Positions 1 through 64,000 of a DNA stretch of 64,000 nt are shown piece by piece (positions within the stretch are counted from its first letter, which is position 1; each line of letters begins with the position of its first letter). The notes below the pieces were generated by a model. The model worked only from the letters and a program-made list of their open reading frames with translations. It searched no databases and had not been told where the DNA came from. The position numbers and the translations under genes are program-made. The stretch is from a virus: the IMG/VR virus record IMGVR_UViG_3300015607_002611, positions 9,143 through 73,142 of that record; one strand, written 5' to 3'.

Positions 1-87
1 CATAAATTAAGTATAAAACAAATGCGAAGAGTTGCTTATGGCAAAATAGAAAACTATAATGGATGGATATGTAAATATGGAAAATAA
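1..87 (+). CDS. 3' end of an upstream gene (partial, reading frame 1 open from window start to TAA at 85-87)
   Basis: Frame-1 open from position 1 to the stop at 85-87. This fits the tight-packing pattern, since the next ATG (77) overlaps the stop. No function is inferable. Confidence 0.2.
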   Translation, partial: HKLSIKQMRRVAYGKIENYNGWICKYGK

Positions 88-281
88 TATATTAGGATTT
101 ATGGCTCGTGATGATTGGAGACGTCATGACTGGGAAGGTTTTAATCAACCTAAATAGAAAGAAATGACGGTCAAAGTAAAGGAACATACAGCGGAATTGA
201 ATTAGCAAAAAAAACATAATAAACCCTTTAAAATAATCGCAGTTTAGTTGAAACAAGTTTGACTAAACTAATATAAGACCT

Positions 282-1334
282 ATGGATTATAGTATTAAAA
301 GCCTTAGTGCAAAAAACGCTGCGGAAGCATATACAAAATTAACAGAATTAGTAAATACTCAAGGCGAATTCATTGAGTCGAGAAATGAAGCAACCCTTGA
401 AGTTTTAAACGTAGCTATTGAAATTGAAAATCCAAGAGATAGGATTATTAACATCAGTAATTTTAAATTACCATTTATATTACAAGAGACTTTCGATATT
501 TTAAATAATAATCAACCTAGAGCTATTCACTCTAAACAAATGCTTGAGAAAACGATGGGTAATTCAAGTGACCCAATGTTCTTTGGGAATGAATTAAGAC
601 AAGCATTATCTAGATGGTCATTAGTTAAAGTACGTGATAGATTTATAAAAGATAAGAATACTCGTAAAGCAGTATTAAGTCTAGGTAATAGAAGAAATGC
701 AAAACATACACCTTGTATGATTTATTCTCATTTTATTATTAGAGATAATAAGTTTTACATGACTGCAGAGACTAGAGGTACTGCAGTTTCAATGGGATTT
801 GTAAATGATGTTTTCGTATTAACATTAGTACAAGAAATAATTTATGGATGGTTACTTGAATATTATCCTGAATTAGAATTAGGAACATTCCTATATAAAA
901 CAGTTTCATTACACGAATATGTTGATGCTGTTAAGTCAATTGATGCTGTATCTACAGTTTCTAATATATTAACTAATGAACTTAAAGGTATTACACACGG
1001 TAATGAAACAGTATATAGTAAATCTTATATTCCAACATGGGACCAAACATTACAACCATATAATATTAATATAATTCCAATTAAATTAAATTATAAAGAA
1101 TATTTACAAGACATGGGTATTTTATATCATTATGTCGATGAATATATGAAGTCTACTGAGTATGAAGATTTAGATAAAGGTGATATCACATTAACTACTG
1201 ATTTACTTAAACCAGATAGAAAATTATTTAATAGTGAATATTTTTATAATTGGGCAAATGTTCTATATTATAAAGCATGTGGGTCAGCAACAGATGAACC
1301 AATTTATTTAAAGATATTTACGGAAGGAGTTTAA
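282..1334 (+). CDS. Thymidylate-synthase-fold pyrimidine C5-transferase, uracil-type (Asn at specificity position): divergent ThyA or dUMP hydroxymethylase
   Basis: TS-family motifs are present. 'RKAVLSLGNRR' aligns with RRxIxSAWNP. 'HTPCMIYSHF' aligns with PCH-QFYV and carries the catalytic Cys. 'TRGTAVSMGFVNDVF' aligns with QRSxDxxLGxPFN and carries Asn. 'TVSLHEY' is the C-terminal HxY. The protein is too divergent for a housekeeping ThyA. Confidence 0.6.
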   Translation: MDYSIKSLSAKNAAEAYTKLTELVNTQGEFIESRNEATLEVLNVAIEIENPRDRIINISNFKLPFILQETFDILNNNQPRAIHSKQMLEKTMGNSSDPMFFGNELRQALSRWSLVKVRDRFIKDKNTRKAVLSLGNRRNAKHTPCMIYSHFIIRDNKFYMTAETRGTAVSMGFVNDVFVLTLVQEIIYGWLLEYYPELELGTFLYKTVSLHEYVDAVKSIDAVSTVSNILTNELKGITHGNETVYSKSYIPTWDQTLQPYNINIIPIKLNYKEYLQDMGILYHYVDEYMKSTEYEDLDKGDITLTTDLLKPDRKLFNSEYFYNWANVLYYKACGSATDEPIYLKIFTEGV

Positions 1335-1335
1335 T

Positions 1336-2181
1336 ATGAGAGCAACAATGAGTAAAACCTATTTTAAAGAAGTAGGTGGTAAAGAAGTATTTTGTAAATT
1401 AAAACCATGTAATGATTTTGATACACGTACTGTAATGTTTCAGGCTAAAATAGCTGAAACTATTGGTGGTATTTTTTCGATTAATAAATTCAAAGGAATT
1501 AATTTAATACAGGCTGATAAGTCTAGTTATTACGAAATTCAATTTGAAAAATTAAGCCAAATGCCATGGGAACCAACTGAAGCTAATATGAAGCTCATTG
1601 GCACGTCTATGGCACATATTCACAATTATGCTCATTTTAATAAAGATTTAATAAATCTGTCTGTTAAATCCGAGACGTATTCTGATATGAATAAGTGGAT
1701 TACATTAAAGAAAGAATTTGAAACAGCCTATACAGTTAGAAACGATATATTTGAACAGATTAAACGTTTCAATTTAAAGCAACCTAGAATACCATTACAC
1801 AGAGATTTTAAACTTCATAATATTGTTTATGATGGCACGAAATATAGTTTAATTGACTTTGATTTTGCTGCAGCAGATTTCGTAAGTATCGAGATTATGG
1901 GGTTTATTGTTGATGTAATTCCTTATGGTATGGAGTTTGTTAAAACATTCTTTGAAGCATATCATAAAACTATTGATATCCCAGTTGACCAATCATCTTA
2001 TGTAACAGATTACTTAAATTATCTTTGTACTAATACATTTCCGTATTATTTAAAAGATAAACTTTCAGTTGAAAACATGACTGAATTAGTAGAGTATAGA
2101 AATAAATGTTTAAATACTATTTATTCTAATAAAGACGAACTTAATAAAATAATAGAAGAAACACAATATGTTAGCAATTAA
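1336..2181 (+). CDS. Protein-kinase-like fold kinase (APH/choline-kinase type), substrate unknown
   Basis: Catalytic loop 'HRDFKLHNIVYD' (HxDxxxxN) and metal-binding 'LIDFDFAA' (DFG-like). It sits between two TS-fold genes with ATGA/TAATG coupling. Confidence 0.55.
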   Translation: MRATMSKTYFKEVGGKEVFCKLKPCNDFDTRTVMFQAKIAETIGGIFSINKFKGINLIQADKSSYYEIQFEKLSQMPWEPTEANMKLIGTSMAHIHNYAHFNKDLINLSVKSETYSDMNKWITLKKEFETAYTVRNDIFEQIKRFNLKQPRIPLHRDFKLHNIVYDGTKYSLIDFDFAAADFVSIEIMGFIVDVIPYGMEFVKTFFEAYHKTIDIPVDQSSYVTDYLNYLCTNTFPYYLKDKLSVENMTELVEYRNKCLNTIYSNKDELNKIIEETQYVSN

Positions 2182-3037
2182 AGGAGAAACATTTTCAGAT
2201 GTTTATATTAGAAGTTTAGGATATTTAACAAAACATCCGCAATATATTAGTTCTCCTAGGGGAATGAAAGTTAAAGAAACATTAAATGTCGGATTAGTAA
2301 TTAAAGACCCTAGATTTTGTTTATATCATAATCCACGTAGAAGTTCACAATATAAATACATTGCTGCTGAATTACTTTGGTACTTTACTGGACGTTCAGA
2401 CTTAGGATTTATTGAAAATTATTCAAGCTTCTGGCGCCAAATAGCAAACGATGATAAAAGTATTAATTCAGCTTATGGTAATTTAATCTTTAAACAACAA
2501 AATGAACATGGTGTATCTCAATGGCAATGGGCTATGAGGTCATTGATTCAAGACAAAGATACTCGTCAAGCAGTAATGATGTTTAATAAGCCACAATATC
2601 AATATGGTAATAATAAAGATTTTATCTGTACATTAAGTGGAATATTTGCTATTAGAAATAATAGATTGAATTTAACTATCACTATGCGTTCTAATGATGT
2701 AGTTCTTGGGACACCAACTGACGTTGCATTCTTTTGCATGTTACTACAGCAAGCTCACAAATTACTTAAAGAATATTATCCTGATTTAAAATTAGGTAAA
2801 TATACCCACATTGCCAATTCATATCATTTATATGAAAGACATTTCGATTTAGTAGATGATATGCTTAAAACATATGCAGTATGTGAACGAATGCCAAGTA
2901 TCGGAATTGATTTAATTGATATCAATGGAAATCCATCAGCTGAGTTAATTCATTTAATGAATGTTGTTGAATTCGGTGGAGAATATGAGAGTACTGACCC
3001 ATTATTATCTTGGGTTTATGAAAAATTAACTAAATAA
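2168..3037 (+). CDS. Deoxycytidylate hydroxymethylase-like (TS fold, Asp at pyrimidine-specificity position)
   Basis: 'ELLWYFTGRSDL' aligns with ELLWFLxG. 'TRQAVMMFNKP' aligns with SRRxIxSAWNP. 'KDFICTLSG' carries the catalytic Cys. 'RSNDVVLGTPTDVAFF' aligns with RSxDxxLGxPFN but has Asp in place of Asn, as in T4 gp42. 'NSYHLYERH' is present. Confidence 0.7.
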   Translation: MLAIKGETFSDVYIRSLGYLTKHPQYISSPRGMKVKETLNVGLVIKDPRFCLYHNPRRSSQYKYIAAELLWYFTGRSDLGFIENYSSFWRQIANDDKSINSAYGNLIFKQQNEHGVSQWQWAMRSLIQDKDTRQAVMMFNKPQYQYGNNKDFICTLSGIFAIRNNRLNLTITMRSNDVVLGTPTDVAFFCMLLQQAHKLLKEYYPDLKLGKYTHIANSYHLYERHFDLVDDMLKTYAVCERMPSIGIDLIDINGNPSAELIHLMNVVEFGGEYESTDPLLSWVYEKLTK

Positions 3038-3038
3038 A

Positions 3039-3575
3039 ATGGAACCTAAAATTTTTATAACATCAGATACATTCTTCGGCAGAAGAAATATAATCGAAAT
3101 AGCAAATCGTCCATTCAAAGATTTAGATGAAATGCATGCTGTAATGGTTAATAACTGGAATAGTGTTGTTACTGATAATGATATAGTTTATCATTTAGGT
3201 AACTTTGCATGGACACCAACTGTTGCTGATGAAATGCTTAAAGTTTTAAATGGTAATATTAAATTCATTTTAGGAGAATATGATAATGCATTAGAAGAAG
3301 TATTTGAGTATTATGATGGAGTTGAGATTATGCCATATGATATCTTTAAAGACTATGATAACAAAATAGTTTTATCGCATTGGCCTTTAGACACATGGCC
3401 TGGAAAGGCAGAAGGTATATATCATTTTCATGGGAATACATTAAAAGAATTAAAAACAGATTTAACTAAAATGAAGCGTGTTAATATTTGTTGTGACAAT
3501 TGGAATTATGCACCTCAAGAAGCTAAAGTTCTTTTCGACATTTTCAAAGATTTTGAAGAAAAAACGCCTGCTTAA
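3039..3575 (+). CDS. Calcineurin-like metallophosphoesterase
   Basis: 'ITSDTFFG' (DxH-like), 'HLGNF' and 'HFHGNT' fit MPP-superfamily motifs. The call is weak. Confidence 0.4.
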   Translation: MEPKIFITSDTFFGRRNIIEIANRPFKDLDEMHAVMVNNWNSVVTDNDIVYHLGNFAWTPTVADEMLKVLNGNIKFILGEYDNALEEVFEYYDGVEIMPYDIFKDYDNKIVLSHWPLDTWPGKAEGIYHFHGNTLKELKTDLTKMKRVNICCDNWNYAPQEAKVLFDIFKDFEEKTPA

Positions 3576-3576
3576 C

Positions 3577-3607
3577 TTTTTTATATCAAAAAAATAAGTT
3601 ATATTTA
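3577..3607 (+). promoter_or_regulatory. Candidate promoter: degenerate -33 (TTTT) and perfect -7 TATATTTA, 4 nt before ATG of sigma-like gene
   Basis: TATATTTAC at 3600-3608 is identical to the -7 element of the recurring promoter motif. The upstream element is TTTT rather than TTTG. Confidence 0.35.
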
Positions 3608-3611
3608 CTAC

Positions 3612-4409
3612 ATGACAGGAAAAAATATGACAGAGAGTTACAATTCAATTGCCCTAGATTTTAAAAACACGAAATCTGACATTGCTTTTACAAAGCTATA
3701 CCAAAAAATGAGACCGAGCCTAAAGAATTACATTCGCAATATGACTAAAGATGCGGATGTTACTGAAGATTTATTAGCTCGTACATTTATTAAAATTTAT
3801 GAAAAAATTGACGGTTACGATACGACTTTTTCAATTACAACTTGGGCATATACAATTGCCAAACGCGAATGCTTACGATGGATTAAAAGAGAAAGAAATC
3901 CAAGAGTGTCATTATCTTACTTGTCAGAATTTGGTTCTGAAGTAACATCTGATGATGATACAAATAAAGTTTCTAAAAACGGTTTAAATTTTGAAGACGA
4001 AGATTATAAACCAGAAGAAAAGTTTTTAGAAGAAGATAATTTATTACAATATCGATATGATACTGCAACTGAATTAATCAAATCTTTAAAGCCAATGTAT
4101 CGTGATATTCTAGTTGATATCATGTTTAATAAAATGAAGTATAAAGACGTGGCTTTTAAATATGACGATGAGTTACAAAAAGCTAAACTTAAATATGATA
4201 GAGAAATTAGCAAGACTGATGACGAAGAAAAGCTTGAAAAAATACAAAAAGAATACAATGCAGTATTTAAAAAGTCATTACAACGTGTTAAAAATAGAGT
4301 AAGACGCGGTAAATCTTTAGTTGCAAGTGAATTAGAAGAACTTTTCCCAAACATTAAAATTGACATGGATATCAGAGAGGATTCTGAAAAAGAATCCGTT
4401 GATATATAA
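3612..4409 (+). CDS. RNA polymerase sigma factor-like protein (sigma-70 region 2 / region 4-like)
   Basis: 'FSITTWAYTIAKRECLRWIKRE' matches the sigma70_r2 signature (FxxWLxxIAxN). A C-terminal helix-rich segment is followed by a Lys/Glu-rich tail. Confidence 0.45.
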   Translation: MTGKNMTESYNSIALDFKNTKSDIAFTKLYQKMRPSLKNYIRNMTKDADVTEDLLARTFIKIYEKIDGYDTTFSITTWAYTIAKRECLRWIKRERNPRVSLSYLSEFGSEVTSDDDTNKVSKNGLNFEDEDYKPEEKFLEEDNLLQYRYDTATELIKSLKPMYRDILVDIMFNKMKYKDVAFKYDDELQKAKLKYDREISKTDDEEKLEKIQKEYNAVFKKSLQRVKNRVRRGKSLVASELEELFPNIKIDMDIREDSEKESVDI

Positions 4410-4412
4410 TAC

Positions 4413-4880
4413 ATGTCAAGAATACAATTAAACAGATATCCTATTTTAACTGACCCTCTGATAAATTCTAAGGGTCAGTTTCAGGGTCAATTAACTTTAG
4501 AAAATACCTTTGTTTTAAATTTTTTTAGAAATGAAAATTTTATTAAATATGATAAAAACGAGAACGCTTGGTTTTTAGAATTAGATGAACTTCTAATAAG
4601 TACTCCAGGTGCTGCTGGTCCACCTGGCCCACAAGGACCTATAGGTCCTGAAGGTCCTGAAGGTCCACAAGGTATTCCAGGCCCTGCAGGCGATGCATCT
4701 GTATTAAATGCTGTTGTGTATGAAACATTAGATGGTAATGAAACACCTGCAACTGCAACTGAACCATATGATTTATTAAGAAGAAATTTAGATAATGATG
4801 GTTATGATTTTGTAAATTTTTCACAAATGGTTGCAGATATACAAATATTCAATGATACTCATTGTTTTAATCAATTTTAA
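4413..4880 (+). CDS. Collagen-like repeat protein (putative fibre/structural)
   Basis: A run of 9-10 Gly-X-Y triplets, '[29 protein letters not shown]'. Confidence 0.6.
4608..4694 (+). repeat. G-X-Y collagen-like triplet repeat (coding)
   Basis: GGTxCT/CCAGGx periodicity, encoding G66-D94 of the ORF. Confidence 0.8.
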
Positions 4881-4883
4881 ATT

Positions 4884-5432
4884 ATGGCAAAAAATAGAAT
4901 AGCATATTATACACAAGAAGGAAAGATACATTCAGTAAATGTTAATTTTGTAAATTACTCAAATACATTTCCAGTAAATACACTTACTAATATATTTGAT
5001 AATGTTATAATAAATGCAGGGACAGAAGGTAGTAAATTATATGATATTAAATTAAATAATTCTATACCATTTACTTCAGGGACTATAAATGTCTCTGCAG
5101 GTTCTAGTTTTTATTTTAGTTTAAAACATACTTATACGAATCCATTAGGCGGTTCACCTATTATAACTTTATTAAATACGGTTGAATTTAATACTACAAA
5201 TGCATTAAGTGCACTTAATAAATTAATATCTACTTGGTCTGATTCAATATTAGCACAAAAAGACCAAAGAGGTAATGATTATATTAATTTACCCCCAGGT
5301 ACAGTATTGTCTTTATCATGTGATGTTGTAGCTACTACAACTCCTGCATCTACTACTAATTATAATCTTGGAAAGTTAAACGATTCAGACCCGAGAGCAA
5401 TTAAAATAATAGCATATACTGAAGAATATTAA
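4884..5432 (+). CDS. Hypothetical Asn/Ser/Thr-rich protein (possible fibre-associated)
   Basis: Composition only. Adjacent to the collagen-like gene. Confidence 0.3.
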   Translation: MAKNRIAYYTQEGKIHSVNVNFVNYSNTFPVNTLTNIFDNVIINAGTEGSKLYDIKLNNSIPFTSGTINVSAGSSFYFSLKHTYTNPLGGSPIITLLNTVEFNTTNALSALNKLISTWSDSILAQKDQRGNDYINLPPGTVLSLSCDVVATTTPASTTNYNLGKLNDSDPRAIKIIAYTEEY

Positions 5433-5434
5433 TT

Positions 5435-5788
5435 ATGGCAAAGAATACAACTAAATATATTACTAAGAGTTCTAATATTACATCTAATTTTTTCAGTAAT
5501 ACTAGTACTAAGATATACAGTGCTGGTAAAAATGGGACTAAAATTTTAAATATAACATCCTTATTTACAAGTACAGGTACATTAAATTTAAAAGTAAGCG
5601 ATGGTATAAGTGATTGGGTAATTATGTCAATGAATAGTCCAAGTAATAATCAAGATATATTAGCACTTACTCATTTTCCAGTAGATGAAAACGGTCAAAA
5701 ATATTTCTTACTGGAATCAGGTTGGAGTATAATGGCTTCAATAACTTCTGGAAGTGGTAGTTTATTAATTTACGGTGAAGATTTTTAA
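5435..5788 (+). CDS. Hypothetical Ser/Thr/Asn-rich protein
   Basis: Composition only. Confidence 0.3.
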   Translation: MAKNTTKYITKSSNITSNFFSNTSTKIYSAGKNGTKILNITSLFTSTGTLNLKVSDGISDWVIMSMNSPSNNQDILALTHFPVDENGQKYFLLESGWSIMASITSGSGSLLIYGEDF

Positions 5789-5841
5789 TTATCTCGTAAA
5801 CAATTATATATAATCTGATATAATATAAAATTCATGAATAT

Positions 5842-6300
5842 ATGTATTGGATTAAACTAATAAAAGACATTAGACTTTGGATGCGATTTGCTAAAGTCGC
5901 TAAACAAAATCGCGAATACTTAGAGAAACATAATCTAAGAGTTGATAAATTGGGTAGAATTTACACAGTTATCAATTTACCTGAAGAAATTCGTAAAACA
6001 AATGAATACATGCATGAAGCATGGGTACTTCAAAATCTTAAACCATTTACTCAAGTTTTATTAGAAATTGGCGTTGCTGACTATGCTTACCCTGAAGTAA
6101 GTAGAATTGAAGAAAATGATGCAGATGCTTATTTAGTGGTTATGTACCCAGAAGCAGAAGCTGTAAGTTTCCGTAAAATTATTTGGAATTTGTTTTTATG
6201 GACAGCCGGATTCTTTGTATTAAAAACTATCTACAAATTAATTGTAGCAAGTCCAGTAATTATGGAATATTTACATAAAGCAATAGATTTTATATTTTAA
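5842..6300 (+). CDS. Hypothetical protein with C-terminal transmembrane segment
   Basis: Hydrophobic 'IIWNLFLWTAGFFVLKTIYKLIVASPVIM'. Confidence 0.35.
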   Translation: MYWIKLIKDIRLWMRFAKVAKQNREYLEKHNLRVDKLGRIYTVINLPEEIRKTNEYMHEAWVLQNLKPFTQVLLEIGVADYAYPEVSRIEENDADAYLVVMYPEAEAVSFRKIIWNLFLWTAGFFVLKTIYKLIVASPVIMEYLHKAIDFIF

Positions 6301-6301
6301 T

Positions 6302-7057
6302 ATGAGCGTAACATTAGAACAAATAGAAAGAGTTCAAATTAACGGTAAACGTTGGTATCAAGTAAAGCAAGGTGAGGAAATAATTGGAACATTTCCTAGT
6401 GTTACTAGTGTACTTGGTTCAACTAAAGATAAAACAGCTTTAAATAATTGGGCACAAAGAATTGGTCAAGAAGCTGCAGATAAGGTTGGTAAAGACTCAA
6501 CGGATAGGGGAACTGTAATGCATAGATTATGTGAGTTATATTTAAACTTACCTATTGACCTTTCAAATAAAGATAGATTTAATGAAACATTAGAATTAGC
6601 AAGAACTGACGAAGAGATTATTAAGTTCGACCCAAGGGCTATAATAATGGGAGCTATCTTATTTAATAATTTCTATTCAACTGGTTGTTTTGATAGAGTA
6701 AAACAAGTAATAGCACAAGAACAATTCTTATGGTGTAAAGCAGGTGGTGGATTTGCTGGAACAGTTGATAATTTCTCTTTATTAGATGATGGTGCACGTA
6801 AAGTAGTCGATTTTAAAACTGCTAAGAAAGCTAAAGCTGAAGCGTGGATTGAAGACTATAAAATGCAAGCTTCAGCATATTGTATTGCTATTTGGGAAAG
6901 AACTGGTATTAAACCAGATGGTGCTGAAATTTGGATAAGTAATGAAGTCGATAGATTCCCACAATGCTTTATGTTAAATTGGAATGATGTAACTAAATAT
7001 TTTAAATTATTTACAGAGAGATTAAATGCATTCCATGCTGCAAATCCTTTAAAATAA
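6302..7057 (+). CDS. PD-(D/E)XK nuclease, RecB/Cas4/lambda-exonuclease-like
   Basis: 'GTVDNFSLLDDG' (motif II D), 'VVDFKTAK' (D-x-K) and 'QASAYCIA' (the QxxxY motif typical of the RecB family). Confidence 0.6.
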   Translation: MSVTLEQIERVQINGKRWYQVKQGEEIIGTFPSVTSVLGSTKDKTALNNWAQRIGQEAADKVGKDSTDRGTVMHRLCELYLNLPIDLSNKDRFNETLELARTDEEIIKFDPRAIIMGAILFNNFYSTGCFDRVKQVIAQEQFLWCKAGGGFAGTVDNFSLLDDGARKVVDFKTAKKAKAEAWIEDYKMQASAYCIAIWERTGIKPDGAEIWISNEVDRFPQCFMLNWNDVTKYFKLFTERLNAFHAANPLK

Positions 7058-7091
7058 TTAATCAATATATACTACAAATAACATTTGTAAT

Positions 7092-7325
7092 ATGAAACTT
7101 AAAGGTTTTAAGCAGTTTATAGCTGAAAAACAAACAGACCCTGATTTAGTCGATAAGATGAAAGAATATTCAGACGGTCAAGGTGATACTTGCCCAAGAT
7201 GTGGTAAATCACAAGGTGAATGTGTATGTCAAGACAGAGACTATGGTAGTACTGTTAATTTACATAGATTAGGAAAAGGAAAAGTAACAAAACAAGAAAG
7301 TAATTTTAAAAACGAAAACGAGTAA
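7092..7325 (+). CDS. Small zinc-ribbon protein
   Basis: 'CPRCGKSQGECVC'. Confidence 0.35.
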   Translation: MKLKGFKQFIAEKQTDPDLVDKMKEYSDGQGDTCPRCGKSQGECVCQDRDYGSTVNLHRLGKGKVTKQESNFKNENE

Positions 7326-7327
7326 AA

Positions 7328-7645
7328 ATGGAAAAGTTTATTACATTAATTAAAAAATGGCAAAATGTTATCTTAGTAGGTTTATTTGTATTTTTATTTT
7401 TAGGACAATGTTCTACGAATAGAACTATGGATAAAATGAGAAAAGATAATGTAAAATTAACTCAAAGTATTGATAGTCTTAAAACTACTATTGAGAATTA
7501 TAAGCCAATCACTAATGAAGATTTAAAAATCGAAGGACTTAAAGCTGAGAAGAGAATGATACAGTCTGTTGATAGAAAAATCTTAGACGTTAACAGACAG
7601 GCTGAAATCGATAAGGAAATAGAAAATTTATCAAAAAAGAAATAA
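7328..7645 (+). CDS. Membrane-anchored coiled-coil protein
   Basis: N-terminal TM 'VILVGLFVFLFLGQC' followed by heptad-like charged repeats. Confidence 0.35.
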   Translation: MEKFITLIKKWQNVILVGLFVFLFLGQCSTNRTMDKMRKDNVKLTQSIDSLKTTIENYKPITNEDLKIEGLKAEKRMIQSVDRKILDVNRQAEIDKEIENLSKKK

Positions 7646-7646
7646 G

Positions 7647-8525
7647 ATGGTATACTTAACAGCCATTTGGAATTTTATAAAAAACCCTAAAAACACGAGG
7701 TTACTTGTGTTTGCGGGGGTAGTGATATTAGCTCTTTTATTTTTTAGACAATGTAATAAAGCTAATGATTTAGAACGCCAATTAGAACAACAAAAAACTG
7801 AAACAGTTCGCTTATTAAATAATGAAGAAGCTAAGAATGCTGAATTAAAGAATTATAAATTAAGTGATTCTACTAATCGTGCAATAATTCAAGGTTATCA
7901 ATTAACACAAGAAGAACTTAAAAATGAATTCAAATCATTAACAGAAGGATTTGATGACCTTAAAAAGAAAACAGCACTTGCATTAGCTAAAGGGACTATT
8001 TATTCTAAAGAAACTGTTTATATTAATACAACAGTTAAAATAGATTCAGTAGGCGTAGAACATATTACAGGAACTGATACAATGAGAGTTGATGAAGATA
8101 ATTTTAGAAAAATAACATTCGACACTCCTATTACTACTAAATATTTTAATAAGAAAGACTCAACTGAATTTGATTTTAAGAAGAGTTCTTTATTTTCAGA
8201 AACATATCCTGGTAAAACTAAAGTTACACTTGAACAAAGTATAGGATTAAAAGTAGGTTTATTCCAAGATAAAAAAGATAAGAAAGTTTATATAGTTGCT
8301 CAGACTAAATATCCAGGTGTGACTTTTACTAAATTACAAGGTGCTGATATTATGGCTGACCCTGATTCTAGAAAAGTAACAAGAGAATTTAGAAAAACAT
8401 GGGGCATCGGATTTAACTTTGGATATGGAGCAGCACTTGATTTAAAAAATAATAATTTTGTTATAGGTCCTTATTTAGGTGTAGGTTTACATTATACTCC
8501 AAAATTCCTTCAATGGGGTAAATAA
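7647..8525 (+). CDS. Membrane-anchored protein with coiled-coil and beta-rich C-terminus
   Basis: N-terminal TM 'LLVFAGVVILALLFF'. The C-terminus has a glycine/aromatic beta pattern. Confidence 0.3.
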   Translation: MVYLTAIWNFIKNPKNTRLLVFAGVVILALLFFRQCNKANDLERQLEQQKTETVRLLNNEEAKNAELKNYKLSDSTNRAIIQGYQLTQEELKNEFKSLTEGFDDLKKKTALALAKGTIYSKETVYINTTVKIDSVGVEHITGTDTMRVDEDNFRKITFDTPITTKYFNKKDSTEFDFKKSSLFSETYPGKTKVTLEQSIGLKVGLFQDKKDKKVYIVAQTKYPGVTFTKLQGADIMADPDSRKVTREFRKTWGIGFNFGYGAALDLKNNNFVIGPYLGVGLHYTPKFLQWGK

Positions 8526-8536
8526 AATAAATAGAA

Positions 8537-9466
8537 ATGAACAAAGATAAAGTTGTAAGAATAAGTATAATTTCAATTTTCGTAGCATTGTATGCAATCG
8601 CTAGTATCGTGTCTACGATTCACGTTATTGACTTTTTTGCATTAACAAACCCAAGATGGTTGGCAATAAGTTTAGCTGTTGCTTTTGAAATAGGTGCAAT
8701 GGCTTCATTGGCAGCTATTATTATTTTAGATAAAACATCAAGAACATTAGTTTGGTTCTTATTTATATTATTAACATTAATGCAAATGATGGGTAATGCC
8801 TATTATGCTTATGATAATGCTAAAGATTATGAATCATGGATGGAACTTTTCGCTTTAAATGAAGAAGAACCAATTTATCAAAAAAGAATATTAGCTATTA
8901 TATCAGGAGCTATATTACCAATTGTAGCTTTAGGTTTTATTAAATCATTAATTGATTATATTAGACCTGCACAAAAAGAATCTAATTTAGTTATAGAAAA
9001 TGAAGGTAAAGTTGGTCTAGATGAATCTCAACCTACTGCTAAATTAGAAGTAGTAGAACCTGAAAGTAAAACTGTGGCGAATGAAATACTTGAAGTACAA
9101 GAGATGGAAAAACCAGACGGTACAGCTATTAAATCTTCATTAGATTATCTTGACGAAGAAGCTATTTATAATGAAGTAATGAATGCCCCTCAGGCAGAAT
9201 CGGATTCAATTGAGTCAGTTAAGAATGATAATATAAGTGATACAATAGAAGAAGTAGCTGAACTGTCTAAAACTGACGAAGATATTAAACTAGACGTACC
9301 ATTTGAAGATGCTAAATTACAAGCTATTAAAGAAGTTAGAAACGAAGAAGAAAGTAAAGTAGCAGAAATTAAAAAGCCAAGAACTCATGTTGTTGAGGAA
9401 CCTGGTACAGGTGGTGTAAGTAGAAACTTTGGACCGCCAGATATAAATAATGGAGTAATACAATAA
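8537..9466 (+). CDS. Polytopic membrane protein with acidic C-terminal tail
   Basis: At least four hydrophobic helices in the first ~150 aa, followed by a D/E-rich tail. Confidence 0.35.
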   Translation: MNKDKVVRISIISIFVALYAIASIVSTIHVIDFFALTNPRWLAISLAVAFEIGAMASLAAIIILDKTSRTLVWFLFILLTLMQMMGNAYYAYDNAKDYESWMELFALNEEEPIYQKRILAIISGAILPIVALGFIKSLIDYIRPAQKESNLVIENEGKVGLDESQPTAKLEVVEPESKTVANEILEVQEMEKPDGTAIKSSLDYLDEEAIYNEVMNAPQAESDSIESVKNDNISDTIEEVAELSKTDEDIKLDVPFEDAKLQAIKEVRNEEESKVAEIKKPRTHVVEEPGTGGVSRNFGPPDINNGVIQ

Positions 9467-9942
9467 TGAGTACTAATTCAAATCAACCAACAAGTTCATG
9501 TTATGGTATATCAGCATGTAATACACTTAGTGTTTTTATTGAGTGTTTAGCACAAATATACCAAGGTACAGATGCATCTATTGAAATGCTATTGTCTGAT
9601 GAAGAAGGTCAGCCAATTGATATTAATCAAATATTAGAAATGTACATAAGTTTATACGGTGACAAGTACAGATATCTTGAATACGTATATCCTGATACGA
9701 CTGGTTATTTACCAATAAATATTATACAGACGGTAGAAGACAATGAAGTAGTCGACCAAGGTATAATATCAATCGATATACCTGCATCAGAAACTGTTAA
9801 GTTTATGACAGGTGGTTTATTTGCAGAAATTAAAATTAAAATGATTGATACAAATTATCCAGGTGGATTTAGAACTAAAGTTATAGCTTGTCTTAACATT
9901 GGTACAATTAAATTATCAAATACAAAAGATATTCAATTATAA
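9466..9942 (+). CDS. Hypothetical protein
   Basis: ATGA-coupled ORF with no recognisable motif. Confidence 0.3.
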   Translation: MSTNSNQPTSSCYGISACNTLSVFIECLAQIYQGTDASIEMLLSDEEGQPIDINQILEMYISLYGDKYRYLEYVYPDTTGYLPINIIQTVEDNEVVDQGIISIDIPASETVKFMTGGLFAEIKIKMIDTNYPGGFRTKVIACLNIGTIKLSNTKDIQL

Positions 9943-9944
9943 AT

Positions 9945-10301
9945 ATGAGCGCAGCAAACGATTTTTTAGGAGAATTAAACAAAGTATTAATAGACCATCA
10001 GAATAAATTATATAAGTTTCATGAAAGATATTTTAATGATTATCATGAACTTTTAAATAATATCAATAAAAGGTCAACAGCTAAGAAGTTAGTTGAAATT
10101 AAAGACGGTGAAGATTATGATAAAACTGTATTCTTTGCTATACATTGTATTAAGACAAATGATGTTGAATGTGAAATAGAAACTGAATTCGGTCCTATGG
10201 TTTATCCACCATTCTCATTTGTACAAGGTGCAATTTATCCTATAAATGTACTTAGAATTAAAAATTCAGGAGGCGGAAGATTTATAGGATTATCTTCTTA
10301 A
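9945..10301 (+). CDS. Hypothetical protein
   Basis: ORF only. Confidence 0.3.
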   Translation: MSAANDFLGELNKVLIDHQNKLYKFHERYFNDYHELLNNINKRSTAKKLVEIKDGEDYDKTVFFAIHCIKTNDVECEIETEFGPMVYPPFSFVQGAIYPINVLRIKNSGGGRFIGLSS

Positions 10302-10364
10302 AAAATGAAACAAATATAAATACAACGTTATATAACATGAACGTTTAATTAAATTAATAATAAC

Positions 10365-10553
10365 ATGAACAACGAGTTAACTCAAGAACAAGCATTGTCA
10401 GTTTTAATACAAGGTGTTAGAATTGCACAAGGAAAAGGAGCATATTCAATTGAAGATGCAGAAATTATCGCAAAAGCAATTAAAGTCTTTGTTAAACAAC
10501 CTGAAGGTGAAGCACAAGCTACTGCAGAAGTAGCACCTACACAAGAAGGTTAA
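10365..10553 (+). CDS. Small hypothetical protein
   Basis: ORF followed by an intrinsic terminator. Confidence 0.3.
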   Translation: MNNELTQEQALSVLIQGVRIAQGKGAYSIEDAEIIAKAIKVFVKQPEGEAQATAEVAPTQEG

Positions 10554-10577
10554 TATTGACAAAAGCTCAATTTAAAA

Positions 10578-10601
10578 GGTGACTATACGTCACCTTTTTT
10601 T
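10578..10601 (+). terminator. Rho-independent terminator
   Basis: GGTGAC-tatac-GTCACC hairpin followed by a T7 run. Confidence 0.7.
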
Positions 10602-10690
10602 AGGTTTATATGTCAAATTTTCTTAACAAAAGTATTGGCATACTTTTGAAGCATAGTATACTATATTAACAAATAAAAATAAATAAAGCT

Positions 10691-11089
10691 ATGTTTAAAA
10701 TTTACACAGACGAAAAATTACAATCAACAATTAATGAACTTTTCAGAGATGTATTTTCTGAAACTTTTAAAAGTCCAATCTTTAACTCAGATGTTCGCTA
10801 TGAAGTTATAGAAAAGACAGATTCATATTTAATAGAAATGCTTTTACCTGGTTACAAAAAGGAAAACATTAAAATTGATTTAAATGATTCAGTGTTAAAA
10901 GTATCTTATGAGTCTAGTGAAGAAGATAAGTATAGTAAATACATCAAAGCTTTTTCTAAGTCCTTTAGAATAAGTGCAGACCTTAGCCAAGAAGACATCA
11001 CAGCTAAGATGGAAGATGGAGTTCTTAAAATTTCAGTTCCTAAATTAAAGGAAGAAGTTAAAGAATCCAGAACAATAGAAATACAATAA
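10691..11089 (+). CDS. Small heat-shock protein (Hsp20/alpha-crystallin family)
   Basis: 132 aa with an alpha-crystallin domain pattern and C-terminal 'GVLKISVPK'. Isolated between two terminators. Confidence 0.7.
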   Translation: MFKIYTDEKLQSTINELFRDVFSETFKSPIFNSDVRYEVIEKTDSYLIEMLLPGYKKENIKIDLNDSVLKVSYESSEEDKYSKYIKAFSKSFRISADLSQEDITAKMEDGVLKISVPKLKEEVKESRTIEIQ

Positions 11090-11109
11090 AAATTATTTCT
11101 TCTTTTAAA

Positions 11110-11132
11110 GGCAGTAAATTACTGCCTTTTTT
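11110..11132 (+). terminator. Rho-independent terminator
   Basis: GGCAGT-aaatt-ACTGCC followed by a T6 run. Confidence 0.7.
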
Positions 11133-11136
11133 ATGT

Positions 11137-11149
11137 GATATATAAAAAT
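11137..11149 (+). promoter_or_regulatory. Candidate 'GATATATAAAAAT' promoter-like motif immediately upstream of ATG 11150
   Basis: The same motif class occurs upstream of the homing-endonuclease genes. It resembles T4 late TATAAATA. Confidence 0.3.
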
Positions 11150-11728
11150 ATGAATTCATTAGAAAAGTTTTGTGAAAATAAAAGAATAGCAATTGTAGGT
11201 AATTCATCTAAAATATTAAGCCATAATTATGGTGATATTATAGATGCACATGATATAGTTGTAAGAATTAATCATGCTCCTAAATATATCTCTAAATACC
11301 CAAAGAATGTAGGGACTAAAACTACTATAATGTCTTATGGTCTAAGTAGATTAGATATTGCTAGAGATATTTCCAAAATTTGTAATCCTCAATATAATTT
11401 ATTTTTAATAAGATGTAATGGTGAAATAAAAGATTATTCCCAATATTCCTTATTTAAAAATCCTTTTCATGGAAGCATTGAAGAATATAAAAAACTTAAA
11501 TCTAAATTTGATGTATTTAAACCTTCGACAGGTTCAGTTACTATAAATTATTTTATTAACAATATTAATTTTAGTAAACTTAATTTATTTGGATTTGATT
11601 TCTTTACTAGTTCTTCACCTAATAGAAAAAATGAATTCCACTCGTATATTTATAGAGACCATAGCGCAGTATTAGAACAAAAGTATGTTCAGAGTGTTTT
11701 AAATGAAAATGTAGTTATATTTTACTGA
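11150..11728 (+). CDS. Sialyltransferase-like glycosyltransferase (GT29 L- and S-motifs)
   Basis: L-motif 'IAIVGNSSKILSHNYGDIIDAHDIVVRINHAP' and S-motif 'KPSTGSVTINYFINNINFSKLNLFGFDFF'. The track start at 11135 is a GTG, so the ATG at 11150 is preferred. Confidence 0.65.
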   Translation: MNSLEKFCENKRIAIVGNSSKILSHNYGDIIDAHDIVVRINHAPKYISKYPKNVGTKTTIMSYGLSRLDIARDISKICNPQYNLFLIRCNGEIKDYSQYSLFKNPFHGSIEEYKKLKSKFDVFKPSTGSVTINYFINNINFSKLNLFGFDFFTSSSPNRKNEFHSYIYRDHSAVLEQKYVQSVLNENVVIFY

Positions 11729-11777
11729 AACAATTTGCCAATGATAGATATAAAAACAATAAAGTGTTTAAATTATA

Positions 11778-13307
11778 ATGTCACAAAAGAAACGAATAAT
11801 AAAATATTTAAAACCTGATATAGTCAAAAGTGTCGCCAACATTAATAAGAATATGTCTAGACCAGCCGTTCCTAAAAAGACAGTATCTATACCTACAAAT
11901 TATACAGAAATTCCGTTACCTAATTTAATCAATAATTTTACGAATAAGCCTAAAAATAATAGAGTTTTTATTATAGGTGGAGGTTCTTCATTAAGTGGAT
12001 TTGATTTTTCAATATTAAAAGACGAAGATATTATTGCAGTTAATAAATCAATTGAATACGTTAATTATGCAAAATATTTTGTTACAATGGATTATACATT
12101 TTTTACAAATCACCACAAATTAACAAATGCTGACTTTAGTATAATTAATAATAAGGCAGAACATACATATTTCATTATAAATACTGAACATAGTTATATT
12201 AAAAATATAAATGGTGTATATACTGATACTAGATTTAATTTAAAATATACAGCGCTTGAAAAATTTGAAGGTGTAATTAGAAGTCCTAAGACATACGACT
12301 CAAGTAGAGGATTTGGAAGTGATATACATACATTTACACACGGTAATAATAGTGGTTATTGTGCTTTACAATTAGCAATTGCTTTAGGTTATGAAGAAAT
12401 ATATTTATTAGGATATGACCTAAATATAAGTTCAAGTAAAACACATTTCCATAATGGCTATAAACAAGATGTTTCTAGATTTTCTAGGAACTTAATTGAA
12501 TATAGAACTATATTTTCTAAATCATTACAATTATATAAAGGCCCTAGTAAAATATACAGTTGCTCAAACAATAGTTATCTTAATACTTTTATAAAATATG
12601 TAGATATTAAAACTGTATTAAATGTACCAGTACAACGGCAAATAATTAGACCTGAAAATATAATTGTACCTGATAGTATTCCACCTATTAAAACAAGTGA
12701 AATGAATGGAGATTTAAGAGACCTTATTGTTATTGGTTATTATACAATTAATACTCCTTATGAAGCTGAAGCTCAGGGATTAATTAAATCTTGTAGTAAA
12801 TTAAATTTAAGACAAGATATTATAGGTGTACCAACGTTTGGTAATTGGCAATCAAATACTAGATTTAAAGCTAAATTTATGCTAGAGATGTTAGAAAAAT
12901 ATCCTGGTTCTAAATTAGTATATGTAGATGTTGATGCTGTAATCCATTCAAGATTAAATTTATTTAAAGATTATGATTATGATATTTCTGTTAGGTATCA
13001 AGATTTTAGATGGCGTAAAAATGAGTGTTTAAGCGGTACTATATTTATAAAATCAAATGAGAAAACCATTAAATTATGTAAACGTTGGATGGAAATAAAT
13101 GATTCTGAGGGTTCTAATGCTAAAACATTAGAACAATGGAATTTAGATAAGGCAATACAAGAGGGTATTAAAGACTATGGTTTAACATTTAAAAATTTAC
13201 CACCTGAATATACATTCATTTTTGATTCAATGAAGGCAATATATCCAAATGTTAAACCTGTAATTGAACATTTCCAAGCTAGTAGAAGATTTAGAAATAA
13301 AGTATAA
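11778..13307 (+). CDS. Two-domain glycosyltransferase: N-terminal CstII/GT42-like (DUF115-like) sialyltransferase-fold domain plus C-terminal DxD GT-A domain
   Basis: N-terminal 'NRVFIIGGGSSLSGFDFSILKDEDIIAVNKSIEY' resembles CstII 'VIIAGNGPSLKEIDYS...DVFRCNQFY'. C-terminal 'LVYVDVDAV' is a DxD motif. Confidence 0.5.
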   Translation: MSQKKRIIKYLKPDIVKSVANINKNMSRPAVPKKTVSIPTNYTEIPLPNLINNFTNKPKNNRVFIIGGGSSLSGFDFSILKDEDIIAVNKSIEYVNYAKYFVTMDYTFFTNHHKLTNADFSIINNKAEHTYFIINTEHSYIKNINGVYTDTRFNLKYTALEKFEGVIRSPKTYDSSRGFGSDIHTFTHGNNSGYCALQLAIALGYEEIYLLGYDLNISSSKTHFHNGYKQDVSRFSRNLIEYRTIFSKSLQLYKGPSKIYSCSNNSYLNTFIKYVDIKTVLNVPVQRQIIRPENIIVPDSIPPIKTSEMNGDLRDLIVIGYYTINTPYEAEAQGLIKSCSKLNLRQDIIGVPTFGNWQSNTRFKAKFMLEMLEKYPGSKLVYVDVDAVIHSRLNLFKDYDYDISVRYQDFRWRKNECLSGTIFIKSNEKTIKLCKRWMEINDSEGSNAKTLEQWNLDKAIQEGIKDYGLTFKNLPPEYTFIFDSMKAIYPNVKPVIEHFQASRRFRNKV

Positions 13308-13308
13308 T

Positions 13309-14064
13309 ATGGATAAGAAAGTTAGTATATTAATACCGGCATATAATCGCCAAGACTTTATTAAGACTGCTCTTAAAAGTTGTACTAGTCAAACATATAA
13401 TAATTTTGAGGTTATTGTATATGATGATGGTTCTACTGATGAAACTTTAAATGAAATTAAAGATTTTATAAAAAATTGTTCTATTAAAAATAAAAATAAG
13501 ATAAGAATAATTGAAGGTGTTACTAATAAAGGAATTGGTGTTGCACGGAATATTTTATTAAATTCCTTCGATAGTGAATATGCATGTTGGCTTGATAGTG
13601 ATGATATGATGACGTCGAATAGATTACAAGATTGTATTAATTACATGGATGTTAATCCTGAAACTGATATCATATACAGTAATATACAATGGTTTACTGG
13701 AAATAATCCATATAAATACGGTACAATTATATCACCTAATATAACAAGATATTCAAAGGATAAATTTGAATCTATTTCAAATAATTCAAGTTGTGCAAGC
13801 GGTTTTTTTAAATCAGATTTTAAAAAATATAAGTTTTTAGAAGGTTTAAATTTAGGCGGTGAAGATTCTCTTTGGTTATGGGATATAATTAAAGATGATA
13901 GGGTAATAAGACATATTGATAGAGTTTTATATTATTATAGAAGCCATGGTAATAGAATAGGTATAATTAAAAGAAAAGAAGAATTTAAAGAATTAAAAGA
14001 TAAAGAAGGTTTAATTGTATATAATTATCTAAATAATATAAAGAAAAATGAATCCGATAAATAA
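13309..14064 (+). CDS. Glycosyltransferase family 2
   Basis: 'VSILIPAYNRQDFIKTALKSCTSQTYNNFEVIVYDDGSTDET' and 'WLDSDDMM' (DxD). The ATG at 13309 right after the upstream stop is preferred over the track start at 13264. Confidence 0.8.
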   Translation: MDKKVSILIPAYNRQDFIKTALKSCTSQTYNNFEVIVYDDGSTDETLNEIKDFIKNCSIKNKNKIRIIEGVTNKGIGVARNILLNSFDSEYACWLDSDDMMTSNRLQDCINYMDVNPETDIIYSNIQWFTGNNPYKYGTIISPNITRYSKDKFESISNNSSCASGFFKSDFKKYKFLEGLNLGGEDSLWLWDIIKDDRVIRHIDRVLYYYRSHGNRIGIIKRKEEFKELKDKEGLIVYNYLNNIKKNESDK

Positions 14065-14692
14065 TTACTTTAATAAAATATACTGTGTTAATTTAGATAG
14101 ACGTCAAGAAAGATGGAAAGAAGCTTCAGATGAATTTAAAAAATTCAGTTTAGATGTAGAAAGATTTTCAGCTGTTGATGGTAGTAAATTAGATTTATCT
14201 AATATTAAAATGCAAGTTCTTAAATCTGATTCTTTACCGGGCGCTGTTGGTTGTAGTATGAGCCATAGAAATATAATCATAGACGCTAAAGAAAAAGGCT
14301 ATGAGAAAATTTTAATATTAGAAGATGATGTAGTATTTACTGACAATTTAATCGAAAGATTTGAAAAAGAAATTAATTCTTTACCTGAAGATTGGGATTT
14401 ATTTTATTTAAGTGCTAACAATCTTAAACCAGAAGCTTTAACTAAAATAAATGAAAATATATGGAGGACAAGATTTTCATATACTACACATTGTTATGCA
14501 GTTCATTCTAGAGTATATGATGTAATAATTAAAGGATTGGAAAATCTTGATGTTCCGGTTGACCAATTTTATAAAAACGTATTACAACAAGAATATAATT
14601 GCTATGTTATTAGACCTCATTTATCATGGCAACGCGAGGGTTATAGTGATATAATGAAAGGTAATAGATTTTACAAAAATATAAAAGAGTAA
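14048..14692 (+). CDS. Glycosyltransferase family 25 (LOS/LPS beta-1,4-galactosyltransferase-like)
   Basis: 'KIYCVNLDRRQERW...FSAVDGSKL...GAVGCSMSHRNII' matches the GT25 N-terminal signature. Confidence 0.65.
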   Translation: MNPINNYFNKIYCVNLDRRQERWKEASDEFKKFSLDVERFSAVDGSKLDLSNIKMQVLKSDSLPGAVGCSMSHRNIIIDAKEKGYEKILILEDDVVFTDNLIERFEKEINSLPEDWDLFYLSANNLKPEALTKINENIWRTRFSYTTHCYAVHSRVYDVIIKGLENLDVPVDQFYKNVLQQEYNCYVIRPHLSWQREGYSDIMKGNRFYKNIKE

Positions 14693-15276
14693 TGCCATAT
14701 TCAGATAAACATAAATTAATATTTATACATATTCCTAAAAATGCAGGTACTGCTATTACTAATGCACTTGAAATGAATGATATTGGACATCATTCATGGA
14801 AATATTATAAAAATAAATATCCTGAAAAATGGAATACATATACAAAAATTGCAGTTATTAGAAACCCATGGGATCGTGTAGTATCTAATTATGCATATGC
14901 TAGAATGGAAGAAAGTCACTGGCATTCAGTTTCAGGAAAAACTAGATATTCAAAACACCCAGACTTAGAATTATTAAAAGATAAATCGTTTGAAGAGTGT
15001 ATATCTATTTTAAAAAATAATCCAAGTTCTTTAAAACATCAGGGCTGGTCTTTACAAAAAGATTATATTACAGATGACAATCATATAGTAATTGATATTG
15101 TAATATTACAAGAAGATATTAATACTGTAATAAATAGATTAACAAACGTTAATGTGAGTAAAATAAATACAAGTAAAAGAGATGATTATAAAACTTACTA
15201 TAATCAAGATTTAATTGAAACAGTAGGTGAAATATACAAGGAAGATATAAAATTATTTAATTTTAAATATGAGTGA
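14692..15276 (+). CDS. PAPS-dependent sulfotransferase (carbohydrate sulfotransferase-like)
   Basis: 5'-PSB motif 'IHIPKNAGTAI' (HIPKTGGT-like) and 3'-PB-like 'RNPWDRVVSNYAY'. Confidence 0.6.
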   Translation: MPYSDKHKLIFIHIPKNAGTAITNALEMNDIGHHSWKYYKNKYPEKWNTYTKIAVIRNPWDRVVSNYAYARMEESHWHSVSGKTRYSKHPDLELLKDKSFEECISILKNNPSSLKHQGWSLQKDYITDDNHIVIDIVILQEDINTVINRLTNVNVSKINTSKRDDYKTYYNQDLIETVGEIYKEDIKLFNFKYE

Positions 15277-15817
15277 TATAAATAAAATGCTAAATACAAA
15301 TAATTGGTTTAGCTTTAAGGGATTTTATGAAAATGTAGCTAATATAAGTGAATATAAAACTTATGTTGAGTTAGGTGTATGGAAAGGACATTCAGTTAGT
15401 TATTTAGCAAAATGCCTTAAAAAAAGAAATGATACTAAAGTATATGCTGTCGATATATTTGAGAAGTGGGATAAAAATGAAAATGTAAAAGATGAAGTTA
15501 AACATATTAATGAAATCTATAATACTAATTTAAAAAATATGGGTGTTAGGGATTCAATTACTGACATTAAATCTATTTCATGGGATGCTGCATCTAAATT
15601 TGAAGATAATAGTATTGATTTTGTTTTTATTGATGCTGACCATACATATGAATCAGTGGTAAAGGACATAAATTCATGGTTGCCTAAAATTAAAAAGGGT
15701 GGAATGATATCAGGTCATGATTATTTCACTTCAGATGGTGTTAAACGAGCTGTAGTTGAATTATTAGGTAATGTTGAATCAATTAAAAAAGAAAACGTTT
15801 GGTATAAAAAAGTATAA
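15269..15817 (+). CDS. Class I SAM-dependent O-methyltransferase (TylF/MycF / CmcI-like sugar O-MTase)
   Basis: 'YVELGVWKGHSVSYL' and 'FVFIDADHTYESVVKDI...KKGGMISGHDY'. Confidence 0.6.
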   Translation: MSDINKMLNTNNWFSFKGFYENVANISEYKTYVELGVWKGHSVSYLAKCLKKRNDTKVYAVDIFEKWDKNENVKDEVKHINEIYNTNLKNMGVRDSITDIKSISWDAASKFEDNSIDFVFIDADHTYESVVKDINSWLPKIKKGGMISGHDYFTSDGVKRAVVELLGNVESIKKENVWYKKV

Positions 15818-16671
15818 TGTCTTATATTACTCCTAGAATAATAAAATTTGGTAAACCTGAAAATCATAGAAGTTCAATTGGACATGCAATGTATAATTAT
15901 ATAACAGCACTTTTGCTAGCTAAAAAATATAATTTAACATTCTTACATTCTCCATTTATAGCTGATTGTGAAAGATTTGAGAATGTATTAGGTTTAAATA
16001 AATTCTTTCCTAATTTTAAGACAATTAGAATGCCTGAATATAAGCTTCTACCTTATTGTAATTTTGGTCATCCTAATTTAGATGAAAATAAATATAATAA
16101 TAGTTTAAGGAGACTTTCAATTGAAATAAATAAGAAGACTACTAAAACTATATTCTTTACAAATAATCCAGCTGAACAGTTTCCGGGATTATTAATAAGA
16201 GAATCTGAATATCTTTCAAATATATTATCTGAAGCTTATTGGTCAGTTAATGGAAAATCAAAATTATATGATTATTCTAAAACAAACGTAGCTATCCATA
16301 TAAGAAGGGGTGATATCACTGAAAAAGAAAACACTGATAGATGGAAGGATAATAATCATTATATTAATATTATTAATAGTATAAAATCTAAAATACCTGA
16401 TGCTAGATTCTATATATTTTCTGAAGGTGAAATTGGAGATTTTAAAGAATTTAGTAAAGATGTTAATTTAATTTTAAATGGTAGTGATATTGAAGCATTT
16501 AATAATTTAGCAAGTTCTGATATATTAGTAACAGGACAGAGTACATTCTCTACAATTATTTCATATATTAATACAGGAACTATTGTTTATACACCATGTT
16601 TGAGTTTTACATTATTTGATGGTTTCAGTAAAAGGTTTATAAGATACGATAAAATAGATGAACAATTATAA
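15817..16671 (+). CDS. Fucosyltransferase-fold glycosyltransferase (GT11/GT23-like)
   Basis: 'VAIHIRRGDI' fits GT11 motif I (HVRRGDY). N-terminal 'SIGHAMYNYITALLLAKKYN' fits the GxLGNQMFxYA pattern. Confidence 0.45.
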   Translation: MSYITPRIIKFGKPENHRSSIGHAMYNYITALLLAKKYNLTFLHSPFIADCERFENVLGLNKFFPNFKTIRMPEYKLLPYCNFGHPNLDENKYNNSLRRLSIEINKKTTKTIFFTNNPAEQFPGLLIRESEYLSNILSEAYWSVNGKSKLYDYSKTNVAIHIRRGDITEKENTDRWKDNNHYINIINSIKSKIPDARFYIFSEGEIGDFKEFSKDVNLILNGSDIEAFNNLASSDILVTGQSTFSTIISYINTGTIVYTPCLSFTLFDGFSKRFIRYDKIDEQL

Positions 16672-17497
16672 AATATATTTTACTACTAATTGGAGTATAA
16701 GACATGATGTTTTCATGGATTACCTAAAAAGACAAACCCCTGACTTTTCAGGTTCTTGGGATAATATCATAATGGTTAATAAACAAAGAGAAGCTGACTA
16801 TATTATAGTACAAGATGGTTCAGATGAAAAGATCGAAGATATGTCTAAGGTTATATTTTTTGGACGTGAACCTAAACATATTAAATATTATTGTTGGGAC
16901 GATAAATTATGTAATAAAGTATATCATCATGAAAATAATAATTGCTGGCTTCCGCAAACTTGGTGGGTTGGTTTAAATTATAATGAGTTAATTAACTTAA
17001 AATATTTAAAGAATAAAAAATTTAGTATAATTGACTCTGGTAAAATATCTAAAGATGGTCATAAGAATAGATTAAACTTCATCAAATTATTTATAAATCA
17101 ATATCCAAATGATGTAGACTTATATGGTAAAATAAATGGAAATATATTACCCGAAAGAGATAAAAGCCTTGCATTATTAAATTATAAATATACTTTATCA
17201 ATTGAAAATGGAGTAACTGATAATTACTTCTCTGAAAAATTTGTAGACCCGTTATTATGTTTAACATTACCAATATATCATGGATGTAGAAGAATAGATA
17301 AATACTTTCCTAAAGGTTCTTATTATAAAATTGATATAAATAAGTCAGGTACTATTCAAGAAATATATAATTTGATTAACAGTAATTATGCTGAAGAGAA
17401 TATAGAAAATATTAAAGAAGCTAGAGATTTAATATTAAAAAAGTACAATATTTGGCCAACAGTAAAATTAGCAATAGAAAATAATATTAAAATATAA
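16658..17497 (+). CDS. GT10-like alpha-1,3-fucosyltransferase-fold glycosyltransferase
   Basis: 'YKYTLSIENGVTDNYFSEKFVDPLLCLTLPIYHG' matches the FucT motif (FxLxFENS...YxTEKxxxxL...PVxxG). Confidence 0.5.
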   Translation: MNNYKIYFTTNWSIRHDVFMDYLKRQTPDFSGSWDNIIMVNKQREADYIIVQDGSDEKIEDMSKVIFFGREPKHIKYYCWDDKLCNKVYHHENNNCWLPQTWWVGLNYNELINLKYLKNKKFSIIDSGKISKDGHKNRLNFIKLFINQYPNDVDLYGKINGNILPERDKSLALLNYKYTLSIENGVTDNYFSEKFVDPLLCLTLPIYHGCRRIDKYFPKGSYYKIDINKSGTIQEIYNLINSNYAEENIENIKEARDLILKKYNIWPTVKLAIENNIKI

Positions 17498-17498
17498 A

Positions 17499-17909
17499 AT
17501 GGAAAAAATTTATTCTAAAGTACAACCTGATAAATTATTACATATAATAGTAAGAAAGTCTGATATGGTTCCAGGAAGAACTGATATTGTAGACCCTGAG
17601 CATTTCATACAATGTTCCATGTTAAATATGGAAAAAGGTAAAACATTTAAACCACATAAACATATTTGGAAAGAGAGAAAAAGAGATGTAATAGCACAAG
17701 AAAGTTGGGTTGTTATACAAGGAAGTGTTAAATGTATATTTTATGATATTGATGATACATTAATAGCCGAGCCTGTATTATATCCCGGTGATTCAAGTTA
17801 TACACTTGAAGGTGGTCATAATTATGAAATACAAGAAGATAATACTCTTGTGTATGAATATAAGACAGGGCCTTATGAAGGTCAAATATTTGATAAAACA
17901 TTTTTATAA
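17499..17909 (+). CDS. Cupin-fold protein, possible NDP-ketosugar isomerase/epimerase
   Basis: Cupin motif 'PHKHIWKERKRDVIAQESWVVIQG'. Context is between the GTs/MTases and Gmd. Confidence 0.35.
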   Translation: MEKIYSKVQPDKLLHIIVRKSDMVPGRTDIVDPEHFIQCSMLNMEKGKTFKPHKHIWKERKRDVIAQESWVVIQGSVKCIFYDIDDTLIAEPVLYPGDSSYTLEGGHNYEIQEDNTLVYEYKTGPYEGQIFDKTFL

Positions 17910-17910
17910 T

Positions 17911-18459
17911 ATGGAAAAAAATAAAATTAACTTAGGTTGCGGTTGGAGAAATTTTGGCAAAGAATGGCTTCATATTGATAATGGTGATTACGATCATTTA
18001 GATATTAAATGTGATGTAAAGAAATTAGATTTACCTGATAATTACGCAGATTTAATTTACGTATCACATGTTATCGCATATTTTGATAGAAATGAAATAT
18101 GTGATGTTTTAAAAGAATGGAATAGGGTTTTAAAACCAGGTGGTACTTTAAGAATAGCTACGCCAGATTTTGAAGCAATGAGTAAACTTTATGTACAAGG
18201 GAGGATAGAACTTAAACAGATGTTGGGTCCAATGTATGGTAAAATGCCAATGGATGATATTACAATTTATCATAAAACTACTTATGATTTTCATTCATTA
18301 GCTACAGTATTATTAGATAATGGATTCAGGTATGTAAAAACATATAACTGGAAACAAACTGAACATGCACAATTTGATGACCATTCACAGGCTTATATTC
18401 CTCATATGGATAAAGAGAATGGTACACTTATTAGCTTGAATGTCGAATGTATTAAATAA
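17911..18459 (+). CDS. Class I SAM-dependent methyltransferase
   Basis: 'INLGCGWRNFGKEWLHIDN' (motif I) and 'WNRVLKPGGTLRIATP'. The ATG at 17911 is preferred to the overlapping track start at 17788. Confidence 0.6.
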   Translation: MEKNKINLGCGWRNFGKEWLHIDNGDYDHLDIKCDVKKLDLPDNYADLIYVSHVIAYFDRNEICDVLKEWNRVLKPGGTLRIATPDFEAMSKLYVQGRIELKQMLGPMYGKMPMDDITIYHKTTYDFHSLATVLLDNGFRYVKTYNWKQTEHAQFDDHSQAYIPHMDKENGTLISLNVECIK

Positions 18460-18460
18460 A

Positions 18461-19078
18461 ATGACAGAAGTAAATATAAATCTACTTAAAGATTCTTTTG
18501 ATAAAAGAAAGATTGATACAATAAGATATATTGTAAACGAATATGTTTCCAAGGGAGATGGGATTATTAATAAGAAATATTTTCAAGAATTAGGTAGTTA
18601 TACAAAAAGAAATGATGATACTGTAGATATAAATCTTTCAAATTATTTTTCTAGATTATTATATGCTCCTAATTTTGCAATATTAGATTATGTTATTAAA
18701 AATATAAATCAATTAAAAGATTTAAAATTCATTGATAATGGCGCTGGATTAGGTATACTTTCTATATTCTTAAAAACATTAAATATTGATTGTTATAATT
18801 ACGATAATTTTTCACAAATTAAAGATGTTACTTTTCATGAGAATGTTTTAAATAAAATGAATATTAAAATTCATCCTGTTTCTAGTCAAATACCAAATGA
18901 CTGTGAGGTATTAGTATGCTCTGGCATTTGGATTGATAATCCAGAATTCTTAAAAAGAAATTTACAATATGTTCTTTTAGATAGAAACCATGAAGATAAG
19001 GGAATTGGTCCTGAATTAACATCAGAATTTACTTTACTTGATAAATATAATACAATTAATGTTTATGGAAGAAAATAA
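18461..19078 (+). CDS. Methyltransferase-like protein (weak)
   Basis: 'FIDNGAGLGILSIFL' resembles the SAM-binding motif I. The ATG at 18461 is preferred. Confidence 0.3.
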   Translation: MTEVNINLLKDSFDKRKIDTIRYIVNEYVSKGDGIINKKYFQELGSYTKRNDDTVDINLSNYFSRLLYAPNFAILDYVIKNINQLKDLKFIDNGAGLGILSIFLKTLNIDCYNYDNFSQIKDVTFHENVLNKMNIKIHPVSSQIPNDCEVLVCSGIWIDNPEFLKRNLQYVLLDRNHEDKGIGPELTSEFTLLDKYNTINVYGRK

Positions 19079-19718
19079 AATTAAACCAATAGATTTTAGT
19101 TCAGTAACTGAATTTGAAAATCAAGTAGCCTCATTCTTTGGTGCTAAATATGCGATTGCTGTTGATTCATGTACACATGGTATAGAATTATGTTTGAGGC
19201 ATGTTAAAGCTGATTATATGTTTTCACCTAAGCAAACATATATCTCAGTTCCATTTCTTGCTAATAAACTAGGAATAGACTTAGTATGGACTGATTATGT
19301 ATGGCAGGATTGGTATACAGTATGGGGGAAAGGTGATTCTGGATTACAAAGAGTGTTAGATAAAAGAATTATAGACGCAGCTGTACTTTGGAAAAAGGAT
19401 AGTTATTTACCAGGCACATTTATGTGTCTTAGTTTTCAATATCAAAAACATTTAAGTTTAGGTAGAGGCGGAATGATTTTATGTGATGATGAAGTTTCTG
19501 CATTAGAATTAAAAAAGATGTCATATGATGGTAGATTACCAAATATACCATGGCGTTCACAAAACATTGATATATTTGGATATCATTATTATATGACACC
19601 TGAAACAGCATCAGTGGGATTACAAAAATTACCAGAGGCTATAGCAACTAAACCAAAACAATGGGTCATGAGTGATTGGCCAGATTTAACAAAAATGAAA
19701 GTATTTAATAATGAGTAA
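19059..19718 (+). CDS. DegT/DnrJ/EryC1-type sugar aminotransferase-like, short form
   Basis: 'FENQVASFFGAKYAIAVDSCTHGIELCL' (N-terminal signature) and 'LSFQYQKHLSLGRGGMIL' (PLP-Lys motif SFhxxKxxxxGxGGxI). Only ~220 aa, against ~370 for typical members. Confidence 0.45.
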   Translation: MFMEENKIKPIDFSSVTEFENQVASFFGAKYAIAVDSCTHGIELCLRHVKADYMFSPKQTYISVPFLANKLGIDLVWTDYVWQDWYTVWGKGDSGLQRVLDKRIIDAAVLWKKDSYLPGTFMCLSFQYQKHLSLGRGGMILCDDEVSALELKKMSYDGRLPNIPWRSQNIDIFGYHYYMTPETASVGLQKLPEAIATKPKQWVMSDWPDLTKMKVFNNE

Positions 19719-20700
19719 GAAAGCATTTATCACAGGAATTAATGGACAGGATGGTAGTTATTTAGCTGAATATCTATTATCATTGGGTTACGATGTACAT
19801 GGAATGATGAGACGTAATTCAGTACCTGAAAATCAAACAATGAGAATTGAATCAATTGAAAAAAATATTCAAACCCATTATGGTGATTTATTAGACCAAA
19901 CTTCAATCGAAAGATTATTAACAGAAATTAAGCCAGACGAAATTTATAATCTTGCAGCTCAGTCTCATGTAAGAATTAGTTTTGATGTACCTCAATTTAC
20001 AGTACAAACTAATTCAGTAGGTGTAATTAATATGCTAGAAGCATATAAAAGAATTGTACCAGATGCTAGATTTTATCAAGCAAGTTCATCTGAAATGTTT
20101 GGATTATCAGTAGAAGAAGATAATTTCCAAAGAGAAAGTACTATAATGAATCCTGTATCTCCTTATGGATGTAGTAAAGTATTTGGGTATAACGTAGTAA
20201 GACATTATAGAAGAGCTTATAATATACATGCTAGTAATGGTATTTTATTTAATCATGAAAGTCCTCGTAGAGGTTCTAACTTTGTAACTAATAAAGTAGT
20301 TAAGGGTGCGTGTATGATTAAGTTGGGTTTAGATAATAAGTTAGAATTAGGTAACATGGATTCTTATAGGGATTGGGGTCACTCTAAAGATTATGTTAAA
20401 GGGATGCATATGATTTTAAATCATGACGTTGCTGATGATTTTATTCTTTCGACAATGGAAACACATTCTGTTAGGGAAATGTGTGAAGTTGTATTTAGTT
20501 ATTTGGGTTTAAATTATCAAGATTATGTAGTTCAAAATCCTAAATATTTAAGACCTGAAGAATTACCTTATCTTAAAGGTGATTCTACTAAAGCAAGGAC
20601 AATTTTAGGTTGGAAACCAGAATATACATTTGAAGCTTTAATGCATGAAATGTGTGACCATTGGTTAGATGTATTACAAGGTAAAAAATCTTATAGATAA
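19711..20700 (+). CDS. gmd: GDP-mannose 4,6-dehydratase
   Basis: Near-full-length similarity to Gmd: 'KKAFITGINGQDGSYLAEYLL', 'YNLAAQSHV', 'FYQASSSEMFG', 'NGILFNHESPRRG', 'LGNMDSYRDWGHSKDYV'. Confidence 0.92.
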   Translation: MSKKAFITGINGQDGSYLAEYLLSLGYDVHGMMRRNSVPENQTMRIESIEKNIQTHYGDLLDQTSIERLLTEIKPDEIYNLAAQSHVRISFDVPQFTVQTNSVGVINMLEAYKRIVPDARFYQASSSEMFGLSVEEDNFQRESTIMNPVSPYGCSKVFGYNVVRHYRRAYNIHASNGILFNHESPRRGSNFVTNKVVKGACMIKLGLDNKLELGNMDSYRDWGHSKDYVKGMHMILNHDVADDFILSTMETHSVREMCEVVFSYLGLNYQDYVVQNPKYLRPEELPYLKGDSTKARTILGWKPEYTFEALMHEMCDHWLDVLQGKKSYR

Positions 20701-20963
20701 TGAAATTTGAAATATGGTCAGTAGGTATAGATGAAGGCGTATATACGCCTATGTTTAAGGAATTAGAGTCAGATGACTTTTCATATATTTATGCAACATT
20801 TTTAAAATTATCAAAGAATGGTATGTATATGATTACTACTAAGACTTTATTGCCAGCAAACGAGCTTAAAAATCAAAAGTGGATTTATGAATCACCTGAC
20901 GGTGGTAAAACAATTTATAAAAGAAAACGTTTAACAAATGATAGAGAACAACATGAGGGATAG
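20700..20963 (+). CDS. Hypothetical protein
   Basis: ATGA-coupled to gmd. Confidence 0.3.
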   Translation: MKFEIWSVGIDEGVYTPMFKELESDDFSYIYATFLKLSKNGMYMITTKTLLPANELKNQKWIYESPDGGKTIYKRKRLTNDREQHEG

Positions 20964-21549
20964 AATAAAAAATCTAATACAACAAGAATTAGATGCTATC
21001 AAAAATATTCCTATAAATGATACATTTGAAGATGCAGTTGAATTAATATACAATCATGTACATTTAGGAAGAGGTAAAATAGTAGCAGCAGGCATTGGAA
21101 AAGCTGGCCATATTGCACATAATATTGCCATGACATTATCTTCGACAGGGACGAGAGCAGTATTCATTCATCCTACCGAGGCACAACATGGTGATTTAGG
21201 TATATTAGGAAGAAATGATATTTTATTACTTGCTTCTAATTCAGGTAAAACAAGAGAAGTTTTAGAATTTATACAATTAGCAAAAAACATTTTTCCAGAC
21301 ATCAAAGTTATTTCAATTACTGGAAATAAAGAAAGTGAATTAGCTAATAAATCAACTGTAAATTTATATACAGGCGGTGCTAAAGAAATAGATAAATTTC
21401 AATTAGTCCCAACTACATCAACAACACTTATGACAATTATTGGAGATATTTTAGTTGTCGAATTAATGGATAAAATTAATTTTACTAAAGAACAATACCA
21501 ATTATTACATCATTCTGGATATATTTCTGAACAGCTAAAAAACAAATAA
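20938..21549 (+). CDS. kdsD: Arabinose-5-phosphate isomerase, SIS-domain only (KdsD/KpsF-like)
   Basis: 'GKIVAAGIGKAGHIAHNIAMTLSSTGTRAVFIHPTEAQHGDLGIL...LLLASNSGKTREV' parallels KdsD 'GMGKSGHIGRKMAATFASTGT...HPGEAAHGDLGM'. Confidence 0.8.
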   Translation: MIENNMRDRIKNLIQQELDAIKNIPINDTFEDAVELIYNHVHLGRGKIVAAGIGKAGHIAHNIAMTLSSTGTRAVFIHPTEAQHGDLGILGRNDILLLASNSGKTREVLEFIQLAKNIFPDIKVISITGNKESELANKSTVNLYTGGAKEIDKFQLVPTTSTTLMTIIGDILVVELMDKINFTKEQYQLLHHSGYISEQLKNK

Positions 21550-21550
21550 T

Positions 21551-22330
21551 ATGGAAAAACATTTTAAATTAATAGCAGGACCCTGTTTAATTGAAGACGA
21601 AGAAGTAGCTTTAAGAATTGCTGCAGAATGTAAATATATTGCTGATAGACTAGGAATAGAATATTACTTTAAAGGTTCTTATAAAAAAGCAAATCGAACT
21701 AAGCTTTCTAGTGTATCTTCTGGAATGACAGAAGAACGAGCTTTACAAGTTTTACATAAAATTAAAACTGTATTAGGTATACCTGTCGTTACAGATGTTC
21801 ATGAAACACATGATTGTGAAAAAGCTGCAAAATACGTAGACGTATTACAGATACCAGCATTTCTTTGTAGACAGACTGAGCTGCTTATAGCAGCAGGTAA
21901 AACTGGTAAGATAGTTAACATTAAGAAAGGTCAATTTATGGCACCAGAGTCAATGATTCATGCTCAAGAGAAAGTATATTCAACAGGTAATAAAAACGTT
22001 TGGCTTACAGAACGTGGAACTACATTTGGATATGAATATCTTGTAGTTGATATGACTTCAATGCCTAAAATGAGAAAGTTTAATGATAATGTTATAATGG
22101 ATTGTACACATTCAGTCCAAAGACCAAATCAGAACGGCCAGACAGGTGGAGACCCTGAAATGATAGAAACTATTGCTTTAAGTTCTATTGCAGCTGGCGC
22201 AACAGGATTATTCTTAGAAGTACATCCTGAACCTTGGAAATCTGGAAGTGATTCAACTAACATATTACAGATTGATAAATTAGAAGGTATTTTAGAGAAA
22301 TGTATTAAGGTTAAACAAGCCTTAAAATAA
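21551..22330 (+). CDS. kdsA: 3-deoxy-8-phosphooctulonate (Kdo-8-P) synthase
   Basis: 'GPCLIE', 'YFKGSYKKANRT', 'VVTDVHE', 'VDVLQIPAFLCRQTEL', 'VNIKKGQF', 'ERGTTFGY', 'DCTHSVQ' and 'LFLEVHPEP' are all KdsA signatures. Confidence 0.9.
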   Translation: MEKHFKLIAGPCLIEDEEVALRIAAECKYIADRLGIEYYFKGSYKKANRTKLSSVSSGMTEERALQVLHKIKTVLGIPVVTDVHETHDCEKAAKYVDVLQIPAFLCRQTELLIAAGKTGKIVNIKKGQFMAPESMIHAQEKVYSTGNKNVWLTERGTTFGYEYLVVDMTSMPKMRKFNDNVIMDCTHSVQRPNQNGQTGGDPEMIETIALSSIAAGATGLFLEVHPEPWKSGSDSTNILQIDKLEGILEKCIKVKQALK

Positions 22331-22331
22331 T

Positions 22332-22868
22332 ATGGCCAAAGTTTTAGAAAACATTAAAGGTACTCATGAATATTCAATACTTGTTGAATACATGAAACAA
22401 TTACAATATGATAAGTTAGTACACTCATCATATGCACCTAAGAGATTAGAAAAATGGTTCGGTTATTCATCTAATCTCCAGTCTATTAAAGATGGTAGAC
22501 ATGAATTAAAATTCATTGAAACAATACCTTACGTTTTCAATAGAATTAAAAACGATTATTATCCAGAATCTGATTCAATTTTAATTTGTAAAGGTGAAAA
22601 ACCAGATTCTGATACTTCAATTTCAAACCATAGAGACCACGGATGCTTTTTAGCAAAAGCTGTTATGTTAAATATTGGAATTTCTACATATACTGAAACT
22701 GATTATAATGGCTTAGTTAAATTATACGAACTGAATGATGGTGATATAATTGAAATTGATACAAAGATAATTCATGCATCAAGTCAAATAAGTGACCTGA
22801 GATTAAATGCAACTTTAAGAAAAGTTAGACCTGAATTTTTACCACGAAAAACAAACAATTTATTTTAA
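22332..22868 (+). CDS. Hypothetical protein, possible Fe(II)/2-oxoglutarate dioxygenase fold
   Basis: 'HRDHG' (HxD) with downstream 'IIEIDTKIIHAS' (second His). There is no HAD DxDG motif, so it is not KdsC. Weak. Confidence 0.25.
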   Translation: MAKVLENIKGTHEYSILVEYMKQLQYDKLVHSSYAPKRLEKWFGYSSNLQSIKDGRHELKFIETIPYVFNRIKNDYYPESDSILICKGEKPDSDTSISNHRDHGCFLAKAVMLNIGISTYTETDYNGLVKLYELNDGDIIEIDTKIIHASSQISDLRLNATLRKVRPEFLPRKTNNLF

Positions 22869-23617
22869 TGAGAACATTAGGAGTTATACCAGCAAGATAC
22901 GCTTCGACTAGATTGCCAGCTAAACCATTAGCTAAAATTAATGGTAAAACAATGATTGAATGGGTTTATGATGCTGCAATACAATCTGATTTAGATGAAG
23001 TTGTAGTTGCAACAGAAGATATTAAAATTTTTGATTACTGTAGTACTGTAGATATTAGAGTAGTTATGACTAGCCCAAATCACGTTTCAGGGACTGAAAG
23101 AATAATTGAAGTAACTAAAATGGAAGGTTACGATGATTTCGATATTATCGTTAATATACAAGGTGATGAACCGATGATTACTCCAAAAGATATTAATGAA
23201 CTTATTAATTCGATGAAAAATTGGCAATCAGTTTATCCAAATACAATTGGAACATTAGTTACTCTAATACAACCTCACGAATATACACAAAGAAGTTGCG
23301 TTAAAGCTTATCAGAAAGAAAATACTTCAGAAATTATAATGTTTACTCGAAGTAGCTTTTACAACTTCGAGTTAAATGAAGTTAATCGTTTCAAAAAACA
23401 TATTGGCATATATGCTTTTCCATCTAAGATTCTTGAAAACATTTCTGAACTTAAGGATAGAACTACAAATGAGATAGCTGAAAGTTTAGAACAACTTAGA
23501 TGGCTTGATAACGGAATGAGCATAGCAGGAGTTTTCACGTCAAATCAAACTATTTCAATTGATACACCAGAGGATTTAGAAAGAGTCCGTTTAAAATTAA
23601 AACATGAGCATATTTAA
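22868..23617 (+). CDS. kdsB: 3-deoxy-manno-octulosonate cytidylyltransferase (CMP-Kdo synthetase)
   Basis: 'LGVIPARYASTRLPAKPL', 'VVATED', 'SGTERI', 'IVNIQGDEPMI', 'IGIYAF' and 'IDTPEDLERVR' parallel E. coli KdsB throughout. Confidence 0.9.
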   Translation: MRTLGVIPARYASTRLPAKPLAKINGKTMIEWVYDAAIQSDLDEVVVATEDIKIFDYCSTVDIRVVMTSPNHVSGTERIIEVTKMEGYDDFDIIVNIQGDEPMITPKDINELINSMKNWQSVYPNTIGTLVTLIQPHEYTQRSCVKAYQKENTSEIIMFTRSSFYNFELNEVNRFKKHIGIYAFPSKILENISELKDRTTNEIAESLEQLRWLDNGMSIAGVFTSNQTISIDTPEDLERVRLKLKHEHI

Positions 23618-24110
23618 AAAAGTAAGAGAGTTAATTCCAACAATCGATAAATTACGACATGTGATTAAATCAATTAGTTATCGATTTTATTCAACGTGTA
23701 TTACAATTACAATAGCTAGCTTTGTAACAGGTAGTACCAAAACAGCATTTGCTATAGGCAGCGCAGATTTTTTTATAAAGATTTTCACTTATTATATTCA
23801 TGAAAGAATTTGGTTTTATATTCCATTTGGTTTACAAAAGCCAAGAAAAATTCATGCTGAAATTAGTTGGGAACCAAGTATAGAAGTTGGTGCACATGAA
23901 CAAATTGAATTTTTAGAATTTGAAGATAAAGATGTTCGTAAAAGAGTTAAAGTTACTAAATCTATGGAAGGTGTACACCCTATAGTATATAGAGCTTTAT
24001 TATCAACGAAAGATAAAAATACAAATAAGAGATATTCAGATGTTGTTCATGGTAGCAAAGAAGATATCGAAAAATTATTAAATGTTAAAATAAAAGAAGA
24101 TGGAAAATAA
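23604..24110 (+). CDS. Hypothetical membrane protein
   Basis: Two or three hydrophobic helices in the N-terminal half. Confidence 0.3.
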   Translation: MSIFKKVRELIPTIDKLRHVIKSISYRFYSTCITITIASFVTGSTKTAFAIGSADFFIKIFTYYIHERIWFYIPFGLQKPRKIHAEISWEPSIEVGAHEQIEFLEFEDKDVRKRVKVTKSMEGVHPIVYRALLSTKDKNTNKRYSDVVHGSKEDIEKLLNVKIKEDGK

Positions 24111-24315
24111 CATTCCTATAAAATTTAAAGATACTATAATTGGCTATGCTGATTCAGAAGGTAAAATTATCGAAATAATTAATAAAAAATTATGGGATAA
24201 ATTATTTACCAATAATCAAAATGTTTATATTTCAAGTAGGGGTTTAGGTGAAGTTAATAATGAAGGTACAATAATAAATGATAAGAGAATATCATTTGAT
24301 ATTTATGAAAAATAA
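24100..24315 (+). CDS. Small hypothetical protein
   Basis: ORF only. Confidence 0.25.
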   Translation: MENNIPIKFKDTIIGYADSEGKIIEIINKKLWDKLFTNNQNVYISSRGLGEVNNEGTIINDKRISFDIYEK

Positions 24316-24350
24316 TATTCTGGTTTATAGGTATTTCCGGCAATGAATCA

Positions 24351-24359
24351 ATATATAAT
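24351..24359 (+). promoter_or_regulatory. 'ATATATAAT' motif 18 nt upstream of homing-endonuclease-like gene
   Basis: Same motif class as upstream of the other HE genes. Confidence 0.25.
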
Positions 24360-24376
24360 TAAAATAATTTGATTAT

Positions 24377-25231
24377 ATGTACATAAGAAAGTGCCCAACT
24401 TGTCCACGTGAAACTAAATTTAAAAGTAAGAAAGCTTATAATAGAGCAATTGAATCAAACAGAAGCTGTAAACAATGTAGTATAAGAAATAATCTTTCTG
24501 GGTATAGAAATGATGTTTCAAATGGTTTAAAGCCTAATGGATTTTTAAATAAAACACATACAGAAGAATTTAAAAACAGGCTAAGAATAGAAAGAATAGG
24601 TAAAAAAGTTCATAATAGTAAATCTAAATCTAAAATTAGTAAAGCTTTATCCGGTGAAAACAATCCAATGTTTGGTAAATCTTTCTATGATATTTGGGTT
24701 GAAAAATATGGAAAAGAAGTTGCAGATAAAAAGTTAAAAAAATTTAAGTTTAAAATTAGTAAAGCAACTGAAGGTAAAAACAACCCAATGTTCGGTAAAC
24801 CTTCGCCCCAAGGAAGTGGTAACGGTTGGAAAGGTTGGTACAAAGGAACGTTCTTTAGAAGTTTACACGAGCTATCTTTCTTGATTAATTATATAGAAAG
24901 ATTTAAAATGCCATTTGAATCAGGTGAACAAGCTAAATGGGCAATTGAATATAGAAAACCTACAGGTGAAATTGGTACATATTTTTCAGACTATGTTATC
25001 AATGGGAAATATATGGTCGAAATAAAACCTGAAAAACTTAAAAGTAGCCCAACTAATAAAGCTAAACGCAAAGCAGCTGAAAAGTTTTGTAAAGCTAAAG
25101 GTTTAAAATATAAAATGATATCGCCGATATTATTAACTGAAACAAATATCCTATTTTTACATAAAAAGAATATAATTAAATTTACAGACATATATGAAAA
25201 ACGATTCAGAAAGCAATATACATTTTCATAA
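24377..25231 (+). CDS. Homing-endonuclease-like protein: N-terminal zinc finger, NUMOD3-type repeats, C-terminal PD-(D/E)XK-like motif
   Basis: 'CPTCPRE...CKQC', repeated 'ENNPMFGKS' and 'KNNPMFGKP' (NUMOD3-like), and 'FSDYVINGKYMVEIKPEK' (D...ExK). Confidence 0.45.
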   Translation: MYIRKCPTCPRETKFKSKKAYNRAIESNRSCKQCSIRNNLSGYRNDVSNGLKPNGFLNKTHTEEFKNRLRIERIGKKVHNSKSKSKISKALSGENNPMFGKSFYDIWVEKYGKEVADKKLKKFKFKISKATEGKNNPMFGKPSPQGSGNGWKGWYKGTFFRSLHELSFLINYIERFKMPFESGEQAKWAIEYRKPTGEIGTYFSDYVINGKYMVEIKPEKLKSSPTNKAKRKAAEKFCKAKGLKYKMISPILLTETNILFLHKKNIIKFTDIYEKRFRKQYTFS

Positions 25232-25853
25232 TTTAAGTGTTACCCGCGAGATGCGAGAAAAATTAAATGGTCATAAACCGTGTATAATTTGGTTCACTGG
25301 GTACAGCGGAAGTGGAAAATCCACAATAGCTAATATTTTAGATACTTATCTACATAAAGGTGGCTATCACACTTATATCTTAGACGGCGATAATATTCGC
25401 TCAGGTTTAAACAAGAATTTAGGTTTCAGTGACGATGACCGTAAAGAAAACATTCGCCGTATTAGTGAAGTAGCTAAATTATTTGCTGATTCTGGTACAA
25501 TTGTATTAACAGCATTCATTTCACCTTTTATTGAAGATAGACAAATTGCACGTGATATTCTTTCAAAAGATTTCAATTTTATTGAAGTTTATGTTGAAGC
25601 AGATTTAGAAACATGTGAGGCGCGTGACCCTAAAGGTCTTTACAAAAAAGCAAGAGCTGGTCAAATCAAAAACTTTACTGGAATTGATAGTCCTTATGAA
25701 GCTCCTATAAATCCAGAAATAACATTAAAAACTTCCCAGTATAGTCCAGACTTAAGCGCATATACAGTTCTTCATTATTTATACGATAATAATATTTTAC
25801 CTTTAGGACTAAAGCAAGATGCTGTTAATAATTCTAAAACATTAAGTCACTAA
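25194..25853 (+). CDS. cysC: Adenylyl-sulfate (APS) kinase
   Basis: 'IIWFTGYSGSGKSTIA', 'LDGDNIRSGLNKNLGFSDDDRKENIRR', 'VLTAFISP' and 'CEARDPKGLYKKARAGQIKNFTGIDSPYEAP' are near-identical in pattern to E. coli CysC. Confidence 0.93.
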   Translation: MKNDSESNIHFHNLSVTREMREKLNGHKPCIIWFTGYSGSGKSTIANILDTYLHKGGYHTYILDGDNIRSGLNKNLGFSDDDRKENIRRISEVAKLFADSGTIVLTAFISPFIEDRQIARDILSKDFNFIEVYVEADLETCEARDPKGLYKKARAGQIKNFTGIDSPYEAPINPEITLKTSQYSPDLSAYTVLHYLYDNNILPLGLKQDAVNNSKTLSH

Positions 25854-25855
25854 TT

Positions 25856-26077
25856 ATGGCAAAAACACCAAGCACATCAGAACATTTAAACGAAGTTTTA
25901 AGTGATACTCAACAATTAAATGATATTAATTCTAGTATTTTACATGCTGAAAAAACATTAGAGTATTTGAATAATATGTATAAAGAAAAGCCTCAGAATC
26001 CTGTAGGTTCAGCTATTAATGTAGTTGAATTATTAATAATGAATTTAAAAAAATTAAAACCAGTAGCAAAAGATTAA
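25856..26077 (+). CDS. Small hypothetical protein
   Basis: ORF only. Confidence 0.25.
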   Translation: MAKTPSTSEHLNEVLSDTQQLNDINSSILHAEKTLEYLNNMYKEKPQNPVGSAINVVELLIMNLKKLKPVAKD

Positions 26078-26078
26078 T

Positions 26079-26561
26079 ATGAATAATTGGAGTAAAACAA
26101 ATCACGGTGGCCAAAAATTAGCCAAAGTAGAAGATAAGAAGCAATATGCTATCTTTGTAGGAAGATTTCAACCATATCATTATGGTCATATCTCTTTAAT
26201 TGAACAAAAGATTAATGATGGAATCCCTGCTTTAATTATGGTAAGAGATTTACCTGCAGATGAAAAAAATCCATTCACAACTGAACAAACTGTACAGATG
26301 ATTGAAAAATATCATAGTGCAAAAGGTCATGATGTAAAGGTAATGATTATACCTGATATCGAAAGTGTAAATTATGGTAGAGGTGTTGGATATGAAGTAA
26401 ATGAATTTACACCACCTGAGAATATTAGATTTATCTCTGCAACAAAAATCAGAGAGTCTATTAAAACTGGAAATACTGAATGGCATCAAATGGTCCATGA
26501 AAGTATACAAGACGATGTAATAAATTACTTAAAAGAAAACGATCTATTACTTTCTAAATAA
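26079..26561 (+). CDS. nadM: HxGH nucleotidyltransferase, archaeal/NadM-type NMN adenylyltransferase-like
   Basis: 'AIFVGRFQPYHYGHISLIE' matches the archaeal NMNAT signature GRFQPFHKGH. 160 aa. Confidence 0.5.
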   Translation: MNNWSKTNHGGQKLAKVEDKKQYAIFVGRFQPYHYGHISLIEQKINDGIPALIMVRDLPADEKNPFTTEQTVQMIEKYHSAKGHDVKVMIIPDIESVNYGRGVGYEVNEFTPPENIRFISATKIRESIKTGNTEWHQMVHESIQDDVINYLKENDLLLSK

Positions 26562-26565
26562 TTTA

Positions 26566-26588
26566 AAGCCGGTTTATCCGGCTTTTTT
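26566..26588 (+). terminator. Rho-independent terminator
   Basis: AAGCCGG-tttat-CCGGCTT followed by a T-run. Confidence 0.7.
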
Positions 26589-26647
26589 ATTCATAAACAA
26601 AACTAAATTAGTGCATATATAATCTATAACACGTTTATTAAAATATT

Positions 26648-27016
26648 ATGATTATTAGCATGTTAAAAATGGAATGGGAATATGTTGAAGATTTTATGGA
26701 CTATCAGTCTTTAAAAGTATATGACCTTTACTCAAAGGACGATATTCAAACATTCTATAAGAATTACAAAGAAGAAATAACTAACGAAATTTACGATGCT
26801 ATTGTAGTAATGATGAAAGAAAATCTGCTACAAATTCCTGTGTTTAAATTTAATATAGGTGGCAGAATAGCTAGGATTAGTGTTACTCGCGATAATATAG
26901 ATATTATTCTTAAAGAATGTATCGCAACATATGAAGAAACTGAGAATTACGAAAGATGTTCTCAAGCTTTAAAGCTTATTAATAATCAAATCGAAGATAC
27001 TGGATTAATCCATTAA
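26648..27016 (+). CDS. Hypothetical protein
   Basis: ORF only. Confidence 0.3.
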   Translation: MIISMLKMEWEYVEDFMDYQSLKVYDLYSKDDIQTFYKNYKEEITNEIYDAIVVMMKENLLQIPVFKFNIGGRIARISVTRDNIDIILKECIATYEETENYERCSQALKLINNQIEDTGLIH

Positions 27017-27057
27017 ACAATATCTTATTTTCACATATAAGTTCTAAACTAAATACT

Positions 27058-27270
27058 ATGGAAAATAATGTATATAATCATTTAGCAACGTGGGCTAAAC
27101 TTATTAAAGAACAGAATGAAAATCCTAAAAAATCTAATTCAGTTGAATTTGACTTTTTACCAGGTAAAATTTTTCATGGTGTACAAATACTTAATGCTAG
27201 TGATGATTTTAATAAAAACGAACTTAATTTTAAATTAATATACGATCATTGGGAAAATAAATTAGATTGA
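27058..27270 (+). CDS. Small hypothetical protein
   Basis: ORF only. It converges on the antisense HE gene. Confidence 0.25.
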   Translation: MENNVYNHLATWAKLIKEQNENPKKSNSVEFDFLPGKIFHGVQILNASDDFNKNELNFKLIYDHWENKLD

Positions 27271-27861
27271 TTTATTCAATTCAGATTTAATAAATCTATT
27301 AACTGGACCTCTAGGTAAATTTAATGATTTATATATTTTAGCAACATGATATCCTTTTTTATGAAGTTTCCTAATTTCATTTTTATTTTCATTAGATAAT
27401 ACTTCTATTGAACCAGATATTTTCACATGGGGAATATTATTCTTATTGCAATATCTTCTTATATTATGTTTTTTGATTTTTAAAATTCTCCCTATTTCAT
27501 TTATATGAATTCCTTCATTAGCTAATTTTAAAATTTCTATTTCTTTATCTTCAGCAATTGAAGGTTTAGGACCACACTCTCCACCTATTGTACTATTATA
27601 TCCATTATGAAATGAATTATATTTGATTATTTCTATAGTTTCTATTCTTTTAGATTCATCCCACGTCAAATTATCTAATATAATATCCCATTTAAAATTA
27701 TCCTGACCATACTTTCTAATGGCATTATAAAATTTATTTTTAATCTTTTTGACTAAAGCTTTACGTAAATGTCTAGATTTTCTATAATCTAATGAGTGTT
27801 TAGTTCTACCAATATAAACATCTGATGTAATAATATTTGTTACTTTATATACTAATCCCAT
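27262..27861 (-). CDS. GIY-YIG homing endonuclease (free-standing, only antisense gene in window)
   Basis: 'LVYKVTNIITSDVYIGRTKHSLDYRKSRH...YNAIRKYG' is a GIY-YIG signature. The C-terminal DNA-binding region is 'NIRRYCNKNNIPHVK'. An ATATATAAT-like motif sits upstream on the minus strand (27862-27885). Confidence 0.85.
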   Translation of the reverse strand: MGLVYKVTNIITSDVYIGRTKHSLDYRKSRHLRKALVKKIKNKFYNAIRKYGQDNFKWDIILDNLTWDESKRIETIEIIKYNSFHNGYNSTIGGECGPKPSIAEDKEIEILKLANEGIHINEIGRILKIKKHNIRRYCNKNNIPHVKISGSIEVLSNENKNEIRKLHKKGYHVAKIYKSLNLPRGPVNRFIKSELNKSI

Positions 27862-27949
27862 AATATATTATATATTGCGTATGGCTTCACATTAAACCCT
27901 ATAATGAAACTTTTACATATTTAACAATATAATAATTTAAACTACTAAT

Positions 27950-29233
27950 ATGGAATTTAAAAGTAATTATAAAAGAATTGCGACATACGAAGGTGTACCT
28001 TCTGAAAATGAAAATGTTTTACTATTATACAGTGGAGGTTTAGATACTTCTGTAATGTTAAAATGGATTCAAGATGTATATAAAGTTAACGTTTATGCAC
28101 TATGTGTTAATATTGGTCAACGTGAAAATTTTGAACCAATTATTGATAAGGCTATAAAAATAGGTGCTAAAGTTTGTGAAGTAGTAGATGCTACTGAAAG
28201 ATACGCTAAAGATGTTTGTCAAGAGGCTATTACATTTAATGCTGATTATGAAGATGGATATCATTTATTTTGTCCATTAGGTCGTATTATGATTTCTCAA
28301 ATTGCAGTTGAATATGCTAATAAATGGAATTGTAAATATATTTGCCACGGTGCAACCGGGAAAGGTAATGACCAGATTCGTTTTGATAATTATATTACAA
28401 CATTAAATCCAAAACTTAAAATTTTAGCTCCTGTTCGTGAATGGGCAATGGGAAGAGAAGAAGAAATTGCATACGCTAAAGAACATAACATTCCAGTTAC
28501 AGCTTCATTAGAAAAGATTTATAGTTATGACGAAAATCTTTGGGGCTGTAGTGCAGAAGGTGGAGAAATTGAAGACTTTAAAAAGATACCACCATTAGAT
28601 AGAATTTTAAAATTTACAGAATTACCTGAAGATAATACTCCTGATGTACCAGATTACGTTACATTAGTTTATCGTATGGGTGAATTAATTAGTATTAATT
28701 ATGGCGGTAAAACGCAAGACTCAAATGAATCTATCAAAGATATGATTACTAGTGCCAATGAAATTGGTAAAAAACATGGAATTGGTATTACACATTTAGT
28801 TGAAGATAGAGTTCTTGGTTTAAAAGTAAGAGGTATTTATGAAGAACCAGGTGCTGAGATATTAATTAAAGCACATAAAGGTTTAGAGAAAGCTGTTTCG
28901 ACAAGAGAAGAAATTCAATTCAAAGAATTAGTTGATAGACAATGGTCACAATTAGTTTATGAAGGTCGCTATTTCCACCCACTTGTTAATTCACTAAGAG
29001 CTTTTGCTAGACAAATGAATTCAAAAGTATCTGGTAAAGTTACCGTTAAATTATTTAAAGGTAGAGCTGAAGTAGTTGCAATTGATTCAAGATATTGTTT
29101 AAACAGTGAAGCATCATCATTCATGAAAGAAAATAGCTTTAATCAGAATGCTTCACCTGGTTTTATTGAACATTTTGGATATTCAGCAAGAACTGCATAC
29201 AATTTAAAGAAACCTGTTAACGAAATTATATAA
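27950..29233 (+). CDS. argG: Argininosuccinate synthase (type I)
   Basis: PP-loop 'LLLYSGGLDTSV', 'HGATGKGNDQIRF', 'DENLWGCSAEGG', 'RGIYEEPGAEIL' and 'GKVTVKLFKG' are collinear with human/bacterial ASS. Confidence 0.9.
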   Translation: MEFKSNYKRIATYEGVPSENENVLLLYSGGLDTSVMLKWIQDVYKVNVYALCVNIGQRENFEPIIDKAIKIGAKVCEVVDATERYAKDVCQEAITFNADYEDGYHLFCPLGRIMISQIAVEYANKWNCKYICHGATGKGNDQIRFDNYITTLNPKLKILAPVREWAMGREEEIAYAKEHNIPVTASLEKIYSYDENLWGCSAEGGEIEDFKKIPPLDRILKFTELPEDNTPDVPDYVTLVYRMGELISINYGGKTQDSNESIKDMITSANEIGKKHGIGITHLVEDRVLGLKVRGIYEEPGAEILIKAHKGLEKAVSTREEIQFKELVDRQWSQLVYEGRYFHPLVNSLRAFARQMNSKVSGKVTVKLFKGRAEVVAIDSRYCLNSEASSFMKENSFNQNASPGFIEHFGYSARTAYNLKKPVNEII

Positions 29234-30489
29234 TGAGTAAAATTTGGGCTAAAGATAATAAAGAAATGAGCAATACTGCAAAGTTCTTTAATTCATTTAC
29301 AACTGGTAATGATTATATTATAGATAGGGATAACTTTCTTTATTTTGATTTAGTTGCTAGTAAAGCCCATGCCTTAACTTTACAAGAAGCTGGTATTTAT
29401 AGTAAAGAAGATTTATTTAAAATAAACAATTTACTAGATATGGCAATGATTACACCAGGTTTAATTGAAGTAACCAAAGAAGATGAAGATTGTCATACTG
29501 CTATAGAAAAGTATTTAACTAAACTTGCTGGAGATTTAGGTAAAAAAATTCATACAGGTCGTAGCAGAAACGACCAATCTTTAACAATGATTAGATTATA
29601 CATGACTACGAAGTTAGGTCAAGTCATGGATTTAGATTGTAATTTAATCGAAACATTAGATAATCTTTCAAAAAGATATAAGGACCAATTGTTTATAGGT
29701 TATTCTCATACTCAACAGGCTATGATTACAACACTAGGACATTATTACAATGCCTTCTGTGAACAAGTTTCAGATGATTGGGATTTATTAGAAAATATTA
29801 AATTCTTAATCGATAAAAGTCCACTAGGCTCAGGCGCTGGATTTGGCTCTCCTGTTAAACTTAATAGAAAATTAAGTGCAAAGAAAATGGGATTTAGAGG
29901 TGTTCAGAATAATAGCCTCTACTGCCAAAATAGTAGAGGTAAGTTTGAACTTCTTTATGTTCAGGGTCTAGGACATGTAATGGAAACATTACAAAAACTT
30001 GCAACTGATATGATACTTTATACAACTAGAGAATTTTCATTCTTTGATGTAAGTGATGATTTATCACAAGGTAGTAGTATGATGCCACAGAAAAAGAATT
30101 TAGATGTATTTGAATTAATAAGAGCTAAAGCTGCAGAGGTAATAAGTTTAGAAGCAAGATTACATTTAATAAATAAGGGTTTACCTTCAGGTTATAATAG
30201 AGATTTACAATTAGTAAAAAATGCTATTGTTGAAGCTACTGAAACAACTTCTGATTGTTTAAGAGCAATGGATTTAGCTTTAAGGAATATTACACCTAAT
30301 GATGCGAATATTAGAAAAGAAATTCGCGAAGATATTTATTCTGCTGATTTAGCGACAATCAAATGTATGGATAATCCTGCTCTTAATTTTCGAGATGTAT
30401 ATAAAGAAATATTAAATGATAAGACTATTTATACACCAGAAGAGATATTAAAACGTCGTGTAAGTGCTGGTTCACCTGGAAATTATTAA
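29233..30489 (+). CDS. argH: Argininosuccinate lyase
   Basis: 'LGKKIHTGRSRNDQ', 'GYSHTQQA', 'SPLGSGAGFG' and fumarate-lyase signature 'GSSMMPQKKNLD'. This is the ArgH-type GSSxMPQKKN, not the PurB-type motif. Confidence 0.9.
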   Translation: MSKIWAKDNKEMSNTAKFFNSFTTGNDYIIDRDNFLYFDLVASKAHALTLQEAGIYSKEDLFKINNLLDMAMITPGLIEVTKEDEDCHTAIEKYLTKLAGDLGKKIHTGRSRNDQSLTMIRLYMTTKLGQVMDLDCNLIETLDNLSKRYKDQLFIGYSHTQQAMITTLGHYYNAFCEQVSDDWDLLENIKFLIDKSPLGSGAGFGSPVKLNRKLSAKKMGFRGVQNNSLYCQNSRGKFELLYVQGLGHVMETLQKLATDMILYTTREFSFFDVSDDLSQGSSMMPQKKNLDVFELIRAKAAEVISLEARLHLINKGLPSGYNRDLQLVKNAIVEATETTSDCLRAMDLALRNITPNDANIRKEIREDIYSADLATIKCMDNPALNFRDVYKEILNDKTIYTPEEILKRRVSAGSPGNY

Positions 30490-30492
30490 TTC

Positions 30493-30523
30493 TTTGGGTG
30501 TACATAACTATTTGTTAGTTTTA
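30493..30523 (+). promoter_or_regulatory. Bacteroidetes-type promoter (TTTG-N19-TAGTTTTA) upstream of NfeD-flotillin operon
   Basis: TTTG at 30493-30496 and TAgtTTTA at 30516-30523 with exact 19-nt spacing. Confidence 0.5.
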
Positions 30524-30552
30524 TCATATAAATTAAAAATAAGATAAAGACA

Positions 30553-31131
30553 ATGGATATTACACAATTCTTTGAGGCAATGCCTACACCACAGCGAATC
30601 TTATGGTACATCGCAATACCATCTACAATCGTTTTCGCTTTCATGATGTTTATGACGTTTTTAGGCCTAGATGGTACTGATGGCGTTGATACAGATTTAG
30701 ATACTGATGTTGTTGATGCATCAGACGCATTTCAAATTTGGACTTTTCGAAATTTAATTATATTCCTATCAATCTTTTCATGGAGTGCAATATCATTTTT
30801 AAATAACAACGTATCATTTACATGGACAGCAATTTATTCTTTAGTATTAGCCACTGCTGTAGTAATATTACTCACATCGTTGTTTTTCTTTATGCACAAA
30901 TTACAACAAGACAATACTCCTCAAATTAGTGAAATTTTAAATAAACCAGCATTAGTTTATCTTACTGTACCTGAAAGAGGAAAAGGAATGGGTAAGATTA
31001 ATGTAACATATGGTGGAGCATTACGAGAAGTAAATGCTGTATCAATGAATAGAAATTTTAAAACAGGTGAACAAGTAAAAATAGTAGATTTACAAGGTGA
31101 CCTTGCATTTATAGACGAATTAAATAAATAA
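30553..31131 (+). CDS. nfeD: NfeD-like membrane protein (short YuaF-type, partner of SPFH/flotillin)
   Basis: N-terminal TM helices plus C-terminal OB/beta-barrel 'PERGKGMGKINVTYGGALREVNAVSMN...GEQVKIVDLQGDLAFIDE'. Confidence 0.7.
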   Translation: MDITQFFEAMPTPQRILWYIAIPSTIVFAFMMFMTFLGLDGTDGVDTDLDTDVVDASDAFQIWTFRNLIIFLSIFSWSAISFLNNNVSFTWTAIYSLVLATAVVILLTSLFFFMHKLQQDNTPQISEILNKPALVYLTVPERGKGMGKINVTYGGALREVNAVSMNRNFKTGEQVKIVDLQGDLAFIDELNK

Positions 31132-31163
31132 GAATCAATAACAATTAAAAACAAAAAAGAAAA

Positions 31164-32855
31164 ATGGTATCAACAATAGTTACAATTTCAATTATCGCAG
31201 TAGCGGTATTCGCAACAATTGCAGCCTTAGTTTCTAGGTACAAGCGTTGCCCATCTGACAAGGTGTTAGTCGTGTATGGTAAAGTAGGTAAAAATGCAAA
31301 TGGTCAATCGACAGCAAAATGTATTCACGGTGGTGCATCATTTATTTGGCCAGTAATTCAAGATTTCGCTTTCATGGATTTAAAACCAATGGCGTTAGAT
31401 GTGAACTTACAGAATGCATTATCGAAACAAAACATTCGTTTAAATGTTCCATCGACTTATACAGTAGCTATTAATACTGAAGCAAGTTATGTAAACAATG
31501 CAGCAGAACGTTTATTAGGTTTAGATAGAACAGAGATTGGCCAATTAGCAAAAGATATTATCTTAGGTCAAATGCGTTTAGTAATTGCCACAATGGGTAT
31601 CGAGGAAATCAATACTGACCGTGACCAATTCTTATCTAAAATTCAAGAATGTGTTGAAGGTGAATTACAAAAGATTGGTTTAAAATTAATTAACGCGAAC
31701 ATCGTCGATATTCAAGATGAATCTGGTTATATCGAAGCTTTAGGTAAAGAAGCTGCAGCGAAAGCTATTAACGATGCGAAAGTATCAGTATCTGAAAAGA
31801 ATCGTGATGGTGCTATTGGTGAAGCAAACGCTAATCAAGATAAACGTACAAGAGTAGCTGAACTTACTACTAAAGCCGAAATTGGTGAAGCAAACGCAAT
31901 ACAAGAAAAACGTATTAAGTTAGCTGAAAACGACGCAGCAGCATTAGCCGGTGAAGCTGAAGCAAACGCAAAAGCATATGTTGCACAAGCCGAAGCAAAT
32001 GCTAAAGCTGAAGCAGCTAAAGCCGAAGCAAATGCTAAATTAGAAGGTGCGAAAGCATTAGCAACAGCAAATGCTGAAATCTCTAAAGCAGAAGCAGAAT
32101 CTAATTCACGTCAAAGAAAAGCAGAACTTAATGCAACCGCAATTAAAGGTGAAAATAGTTCACAAATTCAAATTGCTGAATCAGCTGCAGAACGTCAAGT
32201 AAAAGAAGCAGAAGCTAATCGTAAAGCAGTAACAGCTCAGAAAGTAAAAGAAGCTGAAGCTTTAAAAGAATCATATAAAGCACAAGAAGAAGCCGAAAAA
32301 GCACGTGCTGATAAAGATAAAGCATCACAATTCGCTGACGTAATCGTTAAAGCTGAAATTGAAAAAAATCGTATTGAGTTATCTGCAGAAGCTGAAGCTG
32401 AAAAAGAAAGAAGAATTGCAAAAGGTAAAGCTGATGCTAAATTTGCCGAAATGGAAGCAGAAGCTAAAGGTAACTATGAGCGTCTTGCAAAACAAGCCGA
32501 AGGTATTCAGAAGTTAGTACAAGCTGCAGGAGGTGATCCTGATAAAGCTATCCAATTAATGCTTGCTGATAAAATCGAAACATTATACTCAATTCAAGTT
32601 GATGCTATTAAAAATGTTAAGATTGATAAAATCACTGTTTGGGACCAAGGTTCTGGAAACGGAGCTGGAACAGGAAGTTCAACTTCTGACTTCTTAAGAA
32701 GCATGTTAAACATCGTACCTGGTTTCGATGAAGTATACAAAATGGCTGGTAAAGAATTGCCATCAATGTTACAAGGTGCAGGTGAAAAAACCAAAGCAGC
32801 TGCATTAGGTGAAAATGAAGCCAAAGCTGAAATCTCTGATAAAAAGCAAAAGTAA
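31164..32855 (+). CDS. floT: Flotillin-like SPFH/band-7 protein (FloT/YuaG-like)
   Basis: N-terminal membrane anchor, SPFH domain, then a long Ala/Glu-rich flotillin-type coiled coil ('AEANAKAEAAKAEANAKLEGAKA'). Immediately downstream of the nfeD-like gene, as in yuaF-floT operons. Confidence 0.85.
   Translation: MVSTIVTISIIAVAVFATIAALVSRYKRCPSDKVLVVYGKVGKNANGQSTAKCIHGGASFIWPVIQDFAFMDLKPMALDVNLQNALSKQNIRLNVPSTYTVAINTEASYVNNAAERLLGLDRTEIGQLAKDIILGQMRLVIATMGIEEINTDRDQFLSKIQECVEGELQKIGLKLINANIVDIQDESGYIEALGKEAAAKAINDAKVSVSEKNRDGAIGEANANQDKRTRVAELTTKAEIGEANAIQEKRIKLAENDAAALAGEAEANAKAYVAQAEANAKAEAAKAEANAKLEGAKALATANAEISKAEAESNSRQRKAELNATAIKGENSSQIQIAESAAERQVKEAEANRKAVTAQKVKEAEALKESYKAQEEAEKARADKDKASQFADVIVKAEIEKNRIELSAEAEAEKERRIAKGKADAKFAEMEAEAKGNYERLAKQAEGIQKLVQAAGGDPDKAIQLMLADKIETLYSIQVDAIKNVKIDKITVWDQGSGNGAGTGSSTSDFLRSMLNIVPGFDEVYKMAGKELPSMLQGAGEKTKAAALGENEAKAEISDKKQK
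31790..32430 (+). repeat. Coding low-complexity EA/EANA repeat region of flotillin
   Basis: Repeated GAAGCAAA(C/T)GC(T/A)AA units encoding 'GEANANQDKRT'/'GEANAIQEKRI'/'AEANAKA'. Boundaries are approximate. Confidence 0.6.
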
Positions 32856-32880
32856 GCTAATCTCTAATATATAAATGCCA

Positions 32881-32910
32881 AAAGCCTGAGTTATTGACTC
32901 AGGCTTTTTT
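32881..32910 (+). terminator. Rho-independent terminator
   Basis: AAAGCCTGAGT-tattg-ACTCAGGCTTT followed by a T-run. Confidence 0.8.
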
Positions 32911-32967
32911 ATGTTTAAACTTTTCCATAATTTCGTAAATAAATACTATAAATAAGCATATTGTTTT

Positions 32968-33297
32968 ATGGGCTCTATAATTAAAAGAATAGAATATTTT
33001 AAATTAATATTCGATGGTATTGACTTAAATGTACGAAGTAAAATATCAGATGAAATTGAAGAAATGTTTATGCCTAAAGATGAATATGAAAATATTTATA
33101 GGGAACCTTCAACTAATGATTTATTAATAGAATTAAAAATACTTGAGGAAGCACTTAAAGATGCTAAGAAAGAATTGAAGGATGCTAAGAGAGATGTGAA
33201 GAAGGGGGTAATGAGTGAAGATGATTTATATAATTATAAATGTGCAGTGGATGAATTATTACAACAAATAAAAGACATTAAGTCTAATTTGAAATAG
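32968..33297 (+). CDS. Hypothetical coiled-coil protein
   Basis: Charged heptad-like sequence. Confidence 0.3.
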   Translation: MGSIIKRIEYFKLIFDGIDLNVRSKISDEIEEMFMPKDEYENIYREPSTNDLLIELKILEEALKDAKKELKDAKRDVKKGVMSEDDLYNYKCAVDELLQQIKDIKSNLK

Positions 33298-33316
33298 TGG
33301 TTTAACGTAAGTTCAT

Positions 33317-33327
33317 GATATATAAAT
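33317..33327 (+). promoter_or_regulatory. 'GATATATAAAT' motif immediately upstream of HE gene
   Basis: Recurrent motif (see 11137, 36891, 52396). Confidence 0.3.
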
Positions 33328-33328
33328 C

Positions 33329-34075
33329 ATGAAAAGAATTAAAAATCCAGCAATCTATAAAATAGAAAATGCTATAGATGGTAAAATCTATATTGGTTCG
33401 GCTATTGATTATAAAGATAGGTGGGCTAATCATAAATCTACTTTAAATAAAGGAACTCATCATAATAATCATTTACAAAATGCATATCATAAAGATGGTA
33501 TCAATTCATTTAATTATTCTATATTAGAATTCATAAAAATAAAAGATAATTATGATATTAATATAATTAAAAAGATTCTAATTGAAAGAGAGCAATATTA
33601 TTTAGATAATATATTATATGCAAACCAAGACAATAATTTATTTTATGAATTAGGTTATAATAAACGTCGAATTGCAGAAAATAATTTAGGTATAAAAGTA
33701 TCTGAAGAAGGTAGAATTAATATAAGTAAAGCTCATATTGGAATTAAACATAGTATTGAAACAAGAATTAAAATGAGTAAATCACAAAAAATAGCTAAAT
33801 CTAAAAGCACATATAAAATTAGTAAAGAAACTAGAGATAAAATAAGTAAATCACATACGGGTAAAAAACTTACTGAATCTCATAAAAATTTAATTAGTAA
33901 AAATAATGCAAATAATAGAGAATGTAATCAGTATAATAAAGATGGTAAATTTATTAAAAGATGGAACTCTTTAGCATTAGCTGCAAATGAATTAAATATA
34001 ATACAGCAGCATATTTCAGCTGTCTGTAGAGGTAAAAGATCATATGCTGGAAATTATAAATGGGAATATGTATAA
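33329..34075 (+). CDS. GIY-YIG homing endonuclease with NUMOD-like repeats
   Basis: 'PAIYKIENAIDGKIYIGSAIDYKDRWANH'. Repeated 'ISKAHIGIKHSIETRIKMSKSQK' modules. C-terminal HTH-like 'LAANELNI'. Confidence 0.85.
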   Translation: MKRIKNPAIYKIENAIDGKIYIGSAIDYKDRWANHKSTLNKGTHHNNHLQNAYHKDGINSFNYSILEFIKIKDNYDINIIKKILIEREQYYLDNILYANQDNNLFYELGYNKRRIAENNLGIKVSEEGRINISKAHIGIKHSIETRIKMSKSQKIAKSKSTYKISKETRDKISKSHTGKKLTESHKNLISKNNANNRECNQYNKDGKFIKRWNSLALAANELNIIQQHISAVCRGKRSYAGNYKWEYV

Positions 34076-34769
34076 GCAATTAAATCCTGATTGGTTTTTT
34101 TCACCGGGTCCAATTGATTTTGAATACAAATCATATATTCTTTTAGATTATCTACAAGATGTTGATAAAATGTTTGAGATGAATATGTTATATCCTGTAT
34201 TTAGTGATATTGAATTTCATCTTAAAAATTTAGAATCATTTAGAACTACAAGAGAACTTATAGTTAATAGGACTAAATCAATAAGAAAAGTAGACTTTGA
34301 TAAAATGACTATCTTATATGATATGCCCGATGATACAGTTGATTTCATGAACGTAAATAAGACTGTCTTTTTTGCTGAAGCTAAATTCCAAGAATATTAT
34401 AATAAAGGTAAGAAAATTTATCAAGAGATTGATAATAATATTCACATGAAGTTTATAGGAATTGTTCCTAACTACAGAGATCATGGATTTTTAATAATTA
34501 ATATGCTAGATGATGCTCGAATTTATAAATATGAAATAGGTAAAGTATATCTCGAAAACCAAAATTATATAATTCTAGATGAAATAGATATACAAAGAAT
34601 AAGTCTAATGAACACATACGAGAACATTAAACAGGGCTTATTAAAGAAATATACTAATTATTCAAATCCAGCTGTTTTAGCAGCAGAGATTTACAAAACA
34701 TATCCTATTAAAGAAGGTATAATACCTGTAACTAGGCGTAAACTAGCAGCTTATATAAATAAAATTTAA
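34068..34769 (+). CDS. Hypothetical protein
   Basis: The ATG at 34068 overlapping the upstream stop (ATGTATAA) is preferred over the track start at 34044. Confidence 0.3.
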   Translation: MYKQLNPDWFFSPGPIDFEYKSYILLDYLQDVDKMFEMNMLYPVFSDIEFHLKNLESFRTTRELIVNRTKSIRKVDFDKMTILYDMPDDTVDFMNVNKTVFFAEAKFQEYYNKGKKIYQEIDNNIHMKFIGIVPNYRDHGFLIINMLDDARIYKYEIGKVYLENQNYIILDEIDIQRISLMNTYENIKQGLLKKYTNYSNPAVLAAEIYKTYPIKEGIIPVTRRKLAAYINKI

Positions 34770-34772
34770 TAA

Positions 34773-35750
34773 ATGAAGCCAATTAACTTAAAATATAATA
34801 AATCGTACGGTGCTTTTCTTTTAGAAAAGAAAATGAATGAAAATGAAGATACTGATTTATTTAAAATTTATTTAGCAGTAAGACGTTCTAGTGGCCATAG
34901 ATGGTGGACTTATAAAGGATTCGCAGCAGATAATTATTTTATTCAAATTACTGAAGAAAATATCGATAAAATTAAAGTTGATGATAGTCTTCCAATTTTA
35001 ACATATTCAACTGATATTATTAATAGATTACTTGATGCAGGTAAAATTAAAAAGAGTAATATTATTAACAATCCAAAATATGTTAAATTATCAGGTTCTA
35101 AAAAAGACTTTCATGAATTTATAGGTGAAGATGAAAATTTACCTAAAACAGTATTCACTCAAAAAGAAGCAATGAATTTAAACTTCCCTGTCATTGCAAA
35201 ACCTACAGCAGGTCATTCAGGATTAGGTATTCAAGTTTTTCAAAATGCTGATGAATTAAAAGAATCAGATGAAAATAAATTTGATTTATATTCTGAATTC
35301 GTAGATAAGAAAGAAGAACATAGATTTATTAATTATAAAGGTAAACCTATCTTTTGGATGGAAAGAGTTCCAATGAATGATAAGGCTAAAAATGGGAAAG
35401 GTAAAGCTGAAGAAAAAACAATGTTCCAATATATTAAAAGAAATGTAGACGATATCCCTGAAGATATGTTAAACGTTCTTAAAAAATATTGTGATAAATT
35501 AAAAGATCTTCCTTATATTTGTTTTGATATTATGAGAGACCAAGATGATAATATTTTTATTATAGAATCAAACTCTCAGCCGGGTGTTCCTTTTGATTCT
35601 ACTATTGAAATCTATAAAGTATTATTTGAGGATTTTTATGGTAGACCTGTAGATGAAAAGACTTCAAAAGTTTTAGATGAATACGCTAAGAAACTTATAA
35701 AGAAAACTGTATCTAAGGATGATGGTAGATTTAAAGATGAATCGAAATAA
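34773..35750 (+). CDS. ATP-grasp ligase (RimK/glutathione-synthetase-like)
   Basis: 'FPVIAKPTAGHSGLGIQVF' and C-terminal 'ICFDIMRDQDDNIFIIESNSQPGV'. Confidence 0.5.
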   Translation: MKPINLKYNKSYGAFLLEKKMNENEDTDLFKIYLAVRRSSGHRWWTYKGFAADNYFIQITEENIDKIKVDDSLPILTYSTDIINRLLDAGKIKKSNIINNPKYVKLSGSKKDFHEFIGEDENLPKTVFTQKEAMNLNFPVIAKPTAGHSGLGIQVFQNADELKESDENKFDLYSEFVDKKEEHRFINYKGKPIFWMERVPMNDKAKNGKGKAEEKTMFQYIKRNVDDIPEDMLNVLKKYCDKLKDLPYICFDIMRDQDDNIFIIESNSQPGVPFDSTIEIYKVLFEDFYGRPVDEKTSKVLDEYAKKLIKKTVSKDDGRFKDESK

Positions 35751-35752
35751 TT

Positions 35753-36280
35753 ATGAAACTAAAAAGCTTTAAAGAATTTATATCAGAAAGTAAAGTTAAT
35801 ATTGCACCTGAACTTGATACAGAGATTACAAGTTTAGTAGATAAACTTTGTCAAAATCCTAAATGTAAACAAGTTGATTTAGGATATATTGAGATGGAAA
35901 TAGATTGGGAAGTTAATCCTAATTCACAGAATCCGGATTGGAAGAATAAAATAGGTATGGTTTTCTATCCTGACTTATTATCATATGGTGATCCTGATAG
36001 AAGTAATAAAATACAAAGAGTTCCATGGATTGCATGTAGATTTAGTTTAGATAAAGAATCATCTGCATATGTAAATGGTCAAGAAGATCAAGACGTAACA
36101 TGTGAAATTCTTAAAAGAGTTTTAGATATTATTAAAACAACTGGTCTTAAACCATTTATGGACGAAGATTCTTTTTGGAATCATTGGAAAAGAGAACAAA
36201 AGAAAGATTATACTGAATATACTTGTTATGTTAATCCAAGTTATCCAGATGGGTTTTGGGAAAATCATGTAATACAATAA
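35753..36280 (+). CDS. Hypothetical protein
   Basis: ORF only. Confidence 0.3.
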   Translation: MKLKSFKEFISESKVNIAPELDTEITSLVDKLCQNPKCKQVDLGYIEMEIDWEVNPNSQNPDWKNKIGMVFYPDLLSYGDPDRSNKIQRVPWIACRFSLDKESSAYVNGQEDQDVTCEILKRVLDIIKTTGLKPFMDEDSFWNHWKREQKKDYTEYTCYVNPSYPDGFWENHVIQ

Positions 36281-36283
36281 TTA

Positions 36284-36886
36284 ATGGGTGCTTTTAAAGT
36301 AAAAGGATATAAGGAATTTTTAAATGAAAAATGGTCAGGCGATCATATATCTATATTTGATATAGATGATACATTAGTTGTGACTGCAGCAAAGATTAAA
36401 GTATATGATATGCAAGATGATACTGAATATTCTTTAACACCTGCTGAGTTTAATAAATATGAAAGGCAATCACATCACCATGTTGATTATAGTGAATTTG
36501 ATGACCCTAATTTATTATTACAAGGTAAACCAATTAAATGGGTATTAAATATACTTAAGAAAACAATGAATAAAGAAAAAGCTGTAGGTATAATTACAGC
36601 TAGACAAGATAAACAACTTATTATTGATTTTCTTAAAAAGCATGATGTTAAAATAAATCCAGATTTTGTATTTGCAGTTAATGACCCTAAAACTAAATAT
36701 AAGGGTAGTAATGCTGAAAGAAAGAAACAGGCATTTAAAGATTTAATTGATATGGGCTTTAGAGATTTCAGATTCTTTGATGATAATCTTGATAACTTAG
36801 AATATGCAAAACAATTAGAACATGAATATGATGATGTTACAGTTGAGACTAAACACATTATAGATAAATGGATCCCGCGCATCTAA
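36284..36886 (+). CDS. HAD-superfamily phosphatase (DxDxT type)
   Basis: Motif I 'ISIFDIDDTLVV', motif II 'VGIITARQD' and motif IV 'RFFDDN'. Confidence 0.6.
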   Translation: MGAFKVKGYKEFLNEKWSGDHISIFDIDDTLVVTAAKIKVYDMQDDTEYSLTPAEFNKYERQSHHHVDYSEFDDPNLLLQGKPIKWVLNILKKTMNKEKAVGIITARQDKQLIIDFLKKHDVKINPDFVFAVNDPKTKYKGSNAERKKQAFKDLIDMGFRDFRFFDDNLDNLEYAKQLEHEYDDVTVETKHIIDKWIPRI

Positions 36887-36890
36887 CTGT

Positions 36891-36901
36891 GATATATAAA
36901 T
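36891..36901 (+). promoter_or_regulatory. 'GATATATAAAT' motif upstream of HE gene
   Basis: Recurrent motif. Confidence 0.3.
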
Positions 36902-36913
36902 AAAACATTTTAT

Positions 36914-37633
36914 ATGATTATTTATAAAATAACTAATACTATTAATAATAAAATTTATATAGGACAAAGTAGCTTAACATTAAAACAGAGAATTAATAGA
37001 CATTTACATCAATCAAGTAAGGATAATCCTAAAATGAAAATTTGTAGAGCTATTAAAAAATATGGATTTTCTAACTTTAAATTTGAAACAATAGAAGATA
37101 ATATAACAAATTTAGATTTATTAAATGAAAGGGAAATGTATTGGATTTCTTTATTAAAAAGTAATAATAAAGAAATAGGTTATAATACTTTACCAGGCGG
37201 CAGATTTAATCATATAATTAAATATAATCCGGGTATGAGTAATAAAAATCATAGTGAAGAATCTAAAGATAAAATTAGAAAAGCATTTAAAGGTAAGAAG
37301 CGACCGCAATCACATATTGATGCAATGAAAAAATATTATTTAGATAATCCTAATAGACCTAAAAGAATTGTTAGTAAAGAAAGTAGAATAAAAATGAGTT
37401 TAAGTAAATCAGGTTCTAATAATCCGTGGTTTGGTAAACAAGGTCATAGATATGGTAAAGGTACTAATATTTATCAATATAATTTAGAAGGTATTTTAAT
37501 TAAAAAATGGGATAATTCAAATATAGCATCTAAGGAACTTAATATTGATAGATTAGCTATTGATAGAAGATGCAAAAAAAAATCAAATAAACCATATATG
37601 GGTTATTTGTGGTCTTATAATAAAAATATATGA
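36914..37633 (+). CDS. GIY-YIG homing endonuclease
   Basis: 'MIIYKITNTINNKIYIGQSS...RINRH', NUMOD-like 'SEESKDKIRKAFKGKKRP' and a C-terminal HTH-like region. Confidence 0.85.
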   Translation: MIIYKITNTINNKIYIGQSSLTLKQRINRHLHQSSKDNPKMKICRAIKKYGFSNFKFETIEDNITNLDLLNEREMYWISLLKSNNKEIGYNTLPGGRFNHIIKYNPGMSNKNHSEESKDKIRKAFKGKKRPQSHIDAMKKYYLDNPNRPKRIVSKESRIKMSLSKSGSNNPWFGKQGHRYGKGTNIYQYNLEGILIKKWDNSNIASKELNIDRLAIDRRCKKKSNKPYMGYLWSYNKNI

Positions 37634-38121
37634 AAGAAAAAAAAGAATCTTCGGCTGGTATAGTTTTTATTTATAATAATAAACTTTTACTTGTACATCA
37701 TACTAACAGTAAGTGGTTGGGGTCTTTTGGGTTTCCTAAGGGTAGAATTGACAAAGGTGAAACACCTTTACAAACTGCTATAAGAGAAGCATACGAGGAA
37801 GTAGGTATTAAAGTAACACCTGGTATGCTAGATAAGACACAATATGAATTAAACTACAATTTTAAAAAGAAAGAAACAAAGATATATAAAACGGCATACT
37901 ATTTCATATGTAATGTTCAGAATTTATCTGACATTGGATTAGAAAAAGAAGTCGTTCCTAAATCTCAATTACAGTTAGAAGAAGTTGATTGGGCTGGATT
38001 TGTTGATTATAACGAAGCTAAAAAGAGATTAGGAAAAGTATTTAAACCTTTATTAAAACATTATAAAGTTAATGAAAGTTTAATGCTTAAAACATTTGAA
38101 GAATTTATAAATAACAAATGA
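37630..38121 (+). CDS. Nudix hydrolase
   Basis: Nudix box 'GFPKGRIDKGETPLQTAIREAYEEVGI'. Confidence 0.85.
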   Translation: MKEKKESSAGIVFIYNNKLLLVHHTNSKWLGSFGFPKGRIDKGETPLQTAIREAYEEVGIKVTPGMLDKTQYELNYNFKKKETKIYKTAYYFICNVQNLSDIGLEKEVVPKSQLQLEEVDWAGFVDYNEAKKRLGKVFKPLLKHYKVNESLMLKTFEEFINNK

Positions 38122-38125
38122 TAAA

Positions 38126-39520
38126 ATGAAAAAGTTTCCAAGCTTTACAGAAGTTAGTAAATTACATACTAATAATTTAGAAGTTATTAACTTCATGAAT
38201 AGAGATGCTCATAAGGAAATATTAGAGGCTATACTTTCTAGTGGTTACTATAAAGAAGATGGTTATACTAATTTCTTAATTGAAACAGTATTATATAATA
38301 ATTACCAAGACCAAATTTTCGAAGGTACATTAGAAAATGATATTTTATATGCTGCAGTATTAGAGCAATTAACTATTAGTGATGTAAATGAGGGTAAATT
38401 AAAAGACTGGTTTGATAATAAAGTAGAAACAGTTAAGAAATGGGCTGAAGAAGGAAAAGAAAAAGCTAAAGAAAAAGGATATCAGTTTATTGAAAAGCTT
38501 AAAGGCTTTGGTGATATTGTTAACTTAATTGTTAAGTCAATTCAAGGATTTCTTAAAGCAGCATGGGACTATTTTAAGAAAGCAGCGACCTCTTCGATGG
38601 GTCAATTTAAAGATGAATTAGTTAGTAAGTGGAAACACTGGACTGAAGGTCATGAAAATGACGTAGTCGATGAAGTAAAATCATTTGGGACTATGAGTAA
38701 ACATGCAGTTAATTGGGCAACAACTGGTTTCCCAAAAGATTCTGCAGGTGCTTTACAAAAAGCAGGTAATGAAGAAGTTGAAGGTGGTGATGGTAGTGAA
38801 AAGAAAGCTGCACAACATGAGAGTTATAAATTTTATGATGTAATGGAAAAAAGCTTCTTAATATCATTAGCTGAATTAATTAAAGAAGATGCTAGTATCA
38901 TAGATGAGATTGAACAATTCAATGAATGGTCTAAAAATCCAGATGAAACTGTAGTAAATGAATTAAATGAAAAGTTAGTAAATATTATTAATGAAGATGG
39001 TCATGGTCATGGTGGAGATAGTAAAACACTTGAAATTCCATTCTTAGGTAAAATTGCTCATAAAGTTGGTCACTTATCTCCATTCAAATATTTACATAAC
39101 ATTGAAAGTATTGTAAAAGAAAAAACAAATAACTTCTTCCATAAAATTTCAATATGGTTAAATAAAGTAGCTGGCGGTCCAGCACCATTTGAGTATTTTT
39201 ATATGGGTGCAAGTTTAGGATTAACAGCAGGTGCTTTAATTAAAAGTGGGGTTACCGAATTAGTTAAAGCAATTGGTAGTGCAGCAATCGGAGTAGCAAT
39301 TGCTACTGCAGTACCTGGTATAGGATTTATATTAACAATTTTAAAATACATGGCTAAAGGTATTTGGATTGTTGAAATAGCTCAAGTAGGTATAACTGCA
39401 GCAAGTGAAGTTGCAGCTAAAAAGATTAAAAAAGCTAAAGAAGAACCTGATGGTGCATCTGAAGCTCCTAGTGATAAAGAAGGTGAACAGGAACAAAAGA
39501 AACCTGAACAACAACAATAA
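38126..39520 (+). CDS. Hypothetical protein with C-terminal membrane hairpins and acidic tail
   Basis: Gly/Ala-rich hydrophobic segments near the C-terminus. Confidence 0.35.
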   Translation: MKKFPSFTEVSKLHTNNLEVINFMNRDAHKEILEAILSSGYYKEDGYTNFLIETVLYNNYQDQIFEGTLENDILYAAVLEQLTISDVNEGKLKDWFDNKVETVKKWAEEGKEKAKEKGYQFIEKLKGFGDIVNLIVKSIQGFLKAAWDYFKKAATSSMGQFKDELVSKWKHWTEGHENDVVDEVKSFGTMSKHAVNWATTGFPKDSAGALQKAGNEEVEGGDGSEKKAAQHESYKFYDVMEKSFLISLAELIKEDASIIDEIEQFNEWSKNPDETVVNELNEKLVNIINEDGHGHGGDSKTLEIPFLGKIAHKVGHLSPFKYLHNIESIVKEKTNNFFHKISIWLNKVAGGPAPFEYFYMGASLGLTAGALIKSGVTELVKAIGSAAIGVAIATAVPGIGFILTILKYMAKGIWIVEIAQVGITAASEVAAKKIKKAKEEPDGASEAPSDKEGEQEQKKPEQQQ

Positions 39521-39550
39521 AGGTCTTTAAATAAAAAATAACAGACTACA

Positions 39551-39721
39551 ATGAAAAATAAAAATTGGGCATGTCCCTTAATTGCAACAGCAATGGCTAG
39601 TATATTAATAATGTACGGCCATTGGATTCCAGCCAATATAATGATAGCTATTGGTTTAAGAAGGTTTATAAACCTTATGGAAGAAAATGTCATAGTCGAC
39701 AAACTGTTGCGAGAAAAGTAG
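39551..39721 (+). CDS. Small membrane protein (56 aa; below ORF-track cutoff)
   Basis: ATG 30 nt after the upstream stop. Hydrophobic 'ACPLIATAMASILIMYGHWIPANIMIAIGL'. It explains an otherwise empty 290-bp gap. Confidence 0.4.
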   Translation: MKNKNWACPLIATAMASILIMYGHWIPANIMIAIGLRRFINLMEENVIVDKLLREK

Positions 39722-39742
39722 ACTTACATTGCGTGGAACTAA

Positions 39743-39764
39743 AGCCTTAGAGAAATCTAAGGCT
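39743..39764 (+). promoter_or_regulatory. Stem-loop (AGCCTTAGA-gaaa-TCTAAGGCT) abutting promoter -33 element; no U-run
   Basis: 9-bp perfect stem. The 3' arm runs into CTTTGGGG. Confidence 0.4.
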
Positions 39765-39794
39765 TTGGGGTGTCGATAAGTTAAGTTATATTTA
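39764..39794 (+). promoter_or_regulatory. Bacteroidetes-type promoter CTTTGGGG-N-TTATATTTA
   Basis: TTTG at 39764-67, 19 nt, then TATATTTA at 39787-94. The ATG is at 39813. Confidence 0.55.
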
Positions 39795-39812
39795 TACTAT
39801 AACAATCACAAC

Positions 39813-41024
39813 ATGGAAAAGACAATAGAATTTAAAGGTGACTTTTACGCAAAATCACCAGAAGAATTTAAACAAATTAAAATCGCAGCTTTAAAGGCTG
39901 GATATAAAGGAATAGAAATGTCGAATGGCCCTCGTGAGAAATCATCTGGTCGTGGTCAATTCTTAACACTTGAAGCACCTCGATATGAGCGTAAAGGTAA
40001 ATGCGGATATTGTGGTTCTTTAATCGATATTTGTGGTATTTATGCGCATGGTAGAAAATGCGAATGCTGTGGTAAAACTATTTATCAAAAATACGAAAAG
40101 GGAGGTTTAATCACATTCTTCTTTCGTGATTTTGAAGATGGTAATAAAGTCGATATATTCGGTGATATCACGTTGCGCATTCATAGTTTTGAAACTGATA
40201 AAAATATTTTAAGATTTGAAATGAATATCCCACGTGATGGCAAATATGGGAAACAAAAACGTTCAAGAGTTTTAGAAATTCTTAAAAACAACCGTTCAGC
40301 ATATAACATTATTGAAATTGGTAAAAAGAAAGTTTACACATTCTATTACCCATTTAATGGTATGATGAATGATTTAACTCGAATTAATACAAGTGAAGTT
40401 AGAAATCGCAAAGGCGGTCATCCAAGTGGACCTCGTAATTGTTCAGTAGTTCAAATTTTGGATGGTAAAGAATATTCTGAACATGCATCATTCAGTGGTA
40501 TATTTGCTGAATTACCAATGCCTACTTCATTCCATATTTACCGCGATTGGAAAATTGAAAAAACAATGTCGACAATGTGTAGTCGTTCAGGTATTAATTT
40601 ACGTCCTGAATATTATTCTGGTCGTTCAGCTGGTGATATCACTTCTGACCATTTATTTAAACTTTATAATCAAATAAAAGATAATAAGGGTGAAAATGCA
40701 AGTAAAGCCTTCTTAAAATTAATTGAAGGTACTTATGATTTGTCTGCTACTAATTTAACAAGAAAGTTCATAAAACTTGAAAGAAATAATTATGAATGGT
40801 CTGATTCAGAAAATACTGAAAAAGAAACTAATGTTGAATTAGATGGTAGTTCAGTAAATGCATTTGCAACTATCGTAAGTGTAATGAGTGGCCCATATGG
40901 ACGCGCATTTACTAATCGTGTTTTCGGTGATGAACTTGGCGATATGATTGATGGAATGAAGAGAAAACATAAAGATTATCAATCTGCAATGATTAAAAGT
41001 GAATTCTTATCAAAATTAAAATAA
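39813..41024 (+). CDS. Hypothetical protein with zinc-ribbon
   Basis: 'CGYCGSLIDICG...CECCGK'. Confidence 0.35.
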   Translation: MEKTIEFKGDFYAKSPEEFKQIKIAALKAGYKGIEMSNGPREKSSGRGQFLTLEAPRYERKGKCGYCGSLIDICGIYAHGRKCECCGKTIYQKYEKGGLITFFFRDFEDGNKVDIFGDITLRIHSFETDKNILRFEMNIPRDGKYGKQKRSRVLEILKNNRSAYNIIEIGKKKVYTFYYPFNGMMNDLTRINTSEVRNRKGGHPSGPRNCSVVQILDGKEYSEHASFSGIFAELPMPTSFHIYRDWKIEKTMSTMCSRSGINLRPEYYSGRSAGDITSDHLFKLYNQIKDNKGENASKAFLKLIEGTYDLSATNLTRKFIKLERNNYEWSDSENTEKETNVELDGSSVNAFATIVSVMSGPYGRAFTNRVFGDELGDMIDGMKRKHKDYQSAMIKSEFLSKLK

Positions 41025-41025
41025 A

Positions 41026-41340
41026 ATGAAAAAGATTGCAATATTATTTTTATCAACTATTTTGTTTTCATGTAATGTTACTGAGACACGTAGAGTTGAT
41101 ACGCAAATAACTATAGAAGTTACATATACAAATGGTGAAATTGATACGTTAACTCCAATATGGAATTCAGACGTTGGTGATTTGCCTCAATGTTATTTAG
41201 AAAGTAATAGAGGTGATGCTTGTGTATGTATTACAAGTCATGGTGAATTAGGCTTACAAAGACTAGCTTGTGGTGTAAGAAAAATAAAAGAGCTTTCAAG
41301 AAAAGAAGTTAATTCAAATGAATCAACAAGTAATAAATAA
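41026..41340 (+). CDS. Putative lipoprotein
   Basis: Signal peptide with lipobox 'ILFLSTILFSC'. Confidence 0.5.
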   Translation: MKKIAILFLSTILFSCNVTETRRVDTQITIEVTYTNGEIDTLTPIWNSDVGDLPQCYLESNRGDACVCITSHGELGLQRLACGVRKIKELSRKEVNSNESTSNK

Positions 41341-42178
41341 AGAAAAATTAGAGTATTTAAAGACTTATATAACTACTTTCGCTAGGGCTTATATGTTGGC
41401 GACTGGTAAAAAACTTACCACTGTTGACCAAATATTAGAACTTATCGAAAGTGGTGAGTTTACATTTGAAGATATGTTTGATGTTTACTTAGGTGAGGCT
41501 TTTAAATATGGTGATTTATCTGAAGAAGCTGAAAAGTTTTGGGATTATAATATGGAAGCATTTAATGTTGAAAATTATTTTCCAGATGATAGTAAACAAG
41601 TTGGAAGTGGTTCTTGGATAAAAATAAGAACTGAGAATGGTTACGAAGTTCATTTTGCTAAAGTATCAAATCGTAAAAGAAGATTTGCTGAAGAGTATAC
41701 TTCATATCAAAAACAAATAACTTCTTTATATAAAGGCTTAATTAAAGATTACGAAGATTATACTAAAAAAATCGATGAAATACTTACTCCTGCAAAAGAA
41801 GCTAAGAAAAAATATTTAGATGCAAAATTAAGAGAAAGTGAGATACGTTTAGCTATAAACTTAAAGCCTTATGAGGTTAGAATAAATAGAACTAAAAGTA
41901 AAGTTGAGTATCTTTTACCATATCAATATGAAATTGTGAATGATATTCAAGAACATGTTGATGCTTATATTGCAAATACACCAGGTGTTAACACTAAAAC
42001 TTTATTTACATCACTTAATAAAGATGCAATATTCTATTTACAAAGTAGAGGTATAAGTAAAAAAGTAGCTGAAATGATGTCAGCATTGCAACAAGTTTAT
42101 TTTACTGTAGATATGGTAGTTGCCACGAATGCATATAATGAACATATAAAAAGAAAAGTTAAAATAGTAAGCGCATAA
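41318..42178 (+). CDS. Hypothetical protein
   Basis: ORF only. Confidence 0.3.
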   Translation: MNQQVINKEKLEYLKTYITTFARAYMLATGKKLTTVDQILELIESGEFTFEDMFDVYLGEAFKYGDLSEEAEKFWDYNMEAFNVENYFPDDSKQVGSGSWIKIRTENGYEVHFAKVSNRKRRFAEEYTSYQKQITSLYKGLIKDYEDYTKKIDEILTPAKEAKKKYLDAKLRESEIRLAINLKPYEVRINRTKSKVEYLLPYQYEIVNDIQEHVDAYIANTPGVNTKTLFTSLNKDAIFYLQSRGISKKVAEMMSALQQVYFTVDMVVATNAYNEHIKRKVKIVSA

Positions 42179-42180
42179 TT

Positions 42181-43035
42181 ATGAAAATGCATACACTTAA
42201 ACAATCGTATAGTAACTGTAAAATATATCACCCTTCTGGAAAACTAATGTGCGTTAATTCTGAAAAGAAAGGGCGTTGGTATGTAGAGAAAACTGGTGCA
42301 ACAATATTAAGTAAAAATCCAGATGGAAGTTTAGCTGAAATACAATTAACATTTGAGCCGAAGGGCCATGGTTACGATGAAGATGATTTATTTGGTTTAA
42401 GTGTACAAGAAGCAAGATGTGTAGTTTCCGGTGAAAGTGATATTTCAAAATTAACAAAACACCATATTGTGCCAATATCATATAGAAGGCATTTACCTCT
42501 TGAATATAAAAGTCGTAACCACCATGATGTCGTTTATATTACTGAAGATTTACATGAACATTATGAGAGAATTGCTGATGAATTCCGTAATGAATTAGCT
42601 AAGAAATATAATGCAATGTCATATAGTGATACTAGAGTACATTTAGCAAATGCCATGTCTAGTGAACGTGTCAGACTTATAAAAAGAGTAAAAGGTTATG
42701 CTAACTCATTAATAATTTCTAGTCAGATTCCTTCAGATAAGGAACAGTTAATGAAAGATACAGTGTTATCATTTATCAAAGATAATTATACAGCTATAAG
42801 TCTAGAAAACTGTTTAAGTGAAGAGTTTTTAACATTACTTATTTATGATATCCAGAAAGAGATTGATGAAGTTTTAGAAGCTAATCGAATTGATGCTTAT
42901 AAAGATTTAATTGACAAGGTTGGCGATTATGATGAATTCGTTAAAATCTGGCGTCAGCATTTCGTAGATACCATGAAACCTCAGTTTTTACCAATAGGCT
43001 GGAGTGTTGATTATAAAACTAAAACCAGAATATAA
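42181..43035 (+). CDS. Hypothetical protein (weak HNH-like His cluster)
   Basis: 'HHIVPISYRR...NHHDVV...DLHEHY'. Not convincing. Confidence 0.25.
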   Translation: MKMHTLKQSYSNCKIYHPSGKLMCVNSEKKGRWYVEKTGATILSKNPDGSLAEIQLTFEPKGHGYDEDDLFGLSVQEARCVVSGESDISKLTKHHIVPISYRRHLPLEYKSRNHHDVVYITEDLHEHYERIADEFRNELAKKYNAMSYSDTRVHLANAMSSERVRLIKRVKGYANSLIISSQIPSDKEQLMKDTVLSFIKDNYTAISLENCLSEEFLTLLIYDIQKEIDEVLEANRIDAYKDLIDKVGDYDEFVKIWRQHFVDTMKPQFLPIGWSVDYKTKTRI

Positions 43036-43052
43036 CCTCGCAAATATAATAC

Positions 43053-43083
43053 TTTGGGGGCTCGACAATAATTATTATATTTA
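43053..43083 (+). promoter_or_regulatory. Bacteroidetes-type promoter CTTTGGGGG-N14-TTATATTTACT
   Basis: TTTG at 43053-56, 19 nt, then TATATTTA at 43076-83. The ATG is at 43098. Confidence 0.55.
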
Positions 43084-43097
43084 CTTAAATAAACAAA

Positions 43098-43562
43098 ATG
43101 AAAAAAGTATTAGTAATAAGTAAACGCGAGTTTGATAAAGTAATGCGCGATAATAAAATCACTGCAGAAAATATCGAAAATAGAAGTAAAGTCGCATTTA
43201 TTTCTATTAATGATACTTTCGGCACAACTGAAACACCTTTCTTTAAAGAAGACAAGGAAAATTTGCGCATCTTGTTTTTTGATGATGTTACTGAAGATAC
43301 CAAGTTAAATTGGGGCACAGCAAAAGCATTTAACAAAGAACAAGGTAAAATTGTTTTAGAATTCTTAAACAAAATCAAGGATCGCGATACATTAATAGTA
43401 CACTGTCACGCTGGAATTTCTAGGAGTGGTGCAGTAGGTCAATTCGCTGCTGATTACTTTGGTTTAGATTACAAAGAATTCAGAAACTTAAACCCACACA
43501 TTCACCCTAATTCTACCGTTACAAGAATATTAAGAGAATTAGCTCGTGAACAAGAAGACTAA
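43098..43562 (+). CDS. Cys-based (CX5R) phosphatase, dual-specificity/polynucleotide-phosphatase-like
   Basis: P-loop 'VHCHAGISRSG'. Confidence 0.75.
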   Translation: MKKVLVISKREFDKVMRDNKITAENIENRSKVAFISINDTFGTTETPFFKEDKENLRILFFDDVTEDTKLNWGTAKAFNKEQGKIVLEFLNKIKDRDTLIVHCHAGISRSGAVGQFAADYFGLDYKEFRNLNPHIHPNSTVTRILRELAREQED

Positions 43563-44577
43563 CATATTATTATCAAGGGACGAATTCAGAGAAGGTGTTT
43601 TTGAGAGAGATGGGCATAAATGCGTTGTTTGTAAAGAGCAAGGCAAAGATGCCCATCACATTCTCGAAAGAAGATTATTCAATGACGGTGGTTATTATTT
43701 AGATAACGGAGCAACGTTATGTGAAAAACATCATATTGAAGCTGAACAGACAACATTAAGTTGTGATACTATCAGAGAGCTTTGTGGTATTGAAAACTTA
43801 ATCATACCTGAACATTTTTACTCTGACTATGATTATGATAAATGGGGTAATATTATTCAGCCTAATGGATTGAGATTAAAGGGTGAATTGTTTTATGATG
43901 AATCAGTTCAGAAGATATTAAATCAAGGTAATGTTTTGAATTTATTTCAAAAATATGTAAAATATCCAAGAACTTATCATTTACCATGGAGCAATTTACT
44001 TAAAGACGATAGAAAATTAAGTGACGATTCATTCTTTCATGGAAAGAGAGTTATAATGACACTTAAAATGGATGGTGAAAATACAACAATGTATAATGAT
44101 TATATTCATGCACGTTCTTTAGAATCTAAGTCACATGAAACTAGAAATTGGGTCAAAGGCCTTTGGTCTAGAATCTCATATCTTTTAGATGAGAATATGA
44201 GATTATGTGGAGAGAATTTATATGCTGTTCATTCAATTGAATATAATGATTTACCTTCATATTTCATGCCATTCTCATTATGGATGGACAATAAGTGTTT
44301 AAGTTGGGATGAAAGTGTAGAGTACTTTAAAATTTTAGGTTTAGAACATGTTCCAGTTATCTATGATGGAATTTATGATAAAGATAAAATCATTGAAACA
44401 TTTTCTAAATATGAAAAAGAACACGAAGGCTTCGTAATTAGAATTGCAGATGAATTCAATTATGGTGAATTTAGAAGATGTGTCGCTAAATTCGTTAGAC
44501 CTGAGTTTAGACAAATAGTTAATAATTCACATGGTCACTGGATATCAAAGAAAGTGACTGTAAATAAATTAAAATAA
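43546..44577 (+). CDS. HNH/zinc-finger domain fused to ATP-dependent nucleotidyltransferase ligase (RNA-ligase-like)
   Basis: N-terminal 'CVVCKEQGKDAHHILERRLF...NGATLCEKHH' is HNH-like. Ligase motifs are I 'LKMDGEN', III 'LCGENLYAVHS', IV 'HEGFVIRIA' and V 'AKFVRPEF'. Confidence 0.6.
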   Translation: MNKKTNILLSRDEFREGVFERDGHKCVVCKEQGKDAHHILERRLFNDGGYYLDNGATLCEKHHIEAEQTTLSCDTIRELCGIENLIIPEHFYSDYDYDKWGNIIQPNGLRLKGELFYDESVQKILNQGNVLNLFQKYVKYPRTYHLPWSNLLKDDRKLSDDSFFHGKRVIMTLKMDGENTTMYNDYIHARSLESKSHETRNWVKGLWSRISYLLDENMRLCGENLYAVHSIEYNDLPSYFMPFSLWMDNKCLSWDESVEYFKILGLEHVPVIYDGIYDKDKIIETFSKYEKEHEGFVIRIADEFNYGEFRRCVAKFVRPEFRQIVNNSHGHWISKKVTVNKLK

Positions 44578-44578
44578 A

Positions 44579-44974
44579 ATGAAAACTTCATTTGATATGG
44601 ATAATACACTTGGCGAATCATGGGTGCAATTAATTGCTAAAGCCATGATTGCAGGTGGTCATGAAGTTTGGATTATAACTGCGAGATGTGATGATAGATT
44701 ACATAATCCGAATATTGCAAAAATTAATTCATGTAATAGAGACCTTTTCGCAATTGCTGAAAGGTTAGGAATTCCTGATGAAAGAATTGTAATGACTGAA
44801 GGTTCATTTAAACATAAAACTATTAAAAGGCTTGGAATTGAATTACATTTCGATGATGTACCAGAAGAAGTTGAGTTAATTAATCGAAATACAGACTGTA
44901 AAGCTCTTTTAATTTGGGACGAATTTTGTTCAGCGTCAATAAAACATGAACAATTTGCAAAAGGAATATTTTAA
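44579..44974 (+). CDS. Small HAD-like phosphatase
   Basis: Motif I 'SFDMDNTLG', 'WIITAR' and 'HFDD'. Confidence 0.45.
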   Translation: MKTSFDMDNTLGESWVQLIAKAMIAGGHEVWIITARCDDRLHNPNIAKINSCNRDLFAIAERLGIPDERIVMTEGSFKHKTIKRLGIELHFDDVPEEVELINRNTDCKALLIWDEFCSASIKHEQFAKGIF

Positions 44975-45003
44975 GAGAGTATATAATAAAATAATTTATT
45001 AAA

Positions 45004-45252
45004 ATGTGGCCTTTTAGTAAACCCACTATAGAAGTTGAATGTCGTCTTCCTGATATGTTAAGAGAAGACCAGGACTATTTATGTCAGGGTATACTTGAAG
45101 ACCTAGATGACGAATTTGGATTTTGTTATAATATACGACTTAAGTCGAGTGATATAAACAAAGTCACAATTGTAGATGGCAGAAAAAGCAAACAATTAGA
45201 AGAACGAGCGATTCGGATAGAAATTTATCGAAGGATAAACAACCTTAAGTAA
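45004..45252 (+). CDS. Small hypothetical protein
   Basis: ORF only. Confidence 0.25.
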   Translation: MWPFSKPTIEVECRLPDMLREDQDYLCQGILEDLDDEFGFCYNIRLKSSDINKVTIVDGRKSKQLEERAIRIEIYRRINNLK

Positions 45253-45256
45253 TCCG

Positions 45257-45279
45257 AAGCCTCGATATAATCGAGGCTT
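45257..45279 (+). promoter_or_regulatory. Stem-loop (AAGCCTCGAT-ata-ATCGAGGCTT) abutting promoter -33; no U-run
   Basis: 10-bp perfect stem whose 3' arm supplies the CTTTGGGGG element. Confidence 0.4.
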
Positions 45280-45308
45280 TGGGGGCTTAAGAAAAATAAT
45301 TATATTTA
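45278..45308 (+). promoter_or_regulatory. Bacteroidetes-type promoter
   Basis: TTTG at 45278-81, 19 nt, then TATATTTA at 45301-08. This string is identical to the 43053 promoter over 'TTATATTTACTTAAA'. Confidence 0.55.
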
Positions 45309-45325
45309 CTTAAAATCATAAAACC

Positions 45326-45445
45326 ATGGCAACACTAAGAAAAATAGGGAAGTTCTTAGCGAACTTATTTAAAATTAAAGGAACACCAAGAAATATGGAC
45401 GGTAGCACTGACCTGTATTTCCCTGAAGACCACTTAGGAATTTAA
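45326..45445 (+). CDS. Small ORF (39 aa) directly downstream of promoter
   Basis: ATG 17 nt after the -7 element, the same spacing as other promoter-gene pairs. Sequence 'MATLRKIGKFLANLFKIKGTPRNMDGSTDLYFPEDHLGI'. Confidence 0.35.
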   Translation: MATLRKIGKFLANLFKIKGTPRNMDGSTDLYFPEDHLGI

Positions 45446-45456
45446 AAAATTAAAAA

Positions 45457-46623
45457 ATGGAACTAGCATTAATAAATGAAATAAAAAGATTTGGACTAGA
45501 AAAGACTGCAGAAACTTACAAACTTTCTGTGAAGGATTATGGTCATAAAGTACTTATTAAGTACGACCAAATTGAATCTGACATGTCTGAACTTCCTGTA
45601 CAAGACGCAAGAGGTATAATCCTTGAGAAAGGTACTTGGAAAGTTATGTCTTTAGCTTTTAGAAAATTTTTCAACTCAGCCGAAACACAAGCCGCTAAGA
45701 TAGATTGGGATTCAGCTTTGATTTTAGAAAAGTTAGATGGAACATTAATTCAATTATACTGGGACTGGGTTTTAAAAGAATGGTGCGTAGGTACTACAGG
45801 TACTGCCGATGGTTCAGGTGAAGTGAATAACAAATTTGGGACTACATTTGCAGACTTGTTCTGGTCTACTATTGGAAAATATCCTGGTAAATTCCACGGT
45901 GTTGATAAAATGTCAAAAAATGAACGTAACGAACGTTTAAATGAATTTTTAAACGATAACTTTTGTCATGTTTTTGAATTAACTACACCTTATAATATTG
46001 TGGTTGCACCCCATGCTACATCTAACGCTACTTTGTTGGCTGCAAGAAATGTTATTACTCTTGAAGAACTTTCATTTGATAATCTAGCAGGGACTGCAAT
46101 TGAGTTAGATGTTCCTTTAGTAAAAGTGTTTGATATAAATGCTTCGAACACAGGTCATGTAATAGCTACATTGGAAGGTATGCCTTTCTCTGAAGAGGGA
46201 TATGTAGTAGTTGATAATAAATTTAATCGTATCAAGATTAAGAACCCTACATATGTTCAAGTACATCACTTGAAGTCAAAGACTTCTGAGCATGCTATAA
46301 TGGAAATTGTTAAGACTAATGAAGTTGAAGAATTTGCGGCGACATTTCCTGAAAGACGTGAAGAAATCTTTAAGCTTAAAGATGGGTTTGATAAATTAAA
46401 AGAATCATTAAAGGAAACTTGGAATGAATTAGAACCATTTAAGCCTCGTATTATCACTAAAGAAGAGAATAAGAGATTTGCAATGGCAGTTTTTGATATT
46501 ACAGGAAAGAAAGGTTGTAAAAATCATACAGGTTTATTTTTCTCTTTAAAAGATGGTAAAGTAGGAAGTGTAGAAGAATACCTTAAAGATTACGACAATA
46601 AAAAATTATATACAGAACTATAA
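45457..46623 (+). CDS. ATP-dependent RNA ligase (Rnl1-like nucleotidyltransferase)
   Basis: Motif I 'LILEKLDGTLIQ' (KxDG), motif IV 'EEGYVVVDN' and motif V 'RIKIKNP'. 388 aa. Confidence 0.65.
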   Translation: MELALINEIKRFGLEKTAETYKLSVKDYGHKVLIKYDQIESDMSELPVQDARGIILEKGTWKVMSLAFRKFFNSAETQAAKIDWDSALILEKLDGTLIQLYWDWVLKEWCVGTTGTADGSGEVNNKFGTTFADLFWSTIGKYPGKFHGVDKMSKNERNERLNEFLNDNFCHVFELTTPYNIVVAPHATSNATLLAARNVITLEELSFDNLAGTAIELDVPLVKVFDINASNTGHVIATLEGMPFSEEGYVVVDNKFNRIKIKNPTYVQVHHLKSKTSEHAIMEIVKTNEVEEFAATFPERREEIFKLKDGFDKLKESLKETWNELEPFKPRIITKEENKRFAMAVFDITGKKGCKNHTGLFFSLKDGKVGSVEEYLKDYDNKKLYTEL

Positions 46624-46952
46624 TGGATAAGATTAAACAGACATTTTTAAATAAAGGTTTAGTGACTGGTAGAGTATTAACTACCAGTCTTAAATCTTTT
46701 TATTGGGAGAAATTCCCCAATCATGAAGTACACTTCAATGCCAATCTCTTAACAGAGAGTAAAGGCAAAATCTGGTGGGGAGATATAGACTTAAATCTAG
46801 ATGGACCCAAGATTTTTGAAATAGCACGAGAAATAAATGAGGATATCTACTTAGTAAAACAAACTGATGGTCACTTTGAAAATGAAAAACCATCAATTGA
46901 GGAATTAAAAAGATGTCTATTTGGTCAACTAAAATATTTAACTAATGTTTAG
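46623..46952 (+). CDS. Hypothetical protein
   Basis: ORF only. Confidence 0.3.
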   Translation: MDKIKQTFLNKGLVTGRVLTTSLKSFYWEKFPNHEVHFNANLLTESKGKIWWGDIDLNLDGPKIFEIAREINEDIYLVKQTDGHFENEKPSIEELKRCLFGQLKYLTNV

Positions 46953-47190
46953 ATTTTTAAAAAAGAAAAGAAGATACTTTATGGTATTTTATACAGGTAA
47001 TGCACCTGTTGGTACAACTGGTCAATCAATAGGATATGCTTCTTTATATAAAGAAGGTTTTTTAAACCAGGAAAGTTTAATAAAAGATATAGAAAAAATT
47101 TCAGGAATTAATAGTCCTGTATTGACTAATTTTATTGAAATTACCGAAAGTGATTATAATGAATGGTTAAGAAAAGAAAAAACTAAATAA
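46945..47190 (+). CDS. Small hypothetical protein
   Basis: ORF only. Confidence 0.25.
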   Translation: MFRFLKKKRRYFMVFYTGNAPVGTTGQSIGYASLYKEGFLNQESLIKDIEKISGINSPVLTNFIEITESDYNEWLRKEKTK

Positions 47191-47191
47191 A

Positions 47192-48223
47192 ATGGAATTT
47201 AAAAAATATAATGAAATAGAAAACTCTTACAGGGATGCTTTCATGAATAGGATTAATACTATGATTGCAGAAGGTCATGTTGAGAATGACTTTGTCGTTC
47301 TTGAAAAAGTACATGGTTCTAACTTCTCTTTCTGGTATGACGGTGAAACATTAAAGACAGGTAAGAAATCTGGATTCGTAGGAGGTGAAGGTGAGGACTT
47401 CTTTAATTCTCATATTATTAAAGCTAAATACGCTAATAATATTAAAAATTTATATGAACACTTTAATTTGAAATTTGGTAAAATTACCAATATGACAGTT
47501 TACGGTGAATTATGTGGTGGTTATTACCCAGGTGTAAAAAGTGATGACCCTTCTATTAAGAAAGTACAAAGTGGAGTTTGGTACTCTCCTAATTTAGAAT
47601 TTTATGCTTTTGATATTACAGTAGATGGGAAATACTTAAATGCAGATGATGTATCTATGTTATGTAGAGCATTTGACATTTTCCATGCTAAGATATTATT
47701 CAGAGGTAAATTAGAAGATTGTATGAAATATCCAAATGAATACAACTCTTTAATTTCTGGATGGTTAGGTTTACCTGAAGTTGAAGGTGGTAATATCTGT
47801 GAAGGTAATATCATTAAACCTAACAAAGCTGTATTCTTCCATAATGGCTCTAGAGTTATTATCAAGAACAAAAATGATAAGTGGTCTGAAAAAGAAAAGC
47901 CTGCAGGAAATAAAGAAAAGAAAGAAAGACCAAATTTATCTGAAGCCGGTAATAAAGTATTAGAAGAAGCTTTAACTTATGTAACTGATAATAGATTAAA
48001 GAACGTTCTTTCTAAATGGGAAGGTCCAGTTACAAGTAAAGACTTTGGTCGTTTAATGCAATTAATGAATGTTGATGCATTAGAAGATTTACATAAAGAC
48101 TTTGGCCCTGAATTATTAGCTTTAGAAAAGGAAGAAATTAAGTTAATTAACAAATCTATTGGTAATAAGGCTTCTATTTTAATAAGGAAAAACTTTTTAA
48201 ATATAATCGATAATAATTTCTGA
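47192..48223 (+). CDS. RNA ligase 2 family (Rnl2-like)
   Basis: Motif I 'VLEKVHGSNFSF' (compare T4 Rnl2 EKIHGTNFS), motif III 'VYGELCGG', motif IV 'EGNIIKP' and motif V 'VIIKNK'. 343 aa. Confidence 0.75.
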   Translation: MEFKKYNEIENSYRDAFMNRINTMIAEGHVENDFVVLEKVHGSNFSFWYDGETLKTGKKSGFVGGEGEDFFNSHIIKAKYANNIKNLYEHFNLKFGKITNMTVYGELCGGYYPGVKSDDPSIKKVQSGVWYSPNLEFYAFDITVDGKYLNADDVSMLCRAFDIFHAKILFRGKLEDCMKYPNEYNSLISGWLGLPEVEGGNICEGNIIKPNKAVFFHNGSRVIIKNKNDKWSEKEKPAGNKEKKERPNLSEAGNKVLEEALTYVTDNRLKNVLSKWEGPVTSKDFGRLMQLMNVDALEDLHKDFGPELLALEKEEIKLINKSIGNKASILIRKNFLNIIDNNF

Positions 48224-48248
48224 ATATTAACTATGTAATGCAAACATA

Positions 48249-48527
48249 ATGATTATAATTGTATCAAAATCAAATCTTAAAATTCCAGTAAAGGATAAAG
48301 AAATTAAAGATTGTGATTGGGTTGATTTTAATATTGAGCCTAAAACATATTCTTTAGCAACATCTGTATTTGCACTAGATATAAAAAATAATATTGTAAA
48401 AGTTCTCAAAGACAGATACGATTTATTTGGCAAATATGAAAGATATTCAGATTTTAATAGATTAATCGAAAGTGTATATCATATGGAGAATACACATTTA
48501 GGTAAAGGAACACGTAAACTTAGATAA
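48249..48527 (+). CDS. Hypothetical protein
   Basis: ORF only. Confidence 0.25.
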   Translation: MIIIVSKSNLKIPVKDKEIKDCDWVDFNIEPKTYSLATSVFALDIKNNIVKVLKDRYDLFGKYERYSDFNRLIESVYHMENTHLGKGTRKLR

Positions 48528-48528
48528 C

Positions 48529-48735
48529 ATGGCAATAAATTTTTGGGTTCATAAACATGATTTGGACCATTTAAACAAGCTTTTGAAAAAGCCATTACCA
48601 GATATAAATGACGATGATTATATTCTTGAAGTTTATATGCAAAGTAAGAACGGATGGCTCCAAAACAATTACTTCCAGGTGGGTATAAGCTATGAAGACT
48701 TCATGAGAATTGAAGGATATTTAGATTTCGTATAA
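48529..48735 (+). CDS. Small hypothetical protein
   Basis: ORF only. Confidence 0.25.
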   Translation: MAINFWVHKHDLDHLNKLLKKPLPDINDDDYILEVYMQSKNGWLQNNYFQVGISYEDFMRIEGYLDFV

Positions 48736-49127
48736 TGGCTGAAACCGATTTTCTATATATGAATAAGAAAACCCTAGGTTATATCTTAGATTGGTGCGTA
48801 AATGAATACGGTCATTCTAAACATGTTACACATGGTTTACTTAAATATAAAATAAATTATCGGTGCATACCTAAAGGTTGGTTTAAATCAGCTGAAGTTA
48901 TGATTGAAGTTAATCCGAAAAATCATACGAGTTTAATTGATTTTGTACATACTGCAATACATGAGTATACACATTATATGCAAGACCAAGACTTATATGA
49001 TAAGTACTCTGAAGAACATGATGATGATACTAATCCATTGGAAATTGAAGCTGATATGGTAGCAATGAGAGATAAGAAAAGATGTTTAAGAAAAATTAAA
49101 AAGTTAATAGAAGAAGATGAAAGATAA
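48735..49127 (+). CDS. Putative HExxH zinc metallopeptidase-like protein
   Basis: 'VHTAIHEYTHYMQD'. Confidence 0.35.
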   Translation: MAETDFLYMNKKTLGYILDWCVNEYGHSKHVTHGLLKYKINYRCIPKGWFKSAEVMIEVNPKNHTSLIDFVHTAIHEYTHYMQDQDLYDKYSEEHDDDTNPLEIEADMVAMRDKKRCLRKIKKLIEEDER

Positions 49128-49896
49128 TTTGGGCGACCGTATAAAAAACAACTACGAAGATAGAACGAGATTTTCTTTACCTCGTAGAACATATACAATT
49201 ATTAGATTAGATGGTAAAGCATTCCACACTTATACAAGAGGATTGGAAAAACCATTTGATATGGATTTAATCAATGATATGGCGGAAGCTACTAAATATC
49301 TTTGTGAAAATATCCAAGGTTGTATTTTAGGTTATACACAGAGTGATGAGATTTCACTTTTATTAACTGACTTTGAGAAGCCAGGGACAAGTGCATGGTT
49401 TGATGGTAATATTCAAAAGATGGCAAGTATTTCAGCTTCAATGGTTACAGCTAAGTTTAATGATATTAGAAGAGGGCGTGAGGCTCACAAGAATATTGCA
49501 TTATTTGATAGTAGAGTATTTACAATATCTGATAGAATTGAAGTAATGAACTATTTTATTTGGAGACAGAAAGATGCTACACGTAACTCAATAAGTATGG
49601 CAGCACATGCATTATGTGGCCACAAGGCTTGTATGGGTAAATCAAGCTCTGATAAGCAAGAAATGATTTTCCAAAAAGGTGTTAATTGGAATGATTATCC
49701 AACATCTTGTAAAAATGGAACAATGATTACAAAAAAGACTGGTGTTATGAAGAATCTTAATCCTAAACCAGGGCAACCTGAGATGTATGAAAGAAGCTTC
49801 TGGCAAATTGAAGGTGCTAAAAACTTTAGAACATTTTTGCCTAAATTTTTACCTACAATGAAAGTTGAATTAGAAGACAATGATGTTTTATCTTAA
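49117..49896 (+). CDS. Thg1-like protein (tRNA-His guanylyltransferase family, 3'-5' nucleotidyltransferase)
   Basis: 'IIRLDGKAFHTYT' (Thg1 VRLDGRNFH), 'GYTQSDEISLLL' (AYGQSDEYSFVF) and 'MNYFIWRQKDATRNSISMAAHAL' ([23 protein letters not shown]). Confidence 0.8.
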   Translation: MKDNLGDRIKNNYEDRTRFSLPRRTYTIIRLDGKAFHTYTRGLEKPFDMDLINDMAEATKYLCENIQGCILGYTQSDEISLLLTDFEKPGTSAWFDGNIQKMASISASMVTAKFNDIRRGREAHKNIALFDSRVFTISDRIEVMNYFIWRQKDATRNSISMAAHALCGHKACMGKSSSDKQEMIFQKGVNWNDYPTSCKNGTMITKKTGVMKNLNPKPGQPEMYERSFWQIEGAKNFRTFLPKFLPTMKVELEDNDVLS

Positions 49897-49905
49897 ATAA
49901 ATAAT

Positions 49906-50661
49906 ATGTATACTAAAAATGAACTAGCAAATTTTATAGCATTTGACTTAGAAACAGCAAGTGGTTATAAAGACCTTGATACTCTTAATGAAGAAAACCC
50001 TCGTTTAGGTGAATTATGGAATAAACGTTGTGAATATCTTCGTACAAAACATGATGATAATAAGCCTTTAACAAATGCTGAGATATATGAACAGAAAACA
50101 GGTTTACAAGCGGAATATGGCAAGATTGTATGTATTAGCATCGCATATGTTAGATATAATAAGGATAATCAGCCCGTAATTAAATCTAAAAGCTTTAAAA
50201 GCCATGATGAAAAAGAATTATTAGAAGCTTTCTTTAATTTTTTAACATCAGCTAAAGACAAATTACCAAATGCAGTATTCTGTGGCCATAATATTAAAAG
50301 ATTTGATATTCCATTTTTATGTAAGCGTGCATTAATTAATGGTTTAAAAGTACCAGCTCAATTTAATACTATTGGAAAGAAACCATGGGAATTAAGTATT
50401 GTTGATACTGCTGAACTTTGGTCGTTTGGTGCATGGCAAGAATCTTTCACTTCTTTAGACACTTTAACAGCAGTATTAAATATTCCATCACCTAAAAGTG
50501 ATATTGATGGAAGTAAAGTATCAGAAGTGTTCTGGCAAGAAGGTGATTTAGATAGAATCGCTAAGTATTGTGAACAAGATGTTGCAGCTACTATTAATGT
50601 ACTTATAGCATTATCTGGATTTGAAATAGCAGAGCCTAGCAACATTACATCTGTTGAATAA
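49906..50661 (+). CDS. DnaQ-like 3'-5' exonuclease (DEDDy)
   Basis: Exo I 'IAFDLETAS', Exo II 'CGHNIKRFDIPFL' and Exo III 'YCEQDVAAT'. Confidence 0.75.
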   Translation: MYTKNELANFIAFDLETASGYKDLDTLNEENPRLGELWNKRCEYLRTKHDDNKPLTNAEIYEQKTGLQAEYGKIVCISIAYVRYNKDNQPVIKSKSFKSHDEKELLEAFFNFLTSAKDKLPNAVFCGHNIKRFDIPFLCKRALINGLKVPAQFNTIGKKPWELSIVDTAELWSFGAWQESFTSLDTLTAVLNIPSPKSDIDGSKVSEVFWQEGDLDRIAKYCEQDVAATINVLIALSGFEIAEPSNITSVE

Positions 50662-51011
50662 TGGAAATACATTACGCTGAAACATTTACAGCTACGATTT
50701 ACTGTGGCTTTAAACCAGGATATGATGGAATGGAAGACTATGAATCAATGAGTCTTGCTGAAGTTGTATGCCAGGAGTATTGTAATAAATATGGCGCTGG
50801 TTTTACAATTGAACCAACTAAATTCATTTATACTAATGGTAGAGAAAATGGAGTTAAAATAGGTTTAATTAATTATCCTCGATTTCCTAAAAGACCTATT
50901 GAAATTAAGAATATCGCAATTCAGATTGCAGCTGAACTAAAGGAAGTATTTAAACAACATCGAGTTTCAATTGTATGTAGCGATGAAACTATAATGATTG
51001 GTGAAAAATAA
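50661..51011 (+). CDS. Hypothetical protein
   Basis: ORF only. Confidence 0.3.
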   Translation: MEIHYAETFTATIYCGFKPGYDGMEDYESMSLAEVVCQEYCNKYGAGFTIEPTKFIYTNGRENGVKIGLINYPRFPKRPIEIKNIAIQIAAELKEVFKQHRVSIVCSDETIMIGEK

Positions 51012-51012
51012 C

Positions 51013-51043
51013 TTTGGGAAATCGATATAAATTAGTACTTTAA
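51013..51043 (+). promoter_or_regulatory. Degenerate promoter-like motif (CTTTGGG...TACTTTAA)
   Basis: TTTG at 51013-16, 19 nt, then TAcTTTAA. The ATG is 2 nt downstream. Weaker match. Confidence 0.3.
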
Positions 51044-51045
51044 TA

Positions 51046-51228
51046 ATGAATAAAGAAAAATACCTCAAGAAGTTAAGGGATGACATTGATAAAATGCCAA
51101 TAGAACAATTGAGAGAATATTGCTGGCGATTAGATAGGAATGCCCAAACCTATTTTGAAAACTGGCAATTGGCGGAAGAAAAAATAATAGAATTAGAAAT
51201 TAAATTATCCTTGAAAAATGACGATTGA
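51046..51228 (+). CDS. Small hypothetical protein
   Basis: ORF only. Confidence 0.25.
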   Translation: MNKEKYLKKLRDDIDKMPIEQLREYCWRLDRNAQTYFENWQLAEEKIIELEIKLSLKNDD

Positions 51229-52390
51229 AGATTTAAAAAGCAAGAATTTAATTATATTTGAATGTATTACCGGTTCAACCGCCTACGGTACGAATTTACC
51301 TACTTCAGATATAGACATTAAGGGTGTATTCATCCAACCTCTAGAAGATATTCTAGGAATGGGATATGTTGAACAAGTAAATGACGCGAAAAACGATATT
51401 ACTTATTACGAAATTCGTAGGTTCATTGAACTCATTTCAAGTAACAATCCAAACTTACTTGAAATGTTAAATGTGCCTGAAGATTGCATTAAATATAAAC
51501 ATCCAGTATTTGATGAAATTATAAACAATTCTGATAAGTTTATTACAAAAATTTGTCGCGATTCATTTGCAGGTTATGCAGTATCACAAATTAAAAAGGC
51601 AAGAGGTTTAAACAAGAAAATTGTGAACCCTGTTGCTAAGGAAAGAAAATCTCCACTTGACTTCTGTAAAGTTATTAATGGTTATAACAGTAAGGCAATG
51701 GATAAATTTTTAGCAGAAGGTGGATACGAACAGAGATTTTGTGGAGTATCTGCTGTGCCAAATGCACGTGATACTTATGCTTTATTTTACGACTTAGATG
51801 CACATATGTGCTTTTCAGAAAATGTACCTTTAGAAGATAGAGAAGCTAGGAAAGCTCATCGAAAAGAAAATGGTTTACCTATGGGATTTGGATTCAAAGG
51901 TATTTTATTAGAAATTGAAGGTGGCGATGGTTTCGCATCAAATGAAATTAGAATGTCTTCTATACCTAAGGGAATTGAACCAATTGCAACATTTAGTTAT
52001 AACAAAGATGGTTATACTAAATATTGTAAAGATTATAGAGAATACTGGCATTGGGTTGAAAATAGAAACGATGCACGTTATAATGATAATGCTAACCATG
52101 GTAAAGGATATGATGGGAAAAATCTTTCACATTGTCATAGGTTATTAGATATGGCTATAGAAATAGCTGAAGGTAAAGGTATTTTAGTTAAAAGACCTAA
52201 TAGAGATGAACTTTTATCAATTAGAAGAGGTGAAATGGATTACGATGAATTAGTTATAAGTGCAGAATCTAAAATTAAATTAATAGATGAACTTTACGAA
52301 AAATCTAATTTACCTAATAAAGTCGATATTTCTATTTCTAATGATATTTTAATTAATATACGTAAACAATTCTATGGGTTACAAGGGTAA
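51218..52390 (+). CDS. Pol-beta superfamily nucleotidyltransferase (RNA-repair-associated type)
   Basis: 'IIFECITGSTAYGTNLPTSDIDIKGVF' fits the GSx(9-13)DxD minimal-NTase motif. Confidence 0.55.
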   Translation: MTIEDLKSKNLIIFECITGSTAYGTNLPTSDIDIKGVFIQPLEDILGMGYVEQVNDAKNDITYYEIRRFIELISSNNPNLLEMLNVPEDCIKYKHPVFDEIINNSDKFITKICRDSFAGYAVSQIKKARGLNKKIVNPVAKERKSPLDFCKVINGYNSKAMDKFLAEGGYEQRFCGVSAVPNARDTYALFYDLDAHMCFSENVPLEDREARKAHRKENGLPMGFGFKGILLEIEGGDGFASNEIRMSSIPKGIEPIATFSYNKDGYTKYCKDYREYWHWVENRNDARYNDNANHGKGYDGKNLSHCHRLLDMAIEIAEGKGILVKRPNRDELLSIRRGEMDYDELVISAESKIKLIDELYEKSNLPNKVDISISNDILINIRKQFYGLQG

Positions 52391-52395
52391 GAACA

Positions 52396-52407
52396 GATAT
52401 ATATAAT
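52396..52407 (+). promoter_or_regulatory. 'GATATATATAAT' motif upstream of HE gene
   Basis: Recurrent motif. Confidence 0.3.
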
Positions 52408-52420
52408 TTAAAAATAAATT

Positions 52421-53125
52421 ATGTACATTTATAAAATTACGTGTTTGATTAATAATAAAATTTATATTGGAAAAACTGAAAAGAATATAGATGAAAGATT
52501 AATTAATCATTTTAATAAGGCAAAAAGTGGAAAATCTAAAATGTTAATTTCTAAAGCTATATTAAAGTATGGTTTTGAAAATTTTAAAATAGAAGTAATT
52601 GAAAAATGTTTAGATATTTCATCATTAAATCAAAGAGAAATTTATTGGATTAAAGAATTTAATTCTATTAATAAATTAATAGGATATAATTGTACATTAG
52701 GTGGTACTGGTGGAGATACTTATACAAATAATCCTAATTATGATTTAATATGTGAAAAACATAAAATTATCATGTTAAATGAAAGTTCTGAAATGAAAGA
52801 AAAAAGAACTAAAAAATTAAAAGGATTAATTAGAAAAAAATCAACATGTAAAGCAATTTCTAAAGCTAGAAAAGGAATGATGTTTACAGAAACACATAAA
52901 AATAATATAAGTATTAAAACTAAAGAAGCTATGCGAAGTTTAAATATTTATAATATAAAACCTGTAGATTGTTATGATTTAGATAATAATTATGTTAAAA
53001 CATTTAAAAGTTTAGCTGAAGCTTCAAGGGAATTAAATATTGGTAAAATGTCAATTTTTAAAAATTGCAATGGTAAAAGAAATAAAGCCGGTAATTTTAT
53101 TTTTAAATATTCAAATGACATTTAA
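52421..53125 (+). CDS. GIY-YIG homing endonuclease
   Basis: 'MYIYKITCLINNKIYIGKTEKNIDERLINH', NUMOD-like 'AISKARKGMMFTETHKNNIS' and a C-terminal HTH-like region. Confidence 0.85.
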   Translation: MYIYKITCLINNKIYIGKTEKNIDERLINHFNKAKSGKSKMLISKAILKYGFENFKIEVIEKCLDISSLNQREIYWIKEFNSINKLIGYNCTLGGTGGDTYTNNPNYDLICEKHKIIMLNESSEMKEKRTKKLKGLIRKKSTCKAISKARKGMMFTETHKNNISIKTKEAMRSLNIYNIKPVDCYDLDNNYVKTFKSLAEASRELNIGKMSIFKNCNGKRNKAGNFIFKYSNDI

Positions 53126-53312
53126 ACATGGCATAACAGGTAATTATTATGTAACCAGTTTGGAGAAATCTGAACTGGTTATTGTTTGTAGAGCTATTGG
53201 TAAATCTGAAGCTTCAATTAAATGGCACGAAAAGTATAATTGTTGGGTTTTTAGAGTTAAAGAAAAAGCAATGAAGAAAAAACTTAAAGAATACTTTGGG
53301 AGTATATCATAA
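53115..53312 (+). CDS. Small hypothetical protein (66 aa from internal ATG of track ORF 53040..53312)
   Basis: The ATG at 53115 overlaps the HE stop by 11 nt. The upstream part of the track ORF lies inside the HE gene in another frame. Confidence 0.3.
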   Translation: MTFKHGITGNYYVTSLEKSELVIVCRAIGKSEASIKWHEKYNCWVFRVKEKAMKKKLKEYFGSIS

Positions 53313-53339
53313 TTTGTTAGATTTATCAAAAGAATAAAT

Positions 53340-53651
53340 ATGAAAAAATTAATAGCATTATTAATGCTTATATTCGTATTAAATACGACATACGCGCAAA
53401 AACGACAAGGGTACAGTGAACGAGATAAATCGACAAGTGTTGGATTAGTAGTAGGTGGTGTTGCATTTACAACGGCAGCATTCTTAGAAGGTCCACAAAA
53501 CTATGGAACTTGGAAACATAATCCTAATAGTACGAGCCAATATAATATGACTTATGTTACACCTTCATTTTGGCAACAAACGCCTAGAAATATAATGTTT
53601 GTAGTAGGTATAACAGTTACAATAACAGGATTAATAACATTAAAAAAATGA
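53340..53651 (+). CDS. Secreted/membrane protein
   Basis: Signal peptide 'MKKLIALLMLIFVLNTTYA' and C-terminal TM 'IMFVVGITVTITGLITL'. Confidence 0.45.
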   Translation: MKKLIALLMLIFVLNTTYAQKRQGYSERDKSTSVGLVVGGVAFTTAAFLEGPQNYGTWKHNPNSTSQYNMTYVTPSFWQQTPRNIMFVVGITVTITGLITLKK

Positions 53652-54397
53652 AAAATAATAAAATGAACTTTGCTGTCATAGGGGACGTGCACGGAAATTG
53701 GAATTCCATGTATAGACTTATTGAACATAAAAATATTAAAAATGCCTTATTAATACAATTAGGTGACTTTGGTGTGGGTTTTATAAGTAAACATCAAGAT
53801 AGAAAAAATCTCGAATTTTTAAACGAAAAGCTTGCTAAAAGAAATATTATCATGTATGCAATACGTGGTAATCATGATGACCCTTCTATGTTTAAGGGTG
53901 ATTATGTATTTAGTAATTTAAAACTTGTCGATGACTATACAGTTATTGAAGCTCCTAATGGGGATAAAATAGCAATGTTTGGTGGAGCTTTGTCAATTGA
54001 TAGAAAACCACGTATTGCTGAAATGACTGAGTATTCTAAATATAATCTTGATAGAGAGACTTATTGGTATGATGAGAATTTTGTATTGAATGAAGAGTTG
54101 GCTAAAAAGATAACAGGATGTAAATATGTAATTACACATACATCTCCAGATTTTTGCTGGCCTGATAATAAAAATGGATTTGGACCTTTAGTCGAGCATT
54201 TTATTATGTTAGGTGATAAAAAATTAAAAGAAGAATTACCACATGAACGTGCACAATTAACTAAACTTTATAATATACTTAAAGAAAATAATCCTATTGA
54301 AAAATGGTTTTATGGTCATTTTCACAGAACTGAATTAACAGTGCATAATGGAATTGAGTTTCATTTATTAGATATTAACGAAATAAAAGAAGTATAA
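53648..54397 (+). CDS. Calcineurin-like metallophosphatase (Ser/Thr- or polynucleotide-phosphatase-like)
   Basis: 'FAVIGDVHGNW' (GDxHG), 'LGDFGVGF' and 'RGNHDDP' (GNHD/E). Confidence 0.75.
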   Translation: MKNNKMNFAVIGDVHGNWNSMYRLIEHKNIKNALLIQLGDFGVGFISKHQDRKNLEFLNEKLAKRNIIMYAIRGNHDDPSMFKGDYVFSNLKLVDDYTVIEAPNGDKIAMFGGALSIDRKPRIAEMTEYSKYNLDRETYWYDENFVLNEELAKKITGCKYVITHTSPDFCWPDNKNGFGPLVEHFIMLGDKKLKEELPHERAQLTKLYNILKENNPIEKWFYGHFHRTELTVHNGIEFHLLDINEIKEV

Positions 54398-54398
54398 A

Positions 54399-54524
54399 AT
54401 GATAAGAAATTTTTTAGAAAGCCTTTGGGATAATTTATTTAGACCTGTTTTAACATCAACATTTTTCTGGGCAGCTACTGTTGCTGCAGGATTAACTTAT
54501 TTAATAACTCATTCTAATGGATAA
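54399..54524 (+). CDS. Small hydrophobic ORF (41 aa; below track cutoff)
   Basis: The ATG follows the upstream stop by 1 nt. The ORF ends overlapping the next ATG (ATGGATAA). Hydrophobic 'FFWAATVAAGLTYLI'. Confidence 0.35.
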   Translation: MIRNFLESLWDNLFRPVLTSTFFWAATVAAGLTYLITHSNG

Positions 54525-54846
54525 AAATATAGAAAGAATTATCTGTGCTGCAAATCATTATGATGATGGTGAAGAACATGTACATATGCCTCGTAATATT
54601 AAAACAGGATTTGTAATATGTGGCCGAAGACACCATAATTGTATTTCAATATTTGCATTAATGGTTGGATTCCCTTATGATGAAAAAGGGATAGCTTTAA
54701 TGAATACTGAAGAGCAGGGTTTTTTAACAAGTAAAGATAGATTTGTAAATAGAACTGAAGCTTTAGAAATAGCAAGAAAGGCTAATCAAATCTTAGACGA
54801 AAAAGAAGTTAGAGGCGATAAATTATACAGTGAAGATTTATATTAA
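54517..54846 (+). CDS. Hypothetical protein
   Basis: ORF only. Confidence 0.3.
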   Translation: MDKNIERIICAANHYDDGEEHVHMPRNIKTGFVICGRRHHNCISIFALMVGFPYDEKGIALMNTEEQGFLTSKDRFVNRTEALEIARKANQILDEKEVRGDKLYSEDLY

Positions 54847-55025
54847 TGAAACGAATAAATCGTAAAAAATTAATAATTGAATTGGAATTCCTAAGACAAG
54901 GATTTGCGGATGCAATAATGGAAGCTAAACGTAATAAAGATGAAGTTGCTGAAATAACTTTTAAAGCACATCATTGGAATGCTAATCGATTAATTGTAGA
55001 ATTAGGTGGTGAAAGTGTATTATGA
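54846..55025 (+). CDS. Small ORF (59 aa; below track cutoff)
   Basis: TAATG overlap upstream and ATGA overlap downstream. It fills a 175-bp apparent gap. Confidence 0.4.
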   Translation: MKRINRKKLIIELEFLRQGFADAIMEAKRNKDEVAEITFKAHHWNANRLIVELGGESVL

Positions 55026-55495
55026 TAACAAAAGTAATATTTTTAGATATTGATGGGGTATTAAATGTATATCCACAAGGCCATGATGAGTATGGTGCAA
55101 TTTGGCATGACCACTTTGTAAACAATCTAAAAAGAATTATTGATGCAACTGATGCTAAAATTGTTATTAGTACATGGAGAATGTCAGGTCTTTTAGTTAT
55201 GAAAGAAATGTGGGCTAAACGTGGTTTACCTGGTCGTGTAGTTGATATTACACCTAACCACATGGTAAGAACTGGAAGTACTTTACAAAGAGGTAAAGAA
55301 ATTGACGAATATTTATCATATAATCCTGAAATTACACATTACGTAATTTTAGATGATGATGAAGATATGGAACCCCATCAAATGGATAATTTTGTCAAAA
55401 CATCAGGTAACGTAGACCACCCTGATTGTGTTGATGTGGGTTATGGATTAACAGATATATGTACTGATAGGGTTATAGCTATTTTAAATAAATGA
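55022..55495 (+). CDS. NT5C-like HAD 5'-(deoxy)nucleotidase
   Basis: Motif I 'VIFLDIDGVLNV' (DxDGV as in NT5C 'VDMDGVL'), 'VISTWR' and 'ILDDDED'. Confidence 0.55.
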   Translation: MITKVIFLDIDGVLNVYPQGHDEYGAIWHDHFVNNLKRIIDATDAKIVISTWRMSGLLVMKEMWAKRGLPGRVVDITPNHMVRTGSTLQRGKEIDEYLSYNPEITHYVILDDDEDMEPHQMDNFVKTSGNVDHPDCVDVGYGLTDICTDRVIAILNK

Positions 55496-55758
55496 AAATT
55501 CCTAGAAAAAAGAAAAAGCAAATACCAGAAGGTAGTTATTGTTATACAATGGTTTCTGGCATGATTTACCCATCTGATGGTAGTTTGCCTTATTATAAAA
55601 TAAAAAAGTGCCCATATTTTGAATGGGTGAAAGGTGAACCCCAAGACCTTTCACCTAATTCAAATATGTTTGGTAGATGTCGCCTTTTAAAAATCGAGGA
55701 TGACATGTGCTTAAATGACCAATGTAAGGTTTGCGACATTAAATTAGGTCGCCCATAA
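55492..55758 (+). CDS. Small Cys-rich protein
   Basis: 'CPYFEW...C...CKVC'. Confidence 0.3.
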   Translation: MKIPRKKKKQIPEGSYCYTMVSGMIYPSDGSLPYYKIKKCPYFEWVKGEPQDLSPNSNMFGRCRLLKIEDDMCLNDQCKVCDIKLGRP

Positions 55759-55761
55759 TAC

Positions 55762-55792
55762 TTTGACGATTCAAATCTTTTGGTTATATTTA
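55762..55792 (+). promoter_or_regulatory. Bacteroidetes-type promoter
   Basis: TTTG at 55762-65, 19 nt, then TATATTTA at 55785-92. The ATG is at 55797. Confidence 0.5.
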
Positions 55793-55796
55793 ACCA

Positions 55797-56318
55797 ATGA
55801 TAAACGTTAAAGGTATTATACACTTCGATCCCCTCCCATTAACTACGAAGCATAAAAAGCAAGCGAAATGGAAGAATCATGCTAATGTCCAATTAAATTG
55901 CGAATTAGATAAGTATTATGCTTGGTTTGTTAAAACTCGATATAACGTAAAATTAAATCCTCCTCAGCGCGGACCTCATGTCAGCTTTATTGCAGATATA
56001 GTTTCAAATCCAGAACTTTATAAAAAAGTAATGGAGAAGTGGAATAAAAAAGAAATTGAATTTACGTATGATACTAATGTTCGCACTAATGGTGAAGATT
56101 GGTGGTTAAGAGTTTATTCTAAAGATTTATTAGATATTCGAGAAGAAGCTGGTTTACCACGTAATCCATTTTTTAATTTACATTTAACAATTGGATACGC
56201 TGCACCTCGATTAGATAAAGATGGTAATGAAATGGGTGGTTCTAATCTTGAACATTCAAGATATATCCATGAAATAATTAAGCGTTATGAATTTGATACC
56301 CCAAGGAAATTAACATAG
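55797..56318 (+). CDS. 2H-phosphoesterase family protein (LigT / 2',3'-cyclic phosphodiesterase-like)
   Basis: Two HxS/Tx motifs: 'GPHVSFIA' and 'NLHLTIGY'. Confidence 0.55.
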   Translation: MINVKGIIHFDPLPLTTKHKKQAKWKNHANVQLNCELDKYYAWFVKTRYNVKLNPPQRGPHVSFIADIVSNPELYKKVMEKWNKKEIEFTYDTNVRTNGEDWWLRVYSKDLLDIREEAGLPRNPFFNLHLTIGYAAPRLDKDGNEMGGSNLEHSRYIHEIIKRYEFDTPRKLT

Positions 56319-56319
56319 T

Positions 56320-56350
56320 CTTTGGGGTTCAAATCAAATTTTATAAATTT
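56320..56350 (+). promoter_or_regulatory. Bacteroidetes-type promoter
   Basis: TTTG at 56320-23, 19 nt, then TAAATTTA at 56343-50. The ATG is at 56369. Confidence 0.5.
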
Positions 56351-56368
56351 ACATAATAAACTAATAAC

Positions 56369-56749
56369 ATGATAAACTTTGAACAATTTAAAAATTACGT
56401 CGATGCTTTGTCAATAGATGAGCAATCCAAAAAGGATTTGATTGTTCTGGTGACTCCTTGTTTTGACTTTAGAGACTTTCTAAAAAAGAAGTATGGTTTA
56501 GAAGATGACCAAATCGAAAACTTAATTCAGTTGAAGATTGCAGCAGGTCGTGATTATATTTATAAAGACTTAGAACTTTTAGATGTTGCCGACTATACTC
56601 ATGCTCTTATTGCTAGAATGTCGAAAGTTGTTACTGAATTCGCTAAAGAAGAAAAATATGAACACGCAGAATCTCTTGAAATTGCGCTAAAGAAGGTTAT
56701 GTTAATCGGTGTACAAAATCACACACAAATTCGAGAAGCCCTGAATTAA
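56369..56749 (+). CDS. Hypothetical protein
   Basis: ORF only. Confidence 0.3.
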   Translation: MINFEQFKNYVDALSIDEQSKKDLIVLVTPCFDFRDFLKKKYGLEDDQIENLIQLKIAAGRDYIYKDLELLDVADYTHALIARMSKVVTEFAKEEKYEHAESLEIALKKVMLIGVQNHTQIREALN

Positions 56750-56750
56750 C

Positions 56751-56781
56751 TTTGGGGGATATCGAAATCTTGTTATATTTA
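56751..56781 (+). promoter_or_regulatory. Bacteroidetes-type promoter
   Basis: TTTG at 56751-54, 19 nt, then TATATTTA at 56774-81. The ATG is at 56801. Confidence 0.55.
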
Positions 56782-56800
56782 ACTAATCAATAAAATCAAC

Positions 56801-57256
56801 ATGAAAGTAAATTTAGATACCGAATTATTCGCAGTAGTAAATACTAAAACCAATGAATTAGTTCCAAGATATACAGGTGGCTTTTTCTGGACAAGAAGAG
56901 GTGATGCGGAAAGAAAATTTGATGAAATGCTCAGGAAAGCATCGCATTATAGTTTAATGGTTTGTAAATTAAATGTGACTGAAATGCTATCAGGCCCACA
57001 AATCATGGAAGAAAGACGAATCGCTGCAGAAAAGGCCGCAGAGATTGCAAGACAAAAAAGAGAAGCTGAACAGCTTAGAAATCAAAGAATCGAAGAACTT
57101 AAAAATGAACTTAAAGAATTGACAGGTCAAAGAGAACTGGATATTCCAACTATTAAAACATTCTTAGTCAGTAACTTAATTGTACCTGACTATAAAGTTA
57201 AAATTGAAAACGTTCTTAACGAACTAAGCACTTTAAATTATTCAAAAGTACGATAA
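56801..57256 (+). CDS. Hypothetical coiled-coil protein
   Basis: Charged helical middle region. Confidence 0.3.
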   Translation: MKVNLDTELFAVVNTKTNELVPRYTGGFFWTRRGDAERKFDEMLRKASHYSLMVCKLNVTEMLSGPQIMEERRIAAEKAAEIARQKREAEQLRNQRIEELKNELKELTGQRELDIPTIKTFLVSNLIVPDYKVKIENVLNELSTLNYSKVR

Positions 57257-57681
57257 TGAAAAAAGCACTATTTTTATTAAGAGGTTTGCCTGGAAATGGT
57301 AAGACAACCGCTGCAGAAATTCTTTCTGAAGCCCCTGGCATCATGCCTTACCCTGTATATTCTGCTGATGACTATTTTTACGAAAATGGTCCAAATCCTG
57401 GTCAATATGACTTTAACAGGGAAAAACTAGGTGCTGCACATAAACAATGTCAAGACAGGACTGAATTAGCAATGAAGTCTGGTGTAGAAAAAGTATTTGT
57501 GGCCAACACATTTACTACTGATAAAGAAATTAAGCCTTATAAAGAGCTTGCAGAAAGATACGGTTATATGTTGATGTCAATAATTGTTGAAAACCGTCAT
57601 GGCAACAAATCAATACATGGTGTTCCTGAGGAAACGATGGAAGCTATGGAAAAACGTTTTACTGTTAAGTTAAGAGGTTAA
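57256..57681 (+). CDS. P-loop kinase, polynucleotide-kinase-like
   Basis: Walker A 'LLRGLPGNGKTTAA' (compare T4 Pnk GCPGSGKST). 141 aa, kinase domain only. Confidence 0.55.
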   Translation: MKKALFLLRGLPGNGKTTAAEILSEAPGIMPYPVYSADDYFYENGPNPGQYDFNREKLGAAHKQCQDRTELAMKSGVEKVFVANTFTTDKEIKPYKELAERYGYMLMSIIVENRHGNKSIHGVPEETMEAMEKRFTVKLRG

Positions 57682-57693
57682 AATAAAAAAATT

Positions 57694-58035
57694 ATGATTA
57701 AAGCTACTTACGAAGAATATCAAGATACTGTAACAGGTTTATTTTTTGATTTACCTGTTTATAGCCTAGAAGGTTATAGAACATTAGATGATTTTTATTA
57801 TGAAAATCGAATAGAAATTTATAATATAATATTCAGTGCAATTGAGTTTGGTATTTTATCTAAAGTTAAACAAGTCCCATGTATAATTCTTGGTGAAAAT
57901 GTAATGACTATCACTGAAGATTTATACATGGAAAAACTTGATGATTGCTTAAGATGTTATGAATGCGATGAGATGTACGAACAATGCGCACAGGTCGTTA
58001 AATTAAAACAAGCATATGAAAATTCACGCAACTGA
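57694..58035 (+). CDS. Hypothetical protein with CxxC pair
   Basis: 'CLRCYECDEMYEQC'. Confidence 0.3.
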   Translation: MIKATYEEYQDTVTGLFFDLPVYSLEGYRTLDDFYYENRIEIYNIIFSAIEFGILSKVKQVPCIILGENVMTITEDLYMEKLDDCLRCYECDEMYEQCAQVVKLKQAYENSRN

Positions 58036-58252
58036 GTATTTATTCATGGCCGCAATATTGCTAATTATCGCAATGTGGTTATATGTAAGTATATTAAACA
58101 TCGCAAATTATCATAAGTATAAAGATAAAAATGCGAGCTCTCAAAAAAATGAGACTAAAGCTTCGGGTTTCAAAAGAATTTGGTTATATTTACTATGTAA
58201 ACTTAATCAAATAAAGAATGGAAAATCTAGAAGAAATCAAGGTAAAACTTAA
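58016..58252 (+). CDS. Small membrane protein
   Basis: TM 'FMAAILLIIAMWLYVSIL'. Confidence 0.3.
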   Translation: MKIHATEYLFMAAILLIIAMWLYVSILNIANYHKYKDKNASSQKNETKASGFKRIWLYLLCKLNQIKNGKSRRNQGKT

Positions 58253-59081
58253 AAAACTAATAGACCACGCAGAATCAGCTAAACAAATTGGTAATTTGGC
58301 CGAAGCTGAGTTATTCGCAAGTAAAGTTCAAGACTTACTTCTAAAATATAACCTTTCTAAAAAAGAAATTATCGAGCACCAAGAAGAGCTCGAGGTATCA
58401 GGCATAGATACTGATACTGAAGTTAAAAAAGCACATGGTAATTGGATGGCAATCCTTTTAAATACTTTATGTGAATATAACTTCTGTAAAGCCATTTTCA
58501 CTTCTAGCAAAATGGATAAACAATATCAAATTACAATTATTGGAAGTTATGAAAACGTTGAAGTCGTTTCATATCTTTACGATGTTCTTAAAAATCAATT
58601 ACAACGTTTATCAACAAAAGCTTTCAGTGAGAGAGTTAAAGAATTTCAAAAGAACAGTGTTTATCAATTGTCTGAGTTACTAAACATGGGAATTCCAATG
58701 GGTGATATTAAGAAATTGAAAAATGGAATGTGTACAGTTAAACGCCCATGGAAATATTCTAAAAGTTTTCCTAATCGTAGTAAATTCTTAAAGTCTTTTT
58801 ACATGGGTGCAAACTCAGGAATTTTAAAGAAACTAGAAGCAGATAAAGTTAAATCTAAACAATCAGAATTTGCAAATCAAATTAATGCCCTTGTATTAGT
58901 ACATAAAAATGCAGTTGATAAATATATGGCTGAAAATCATGATGGTATAGGAACAACTAAAGTTAGGACTAGAAAAGTTGACGGTAAAGCATATTATGAA
59001 GGTCAGAAAGCTGGAGAAAATTCTTCAATGGCAAAAGGTTTATCAAATGGTGATTCAGTAGCAACTCAAATGTTAAATTAA
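58218..59081 (+). CDS. Hypothetical protein
   Basis: ORF only. Confidence 0.3.
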   Translation: MENLEEIKVKLKKLIDHAESAKQIGNLAEAELFASKVQDLLLKYNLSKKEIIEHQEELEVSGIDTDTEVKKAHGNWMAILLNTLCEYNFCKAIFTSSKMDKQYQITIIGSYENVEVVSYLYDVLKNQLQRLSTKAFSERVKEFQKNSVYQLSELLNMGIPMGDIKKLKNGMCTVKRPWKYSKSFPNRSKFLKSFYMGANSGILKKLEADKVKSKQSEFANQINALVLVHKNAVDKYMAENHDGIGTTKVRTRKVDGKAYYEGQKAGENSSMAKGLSNGDSVATQMLN

Positions 59082-59082
59082 T

Positions 59083-59334
59083 ATGGAAGGTGAAAGTAGA
59101 AAAAAGATTGACGAATGTAAGAATGTTTACAGGGCAATCAATAAAGCAATAAGGGAAAATGATGATAATTATTTAGTTAATCTAATCAAAGAATATACAG
59201 CATCTGACGACTTTCATATTTTAAGAATGACACTAGTTGCGATTAAACCTATCAGAGATGAAGAATTGATTGCACCATTACATCAAGAGATTTTAGATAA
59301 AATACAAAACAAATTAGGTAAAATATTATACTAA
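59083..59334 (+). CDS. Hypothetical protein
   Basis: ORF only. Confidence 0.25.
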   Translation: MEGESRKKIDECKNVYRAINKAIRENDDNYLVNLIKEYTASDDFHILRMTLVAIKPIRDEELIAPLHQEILDKIQNKLGKILY

Positions 59335-59335
59335 A

Positions 59336-59677
59336 ATGGCAACAACTAAAACATATCAAATTCCATTTAATAAGAATGATGAATTATTAAGCTACGATTA
59401 TTCTTATGGTCACATGGAAATTAATTGGAAAGATAATTTTATTTTCGAAGGTAGAATGAAATATGATGGGTTTGGTAGAGGACGTTCTGCTGCAACTATT
59501 TATATGAAAGATTTGGAAACAGGTAAAAGATATCCAATGTTTTTAAAAACATTTGATGATTTAATGAAAAGCACTGGACGCTTTGCCTTTGATGGTGGAA
59601 CTGGTTCTTTAATATTCACAGGTACTTGGACTTTTTGTAAGAAAGGTACAAATTACGCAATGATGCCATCTAAATAA
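59336..59677 (+). CDS. Hypothetical protein
   Basis: ORF only. Confidence 0.25.
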   Translation: MATTKTYQIPFNKNDELLSYDYSYGHMEINWKDNFIFEGRMKYDGFGRGRSAATIYMKDLETGKRYPMFLKTFDDLMKSTGRFAFDGGTGSLIFTGTWTFCKKGTNYAMMPSK

Positions 59678-59678
59678 A

Positions 59679-60017
59679 ATGAAAACGTATACAATCGAAC
59701 AAATTAGAAAATACTTATTGAGTCAAGACTCAATGGGTGATATACTTCATAATCTTTCTGAAGCTAACATTGATAAAGCTAATGAAGTTGTTGAACTTGA
59801 AGAAGGTGAAATGTATATCTTAAATGATAGACTTTCAGTATTTAAGCTAGGTTCACATTGTAGTAAAATGGTAACACTTAGACCAGGTGATGATGTCGTT
59901 TACAAAGGTGAAGATTATGATAATTTTGATGGAGCTATGGTGTTGTTTACTATTGATGATAGTGAAGATTTGTGGTTCTGTGATGAATTAGATTTTTTAA
60001 ATGCAATAAAAGATTAA
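59679..60017 (+). CDS. Hypothetical protein
   Basis: ORF only. Confidence 0.25.
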   Translation: MKTYTIEQIRKYLLSQDSMGDILHNLSEANIDKANEVVELEEGEMYILNDRLSVFKLGSHCSKMVTLRPGDDVVYKGEDYDNFDGAMVLFTIDDSEDLWFCDELDFLNAIKD

Positions 60018-60018
60018 A

Positions 60019-60375
60019 ATGGCAATAATTAATTGGGATAAACCAAAGAAAATTCTATCAACCGAAGAGCATAATAATTACTATTCTTCTGATAGTGGCG
60101 TAGCAGGAACTTACGTTAGTAATATGTCTGATGAAGATAAAATGAAATGGAAAGGTAAGAAGTTTATTAAAACTGATATGCCTAGAATAGAGTTACGTAA
60201 AACTTTTATGACTACTGGATATGCTCAAGTTTTAGTAATTGTTTCCATGAATGAGCCGAGATTTACTATTTCAACTAATGGCAAAATTCAAATGAGTTAT
60301 GGCGAGATGGAAGAGTTTAAAGCTGTAATAGATGAGGCTTATCAAATACTTGTAAATGAAACTAATAAAAAATAA
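60019..60375 (+). CDS. Hypothetical protein
   Basis: ORF only. Confidence 0.25.
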   Translation: MAIINWDKPKKILSTEEHNNYYSSDSGVAGTYVSNMSDEDKMKWKGKKFIKTDMPRIELRKTFMTTGYAQVLVIVSMNEPRFTISTNGKIQMSYGEMEEFKAVIDEAYQILVNETNKK

Positions 60376-60377
60376 AA

Positions 60378-60656
60378 ATGAAAGAAGAAATAACAAGATA
60401 CGGAATTGAAATGGAATTTGATTACGCTGTAATCGACGAGTTAGATAAACTTTGTAAAAAATATCATACTAAAGAATTTAAGCAAGAACCTGAAGAAATG
60501 GATTTAGGTGAAACGATGTGCTTTTATGGTGTACAAGAAGATGGGTTTGAAAATGTTATAAAAGCAATGAGTGAAATGTACTCAATTGATTTAAGTGATA
60601 TTACTTATAGCACACATCAACATGGAACGATGTTGAAATTGAAGAATTCGAATTAA
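60378..60656 (+). CDS. Hypothetical protein
   Basis: ORF only. Confidence 0.25.
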   Translation: MKEEITRYGIEMEFDYAVIDELDKLCKKYHTKEFKQEPEEMDLGETMCFYGVQEDGFENVIKAMSEMYSIDLSDITYSTHQHGTMLKLKNSN

Positions 60657-60718
60657 CAAACGATATAATTGAAGGATTAGGAATTAAATTAGCACCAAAA
60701 GTAGCAAGAAAATAAATT

Positions 60719-61318
60719 ATGGAAAAAGAAAAAATCTACGAGAAAATCGAAAGCCTTTACACTAAAGATGAAAAGTCAAAGAACTTTGTATTACATTTAG
60801 TACGTTCTTATTTACCAGTAAATAAGGCAGAGAAAGTTTGGGAAAAACCAACAGACTTGAAAAAGTTTAAATGCGCTATAACTGGCGATAAATTAATTTC
60901 AGTTGCTGAAGTTTATGAAGGAATTCATTCTGAAGAATTCAAAGCAAACTTTTCAACTAAGTTAAAGGAGTCTTTTGAGACTGGAGTACCTGTAGTAAAT
61001 GAAATTACTAAAGGTAGAATTATGGGATGGCAAGGTAAAGATACTAACACTTATATGTGCTCTGAGGCTATAAGTCAGTTATACAATTGGGTTTCAACTA
61101 AAATTTTACAAGGTGATGGTAAAATTAATTGGACTGTTCGTAACATGCAAGCTAAAGAATTTTTAGGTAAATTCGATAAGTTTGGCGACGATGAGACTAA
61201 GAAGCAAGTTAATCGTATAAAACAAGTAGTTAATAAACCTGCGACTGCTAAGTTAGGAGATAATGATGTTCTACAAGCACTTAAGGATAAATTATCTGCA
61301 TCAGAAAATAATAAATAA
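60719..61318 (+). CDS. Hypothetical protein
   Basis: ORF only. Confidence 0.3.
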   Translation: MEKEKIYEKIESLYTKDEKSKNFVLHLVRSYLPVNKAEKVWEKPTDLKKFKCAITGDKLISVAEVYEGIHSEEFKANFSTKLKESFETGVPVVNEITKGRIMGWQGKDTNTYMCSEAISQLYNWVSTKILQGDGKINWTVRNMQAKEFLGKFDKFGDDETKKQVNRIKQVVNKPATAKLGDNDVLQALKDKLSASENNK

Positions 61319-61530
61319 TGGGATTTTGGTATAGACTATCATCGGTTGTGAATTTATTTGGATTACAAATCATAAGGTTTGTTTTCGAAATATTCCGTTT
61401 AATATTTCTTTTAATATTATTCATACCGATGCTATGTTCATCTAAAGCATATGAAGAGTTAAATCAATTATTCTGGAAAGATTATTCAGAATATGAAAAA
61501 GATAATGAAAATGGAAAAACCGAAATTTGA
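61318..61530 (+). CDS. Small membrane protein
   Basis: TM 'LIFLLILFIPMLCSS'. Confidence 0.3.
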   Translation: MGFWYRLSSVVNLFGLQIIRFVFEIFRLIFLLILFIPMLCSSKAYEELNQLFWKDYSEYEKDNENGKTEI

Positions 61531-61711
61531 CATATTTGAAGTTGGTAATGGTTTCAGAACTAATCCACTTAGTAAAACTCCAGGTGGTTCTACTGTAATT
61601 GTAGAAATGAAAAATGGCCAAAAATTATCATATAATAACATTAAGAATACTGAAGCTTATATAAAACGTGTAACTAAAAGTGATGACGTTCTTAGAGCCT
61701 ATGTGAAGTAA
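61493..61711 (+). CDS. Small hypothetical protein
   Basis: ORF followed by a terminator. Confidence 0.25.
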   Translation: MKKIMKMEKPKFDIFEVGNGFRTNPLSKTPGGSTVIVEMKNGQKLSYNNIKNTEAYIKRVTKSDDVLRAYVK

Positions 61712-61722
61712 ACAATAACAGG

Positions 61723-61755
61723 AATCAGGGTATAAAAATAAACCCTGATTTTTTT
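61723..61755 (+). terminator. Rho-independent terminator
   Basis: AATCAGGGT with a 10-nt loop, then ACCCTGATT and a T-run. The next ATG follows immediately. Confidence 0.7.
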
Positions 61756-61950
61756 ATGTTAGATATAATCAAGCAGATAAACGCTAAAGCTACCGCAATT
61801 CGATATATCGAAAGCTGTGAGGGCATCGACCATTTTAACGTAATGGACAACTACATTGAAATTTATAGAAATAAATTTGAAGATTTTTTAGGTTATACTG
61901 AATTGAGAAGTCTAATCGAAGAAAAGAAAAGGGAATTATATAAAATTTAA
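61756..61950 (+). CDS. Small hypothetical protein
   Basis: ORF only. Confidence 0.25.
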   Translation: MLDIIKQINAKATAIRYIESCEGIDHFNVMDNYIEIYRNKFEDFLGYTELRSLIEEKKRELYKI

Positions 61951-61958
61951 TTAAAAAA

Positions 61959-62372
61959 ATGAGTAAAGGAAAAACAGCAGCAATTGATTTTGATGGCGTA
62001 ATCCATTTCTATGGGAATGGTTGGCAAGGCGGACAGATTTATGATAAAGTTGTCCCAGGTGCAAAAGAAGGAATTCAATCCTTAAAAGATGCAGGGTTTC
62101 GTATTATGATTTATACGACTCGTACAAATCCTATGTATAGAAAAAAAGGAGAACCTGAACAATATCCACAATTAATCGAATATTTAGATAAGAATGGAAT
62201 TGTTTATGACCAAGTTTATGTTGGTTCTGGTAAGCCAATGGCAGATTTATATCTCGATGACAGAGGTATTAATTTTAATGGTGATTGGAATAAAGCTGTA
62301 GATGATATATTAAAATTCAAAGTTTGGAACCGTCCAGATGCTAAGTCAAGCGCTGAATTGAATTCTAAATAA
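61959..62372 (+). CDS. NT5C-like HAD 5'-(deoxy)nucleotidase
   Basis: Motif I 'AAIDFDGVIHF', 'IMIYTTRT' and 'LYLDDR'. Confidence 0.55.
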   Translation: MSKGKTAAIDFDGVIHFYGNGWQGGQIYDKVVPGAKEGIQSLKDAGFRIMIYTTRTNPMYRKKGEPEQYPQLIEYLDKNGIVYDQVYVGSGKPMADLYLDDRGINFNGDWNKAVDDILKFKVWNRPDAKSSAELNSK

Positions 62373-62395
62373 AGATAAATATCTCAAATAATGGT

Positions 62396-63118
62396 TTGTC
62401 AATGGCCCTTTCGACTCATGAACAAGAAATCCTTATTGCCTTTGCGGAGGAACACTTTAAGGATTTACCGAAAAACTGTATACAATTATACAAGGAAGAG
62501 CCTAGACTACCAGGTTACGGCAGAGTAAATGAGGGCGACGATATGCTTACTATGAAAGTAAGTTTATCGTTATCTCTTCTTACTACATACGAGAAACACA
62601 CGGAAAATAAAGATGAAGATTTCTCTATTCAATTAGCTGATTTATTCGCCCAAGAATATACAATGCATCTGGCTGATGTATTATTTGATACAATAGCAAC
62701 TGAAGAAGAATTAATAAACACTTCTGTACCGAAACTTGTACGTTATTGTAAAATGGAACGTAATCCAATTGTGATATGTAGTCCAATCGTAGCTGAAGAA
62801 TTTGCAAAAGAAAGAGGATTTCAACCATCTGATATTACAATGGTTGACATGGAATCTGGGTATTTATACGAAGCTGGTAAAATAAGAAATCTTACAATCG
62901 TAGTTGACCCTTTGCAAAATAATGTGAAGTATGCTTATTTAATAACTGGAAATATTCTACAATACAATTTAATAAATGTTGATGATGAAAGTTTTGTCAC
63001 ATACCAATTGACTGAAGATGGTAATGATTTACTTGCTATATTTAAACCAGTTGTTATGTTATATCAAGTAGATTCTTCTGGAATGTATCACAAGTTTTTC
63101 AACATAGTTGACGAATGA
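62396..63118 (+). CDS. Hypothetical protein
   Basis: ORF only. Confidence 0.3.
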   Translation: MSMALSTHEQEILIAFAEEHFKDLPKNCIQLYKEEPRLPGYGRVNEGDDMLTMKVSLSLSLLTTYEKHTENKDEDFSIQLADLFAQEYTMHLADVLFDTIATEEELINTSVPKLVRYCKMERNPIVICSPIVAEEFAKERGFQPSDITMVDMESGYLYEAGKIRNLTIVVDPLQNNVKYAYLITGNILQYNLINVDDESFVTYQLTEDGNDLLAIFKPVVMLYQVDSSGMYHKFFNIVDE

Positions 63119-63136
63119 CACAATTAATCAAATCAT

Positions 63137-63436
63137 ATGAGTAAAACTAAATTAATTAATATTAAATCTGGAGAACCATATGACGTCTATATTGGACGAG
63201 GTTCAATTTGGGGCAACCCATACACTCATATTAAAGATAGAGAAACTAAAGCTCTTTATATAGTTGGCACTAGAAAAGAAGCTATATCGAAATATAAGGA
63301 ATACCTTTTAAATAACCCTATGCTCATGGAGAAAATTGAAGAATTAAGAGGTAAAACACTTGCATGTTATTGTCACCCTAAATCATGCCACGGTGATATT
63401 ATTATTGAAGTCCTAAATAGGAATCCACTTTTTTAA
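63137..63436 (+). CDS. Small Cys/His protein, DUF4326-like
   Basis: 'VYIGRGSIWGNPY...GKTLACYCHPKSCHGDII'. Confidence 0.35.
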   Translation: MSKTKLINIKSGEPYDVYIGRGSIWGNPYTHIKDRETKALYIVGTRKEAISKYKEYLLNNPMLMEKIEELRGKTLACYCHPKSCHGDIIIEVLNRNPLF

Positions 63437-63508
63437 TAATCTCCAGTAAACCAAACGTTTTAAGAGCATATAATACTAAACAGTAAGTATTTATTTAAAA
63501 CGAACAAT

Positions 63509-64000
63509 ATGAATCCAATCATATTTCTATCAATTGATGGTGTTATCTCAACTAACGATGGTATTGATGACGCAATTAAAACTAAAGGTGAAACACATGA
63601 CAAACAAGGATTTGTTTATTTTTGCCCAAAAGCATGTGAACATGTTTCCAAATTAGTTGAGCATTATAAAGCAGATGTAGTAATTTACTCACCATGGTCA
63701 GATGATTTTAAAACAGTTGCTGACTTCAATAAATTTCTAAAACAAAGAAATATAAATTGGCCAGTAGTTGATAAAACATCTGGCTTAATTACAAAGTGGT
63801 TTACTAAAAATGGTACACCTGAAAAGTTCGTTATAATAACATCTGATGATACTTTACTTGATTTATTTCCAAACAACATTGCACTAACAGAAGACATTCA
63901 TGGATTTGCAGACCGTAAAATCTATCGTAAAGCTATGAATACACTTAAGAAGCCTGCAGAAGTTATTAAAGTTAAAACAAACGAAAAAGAACAAAAATTA
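63509..64000 (+). CDS. NT5C-like HAD-fold protein, 5' part (runs off window end); nucleophile Asp replaced by Ser
   Basis: 'IIFLSIDGVIS' aligns with DxDGV of the paralogs at 55022 and 61959 but reads S-I-D-G-V. No stop codon before position 64000. Confidence 0.4.
   Translation, partial: MNPIIFLSIDGVISTNDGIDDAIKTKGETHDKQGFVYFCPKACEHVSKLVEHYKADVVIYSPWSDDFKTVADFNKFLKQRNINWPVVDKTSGLITKWFTKNGTPEKFVIITSDDTLLDLFPNNIALTEDIHGFADRKIYRKAMNTLKKPAEVIKVKTNEKEQKL

Follow-up and report, generated by a model that had tools for sequence, protein, structure and literature searches.

What are two thymidylate synthase (TS)-fold genes doing on either side of a small kinase gene in a phage genome? We analysed a window of 64,000 nt (positions 9,143 to 73,142 of IMG/VR record IMGVR_UViG_3300015607_002611). 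Its positions 282–3575 hold four plus-strand ORFs, as a first-pass annotation had described. The features discussed here are:

1–87, plus strand: GIY-YIG homing endonuclease (3' end of the gene), situated between the DDAH-like gene and TS1
282–1334 (350 aa), plus strand: TS1, member of a new virus-only subfamily with the TS fold, cytosine-type (Asp177), without the folate site
1336–2181 (281 aa), plus strand: APH/choline-kinase-type small-molecule hydroxyl kinase, always directly 3' of TS1
2168–3037 (289 aa), plus strand: TS2, predicted dCMP hydroxymethylase of the T4 gp42/MilA type
3039–3575 (178 aa), plus strand: metallophosphoesterase homologue (motifs SDTFF, HLGNF, GEYD), backbone neighbour of TS2
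3612–4409, plus strand: sigma-70 region-2 factor (Pfam Sigma70_r2, 2e-13), conserved backbone neighbour
25194–25853, plus strand: APS kinase, which makes PAPS (Pfam APS_kinase, 6e-70)
34773–35750, plus strand: ATP-grasp ligase (weak Pfam Dala_Dala_lig_C match), 31 kb from the cluster

The coupling of these genes that had been claimed is real. An AAGGAG lies within the 3' end of TS1, the TS1 stop is followed after one nucleotide by the kinase ATG, the last 14 nt of the kinase gene also belong to TS2, and the gap from TS2 to the phosphoesterase-like gene is again 1 nt. The kinase is translationally coupled to both TS1 and TS2. TS1 and the kinase are adjacent in 11/11 related loci, so the arrangement is not due to chance. 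The start of the window cuts the module, and its tightest partner genes lie upstream of position 1. Locus L016 is identical (100%) to window positions 1–9000, which places the upstream cassette genes in the same genome: a dNMP kinase, a TMPK-like P-loop kinase, a sulfotransferase-like gene (L016 5807–7036) and a DDAH-like gene. The full order is guanylate-kinase-like dNMP kinase, 209 aa protein, TMPK-like P-loop kinase, sulfotransferase-like protein, DDAH/ADI-fold hydrolase, (homing endonuclease), TS1, APH-type kinase, TS2, phosphoesterase-like protein and sigma factor. The homing endonuclease (L016 8027–8752, PF22945 LEM-3_GIY-YIG) is an intruder and not a pathway component; the DDAH-like gene directly abuts TS1 in L005, L011 and L026. 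The P-loop kinase, sulfotransferase, DDAH, TS1 and APH genes are contiguous in every TS1-type locus that reaches far enough upstream, except L018. DNA-precursor genes are found in the neighbourhood (dUTPase and PolB, MazG, dNMP kinase, PD-(D/E)XK exonuclease), and the host lineage consists of uncultured, large, low-GC phages with a T4-type baseplate gene. The best explanation of the four ORFs is a conserved cluster for pyrimidine hypermodification, of which they form the 3' half.

Both flanking ORFs have the TS fold assigned to them, TS2 by Pfam (Thymidylat_synt, 3e-21) and TS1 by PHROG, hhalign and Foldseek. The best PDB matches of TS2 were MilA (9e-26) and T4 dCH (7e-22). Its residues D143, C146, S167, D169, D177, R126, Y94 and W80 include those expected for dCMP hydroxymethylation at each diagnostic position tested (143, 146, 167, 169, 177 and 126), using the criteria of PMC13326640 and PMC5175136. 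Alignment also confirmed the Asp that had been noted in TS2 at the ThyA N177 position. With this full signature, TS2 is predicted to be a dCMP hydroxymethylase.

TS1 had no match in Pfam; it matched PHROG TS families at 5e-16, with an hhalign probability of 99.95%. The best Foldseek matches of its model (pLDDT 89.5) were MilA, AfhB (the HY126 dCMP hydroxylase, second-best) and T4 dCH. The first-pass annotation placed an Asn at the pyrimidine-recognition position of TS1 and read the two enzymes as a uracil-type and cytosine-type pair replacing both T and C. The Asn assignment was wrong. In four independent alignments, the Asp of the TS1 motif 'GFVND' falls on T4 Asp179, MilA Asp186 and ThyA N177, and position 177 is Asp in 51/51 family members. 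The Asn of 'VND' is position 176, and T4 gp42 has the same 'ND' in its parallel motif 'GFRND'. With Asp177 in both TS1 and TS2, both are cytosine-type, and dual replacement is not supported.

C146, H143, P145, R126, R166, D177 and H207 are invariant in the TS1 family (51/51), as is Glu58, among sequences as little as 46% identical. At position 169 the 51 members have A, E or S, never D/N; S167 is replaced by G and W80 by E, the segment with W83 has been deleted, and Y94 is absent. In 19 folate-dependent relatives, W80, W83 and Y94 show no or almost no variation, and S167 and D169 likewise vary little or not at all among folate-dependent relatives. TS1 retains the catalytic Cys146 and the nucleotide-binding residues, while the folate-site residues W80, W83, Y94, S167 and D169 are gone. 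Folate-dependent hydroxymethyl transfer by TS1 is thus unlikely, and the earlier idea that both enzymes are hydroxymethylases is not supported. The sugar preference of TS1 is ambiguous (Gly167 yet Arg126), and we propose that TS1-specific invariant Arg and His residues may form an anion-binding site. The hydroxymethylase signature is present in 123 of the 149 next-nearest relatives, which argues that TS1 descends from the dCMP-hydroxymethylase clade. The family is absent from cellular genomes, and TS1 is classed as a small, virus-only offshoot of that clade. In the divergent loci L013–L015, TS1 occurs with APH and DDAH and no TS2 is found within the contigs; TS1 may therefore work without a hydroxymethylase next to it.

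The kinase is protein-kinase-like rather than P-loop, as first annotated. It scored 32.5 bits (1e-7) against Pfam APH (cutoff 23.2 bits), and H155-R156-D157...N162...D174-F175-D176 is invariant. Its AF2 model (pLDDT 86.6) gave best Foldseek matches to AmiN, aminopropanol kinase, homoserine kinase II, NahK, APHs and choline kinase, all small-molecule O-kinases. Close homologues are rare: 9 among 5.8 billion clusters, plus orthologues at TS1-type loci, and a search of 50,697 deposited phage records gave no match. The nine loci that retrieved those 9 homologues were all TS1-type.

The upstream genes suggest a link between the cassette and DNA modification. Three unrelated lineages have homologous sulfotransferase and DDAH pairs (1e-75 to 1e-117 and 4e-47 to 6e-63) beside a Pfam ADDT gene; HMUDK and a TS-type hydroxymethylase accompany them in two of the three. 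The catalytic motifs of the shared sulfotransferase-like and DDAH-like enzymes are invariant across both cluster types. The two sets never mix: TS1 and APH occur in 11/11 loci and AADT in 3/3, and Pfam ADDT and HMUDK are absent from every TS1-type locus. The P-loop kinase of the cassette is TMPK/dNK-like and not HMUDK, which leaves the APH-type kinase as the only candidate base kinase; a TMPK/dNK-like enzyme also fits a nucleotide-level route. This context and the mutually exclusive sets support in spirit the earlier suggestion that the kinase activates the 5-hydroxymethyl group, for which it is the best candidate. Likewise supported, in spirit, is the reading of the genes as a DNA-base hypermodification module of previously undescribed arrangement; the tailoring genes recur beside an amino-acid:DNA transferase in three lineages.

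The metallophosphoesterase said to follow TS2 is one by homology (PHROG 547 at 2e-31, PDB 1xm7 at 1e-9), but every orthologue has other sequences in place of the canonical DxH, GD and GNHD metal-ligand motifs. It also adjoins the sigma factor in the huge phage LR756500.1, where TS2, phosphoesterase and sigma factor are present as a backbone without the cassette. The sigma factor is probably not a pathway enzyme. The ATP-grasp ligase is likely a tailoring enzyme that was relocated in the present genome: in two other lineages its orthologues (L018 9433–10386, phmmer 5e-70; L026 12640) are part of the module, where they separate TS2 from the phosphoesterase gene. It is possible that the APS kinase supplies cofactor to the sulfotransferase-like enzyme, a link we infer. 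The Nudix and NT5C-like nucleotidases once offered as support do not serve as such. The Nudix gene (37630–38121) and HAD-like genes are 33–52 kb from the module, and the HAD gene at 55022 belongs with the genes at 43.5–55.5 kb to an RNA-repair set; neither the Nudix nor the HAD-like genes are linked to the module.

We consider it quite probable that this is a cytosine hypermodification cluster; most likely, judging from the predicted enzymes, the cassette builds a chemically elaborate cytosine replacement in phage DNA. TS2 would turn dCMP into 5-hydroxymethyl-dCMP with methylene-tetrahydrofolate, as its complete residue signature suggests. The APH-type kinase, a proposed 5-hydroxymethyl-dCMP kinase, would then phosphorylate the 5-CH2OH group. 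TS1, which descends from a hydroxymethylase and has probably lost folate binding, may add Cys146 at C6, expel the phosphate and so regenerate the exocyclic methylene intermediate, to which an amine or amino-acid nucleophile would add instead of water; His143 would stand in place of the water-positioning Asp/Glu. The sulfotransferase-like, DDAH-like and ATP-grasp enzymes would produce the attached group or modify it; the DDAH/ADI fold hints that this could be a guanidino compound. Finally, the TMPK-like and guanylate-kinase-like kinases would take the modified dCMP towards the triphosphate for incorporation. The route probably operates on mononucleotides. We put this overall explanation just short of an even chance, and the specific roles of the kinase and TS1 are a step more tentative. 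No APH-fold enzyme is known that phosphorylates a nucleobase substituent, and none with the TS fold is known that uses a phosphorylated substrate. The sulfotransferase and DDAH pair, presumed partner of a DNA-level transferase in AADT clusters, sits awkwardly with a purely nucleotide-level route, unless it serves to prepare the donor. The kinase and the sulfotransferase would be partly redundant if each only activates a hydroxyl.

Alternatively, TS2 and the dNMP kinases could put 5-hmC into DNA as in T4, with the APH-type kinase (or the sulfotransferase) activating it in the polymer and TS1 doing a separate nucleotide-level job, such as making a second C5-modified dCMP by non-folate chemistry, as the flavin-dependent 5-hydroxy-dCMP synthases would suggest by analogy. 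We regard this combination as unlikely, though more likely than the other alternatives below. All characterised kinase-dependent hypermodifications act on DNA (PMC8989533), the shared sulfotransferase and DDAH pair accompanies a DNA-level transferase elsewhere, and TS-fold enzymes altered at position 169 are known that switch cofactor (PMC13326640). TS1 also occurs without a nearby TS2 in L013–L015, and an FAD/NAD(P)-binding oxidoreductase lies two genes upstream of TS1 in L001; that flavoprotein gene, however, is found in one lineage only. Post-replicative modification would have no candidate transferase for the substitution because AADT is absent, and it leaves the adjacency and coupling of TS1 and APH unexplained. 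TS1 also lacks both the D169N signature and the Tyr94 that hydroxylases keep.

It is rather improbable that the module instead makes or destroys a small molecule derived from a cytosine nucleotide (an antimetabolite, signal or anti-defence compound), on the model of the MilA (mildiomycin) or BcmA/BcmD (bacimethrin) pathways. In such pathways a TS-fold CMP hydroxymethylase is followed by tailoring that includes phosphorylation of the hydroxymethyl group, and cytosine nucleoside antibiotics bear arginine-derived groups. MilA is the best solved relative of TS1 and TS2, and TS1 has Gly at the ribose-discriminating position 167. L018 has a nucleoside-deoxyribosyltransferase-like gene beside its DDAH-like gene, and L001 a SLOG-family gene beside TS1. 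Against this, TS2 has the deoxy-type Ser167/Arg126 (PMC5175136 criteria), the cluster sits among dNMP kinases, dUTPase, DNA polymerase and MazG, the tailoring pair recurs in AADT/HMUDK DNA-modification clusters, and the TS1 family is virus-only.

Two readings fare worse. A non-catalytic TS1, a paralogue binding (hm)dCMP in a regulatory or scaffolding role (for instance in a heterodimer with TS2), is very unlikely. Pseudoenzymes typically lose residues of the cofactor site, and TS enzymes, being obligate dimers, share Arg126'/127' between their subunits, but the invariance of Cys146, Glu58, His143 and many family-specific polar residues argues against this, as do the loci with TS1, APH and DDAH but no TS2. 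Replacement of T and C by a dUMP and a dCMP hydroxymethylase has two TS-fold paralogues in one operon and the Asn of 'VND' in its favour and is barely credible given Asp177 and the missing folate-site residues of TS1.

How does the cytosine pathway proposed here compare with known systems? T4 gp42 and Streptomyces MilA (folate-dependent, cytosine-specific) have the whole tested signature in common with TS2. They resemble TS1 in fold, Cys146, Glu58, Asp177 and the phosphate-binding arginines, and MilA also in an extra C-terminal helical domain, but TS1 differs in its His143, Gly167, Ala/Glu/Ser169, lack of Tyr94 and Trp80, and deleted Trp83 segment. The flavin-dependent 5-hydroxy-dCMP synthases (RB69 gp48, DLP3 gp80, HY126 AfhB; PDB 9iqu/9iqc) are TS-fold enzymes with Asp177 and Cys146 that abandoned folate chemistry after a change at position 169 (PMC13326640). 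TS1 shares with them that framework, a changed position 169 and a hypermodification cluster with dedicated nucleotide kinases. It does not have their diagnostic D169N (A, E or S instead), has His where they have Glu at 143, and lacks the Tyr94 that they keep; we found no evidence of flavin in TS1. Their clusters carry arabinosyl/glycosyl transferases, whereas TS1 is accompanied by a kinase and by DDAH-like and sulfotransferase-like enzymes.

Among kinases, the APH/choline kinase/type-II homoserine kinase family (AmiN, aminopropanol kinase, NahK, PsiK, FN3K) shares the HRD...N...DFD core and gives a Pfam APH score above gathering and the best Foldseek matches, at only 12–15% identity. Related chemistry is known from bacimethrin (BcmA–BcmD) and from the thiamin hydroxymethylpyrimidine kinase ThiD: a TS-fold CMP hydroxymethylase acts first, and the 5-hydroxymethyl group of a 4-aminopyrimidine is phosphorylated afterwards. 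Unlike the APH-type kinase, the bacimethrin/ThiD kinases have a ribokinase fold, use a free base and belong to cellular metabolism, and we found no sequence relationship between these kinases and the APH-type one. BcmA was aligned in PMC5175136, and ThiD has been cited as the closest chemistry to 5-HMUDK (PMC8989533).

Thymidine hypermodification by 5-HMUDK and AADT (aGPT-Pplase) in phages M6, ViI, PaMx11, SP10 and PhiW-14 (PMC8989533) shares the logic of TS-type hydroxymethylase, kinase acting on 5-CH2OH, amine substitution and tailoring. Metagenomic AADT clusters also share the homologous sulfotransferase-like and DDAH-like genes, two of them together with HMUDK. The base there is uracil/thymine, but cytosine here; the kinase is P-loop with a helical domain, but APH-fold here; the transferase is the glycosylase-like AADT, as against a TS-fold candidate; and the substrate is DNA, as against probably a mononucleotide. 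For cytosine, APH and TS1 would thus take the place of the 5-hmdU DNA kinase and amino-acid:DNA transferase pair as non-orthologous enzymes and, if this model is true, the cassette enzymes act in a role never seen for them before.

The genes at the start of the window quite probably belong to a cytosine hypermodification cluster. Four of them form a tightly packed run, with two thymidylate synthase (TS)-fold proteins on either side of a kinase:

282-1334, + strand, TS1, 350 aa
1336-2181, + strand, APH-type kinase, 281 aa
2168-3037, + strand, TS2, 289 aa
3039-3575, + strand, phosphoesterase homologue, 178 aa

The kinase ATG follows the TS1 stop codon after a single nucleotide, with an AAGGAG within the 3' end of the TS1 gene. 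The kinase and TS2 reading frames share 14 nt, and the gap between TS2 and the fourth ORF is again 1 nt. ORF coordinates, junctions and coupling, together with the Pfam and PHROG matches, agree with the first-pass annotation, so its physical description of the operon is correct. At 241-270, the 8-bp arms of an inverted repeat (AGTTTAGT ... ACTAAACT) enclose a 13-nt loop, the repeat ending 12 nt 5' of the TS1 start codon. Such a hairpin, coming after the homing endonuclease gene, could serve in regulation or processing. Promoter and terminator scans found fewer promoter-like sites than in shuffled sequence. Further downstream, an ORF at 4413-4880 encodes a collagen-like G-x-y run of 28 residues.

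Lee et al. (NAR 2026, PMC13326640) provide experimentally anchored diagnostic positions for TS-fold enzymes, in ThyA numbering. C146 is the nucleophile; Asn at position 177 goes with dUMP and Asp with dCMP; Leu at position 143 gives a methyl product and Asp or Glu a hydroxymethyl product; at position 169, Asp marks folate-dependent enzymes and Asn the flavin-dependent 5-hydroxy-dCMP synthases. Sugar discriminators came from Zhao et al. (PMC5175136), with Ser167/Arg126' for deoxyribose and Ala/Lys for ribose. For TS2, these two sources let us read Asp or Glu at 143 as hydration rather than reduction, and Asp169, Trp80 and Tyr94 as folate chemistry. TS2 matches Pfam Thymidylat_synt (PF00303) at 3e-21 (76.2 bits, cutoff 24.3), and among solved structures it is closest to MilA (9e-26) and T4 dCMP hydroxymethylase (7e-22). 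It has D143, C146, S167, D169, D177, R126, Y94 and W80, the complete dCMP hydroxymethylase signature. The initial assignment of TS2 as dCMP-type therefore holds, and by every criterion applied it is a predicted dCMP hydroxymethylase.

TS1 had been read as the uracil-type partner of TS2, with the Asn of 'MGFVND' as its base-recognition residue. Four independent alignments place the next residue, Asp, at position 177 and the Asn at 176: phmmer to MilA; MAFFT of 12 sequences, including E. coli ThyA, T4 gp42 and RB69 gp48 from annotated records; pairwise BLASTP of TS1 against TS2 (E = 2e-13); and profile-profile hhalign (probability 99.95%, E = 2e-37). The Asp of 'GFVND' aligns with T4 Asp179, MilA Asp186, E. 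coli ThyA Asn177 and the corresponding Asp of TS2. The T4 gp42 motif, 'GFRND', is like that of TS1, and its Asn likewise falls at 176. All 51 full-length TS1 family members have Asp at 177, and none (0/51) has the Asn of uracil-specific TS-fold enzymes such as ThyA or dUMP hydroxymethylase. Both proteins are thus predicted to be cytosine-type, so a uracil-plus-cytosine pair that replaces both T and C is not supported.

TS1 itself has no match in Pfam and matches PHROG thymidylate synthase families at 5e-16. Its TS fold is supported by the hhalign result and by the AlphaFold model (pLDDT 89.5, pTM 0.87), for which the best Foldseek match is MilA (1.6e-14), covering an extra C-terminal helical domain as well. 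Next come the flavin-dependent dCMP hydroxylase of phage HY126 (1e-12) and T4 dCMP hydroxymethylase, and ordinary thymidylate synthases rank lower. The 51 full-length members keep C146, E58, R21, R126, R166, D177, H207 and Y/F209. Position 143 is His in all 51 and position 167 is Gly in 48; position 169 is Ala (36), Glu (12) or Ser (3), never Asp or Asn. In the folate site, Trp80 is replaced by Glu, the Trp83 segment is deleted and Tyr94 has become a variable Ser. Among 19 folate-dependent relatives, none departs from E58, Y94, S167 or D169, and W80, D143 and D177 are nearly as constant. TS1 accordingly lacks the Trp80, Trp83, Tyr94, Asp169 and Ser167 of folate-dependent synthases and hydroxymethylases, and the combination of D169N with Asp177 and Glu143 proposed as diagnostic of flavin-dependent 5-hydroxy-dCMP synthases (PMC13326640) is found in none of the 51 members. 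These residues place TS1 outside both the folate-dependent hydroxymethylases and the D169N hydroxylases. The MilA-based sugar discriminators are mixed, with Gly167 but Arg126.

Searched exhaustively with HMMER, 1.84 billion cluster representatives yielded only seven proteins at E <= 1e-30 before scores collapsed. The D-C-S-D-D hydroxymethylase signature is present in 123 of the next 149 matches, and six have an intermediate H-C-S-D-D. Given these two results, TS1 is best described as a minor branch that arose within the cytosine hydroxymethylase clade and remodelled its cofactor pocket. The family is absent from 185,579 cellular genomes, where matches are generic thymidylate synthases at 22-26% identity, and there are no close relatives in 50,697 deposited phage records, where all matches fall below 30%. 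Taken together, the alignments show a Cys-bearing TS-fold protein that lacks folate-site residues and is predicted to bind a cytosine nucleotide.

The kinase matches Pfam APH (PF01636) at 32.5 bits (gathering cutoff 23.2). Its H155-R156-D157, N162 and D174-F175-D176, corresponding to the HxD...N loop and the metal-binding DFD, are conserved in 16 orthologues. The closest Foldseek neighbours of the model (pLDDT 86.6) are small-molecule hydroxyl kinases at 12-15% identity: AmiN (amicoumacin kinase), aminopropanol kinase, type-II homoserine kinase, N-acetylhexosamine kinase, PsiK, APH(3'), APH(9), choline kinase and FN3K. There were no protein kinases among the top structural matches. The protein is therefore protein-kinase-like and not a P-loop enzyme, as first annotated, and its fold differs from the P-loop HMUDK_HMUD1 plus HMUDK_hel architecture of 5-hmdU DNA kinases (5-HMUDK). 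Membership in this family predicts phosphorylation of a hydroxyl on a small molecule and does not say which one. Only nine close homologues were found among 5.8 billion clusters.

The fourth ORF had been described as a metallophosphoesterase. The homology stands, with matches to PHROG 547 'phosphoesterase' (1.7e-31) and PDB 1xm7 (1.3e-9), no match in Pfam, and a family with members in 1,214 phage records. The metal site does not: in six of six orthologues the canonical DxH, GD and GNH(D/E) ligands read SDTFF, HLGNF and G[E/D]xD (GEYD in the window). The protein is strongly conserved and may either have changed its chemistry or be a pseudoenzyme.

The window start cuts the module. A JGI contig of the same genome (L016), 100% identical to window positions 1-9000, reaches 8.7 kb further upstream and carries, in order towards TS1:

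First, guanylate-kinase-like dNMP kinase
Second, 209-aa protein
Third, 168-aa P-loop kinase, weakly thymidylate-kinase/dNK-like
Fourth, 409-aa sulfotransferase-like protein
Fifth, 317-aa DDAH/arginine-deiminase-fold protein
Sixth, GIY-YIG homing endonuclease, with its 3' end inside the window at 1-87

In the related metagenomic loci, P-loop kinase, sulfotransferase, DDAH-like gene, TS1 and APH kinase are contiguous wherever the contig reaches far enough upstream, with the exception of L018. The homing endonuclease between the DDAH-like gene and TS1 is missing in several sister lineages. The block is also contiguous in the divergent loci L013 and L014, without TS2 downstream; L015 ends at the DDAH-like gene. 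In the remaining TS1-type loci, TS2, the phosphoesterase and a sigma factor come next. TS2 is not adjacent to TS1 in three divergent loci, and in L018 and L026 an ATP-grasp ligase, whose orthologue lies at 34773-35750 of the window (5e-70), sits between TS2 and the phosphoesterase. The cassette adjoins MazG in L018 and dUTPase and a family-B DNA polymerase in other contexts. The 462-kb huge phage LR756500.1 keeps a backbone of guanylate kinase ... TS2 ... phosphoesterase-sigma ... PD-(D/E)XK exonuclease and has none of the five cassette genes. We therefore regard TS1 and the kinase as part of an accessory cassette inserted in a hydroxymethyl-dC backbone, to which the phosphoesterase and sigma factor belong as neighbours. 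Overall, the locus has the general features of a phage pyrimidine hypermodification cluster: a TS-type hydroxymethylase, dedicated nucleotide kinase(s) and genes for group transfer or tailoring, as a conserved block in the replication region.

The genes around the cassette vary. An Fpg/Nei-type DNA glycosylase is encoded in L013 (4167-4988), and L018 has a nucleoside-deoxyribosyltransferase-like gene beside the DDAH-like gene, plus MazG (961-1431 and 4992-5327). In L001, an FAD/NAD(P)-binding oxidoreductase and a YAcAr SLOG protein lie directly 5' of TS1 (5763-7452). We also considered whether the P-loop kinase and the 209-aa protein are a cryptic split 5-HMUDK; we reject this reading, since only the Walker A motif aligns, comparison of the 209-aa protein with the helical domain (HMUDK_hel) gives a probability of 0.05%, and no member of the cassette P-loop kinase family matches the Pfam HMUDK families.

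The family found in a search with the DDAH-like protein tracks TS1 contigs, plus a few divergent members. Three of the loci that carry it, L023, L024 and L025, are unrelated lineages with a GC content of 41-56% where computed, versus 29% for the window's genome. Directly after a gene for an amino-acid:DNA transferase (AADT; glycosylase-like Pfam domain ADDT, PF18724, 49-58 bits, cutoff 26.2), they have homologues of the sulfotransferase-like (1e-75 to 1e-117) and DDAH-like (4e-47 to 6e-63) proteins. Two of them then continue with a 5-hmdU DNA kinase (HMUDK_HMUD1 plus HMUDK_hel, 2.4e-45), placing the pair between transferase and kinase:

L024, 6749-16078, AADT/HMUDK cluster with sulfotransferase-like and DDAH-like genes
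L025, 6799-12901, AADT/HMUDK cluster with sulfotransferase-like and DDAH-like genes

Both also encode an HD 5'-deoxynucleotidase, a hydroxymethylase-type TS homologue (in L024 with Ala at position 177 and an adjacent Asn) and a UDG-PolA polymerase. Phages M6, ViI and PaMx11 have characterised thymidine hypermodification clusters of this architecture (PMC8989533). The tailoring combination in L024 and L025, unmentioned in the literature searched, implies a thymine adduct that is so far undescribed. In a single presence/absence computation, TS1 and APH occurred together in 11 of 11 TS1-type loci and AADT/HMUDK in none; AADT occurred in the other three (HMUDK in two), and TS1/APH in none of these. 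Every locus with the cassette, of either type, has the DDAH-like gene; the sulfotransferase-like gene is missing only from L018 and from L015, a truncated contig. The Glu/Asp-His-Cys triad of the DDAH-like proteins and the 'SRxGS[S/T]' loop of the sulfotransferase-like ones are invariant in both cluster types. Because both defining domains were searched for and are absent, the module is not, as judged from its domains, a member of the HMUDK/AADT system. The 188-kb phage L023, which has AADT, sulfotransferase and DDAH genes, also encodes an adenylosuccinate synthetase homologue (3096-4169, 1.5e-53) 2.6 kb upstream. This may be PurZ-type, for 2-aminoadenine, in which case two different base modifications would occur within one genome.

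The remainder of the window is an accessory-gene region with a glycan/sulfation island, ArgG/ArgH, an RNA-repair set and many homing endonucleases:

10691-11089, HSP20 small heat-shock protein (4e-16)
11135-25853, glycan/sulfation island: GT29-like, nucleotide-diphospho-sugar transferase, GT2, GT25, Sulfotransfer_2, methyltransferases, GT10-like, DegT aminotransferase, GDP-mannose 4,6-dehydratase, KpsF-like SIS isomerase; KDO pathway and sulfation genes (KDO-8-P synthase, CMP-KDO synthetase, APS kinase)
27950-30489, argininosuccinate synthase (2e-53, 3e-57) and lyase (1.5e-39), full-length, side by side
30553-32855, membrane protein gene, then SPFH/Band-7 gene (3e-25)
43546-55495, RNA-repair-type set: RNA ligases (Rnl2-like at 43546 and 47192, Rnl1-like at 45457), Thg1-like tRNA-His guanylyltransferase, PolB-exonuclease-like, RlaP nucleotidyltransferase, canonical Metallophos, HAD_SAK_2
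1-87, 24377-25231, 27262-27861 (- strand), 33329-34075, 36914-37633 and 52421-53125, homing endonucleases (GIY-YIG/NUMOD/TnsA-like, at least six)

The island could decorate virions or the host surface, or conceivably DNA; more speculatively, its APS kinase may supply PAPS to the cassette sulfotransferase. An argininosuccinate synthase and lyase pair is unusual in phage. It may, again speculatively, be related to the DDAH/ADI-fold enzyme through supply of an arginine or guanidino donor; a scan of viral contigs for co-occurrence of the window's ArgG and the module found no relatives. Nudix and HAD genes had been suggested as partners in dNTP exclusion. They lie 33-52 kb away, and the HAD gene at 55022 falls within the RNA-repair set (43.5-55.5 kb), so we do not retain them in that role. 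MazG, dUTPase and dCMP deaminase are all missing from the 64-kb window. A tRNA scan found no tRNAs.

We propose that APH and TS1 would fill, in cytosine modification, the roles that HMUDK and AADT have for 5-hmU, although the specific roles of the two proteins are put forward only tentatively and we know of no precedent for either activity. The kinase would phosphorylate the 5-CH2OH of hm-dCMP. Cys146 of TS1 would then add at C6 and the phosphate would be eliminated, regenerating an exocyclic methylene; this would be the last hydroxymethylase step run backwards, with phosphate as a good leaving group. Next, a nucleophile (an amine or an amino acid) would add, with His143 in place of the water-positioning Asp/Glu and with invariant Arg and His residues specific to the TS1 family replacing the folate pocket. 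These residues (R54, R80, H83, R106, R137, H142, H150 and R154 in TS1 numbering) would line the pocket and touch the phosphate or the nucleophile. The sulfotransferase-like, DDAH-like and ATP-grasp enzymes would either make the donor ready or tailor the adduct, for which the DDAH/ADI fold points to a guanidino compound. The shared tailoring pair may act on DNA, on nucleotides or on the donor itself. The TMPK-like and guanylate-kinase-like kinases would phosphorylate the product for incorporation.

The hydroxymethylase descent of TS1, the loss of precisely the folate residues, the coupling to a kinase and the dedicated extra NMP-type kinase all fit a nucleotide-level route. Pre-replicative, kinase-dependent cytosine hypermodification, with a folate-free TS1 acting as a 'methylene transferase' that swaps phosphate for an amino-acid-type nucleophile, is possible but falls short of an even chance. 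A post-replicative scheme, in which the kinase acts on 5-hmC in DNA and TS1 makes another C5-modified dCMP by non-folate chemistry, strikes us as unlikely; in its favour, the kinase-activated hypermodifications known to us all take place on DNA. The similarity of TS1 to MilA is consistent with a product outside DNA that resembles a nucleoside antibiotic, as in the MilA or bacimethrin pathways; with the cassette conserved in the replication region, we give this a low probability. A non-catalytic TS1, its folate site lost and its C146 retained, is very improbable, and replacement of both T and C, with Asp177 in both proteins, is scarcely credible.

Pyrimidine hypermodification in phages that starts from a TS-type hydroxymethylase is, in general terms, already known. 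What would be new in the pre-replicative cytosine route is its kinase dependence, the folds of both key enzymes, the probable substrate level and the tailoring pair. Searches of 50,697 deposited phage records gave no match to the kinase or to the DDAH-like and sulfotransferase-like proteins. In full-text literature searches, no paper was found that connects AADT/HMUDK to a sulfotransferase or a DDAH-like enzyme, or a TS homologue to an APH-type kinase.

Carrying hypermodified bases is one of the main ways in which phages escape restriction enzymes and CRISPR nucleases, and the enzymes that make these bases become tools for DNA chemistry and epigenetic sequencing. If the proposed route is correct, the cytosine adduct made here would be undescribed, and so would a thymine adduct made by the AADT-sulfotransferase-DDAH clusters; either might carry guanidino or ureido groups or be sulfated. 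The module would bring a pathway to modified cytosine that depends on a kinase, a third type of chemistry on the thymidylate synthase fold besides folate and flavin, an APH-type kinase that is the first directed at a nucleobase, and a sulfotransferase/DDAH-like tailoring pair common to AADT clusters and absent from the searchable literature. To our knowledge, the known kinase-activated hypermodifications are all of thymine and the known cytosine hypermodifications are glycosylations. The module would then be a convergent, non-orthologous counterpart of the action of 5-HMUDK and AADT on thymine in DNA.

Follow-up and report, generated by a model that had tools for sequence, protein, structure and literature searches.

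Roughly 20 glycan-related genes stand in a row in the viral DNA analysed here (64,000 nucleotides, hereafter the window), which is far beyond chance. This glycan island raises the question of what these genes would build, and onto which acceptor. Gene calls were scored against Pfam and NCBIfam profiles and were further compared with the PDB and PHROG.

Limits and layout of the island

The island is a block of 25 contiguous ORFs on the + strand (window positions 11150–26561), where an earlier note on this DNA had claimed about 24 + strand genes. Terminator-like hairpins were located at both edges.

11107..11129, +, terminator-like hairpin (10-bp stem, then a T run), just 3′ of hsp20; upstream island edge
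26565..26585, +, terminator-like hairpin (8-bp stem with 5 G-C pairs, then a T run); downstream island edge

Given these hairpins, the limits of 11137–26588 proposed in the earlier note are essentially exact. Start and stop codons overlap between island genes, and the island is predicted to form a single 15-kb operon, with a terminator-like hairpin at either edge, in a large, uncultured T4-like phage.

Glycosyltransferases

By homology, the island encodes seven glycosyltransferase domains, distributed over six genes.

11150..11728, +, mini GT29-like CMP-sugar transferase (192 aa, from the ATG at 11150)
11778..13307, +, 509-aa bifunctional glycosyltransferase (Nucleotid_trans and MptE/WaaZ-like domains by profile)
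13309..14064, +, GT2 glycosyltransferase (Pfam Glycos_transf_2, 117.6 bits)
14048..14692, +, GT25 glycosyltransferase (Pfam, 58.4 bits)
15817..16671, +, GT11-like glycosyltransferase, alpha-1,2-fucosyltransferase type (Pfam, 23.2 bits; cutoff 23.9)
16658..17497, +, GT10-like glycosyltransferase, alpha-1,3-fucosyltransferase type (Pfam C-terminal domain, 34.6 bits)

The types listed in the earlier note (GT29-like, CstII-like plus GT-A, GT2, GT25, GT11-like and GT10-like) were borne out by the profile searches, in which Pfam and NCBIfam backed nearly every call. The GT11-like call was borderline by score, with an HIRRGD motif present in the translation, while the GT10-like translation carries the motif IENGVTDNYFSEKF. 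The mini-GT29 scored 48.7 bits against Pfam GT29 (cutoff 23) and had ST3Gal-I as its best PDB sequence match (E 1e-6); the positions of sialylmotifs L, S and VS were invariant across 15 homologs, and the protein is a candidate Kdo transferase. In the 509-aa fusion, the N-terminal domain is of the Maf/CstII/WaaZ-like CMP-ulosonic-acid transferase type and the C-terminal domain is a retaining GT-A (Nucleotid_trans). The GT25 family includes both LOS beta-1,4-galactosyltransferases and collagen galactosyltransferases, and the GT25 gene is kept in relatives L007, L009, L076 and L078.

The mini-GT29 and the 509-aa fusion form a core pair with at least 280 full-length homologs at 45–85% identity. 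Among the 120 homologs listed, the longest carrying contig was 283 kb, so none of these lies on a chromosome-sized contig, and judging from these contig sizes the pair looks phage-specific. Within a phage collection of 50,697 records, the fusion was found only in LR756500.1 and as a partial 24% match in one Cronobacter phage.

Sugar precursor, sulfation and methylation genes

The Kdo and deoxysugar precursor genes are as follows.

17499..17909, +, WbuC-family cupin (NCBIfam TIGR04366, 38.3 bits; cutoff 42)
19059..19718, +, short DegT-family PLP aminotransferase (219 aa; Pfam DegT, 67.8 bits)
19711..20700, +, GDP-mannose 4,6-dehydratase, GMD (Pfam GDP_Man_Dehyd, 378 bits)
20938..21549, +, SIS-only arabinose-5-phosphate isomerase, API (KpsF/KdsD SIS domain without CBS domains; NCBIfam)
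21551..22330, +, Kdo-8-phosphate synthase, KdsA (NCBIfam, 341 bits; cutoff 242)
22868..23617, +, CMP-Kdo synthetase, KdsB (NCBIfam, 236.7 bits; cutoff 193)

A complete CMP-Kdo pathway had been claimed. API, KdsA and KdsB were upheld, whereas "complete" is an overstatement, as it would be for the other pathways, since KdsC phosphatase, ATP sulfurylase and GDP-fucose synthase are all missing from the island. The GMD, cupin and short aminotransferase calls also held in Pfam and NCBIfam, the cupin below its cutoff; against TIGR01472, GMD reached 381.6 bits (cutoff 415). WbuC cupins are accessory proteins of deoxy-sugar pathways. The short DegT protein is nearest to GDP-perosamine synthase, keeps the PLP lysine (SFQYQK) and belongs to a family conserved at 210–222 aa in L075–L078.

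Sulfation and methylation are represented by the following genes.

14692..15276, +, PAPS-type sulfotransferase (Pfam Sulfotransfer_2, 53.3 bits; PHROG 3347)
15269..15817, +, SAM-dependent O-methyltransferase, TylF/CmcI-like (Methyltransf_24/TylF, 86.4 bits)
17911..18459, +, SAM methyltransferase (Pfam Methyltransf_11; 182 aa)
18440..19078, +, 212-aa protein with only a DNGAGLG Rossmann-like motif
25194..25853, +, PAPS-making APS kinase, CysC (Pfam, 238 bits)

Pfam supported the previously proposed pairing of a PAPS-type sulfotransferase with CysC, and the sulfotransferase translation contains the 5′-PSB motif IPKNAGT and the 3′-PB motif RNPWDRVVS. In the phage collection of 50,697 records, two uncultured huge phages have this sulfotransferase and phage DLP6 has a distant match, and it turned up nowhere else. 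Two of the three SAM methyltransferases proposed earlier were confirmed (Methyltransf_24/TylF and Methyltransf_11), while the third, at 18440–19078, had no profile, PDB or PHROG match.

Other genes and the case for a joint product

The remaining ORFs include genes of other kinds.

20700..20963, +, 87-aa ORF
22332..22868, +, AlkB-fold Fe(II)/2-oxoglutarate dioxygenase (invariant HxD...H...R pattern)
23604..24110, +, DUF2061 protein, predicted membrane protein
24100..24315, +, 71-aa ORF, missing from L002
24377..25231, +, homing endonuclease (NUMOD3 plus TnsA-like), not a glycan gene
25856..26077, +, 73-aa ORF
26079..26561, +, NMNAT-like nucleotidyltransferase (HxGH motif), last gene before the downstream terminator

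What had been called a possible dioxygenase has the AlkB fold with the invariant pattern, and the NadM-like nucleotidyltransferase proved NMNAT-like by profile. The AlkB-like gene is accessory, being missing from L002 and L003. The DUF2061 gene adjoins cysC in three lineages; the homing endonuclease, missing from L002, is a mobile insertion between the two.

These unrelated genes (AlkB-like, homing endonuclease and NMNAT-like) would suit a reading without any joint product, in which separate auxiliary metabolic genes, clustered by chance in a plastic region, would each boost a host pathway: LPS through the supply of Kdo, assimilatory sulfate reduction through CysC and host fucose through GMD. 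Virome surveys commonly list cysC as a viral sulfur-assimilation gene, and KdsA or the sulfation genes are missing from some related islands. We consider this reading improbable: the sulfotransferase and CysC occur together in the window, LR756500.1 and L075; neither CysH nor CysDN, which would make CysC useful for assimilation, is present; the sialyltransferase-fold enzymes always accompany the CMP-sugar pathway; the GMD gene overlaps that of the Per-like aminotransferase; and all the genes sit in a single unit between terminators, in which start and stop codons overlap.

Phage origin and variability

KdsA, KdsB, GMD and CysC are bacterial-type genes, as would be expected if bacterial DNA had been misassembled into a phage contig. 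That artefact is effectively refuted, and the phage origin maintained in the earlier note stands. The GC content of the island is that of its flanks, and an independent ENA metagenome contig (L001) is 100% identical to window positions 9711–30700, spanning both junctions. An identical GMD protein occurs in 62 indexed blocks of the sequence collection. The island is syntenic, with the same flanking phage genes, in metagenomic phage contigs of up to 462 kb that have diverged to 35–85% amino-acid identity, and in one relative it lies beside a Gp23 capsid gene and a prohead protease. The closest genomic relatives of KdsA are from Bacteroidota (48–71% identity), so that even its best bacterial match is merely 71% identical; these relatives suggest that the phage host is probably in Bacteroidota. 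The window also holds T4-type RNA ligases RnlA and Rnl2, ThyA-like genes, homing endonucleases, a sigma-70 region 2 protein and a PDDEXK exonuclease that cyanomyophages also have.

Across relatives, the ends of the island are conserved and its middle is swapped. Between two strains, the glycosyltransferase half showed 77.6% nucleotide identity against 92–93% in the flanks. Such a pattern is consistent with diversifying selection acting on a glycan that is exposed.

Proposed mechanism and acceptor

The gene content suggests a self-contained cytoplasmic glycan-decorating module, whose acceptor may well be phage structural proteins. API, KdsA and KdsB would lead to CMP-Kdo, with the KdsC step left to a host phosphatase. 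GMD would provide GDP-4-keto-6-deoxymannose, which the short DegT enzyme could convert to a 4-amino-4,6-dideoxyhexose such as GDP-perosamine, and CysC would make PAPS from host-made APS. The mini-GT29 and the Maf/CstII-like N-domain are both assigned CMP-Kdo as putative donor because it is the sole CMP-sugar that the island would make, while the GT10-like and GT11-like enzymes would take a GDP-6-deoxyhexose. The product would be a short, branched, acidic, methylated and sulfated oligosaccharide. As a prediction from sequence, this chemistry (CMP-Kdo, GDP-6-deoxyhexose or amino sugar, PAPS sulfation and O-methylation) appears reasonable.

In the island, Pfam gave no match to Wzx, Wzy, WaaL, any phosphoglycosyl transferase or any ABC transporter; a transferase that would initiate synthesis on a lipid carrier is likewise absent, as are a flippase, a polymerase, a ligase and an exporter. 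Island enzymes have no hydrophobic segment scoring at least 1.6, aside from an artefact in the Methyltransf_11 ORF, which reaches 1.62 only through a spurious N-terminal extension from an upstream GTG start. Because genes for initiation, flipping, polymerisation, ligation and export are lacking, as is any membrane-spanning enzyme, sugars would be added stepwise to a pre-existing cytoplasmic acceptor.

This acceptor could be Ser/Thr-rich collagen-like fibres or the capsid, giving a strain-variable glycan coat on the virion. Collagen-like Ser/Thr-rich proteins are encoded 2.5–6 kb upstream of the island in the window, L075 and L078. Several points argue against a virion target: acceptors are not definable from fold similarity; Lys and Thr are absent from the triplets of the window's collagen-like segment; the late-promoter motif TATAAATA shows no enrichment; the island neighbours are early/middle-type metabolic genes (Hsp20, ArgG/H, nucleotide metabolism) and not structural ones; and similar cyanophage and pelagiphage clusters have been interpreted as modifying the host surface (PMC12801897; PMC7029224).

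The last two points also favour remodelling of the host envelope, which is how cyanomyophage and pelagimyophage clusters are usually read. Phage enzymes would extend or cap lipid A-core (LOS-type, at the cytoplasmic face) or Und-PP-linked intermediates, which would be exported through host MsbA/Lpt or Wzx/WaaL, and the changed surface would block superinfection or the adsorption of progeny to infected cells and debris. The GT25, GT2, GT10/GT11 and WaaZ-like domains are typical of LOS, outer-core and O-antigen synthesis, as are KdsD/A/B, WbuC and the combination of GMD and a Per-like aminotransferase. KdsA has its origin in Bacteroidota, O-antigen loci have a likeness to the hypervariable middle, and LOS-type assembly makes phage-encoded membrane machinery unnecessary. 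Against this, the core enzymes appear to be specific to phages, with no close similarity to the LPS genes of hosts, and their nearest structures are mostly protein glycosyltransferases. A GT30 or GT107 Kdo-lipid transferase is not present, a lytic phage has little time to replace outer-membrane LPS, and for no published phage cluster of this type has an LPS change been demonstrated by experiment. We regard the host LOS/LPS core as a possible target and tentatively favour virion proteins over it.

A third target, phage DNA with hydroxymethylated bases decorated by the glycosyltransferases, is very unlikely. Positions 282–3037 hold two ThyA-like genes, which are possible hydroxymethylases, together with an APH-type kinase, and phage glycosyltransferases are known to make diverse DNA glycans (Pyle 2024, as cited in PMC12619734). 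The ThyA-like genes, however, are ~8 kb away, with unrelated genes between them and the island. To our knowledge, the known DNA glycosyltransferase families differ from those of the island and use UDP-sugars, and we know of no precedent on DNA for Kdo, sulfate, O-methyl groups or seven transferase domains, nor did limited literature searches turn one up. The three targets are inseparable by sequence alone, with DNA appearing the least likely.

Comparison with known systems

The earlier note had placed comparable machinery mainly in chloroviruses and giant viruses, not phages. This does not hold, as cyanomyophages and pelagimyophages carry sets of 20+ genes of this sort (PMC12801897; PMC7029224). 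T4-like cyanophages P-SSM2, S-SCSM1 and S-SCSM2R have cell-wall/LPS gene sets, with 22 such genes, 13 glycosyltransferases, KdsA, KdsB and an RmlC-type cupin in S-SCSM2R (PMC12801897), and 162 LPS-related proteins are described from pelagimyophages (PMC7029224). Like the island, these clusters belong to large T4-like aquatic myophages, combine many glycosyltransferases with nucleotide-sugar enzymes, lie in plastic, hypervariable regions near hsp20 and phoH, and have predicted roles. The predicted hosts differ (Bacteroidota for the island phage, cyanobacteria or SAR11 for those clusters), the KdsA of S-SCSM2R is just 42% identical to that of the island, and a sulfotransferase was not mentioned in the searchable text of PMC12801897 and PMC7029224.

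The 462-kb uncultured huge phage LR756500.1 has a syntenic locus with the mini-GT29, the 509-aa fusion, the sulfotransferase (50% identical), API (53%), KdsA (56%), KdsB (46%) and CysC (53%), together with the upstream neighbours of the island. Its amino-acid identity to the island is only 35–67%, its GC content is 23% against 29%, and the GMD/DegT/GT10/GT11 cassette is missing from its locus. No annotation accompanies the record, and a literature text search found no paper mentioning it.

A further phage case is that of the mycobacteriophages, whose virions are glycosylated (Freeman 2023, cited in PMC12619734). Neither mycobacteriophages nor chlorovirus PBCV-1 A64R nor the Mimivirus fibril enzymes show a sequence-level relationship to the island (9–17% identity); virion glycosylation by virus-encoded cytoplasmic glycosyltransferases is a possible analogue. 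We know of no report of Kdo and sulfate on any phage virion. The giant virus CroV has a 38-kb Kdo biosynthesis region of bacterial origin, whose target is not established (PMC3187590). The likeness, by description, is a virus-encoded Kdo pathway of bacterial origin; CroV, unlike the island phage, infects eukaryotes and acquired its region independently.

LOS outer-core loci of Campylobacter, Haemophilus and Neisseria combine CstII-type ulosonic-acid transferases, GT25 galactosyltransferases, GT2 enzymes and fucosyltransferases, and the bacterial LOS outer core is assembled stepwise in the cytoplasm without Wzx or Wzy. The island differs in having Kdo instead of Neu5Ac as its CMP-sugar, an added PAPS module and phage-specific fusions as its core, with no heptosyltransferase or WaaA context. 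Sugar-gene clusters in big marine phages are already known; what is new here is the sulfation module, a core of enzymes that are conserved and phage-specific, and a middle that varies between strains.

Layout and boundaries of the glycan island

The glycan island comprises 25 plus-strand ORFs that run unbroken from 11150 to 26561 of the window, with overlapping start and stop codons in many of them. In window 10200-28000, 8 terminator-like hairpins were found against 3.5 expected by chance. One is located directly 3' of hsp20 (11107-11129) and another directly 3' of the last island ORF (26565-26585). These edge hairpins bear out the limits of 11137-26588 drawn in an earlier note, which therefore bound what looks like one transcription unit. 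A further hairpin lies upstream of hsp20 (10574-10598), and two weak intra-island hairpins, with 3 G-C pairs each, fall inside ORFs (16951-16967 and 19412-19429). The GC content was 25-30% in the island versus 26-30% in the flanks. Neither the sigma-70 promoter scans nor the T4 late-promoter motif rose above chance, and they therefore carry no information on the timing of island expression. The upstream walk beyond the window revealed further metabolic genes and no structural genes.

Genes of the island (window coordinates, strand, product and support)
11150-11728, +, mini-GT29 (192 aa); Pfam GT29, 48.7 bits (cutoff 23)
11778-13307, +, 509-aa fusion; N-terminal MptE-like/WaaZ-like domain (TIGR04437, E 3.5e-7), C-terminal Nucleotid_trans domain
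13309-14064, +, GT2
14048-14692, +, GT25
14692-15276, +, Sulfotransfer_2; 53.3 bits, motifs IPKNAGT and RNPWDRVVS visible in the translation
15269-15817, +, Methyltransf_24/TylF
15817-16671, +, GT11-like; borderline score, family motif HIRRGD present
16658-17497, +, GT10-like; motif IENGVTDNYFSEKF
17499-17909, +, WbuC-family cupin
17911-18459, +, Methyltransf_11
18440-19078, +, 212-aa ORF; no family assignment
19059-19718, +, short DegT
19711-20700, +, GDP-mannose 4,6-dehydratase (GMD); 378 bits
20938-21549, +, SIS-only KpsF/KdsD-type isomerase (API)
21551-22330, +, KdsA; above both NCBIfam cutoffs
22868-23617, +, KdsB; above cutoffs
23604-24110, +, DUF2061; sole predicted membrane protein of the island
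24377-25231, +, NUMOD3/TnsA-like homing endonuclease
25194-25853, +, APS kinase (CysC); 238 bits
26079-26561, +, NMNAT-like nucleotidyltransferase

When the glycosyltransferase calls made from the sequence were checked by profile search, those for GT29, the 509-aa fusion, GT2, GT25 and the GT10-like protein held, and the GT11-like call was borderline. Three SAM methyltransferases had also been proposed; Methyltransf_24/TylF and Methyltransf_11 were recovered, and the third candidate is the unassigned 212-aa ORF. Homology thus shows seven glycosyltransferase domains in the island, together with a single sulfotransferase and a pair of methyltransferases.

Phage origin of the locus

The window encodes RnlA- and Rnl2-type RNA ligases, a third RNA ligase, ThyA-like proteins and a Thg1-like protein, together with a sigma-70 region 2 protein, Hsp20, and GIY-YIG and NUMOD3 endonucleases. 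The candidate T4-type markers found there are RnlA, Rnl2, ThyA-like, sigma-70 region 2 and a cyanomyophage-type exonuclease, with no structural gene in the window. The closest relatives of the PDDEXK exonuclease were found in LR756500.1, a 462-kb uncultured huge phage (42% identity), followed by T4-like cyanophages (~32%). The same huge phage carries a syntenic locus with mini-GT29, the fusion, the sulfotransferase, API, KdsA, KdsB and CysC. A literature text search returned no mention of LR756500, and the island had no megablast match in a collection of 50,697 phage records. Related islands were located on contigs of 118-283 kb, and in the 283-kb relative the homologous island abuts Gp23 and the prohead protease (Peptidase_S77). 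The exact GMD protein was indexed in 62 blocks of the collection.

With few exceptions, the nearest genomic relatives of KdsA came from Bacteroidota metagenome-assembled genomes (48-71% identity), which points to a Bacteroidota gene donor and makes a Bacteroidota host probable. Since the identity is no higher than this, it also argues against misassembly. The earlier note had raised host DNA joined to the phage contig by error; the phage genes alongside, the synteny in phage contigs, the divergence of KdsA and an independent ENA metagenome contig (L001) that is 100% identical to window 9711-30700 all speak against it, and misassembled bacterial DNA is an extremely improbable explanation.

Core glycosyltransferases

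The left end of the island is formed by a core pair, mini-GT29 and the 509-aa fusion. The best PDB sequence matches of mini-GT29 were animal ST3Gal-I and ST6Gal-I. Across 15 homologs, the residues G17, N18, D35, R39 and N41 of sialylmotif L, P125, G128, G148, F149 and D150 of sialylmotif S, and H171 and E176 of sialylmotif VS were invariant. For the 509-aa fusion, at least 280 full-length homologs were found (45-85% identity); none is named by source, and the longest carrying contig among 120 listed homologs is 283 kb. One scan of this protein against IMG/VR returned a single distant locus (L006, GC 50%) and was uninformative. The structural neighbours of the core enzymes were mostly protein glycosyltransferases, and the core enzymes appear to be phage-specific.

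Supply of Kdo, sulfate and deoxysugars

By homology, the island supplies CMP-Kdo, GDP-4-keto-6-deoxymannose and PAPS. In the profile searches, the SIS domain of API matched KpsF/GutQ (E 4e-42) and KdsD (E 4e-40); API lacks the CBS domains and for that reason scores under the full-length cutoffs, hence the SIS-only form. With the NCBIfam models, KdsA scored 341 bits (cutoff 242) and 334 bits (cutoff 314), and KdsB 236.7 bits (cutoff 193) and 163.6 bits (cutoff 155.2). No island ORF gave a HAD/KdsC match, so the Kdo-8-P phosphatase step must come from the host or from an unannotated small island ORF. What had been described as a complete CMP-Kdo pathway is thus present as API, KdsA and KdsB, with the KdsC phosphatase not found in the island.

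The APS_kinase match of CysC spans the full length of the protein and includes the P-loop GYSGSGKST, and the sulfotransferase carries the 5'-PSB and 3'-PB PAPS-binding motifs, which together give a PAPS sulfation pair. Neither ATP sulfurylase nor CysD/CysN was matched within the island; therefore, APS must be host-supplied. GMD scored far over the GDP_Man_Dehyd cutoff of 27 bits and just below that of TIGR01472 (381.6 bits, cutoff 415), and its translation has the GxxGxxG and YxxxK motifs. No GDP-fucose synthase was found among the island ORFs by profile search. The short DegT protein has 219 aa versus ~370 in typical members and is missing the C-terminal domain; its best PDB matches were perosamine synthetases (E 5e-6), and its PLP lysine lines up with theirs. 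DegT proteins of the same kind, with 210-222 aa, occur in four other phage islands, which indicates that the short form is a conserved family rather than a pseudogene.

DUF2061, an uncharacterised domain, is encoded directly 5' of and overlapping cysC in three lineages (window 23604-24110/25194-25853; 13362-14511 of L002, a close strain; 20432-21461 of L075, a diverged relative), and this adjacency suggests a role in sulfation. An AlkB-fold Fe(II)/2OG dioxygenase gene (22332-22868) separates kdsA from kdsB as an insertion. Its conservation is 76% in the related contig L007, and it is absent from the otherwise closely related strains L002 and L003; a profile search of 1.84 billion representatives placed it in a small, unnamed family of ~170-aa proteins with 92 representatives.

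The NMNAT-like protein has a 42% identical homolog in L006 (12303-13049), an unrelated IMG/VR contig of 50% GC, where the gene adjoins a P-loop kinase and a Maf/CstII-like domain. Because the gene lies 3' of cysC here and beside the P-loop kinase in L006, a minimal ATP sulfurylase was considered; NCBIfam points to NMN adenylyltransferases and LR756500.1 is without the gene, and the idea is left as speculation. The protein may simply serve NAD salvage, and a part in nucleotide-sugar or APS chemistry is conceivable.

Variation across relatives

Comparison of the related islands revealed conserved ends and an exchangeable middle. The left end consists of mini-GT29, the 509-aa fusion and usually GT25, and the right end of API and a KdsB-type cytidylyltransferase, between which KdsA is present in some lineages and missing in others; DUF2061 and CysC often come next. 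In the middle, the genes are exchanged for those of other glycosyltransferases, methyl-, acetyl- and sulfotransferases, ATP-grasp enzymes and pyruvyl transferases. Against L002, nucleotide identity was 92-93% in the flanks, 77.6% in the glycosyltransferase half (11128-17882) and 98.4% in the precursor half (17894-22332). This sharp step across 11128-22332 is read as indicating recent recombination between co-circulating strains, and the mosaic pattern resembles, by analogy, that of loci whose glycans are exposed and diversifying.

Homing endonucleases and the AlkB-like gene are present or absent by strain. The former (NUMOD3/TnsA-like, GIY-YIG/NUMOD3) occupy differing sites in near-identical strains (window 24377-25231, 33329-34075 and 36914-37633; L002 7512-8198); in the window, one has come between DUF2061 and cysC, and that of L002 lies between the cupin and a methyltransferase.

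Proposed assembly and acceptor

In the proposed mechanism, the two sialyltransferase-fold enzymes would use CMP-Kdo, a donor assigned to mini-GT29 only because the sole CMP-sugar pathway of the island makes it. The short DegT would make a 4-amino-4,6-dideoxyhexose, with GDP-perosamine (4-amino-4,6-dideoxymannose) as a candidate, the GT10-like and GT11-like enzymes would use a GDP-6-deoxyhexose, and the host would provide APS, Kdo-8-P dephosphorylation and, if fucose is used, GDP-fucose synthase. Pfam gave no match in the 25 ORFs to an initiating phosphoglycosyl transferase, Wzx, Wzy, WaaL, an ABC transporter or a GT30/GT107 Kdo-lipid transferase. No island enzyme has a hydrophobic 19-mer of at least 1.6 (Kyte-Doolittle), except in a spurious N-terminal extension of the Methyltransf_11 ORF (1.62). 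Given this lack of lipid-carrier and export machinery, the glycan must be assembled step by step on a pre-existing cytoplasmic acceptor.

We tentatively favour virion proteins as this acceptor, slightly ahead of the host LOS/LPS core. They are put first because the core enzymes are conserved and apparently phage-specific and have mostly protein glycosyltransferases as structural neighbours, because collagen-like Ser/Thr-rich proteins recur just upstream of the islands, and because the island of one relative adjoins capsid genes. The collagen-like and S/T/N-rich proteins reported earlier at 4.4-5.8 kb were seen upstream of the island, at 4413-5788, as two small proteins rich in Ser/Thr/Asn and a protein of 155 aa that contains nine collagen G-X-Y triplets. 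The collagen-repeat proteins of two diverged relatives have 590 aa and 705 aa (L075 4029-5801 and L078 5416-7533), are GSTG/GATGPQG-rich and are encoded 2.5-4 kb upstream of the islands. A metazoan-style collagen Hyl-Gal-Glc glycosylation (GT25, an LH3-like GT-A and a dioxygenase) was rejected in that form, since the collagen triplets of the window contain no Lys.

Modification of the host LOS/LPS core is a serious though somewhat less probable reading. The island families are classic LPS families, the window neighbours of the island are early/middle-type metabolic genes, and similar clusters have been read in this way (PMC12801897, PMC7029224). It is unlikely that the genes act as separate auxiliary metabolic genes, and very improbable that they serve DNA modification. 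Building on virion proteins as the acceptor, it is possible, if doubtful, that in a widespread uncultured aquatic clade of T4-like jumbo phages the virions receive a phage-made coat of Kdo/sulfate/O-methyl glycans that varies between strains, with Ser/Thr-rich collagen-like fibres or the capsid as likely carriers and with a base built by the conserved phage-specific core of mini-GT29, the Maf-like/A64R-like bifunctional transferase and GT25.

Other genes in the window

A dense RNA-repair cluster occupies window 43546-52390 and suggests a defence against host anticodon nucleases; no tRNA genes were found in the 64-kb window.

Genes of the RNA-repair cluster (window coordinates)
43546-44577, RNA_ligase-domain protein
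45457-46623, RnlA-like protein
47192-48223, Rnl2
49117-49896, Thg1-like 3'-5' tRNA nucleotidyltransferase
51218-52390, nucleotidyltransferase

Two ThyA-like genes flank an APH-family kinase gene (1336-2181) in window 282-3037. This arrangement is conserved in the related contigs L007 and L079, and the module may serve base hydroxymethylation or hypermodification. Just downstream of the island, window 27950-30489 encodes argininosuccinate synthase and an adjoining Lyase_1-family (argininosuccinate-lyase-like) protein. In L079, an arginine-deiminase/DDAH-like gene (8093-9034) lies ~1 kb upstream of the counterpart of the window's first gene (282-1334), and together these genes look like a phage arginine/citrulline metabolic set. 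The phage also encodes a 563-aa SPFH/Band-7 domain protein (31164-32855).

Significance

Large marine phage glycan clusters have been catalogued for twenty years and, to our knowledge, nobody has shown the glycosylated target. The island offers a sharp testable case, with a conserved and apparently phage-specific core, genes dedicated to supplying CMP-Kdo and a PAPS/sulfotransferase pair found again in distant relatives, and its cassette-like middle diverges far faster than the remaining genome. A Kdo/sulfate virion coat would be the first case of a sulfated glycan, and of a Kdo-bearing glycoprotein, on a bacteriophage, and the viral cysC "sulfur-assimilation" genes of the clade would actually feed glycan sulfation. 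With the virion as acceptor, sulfated acidic coats would add a new variable to the interactions of phages with hosts, grazers and particles in water; with host LOS, the island would give phages a rich set of tools to drive serotype conversion in Bacteroidota. In either case, the presence of cysC on a viral contig is no automatic sign of sulfur assimilation. For Kdo glycoengineering, the minimal 192-aa GT29 and the SIS-only API are appealing because of their small size.

Comparison with known systems

The literature searched contained no description of the sulfotransferase-CysC pair, of the mini-GT29 and Maf-like/GT-A fusion core, or of an API-KdsA-KdsB set joined to that core and the sulfation pair; in the phage collection, each was confined to uncultured huge phages. 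Glycosylation machinery of this type had been taken as not known from phages, which is contradicted by the gene sets of cyanophages, pelagimyophages and moraphages. Outside the phages, CroV has a 38-kb Kdo region (PMC3187590). In pelagimyophages, a hypervariable cluster for host recognition contains many LPS genes (PMC7029224). Moraphages are aquatic jumbo phages with 25 published genomes (PMC12619734), and the link to them consists of shared traits alone, namely four core glycosyltransferase orthogroups, Hsp20 and DnaJ, homing endonucleases and predicted Bacteroidota hosts. The glycan clusters of large T4-like cyanophages are comparable to the island: S-SCSM2R has 22 genes of this kind, 13 glycosyltransferases, KdsA and KdsB, and its kds genes were described by the authors as the first in a cyanophage (PMC12801897).
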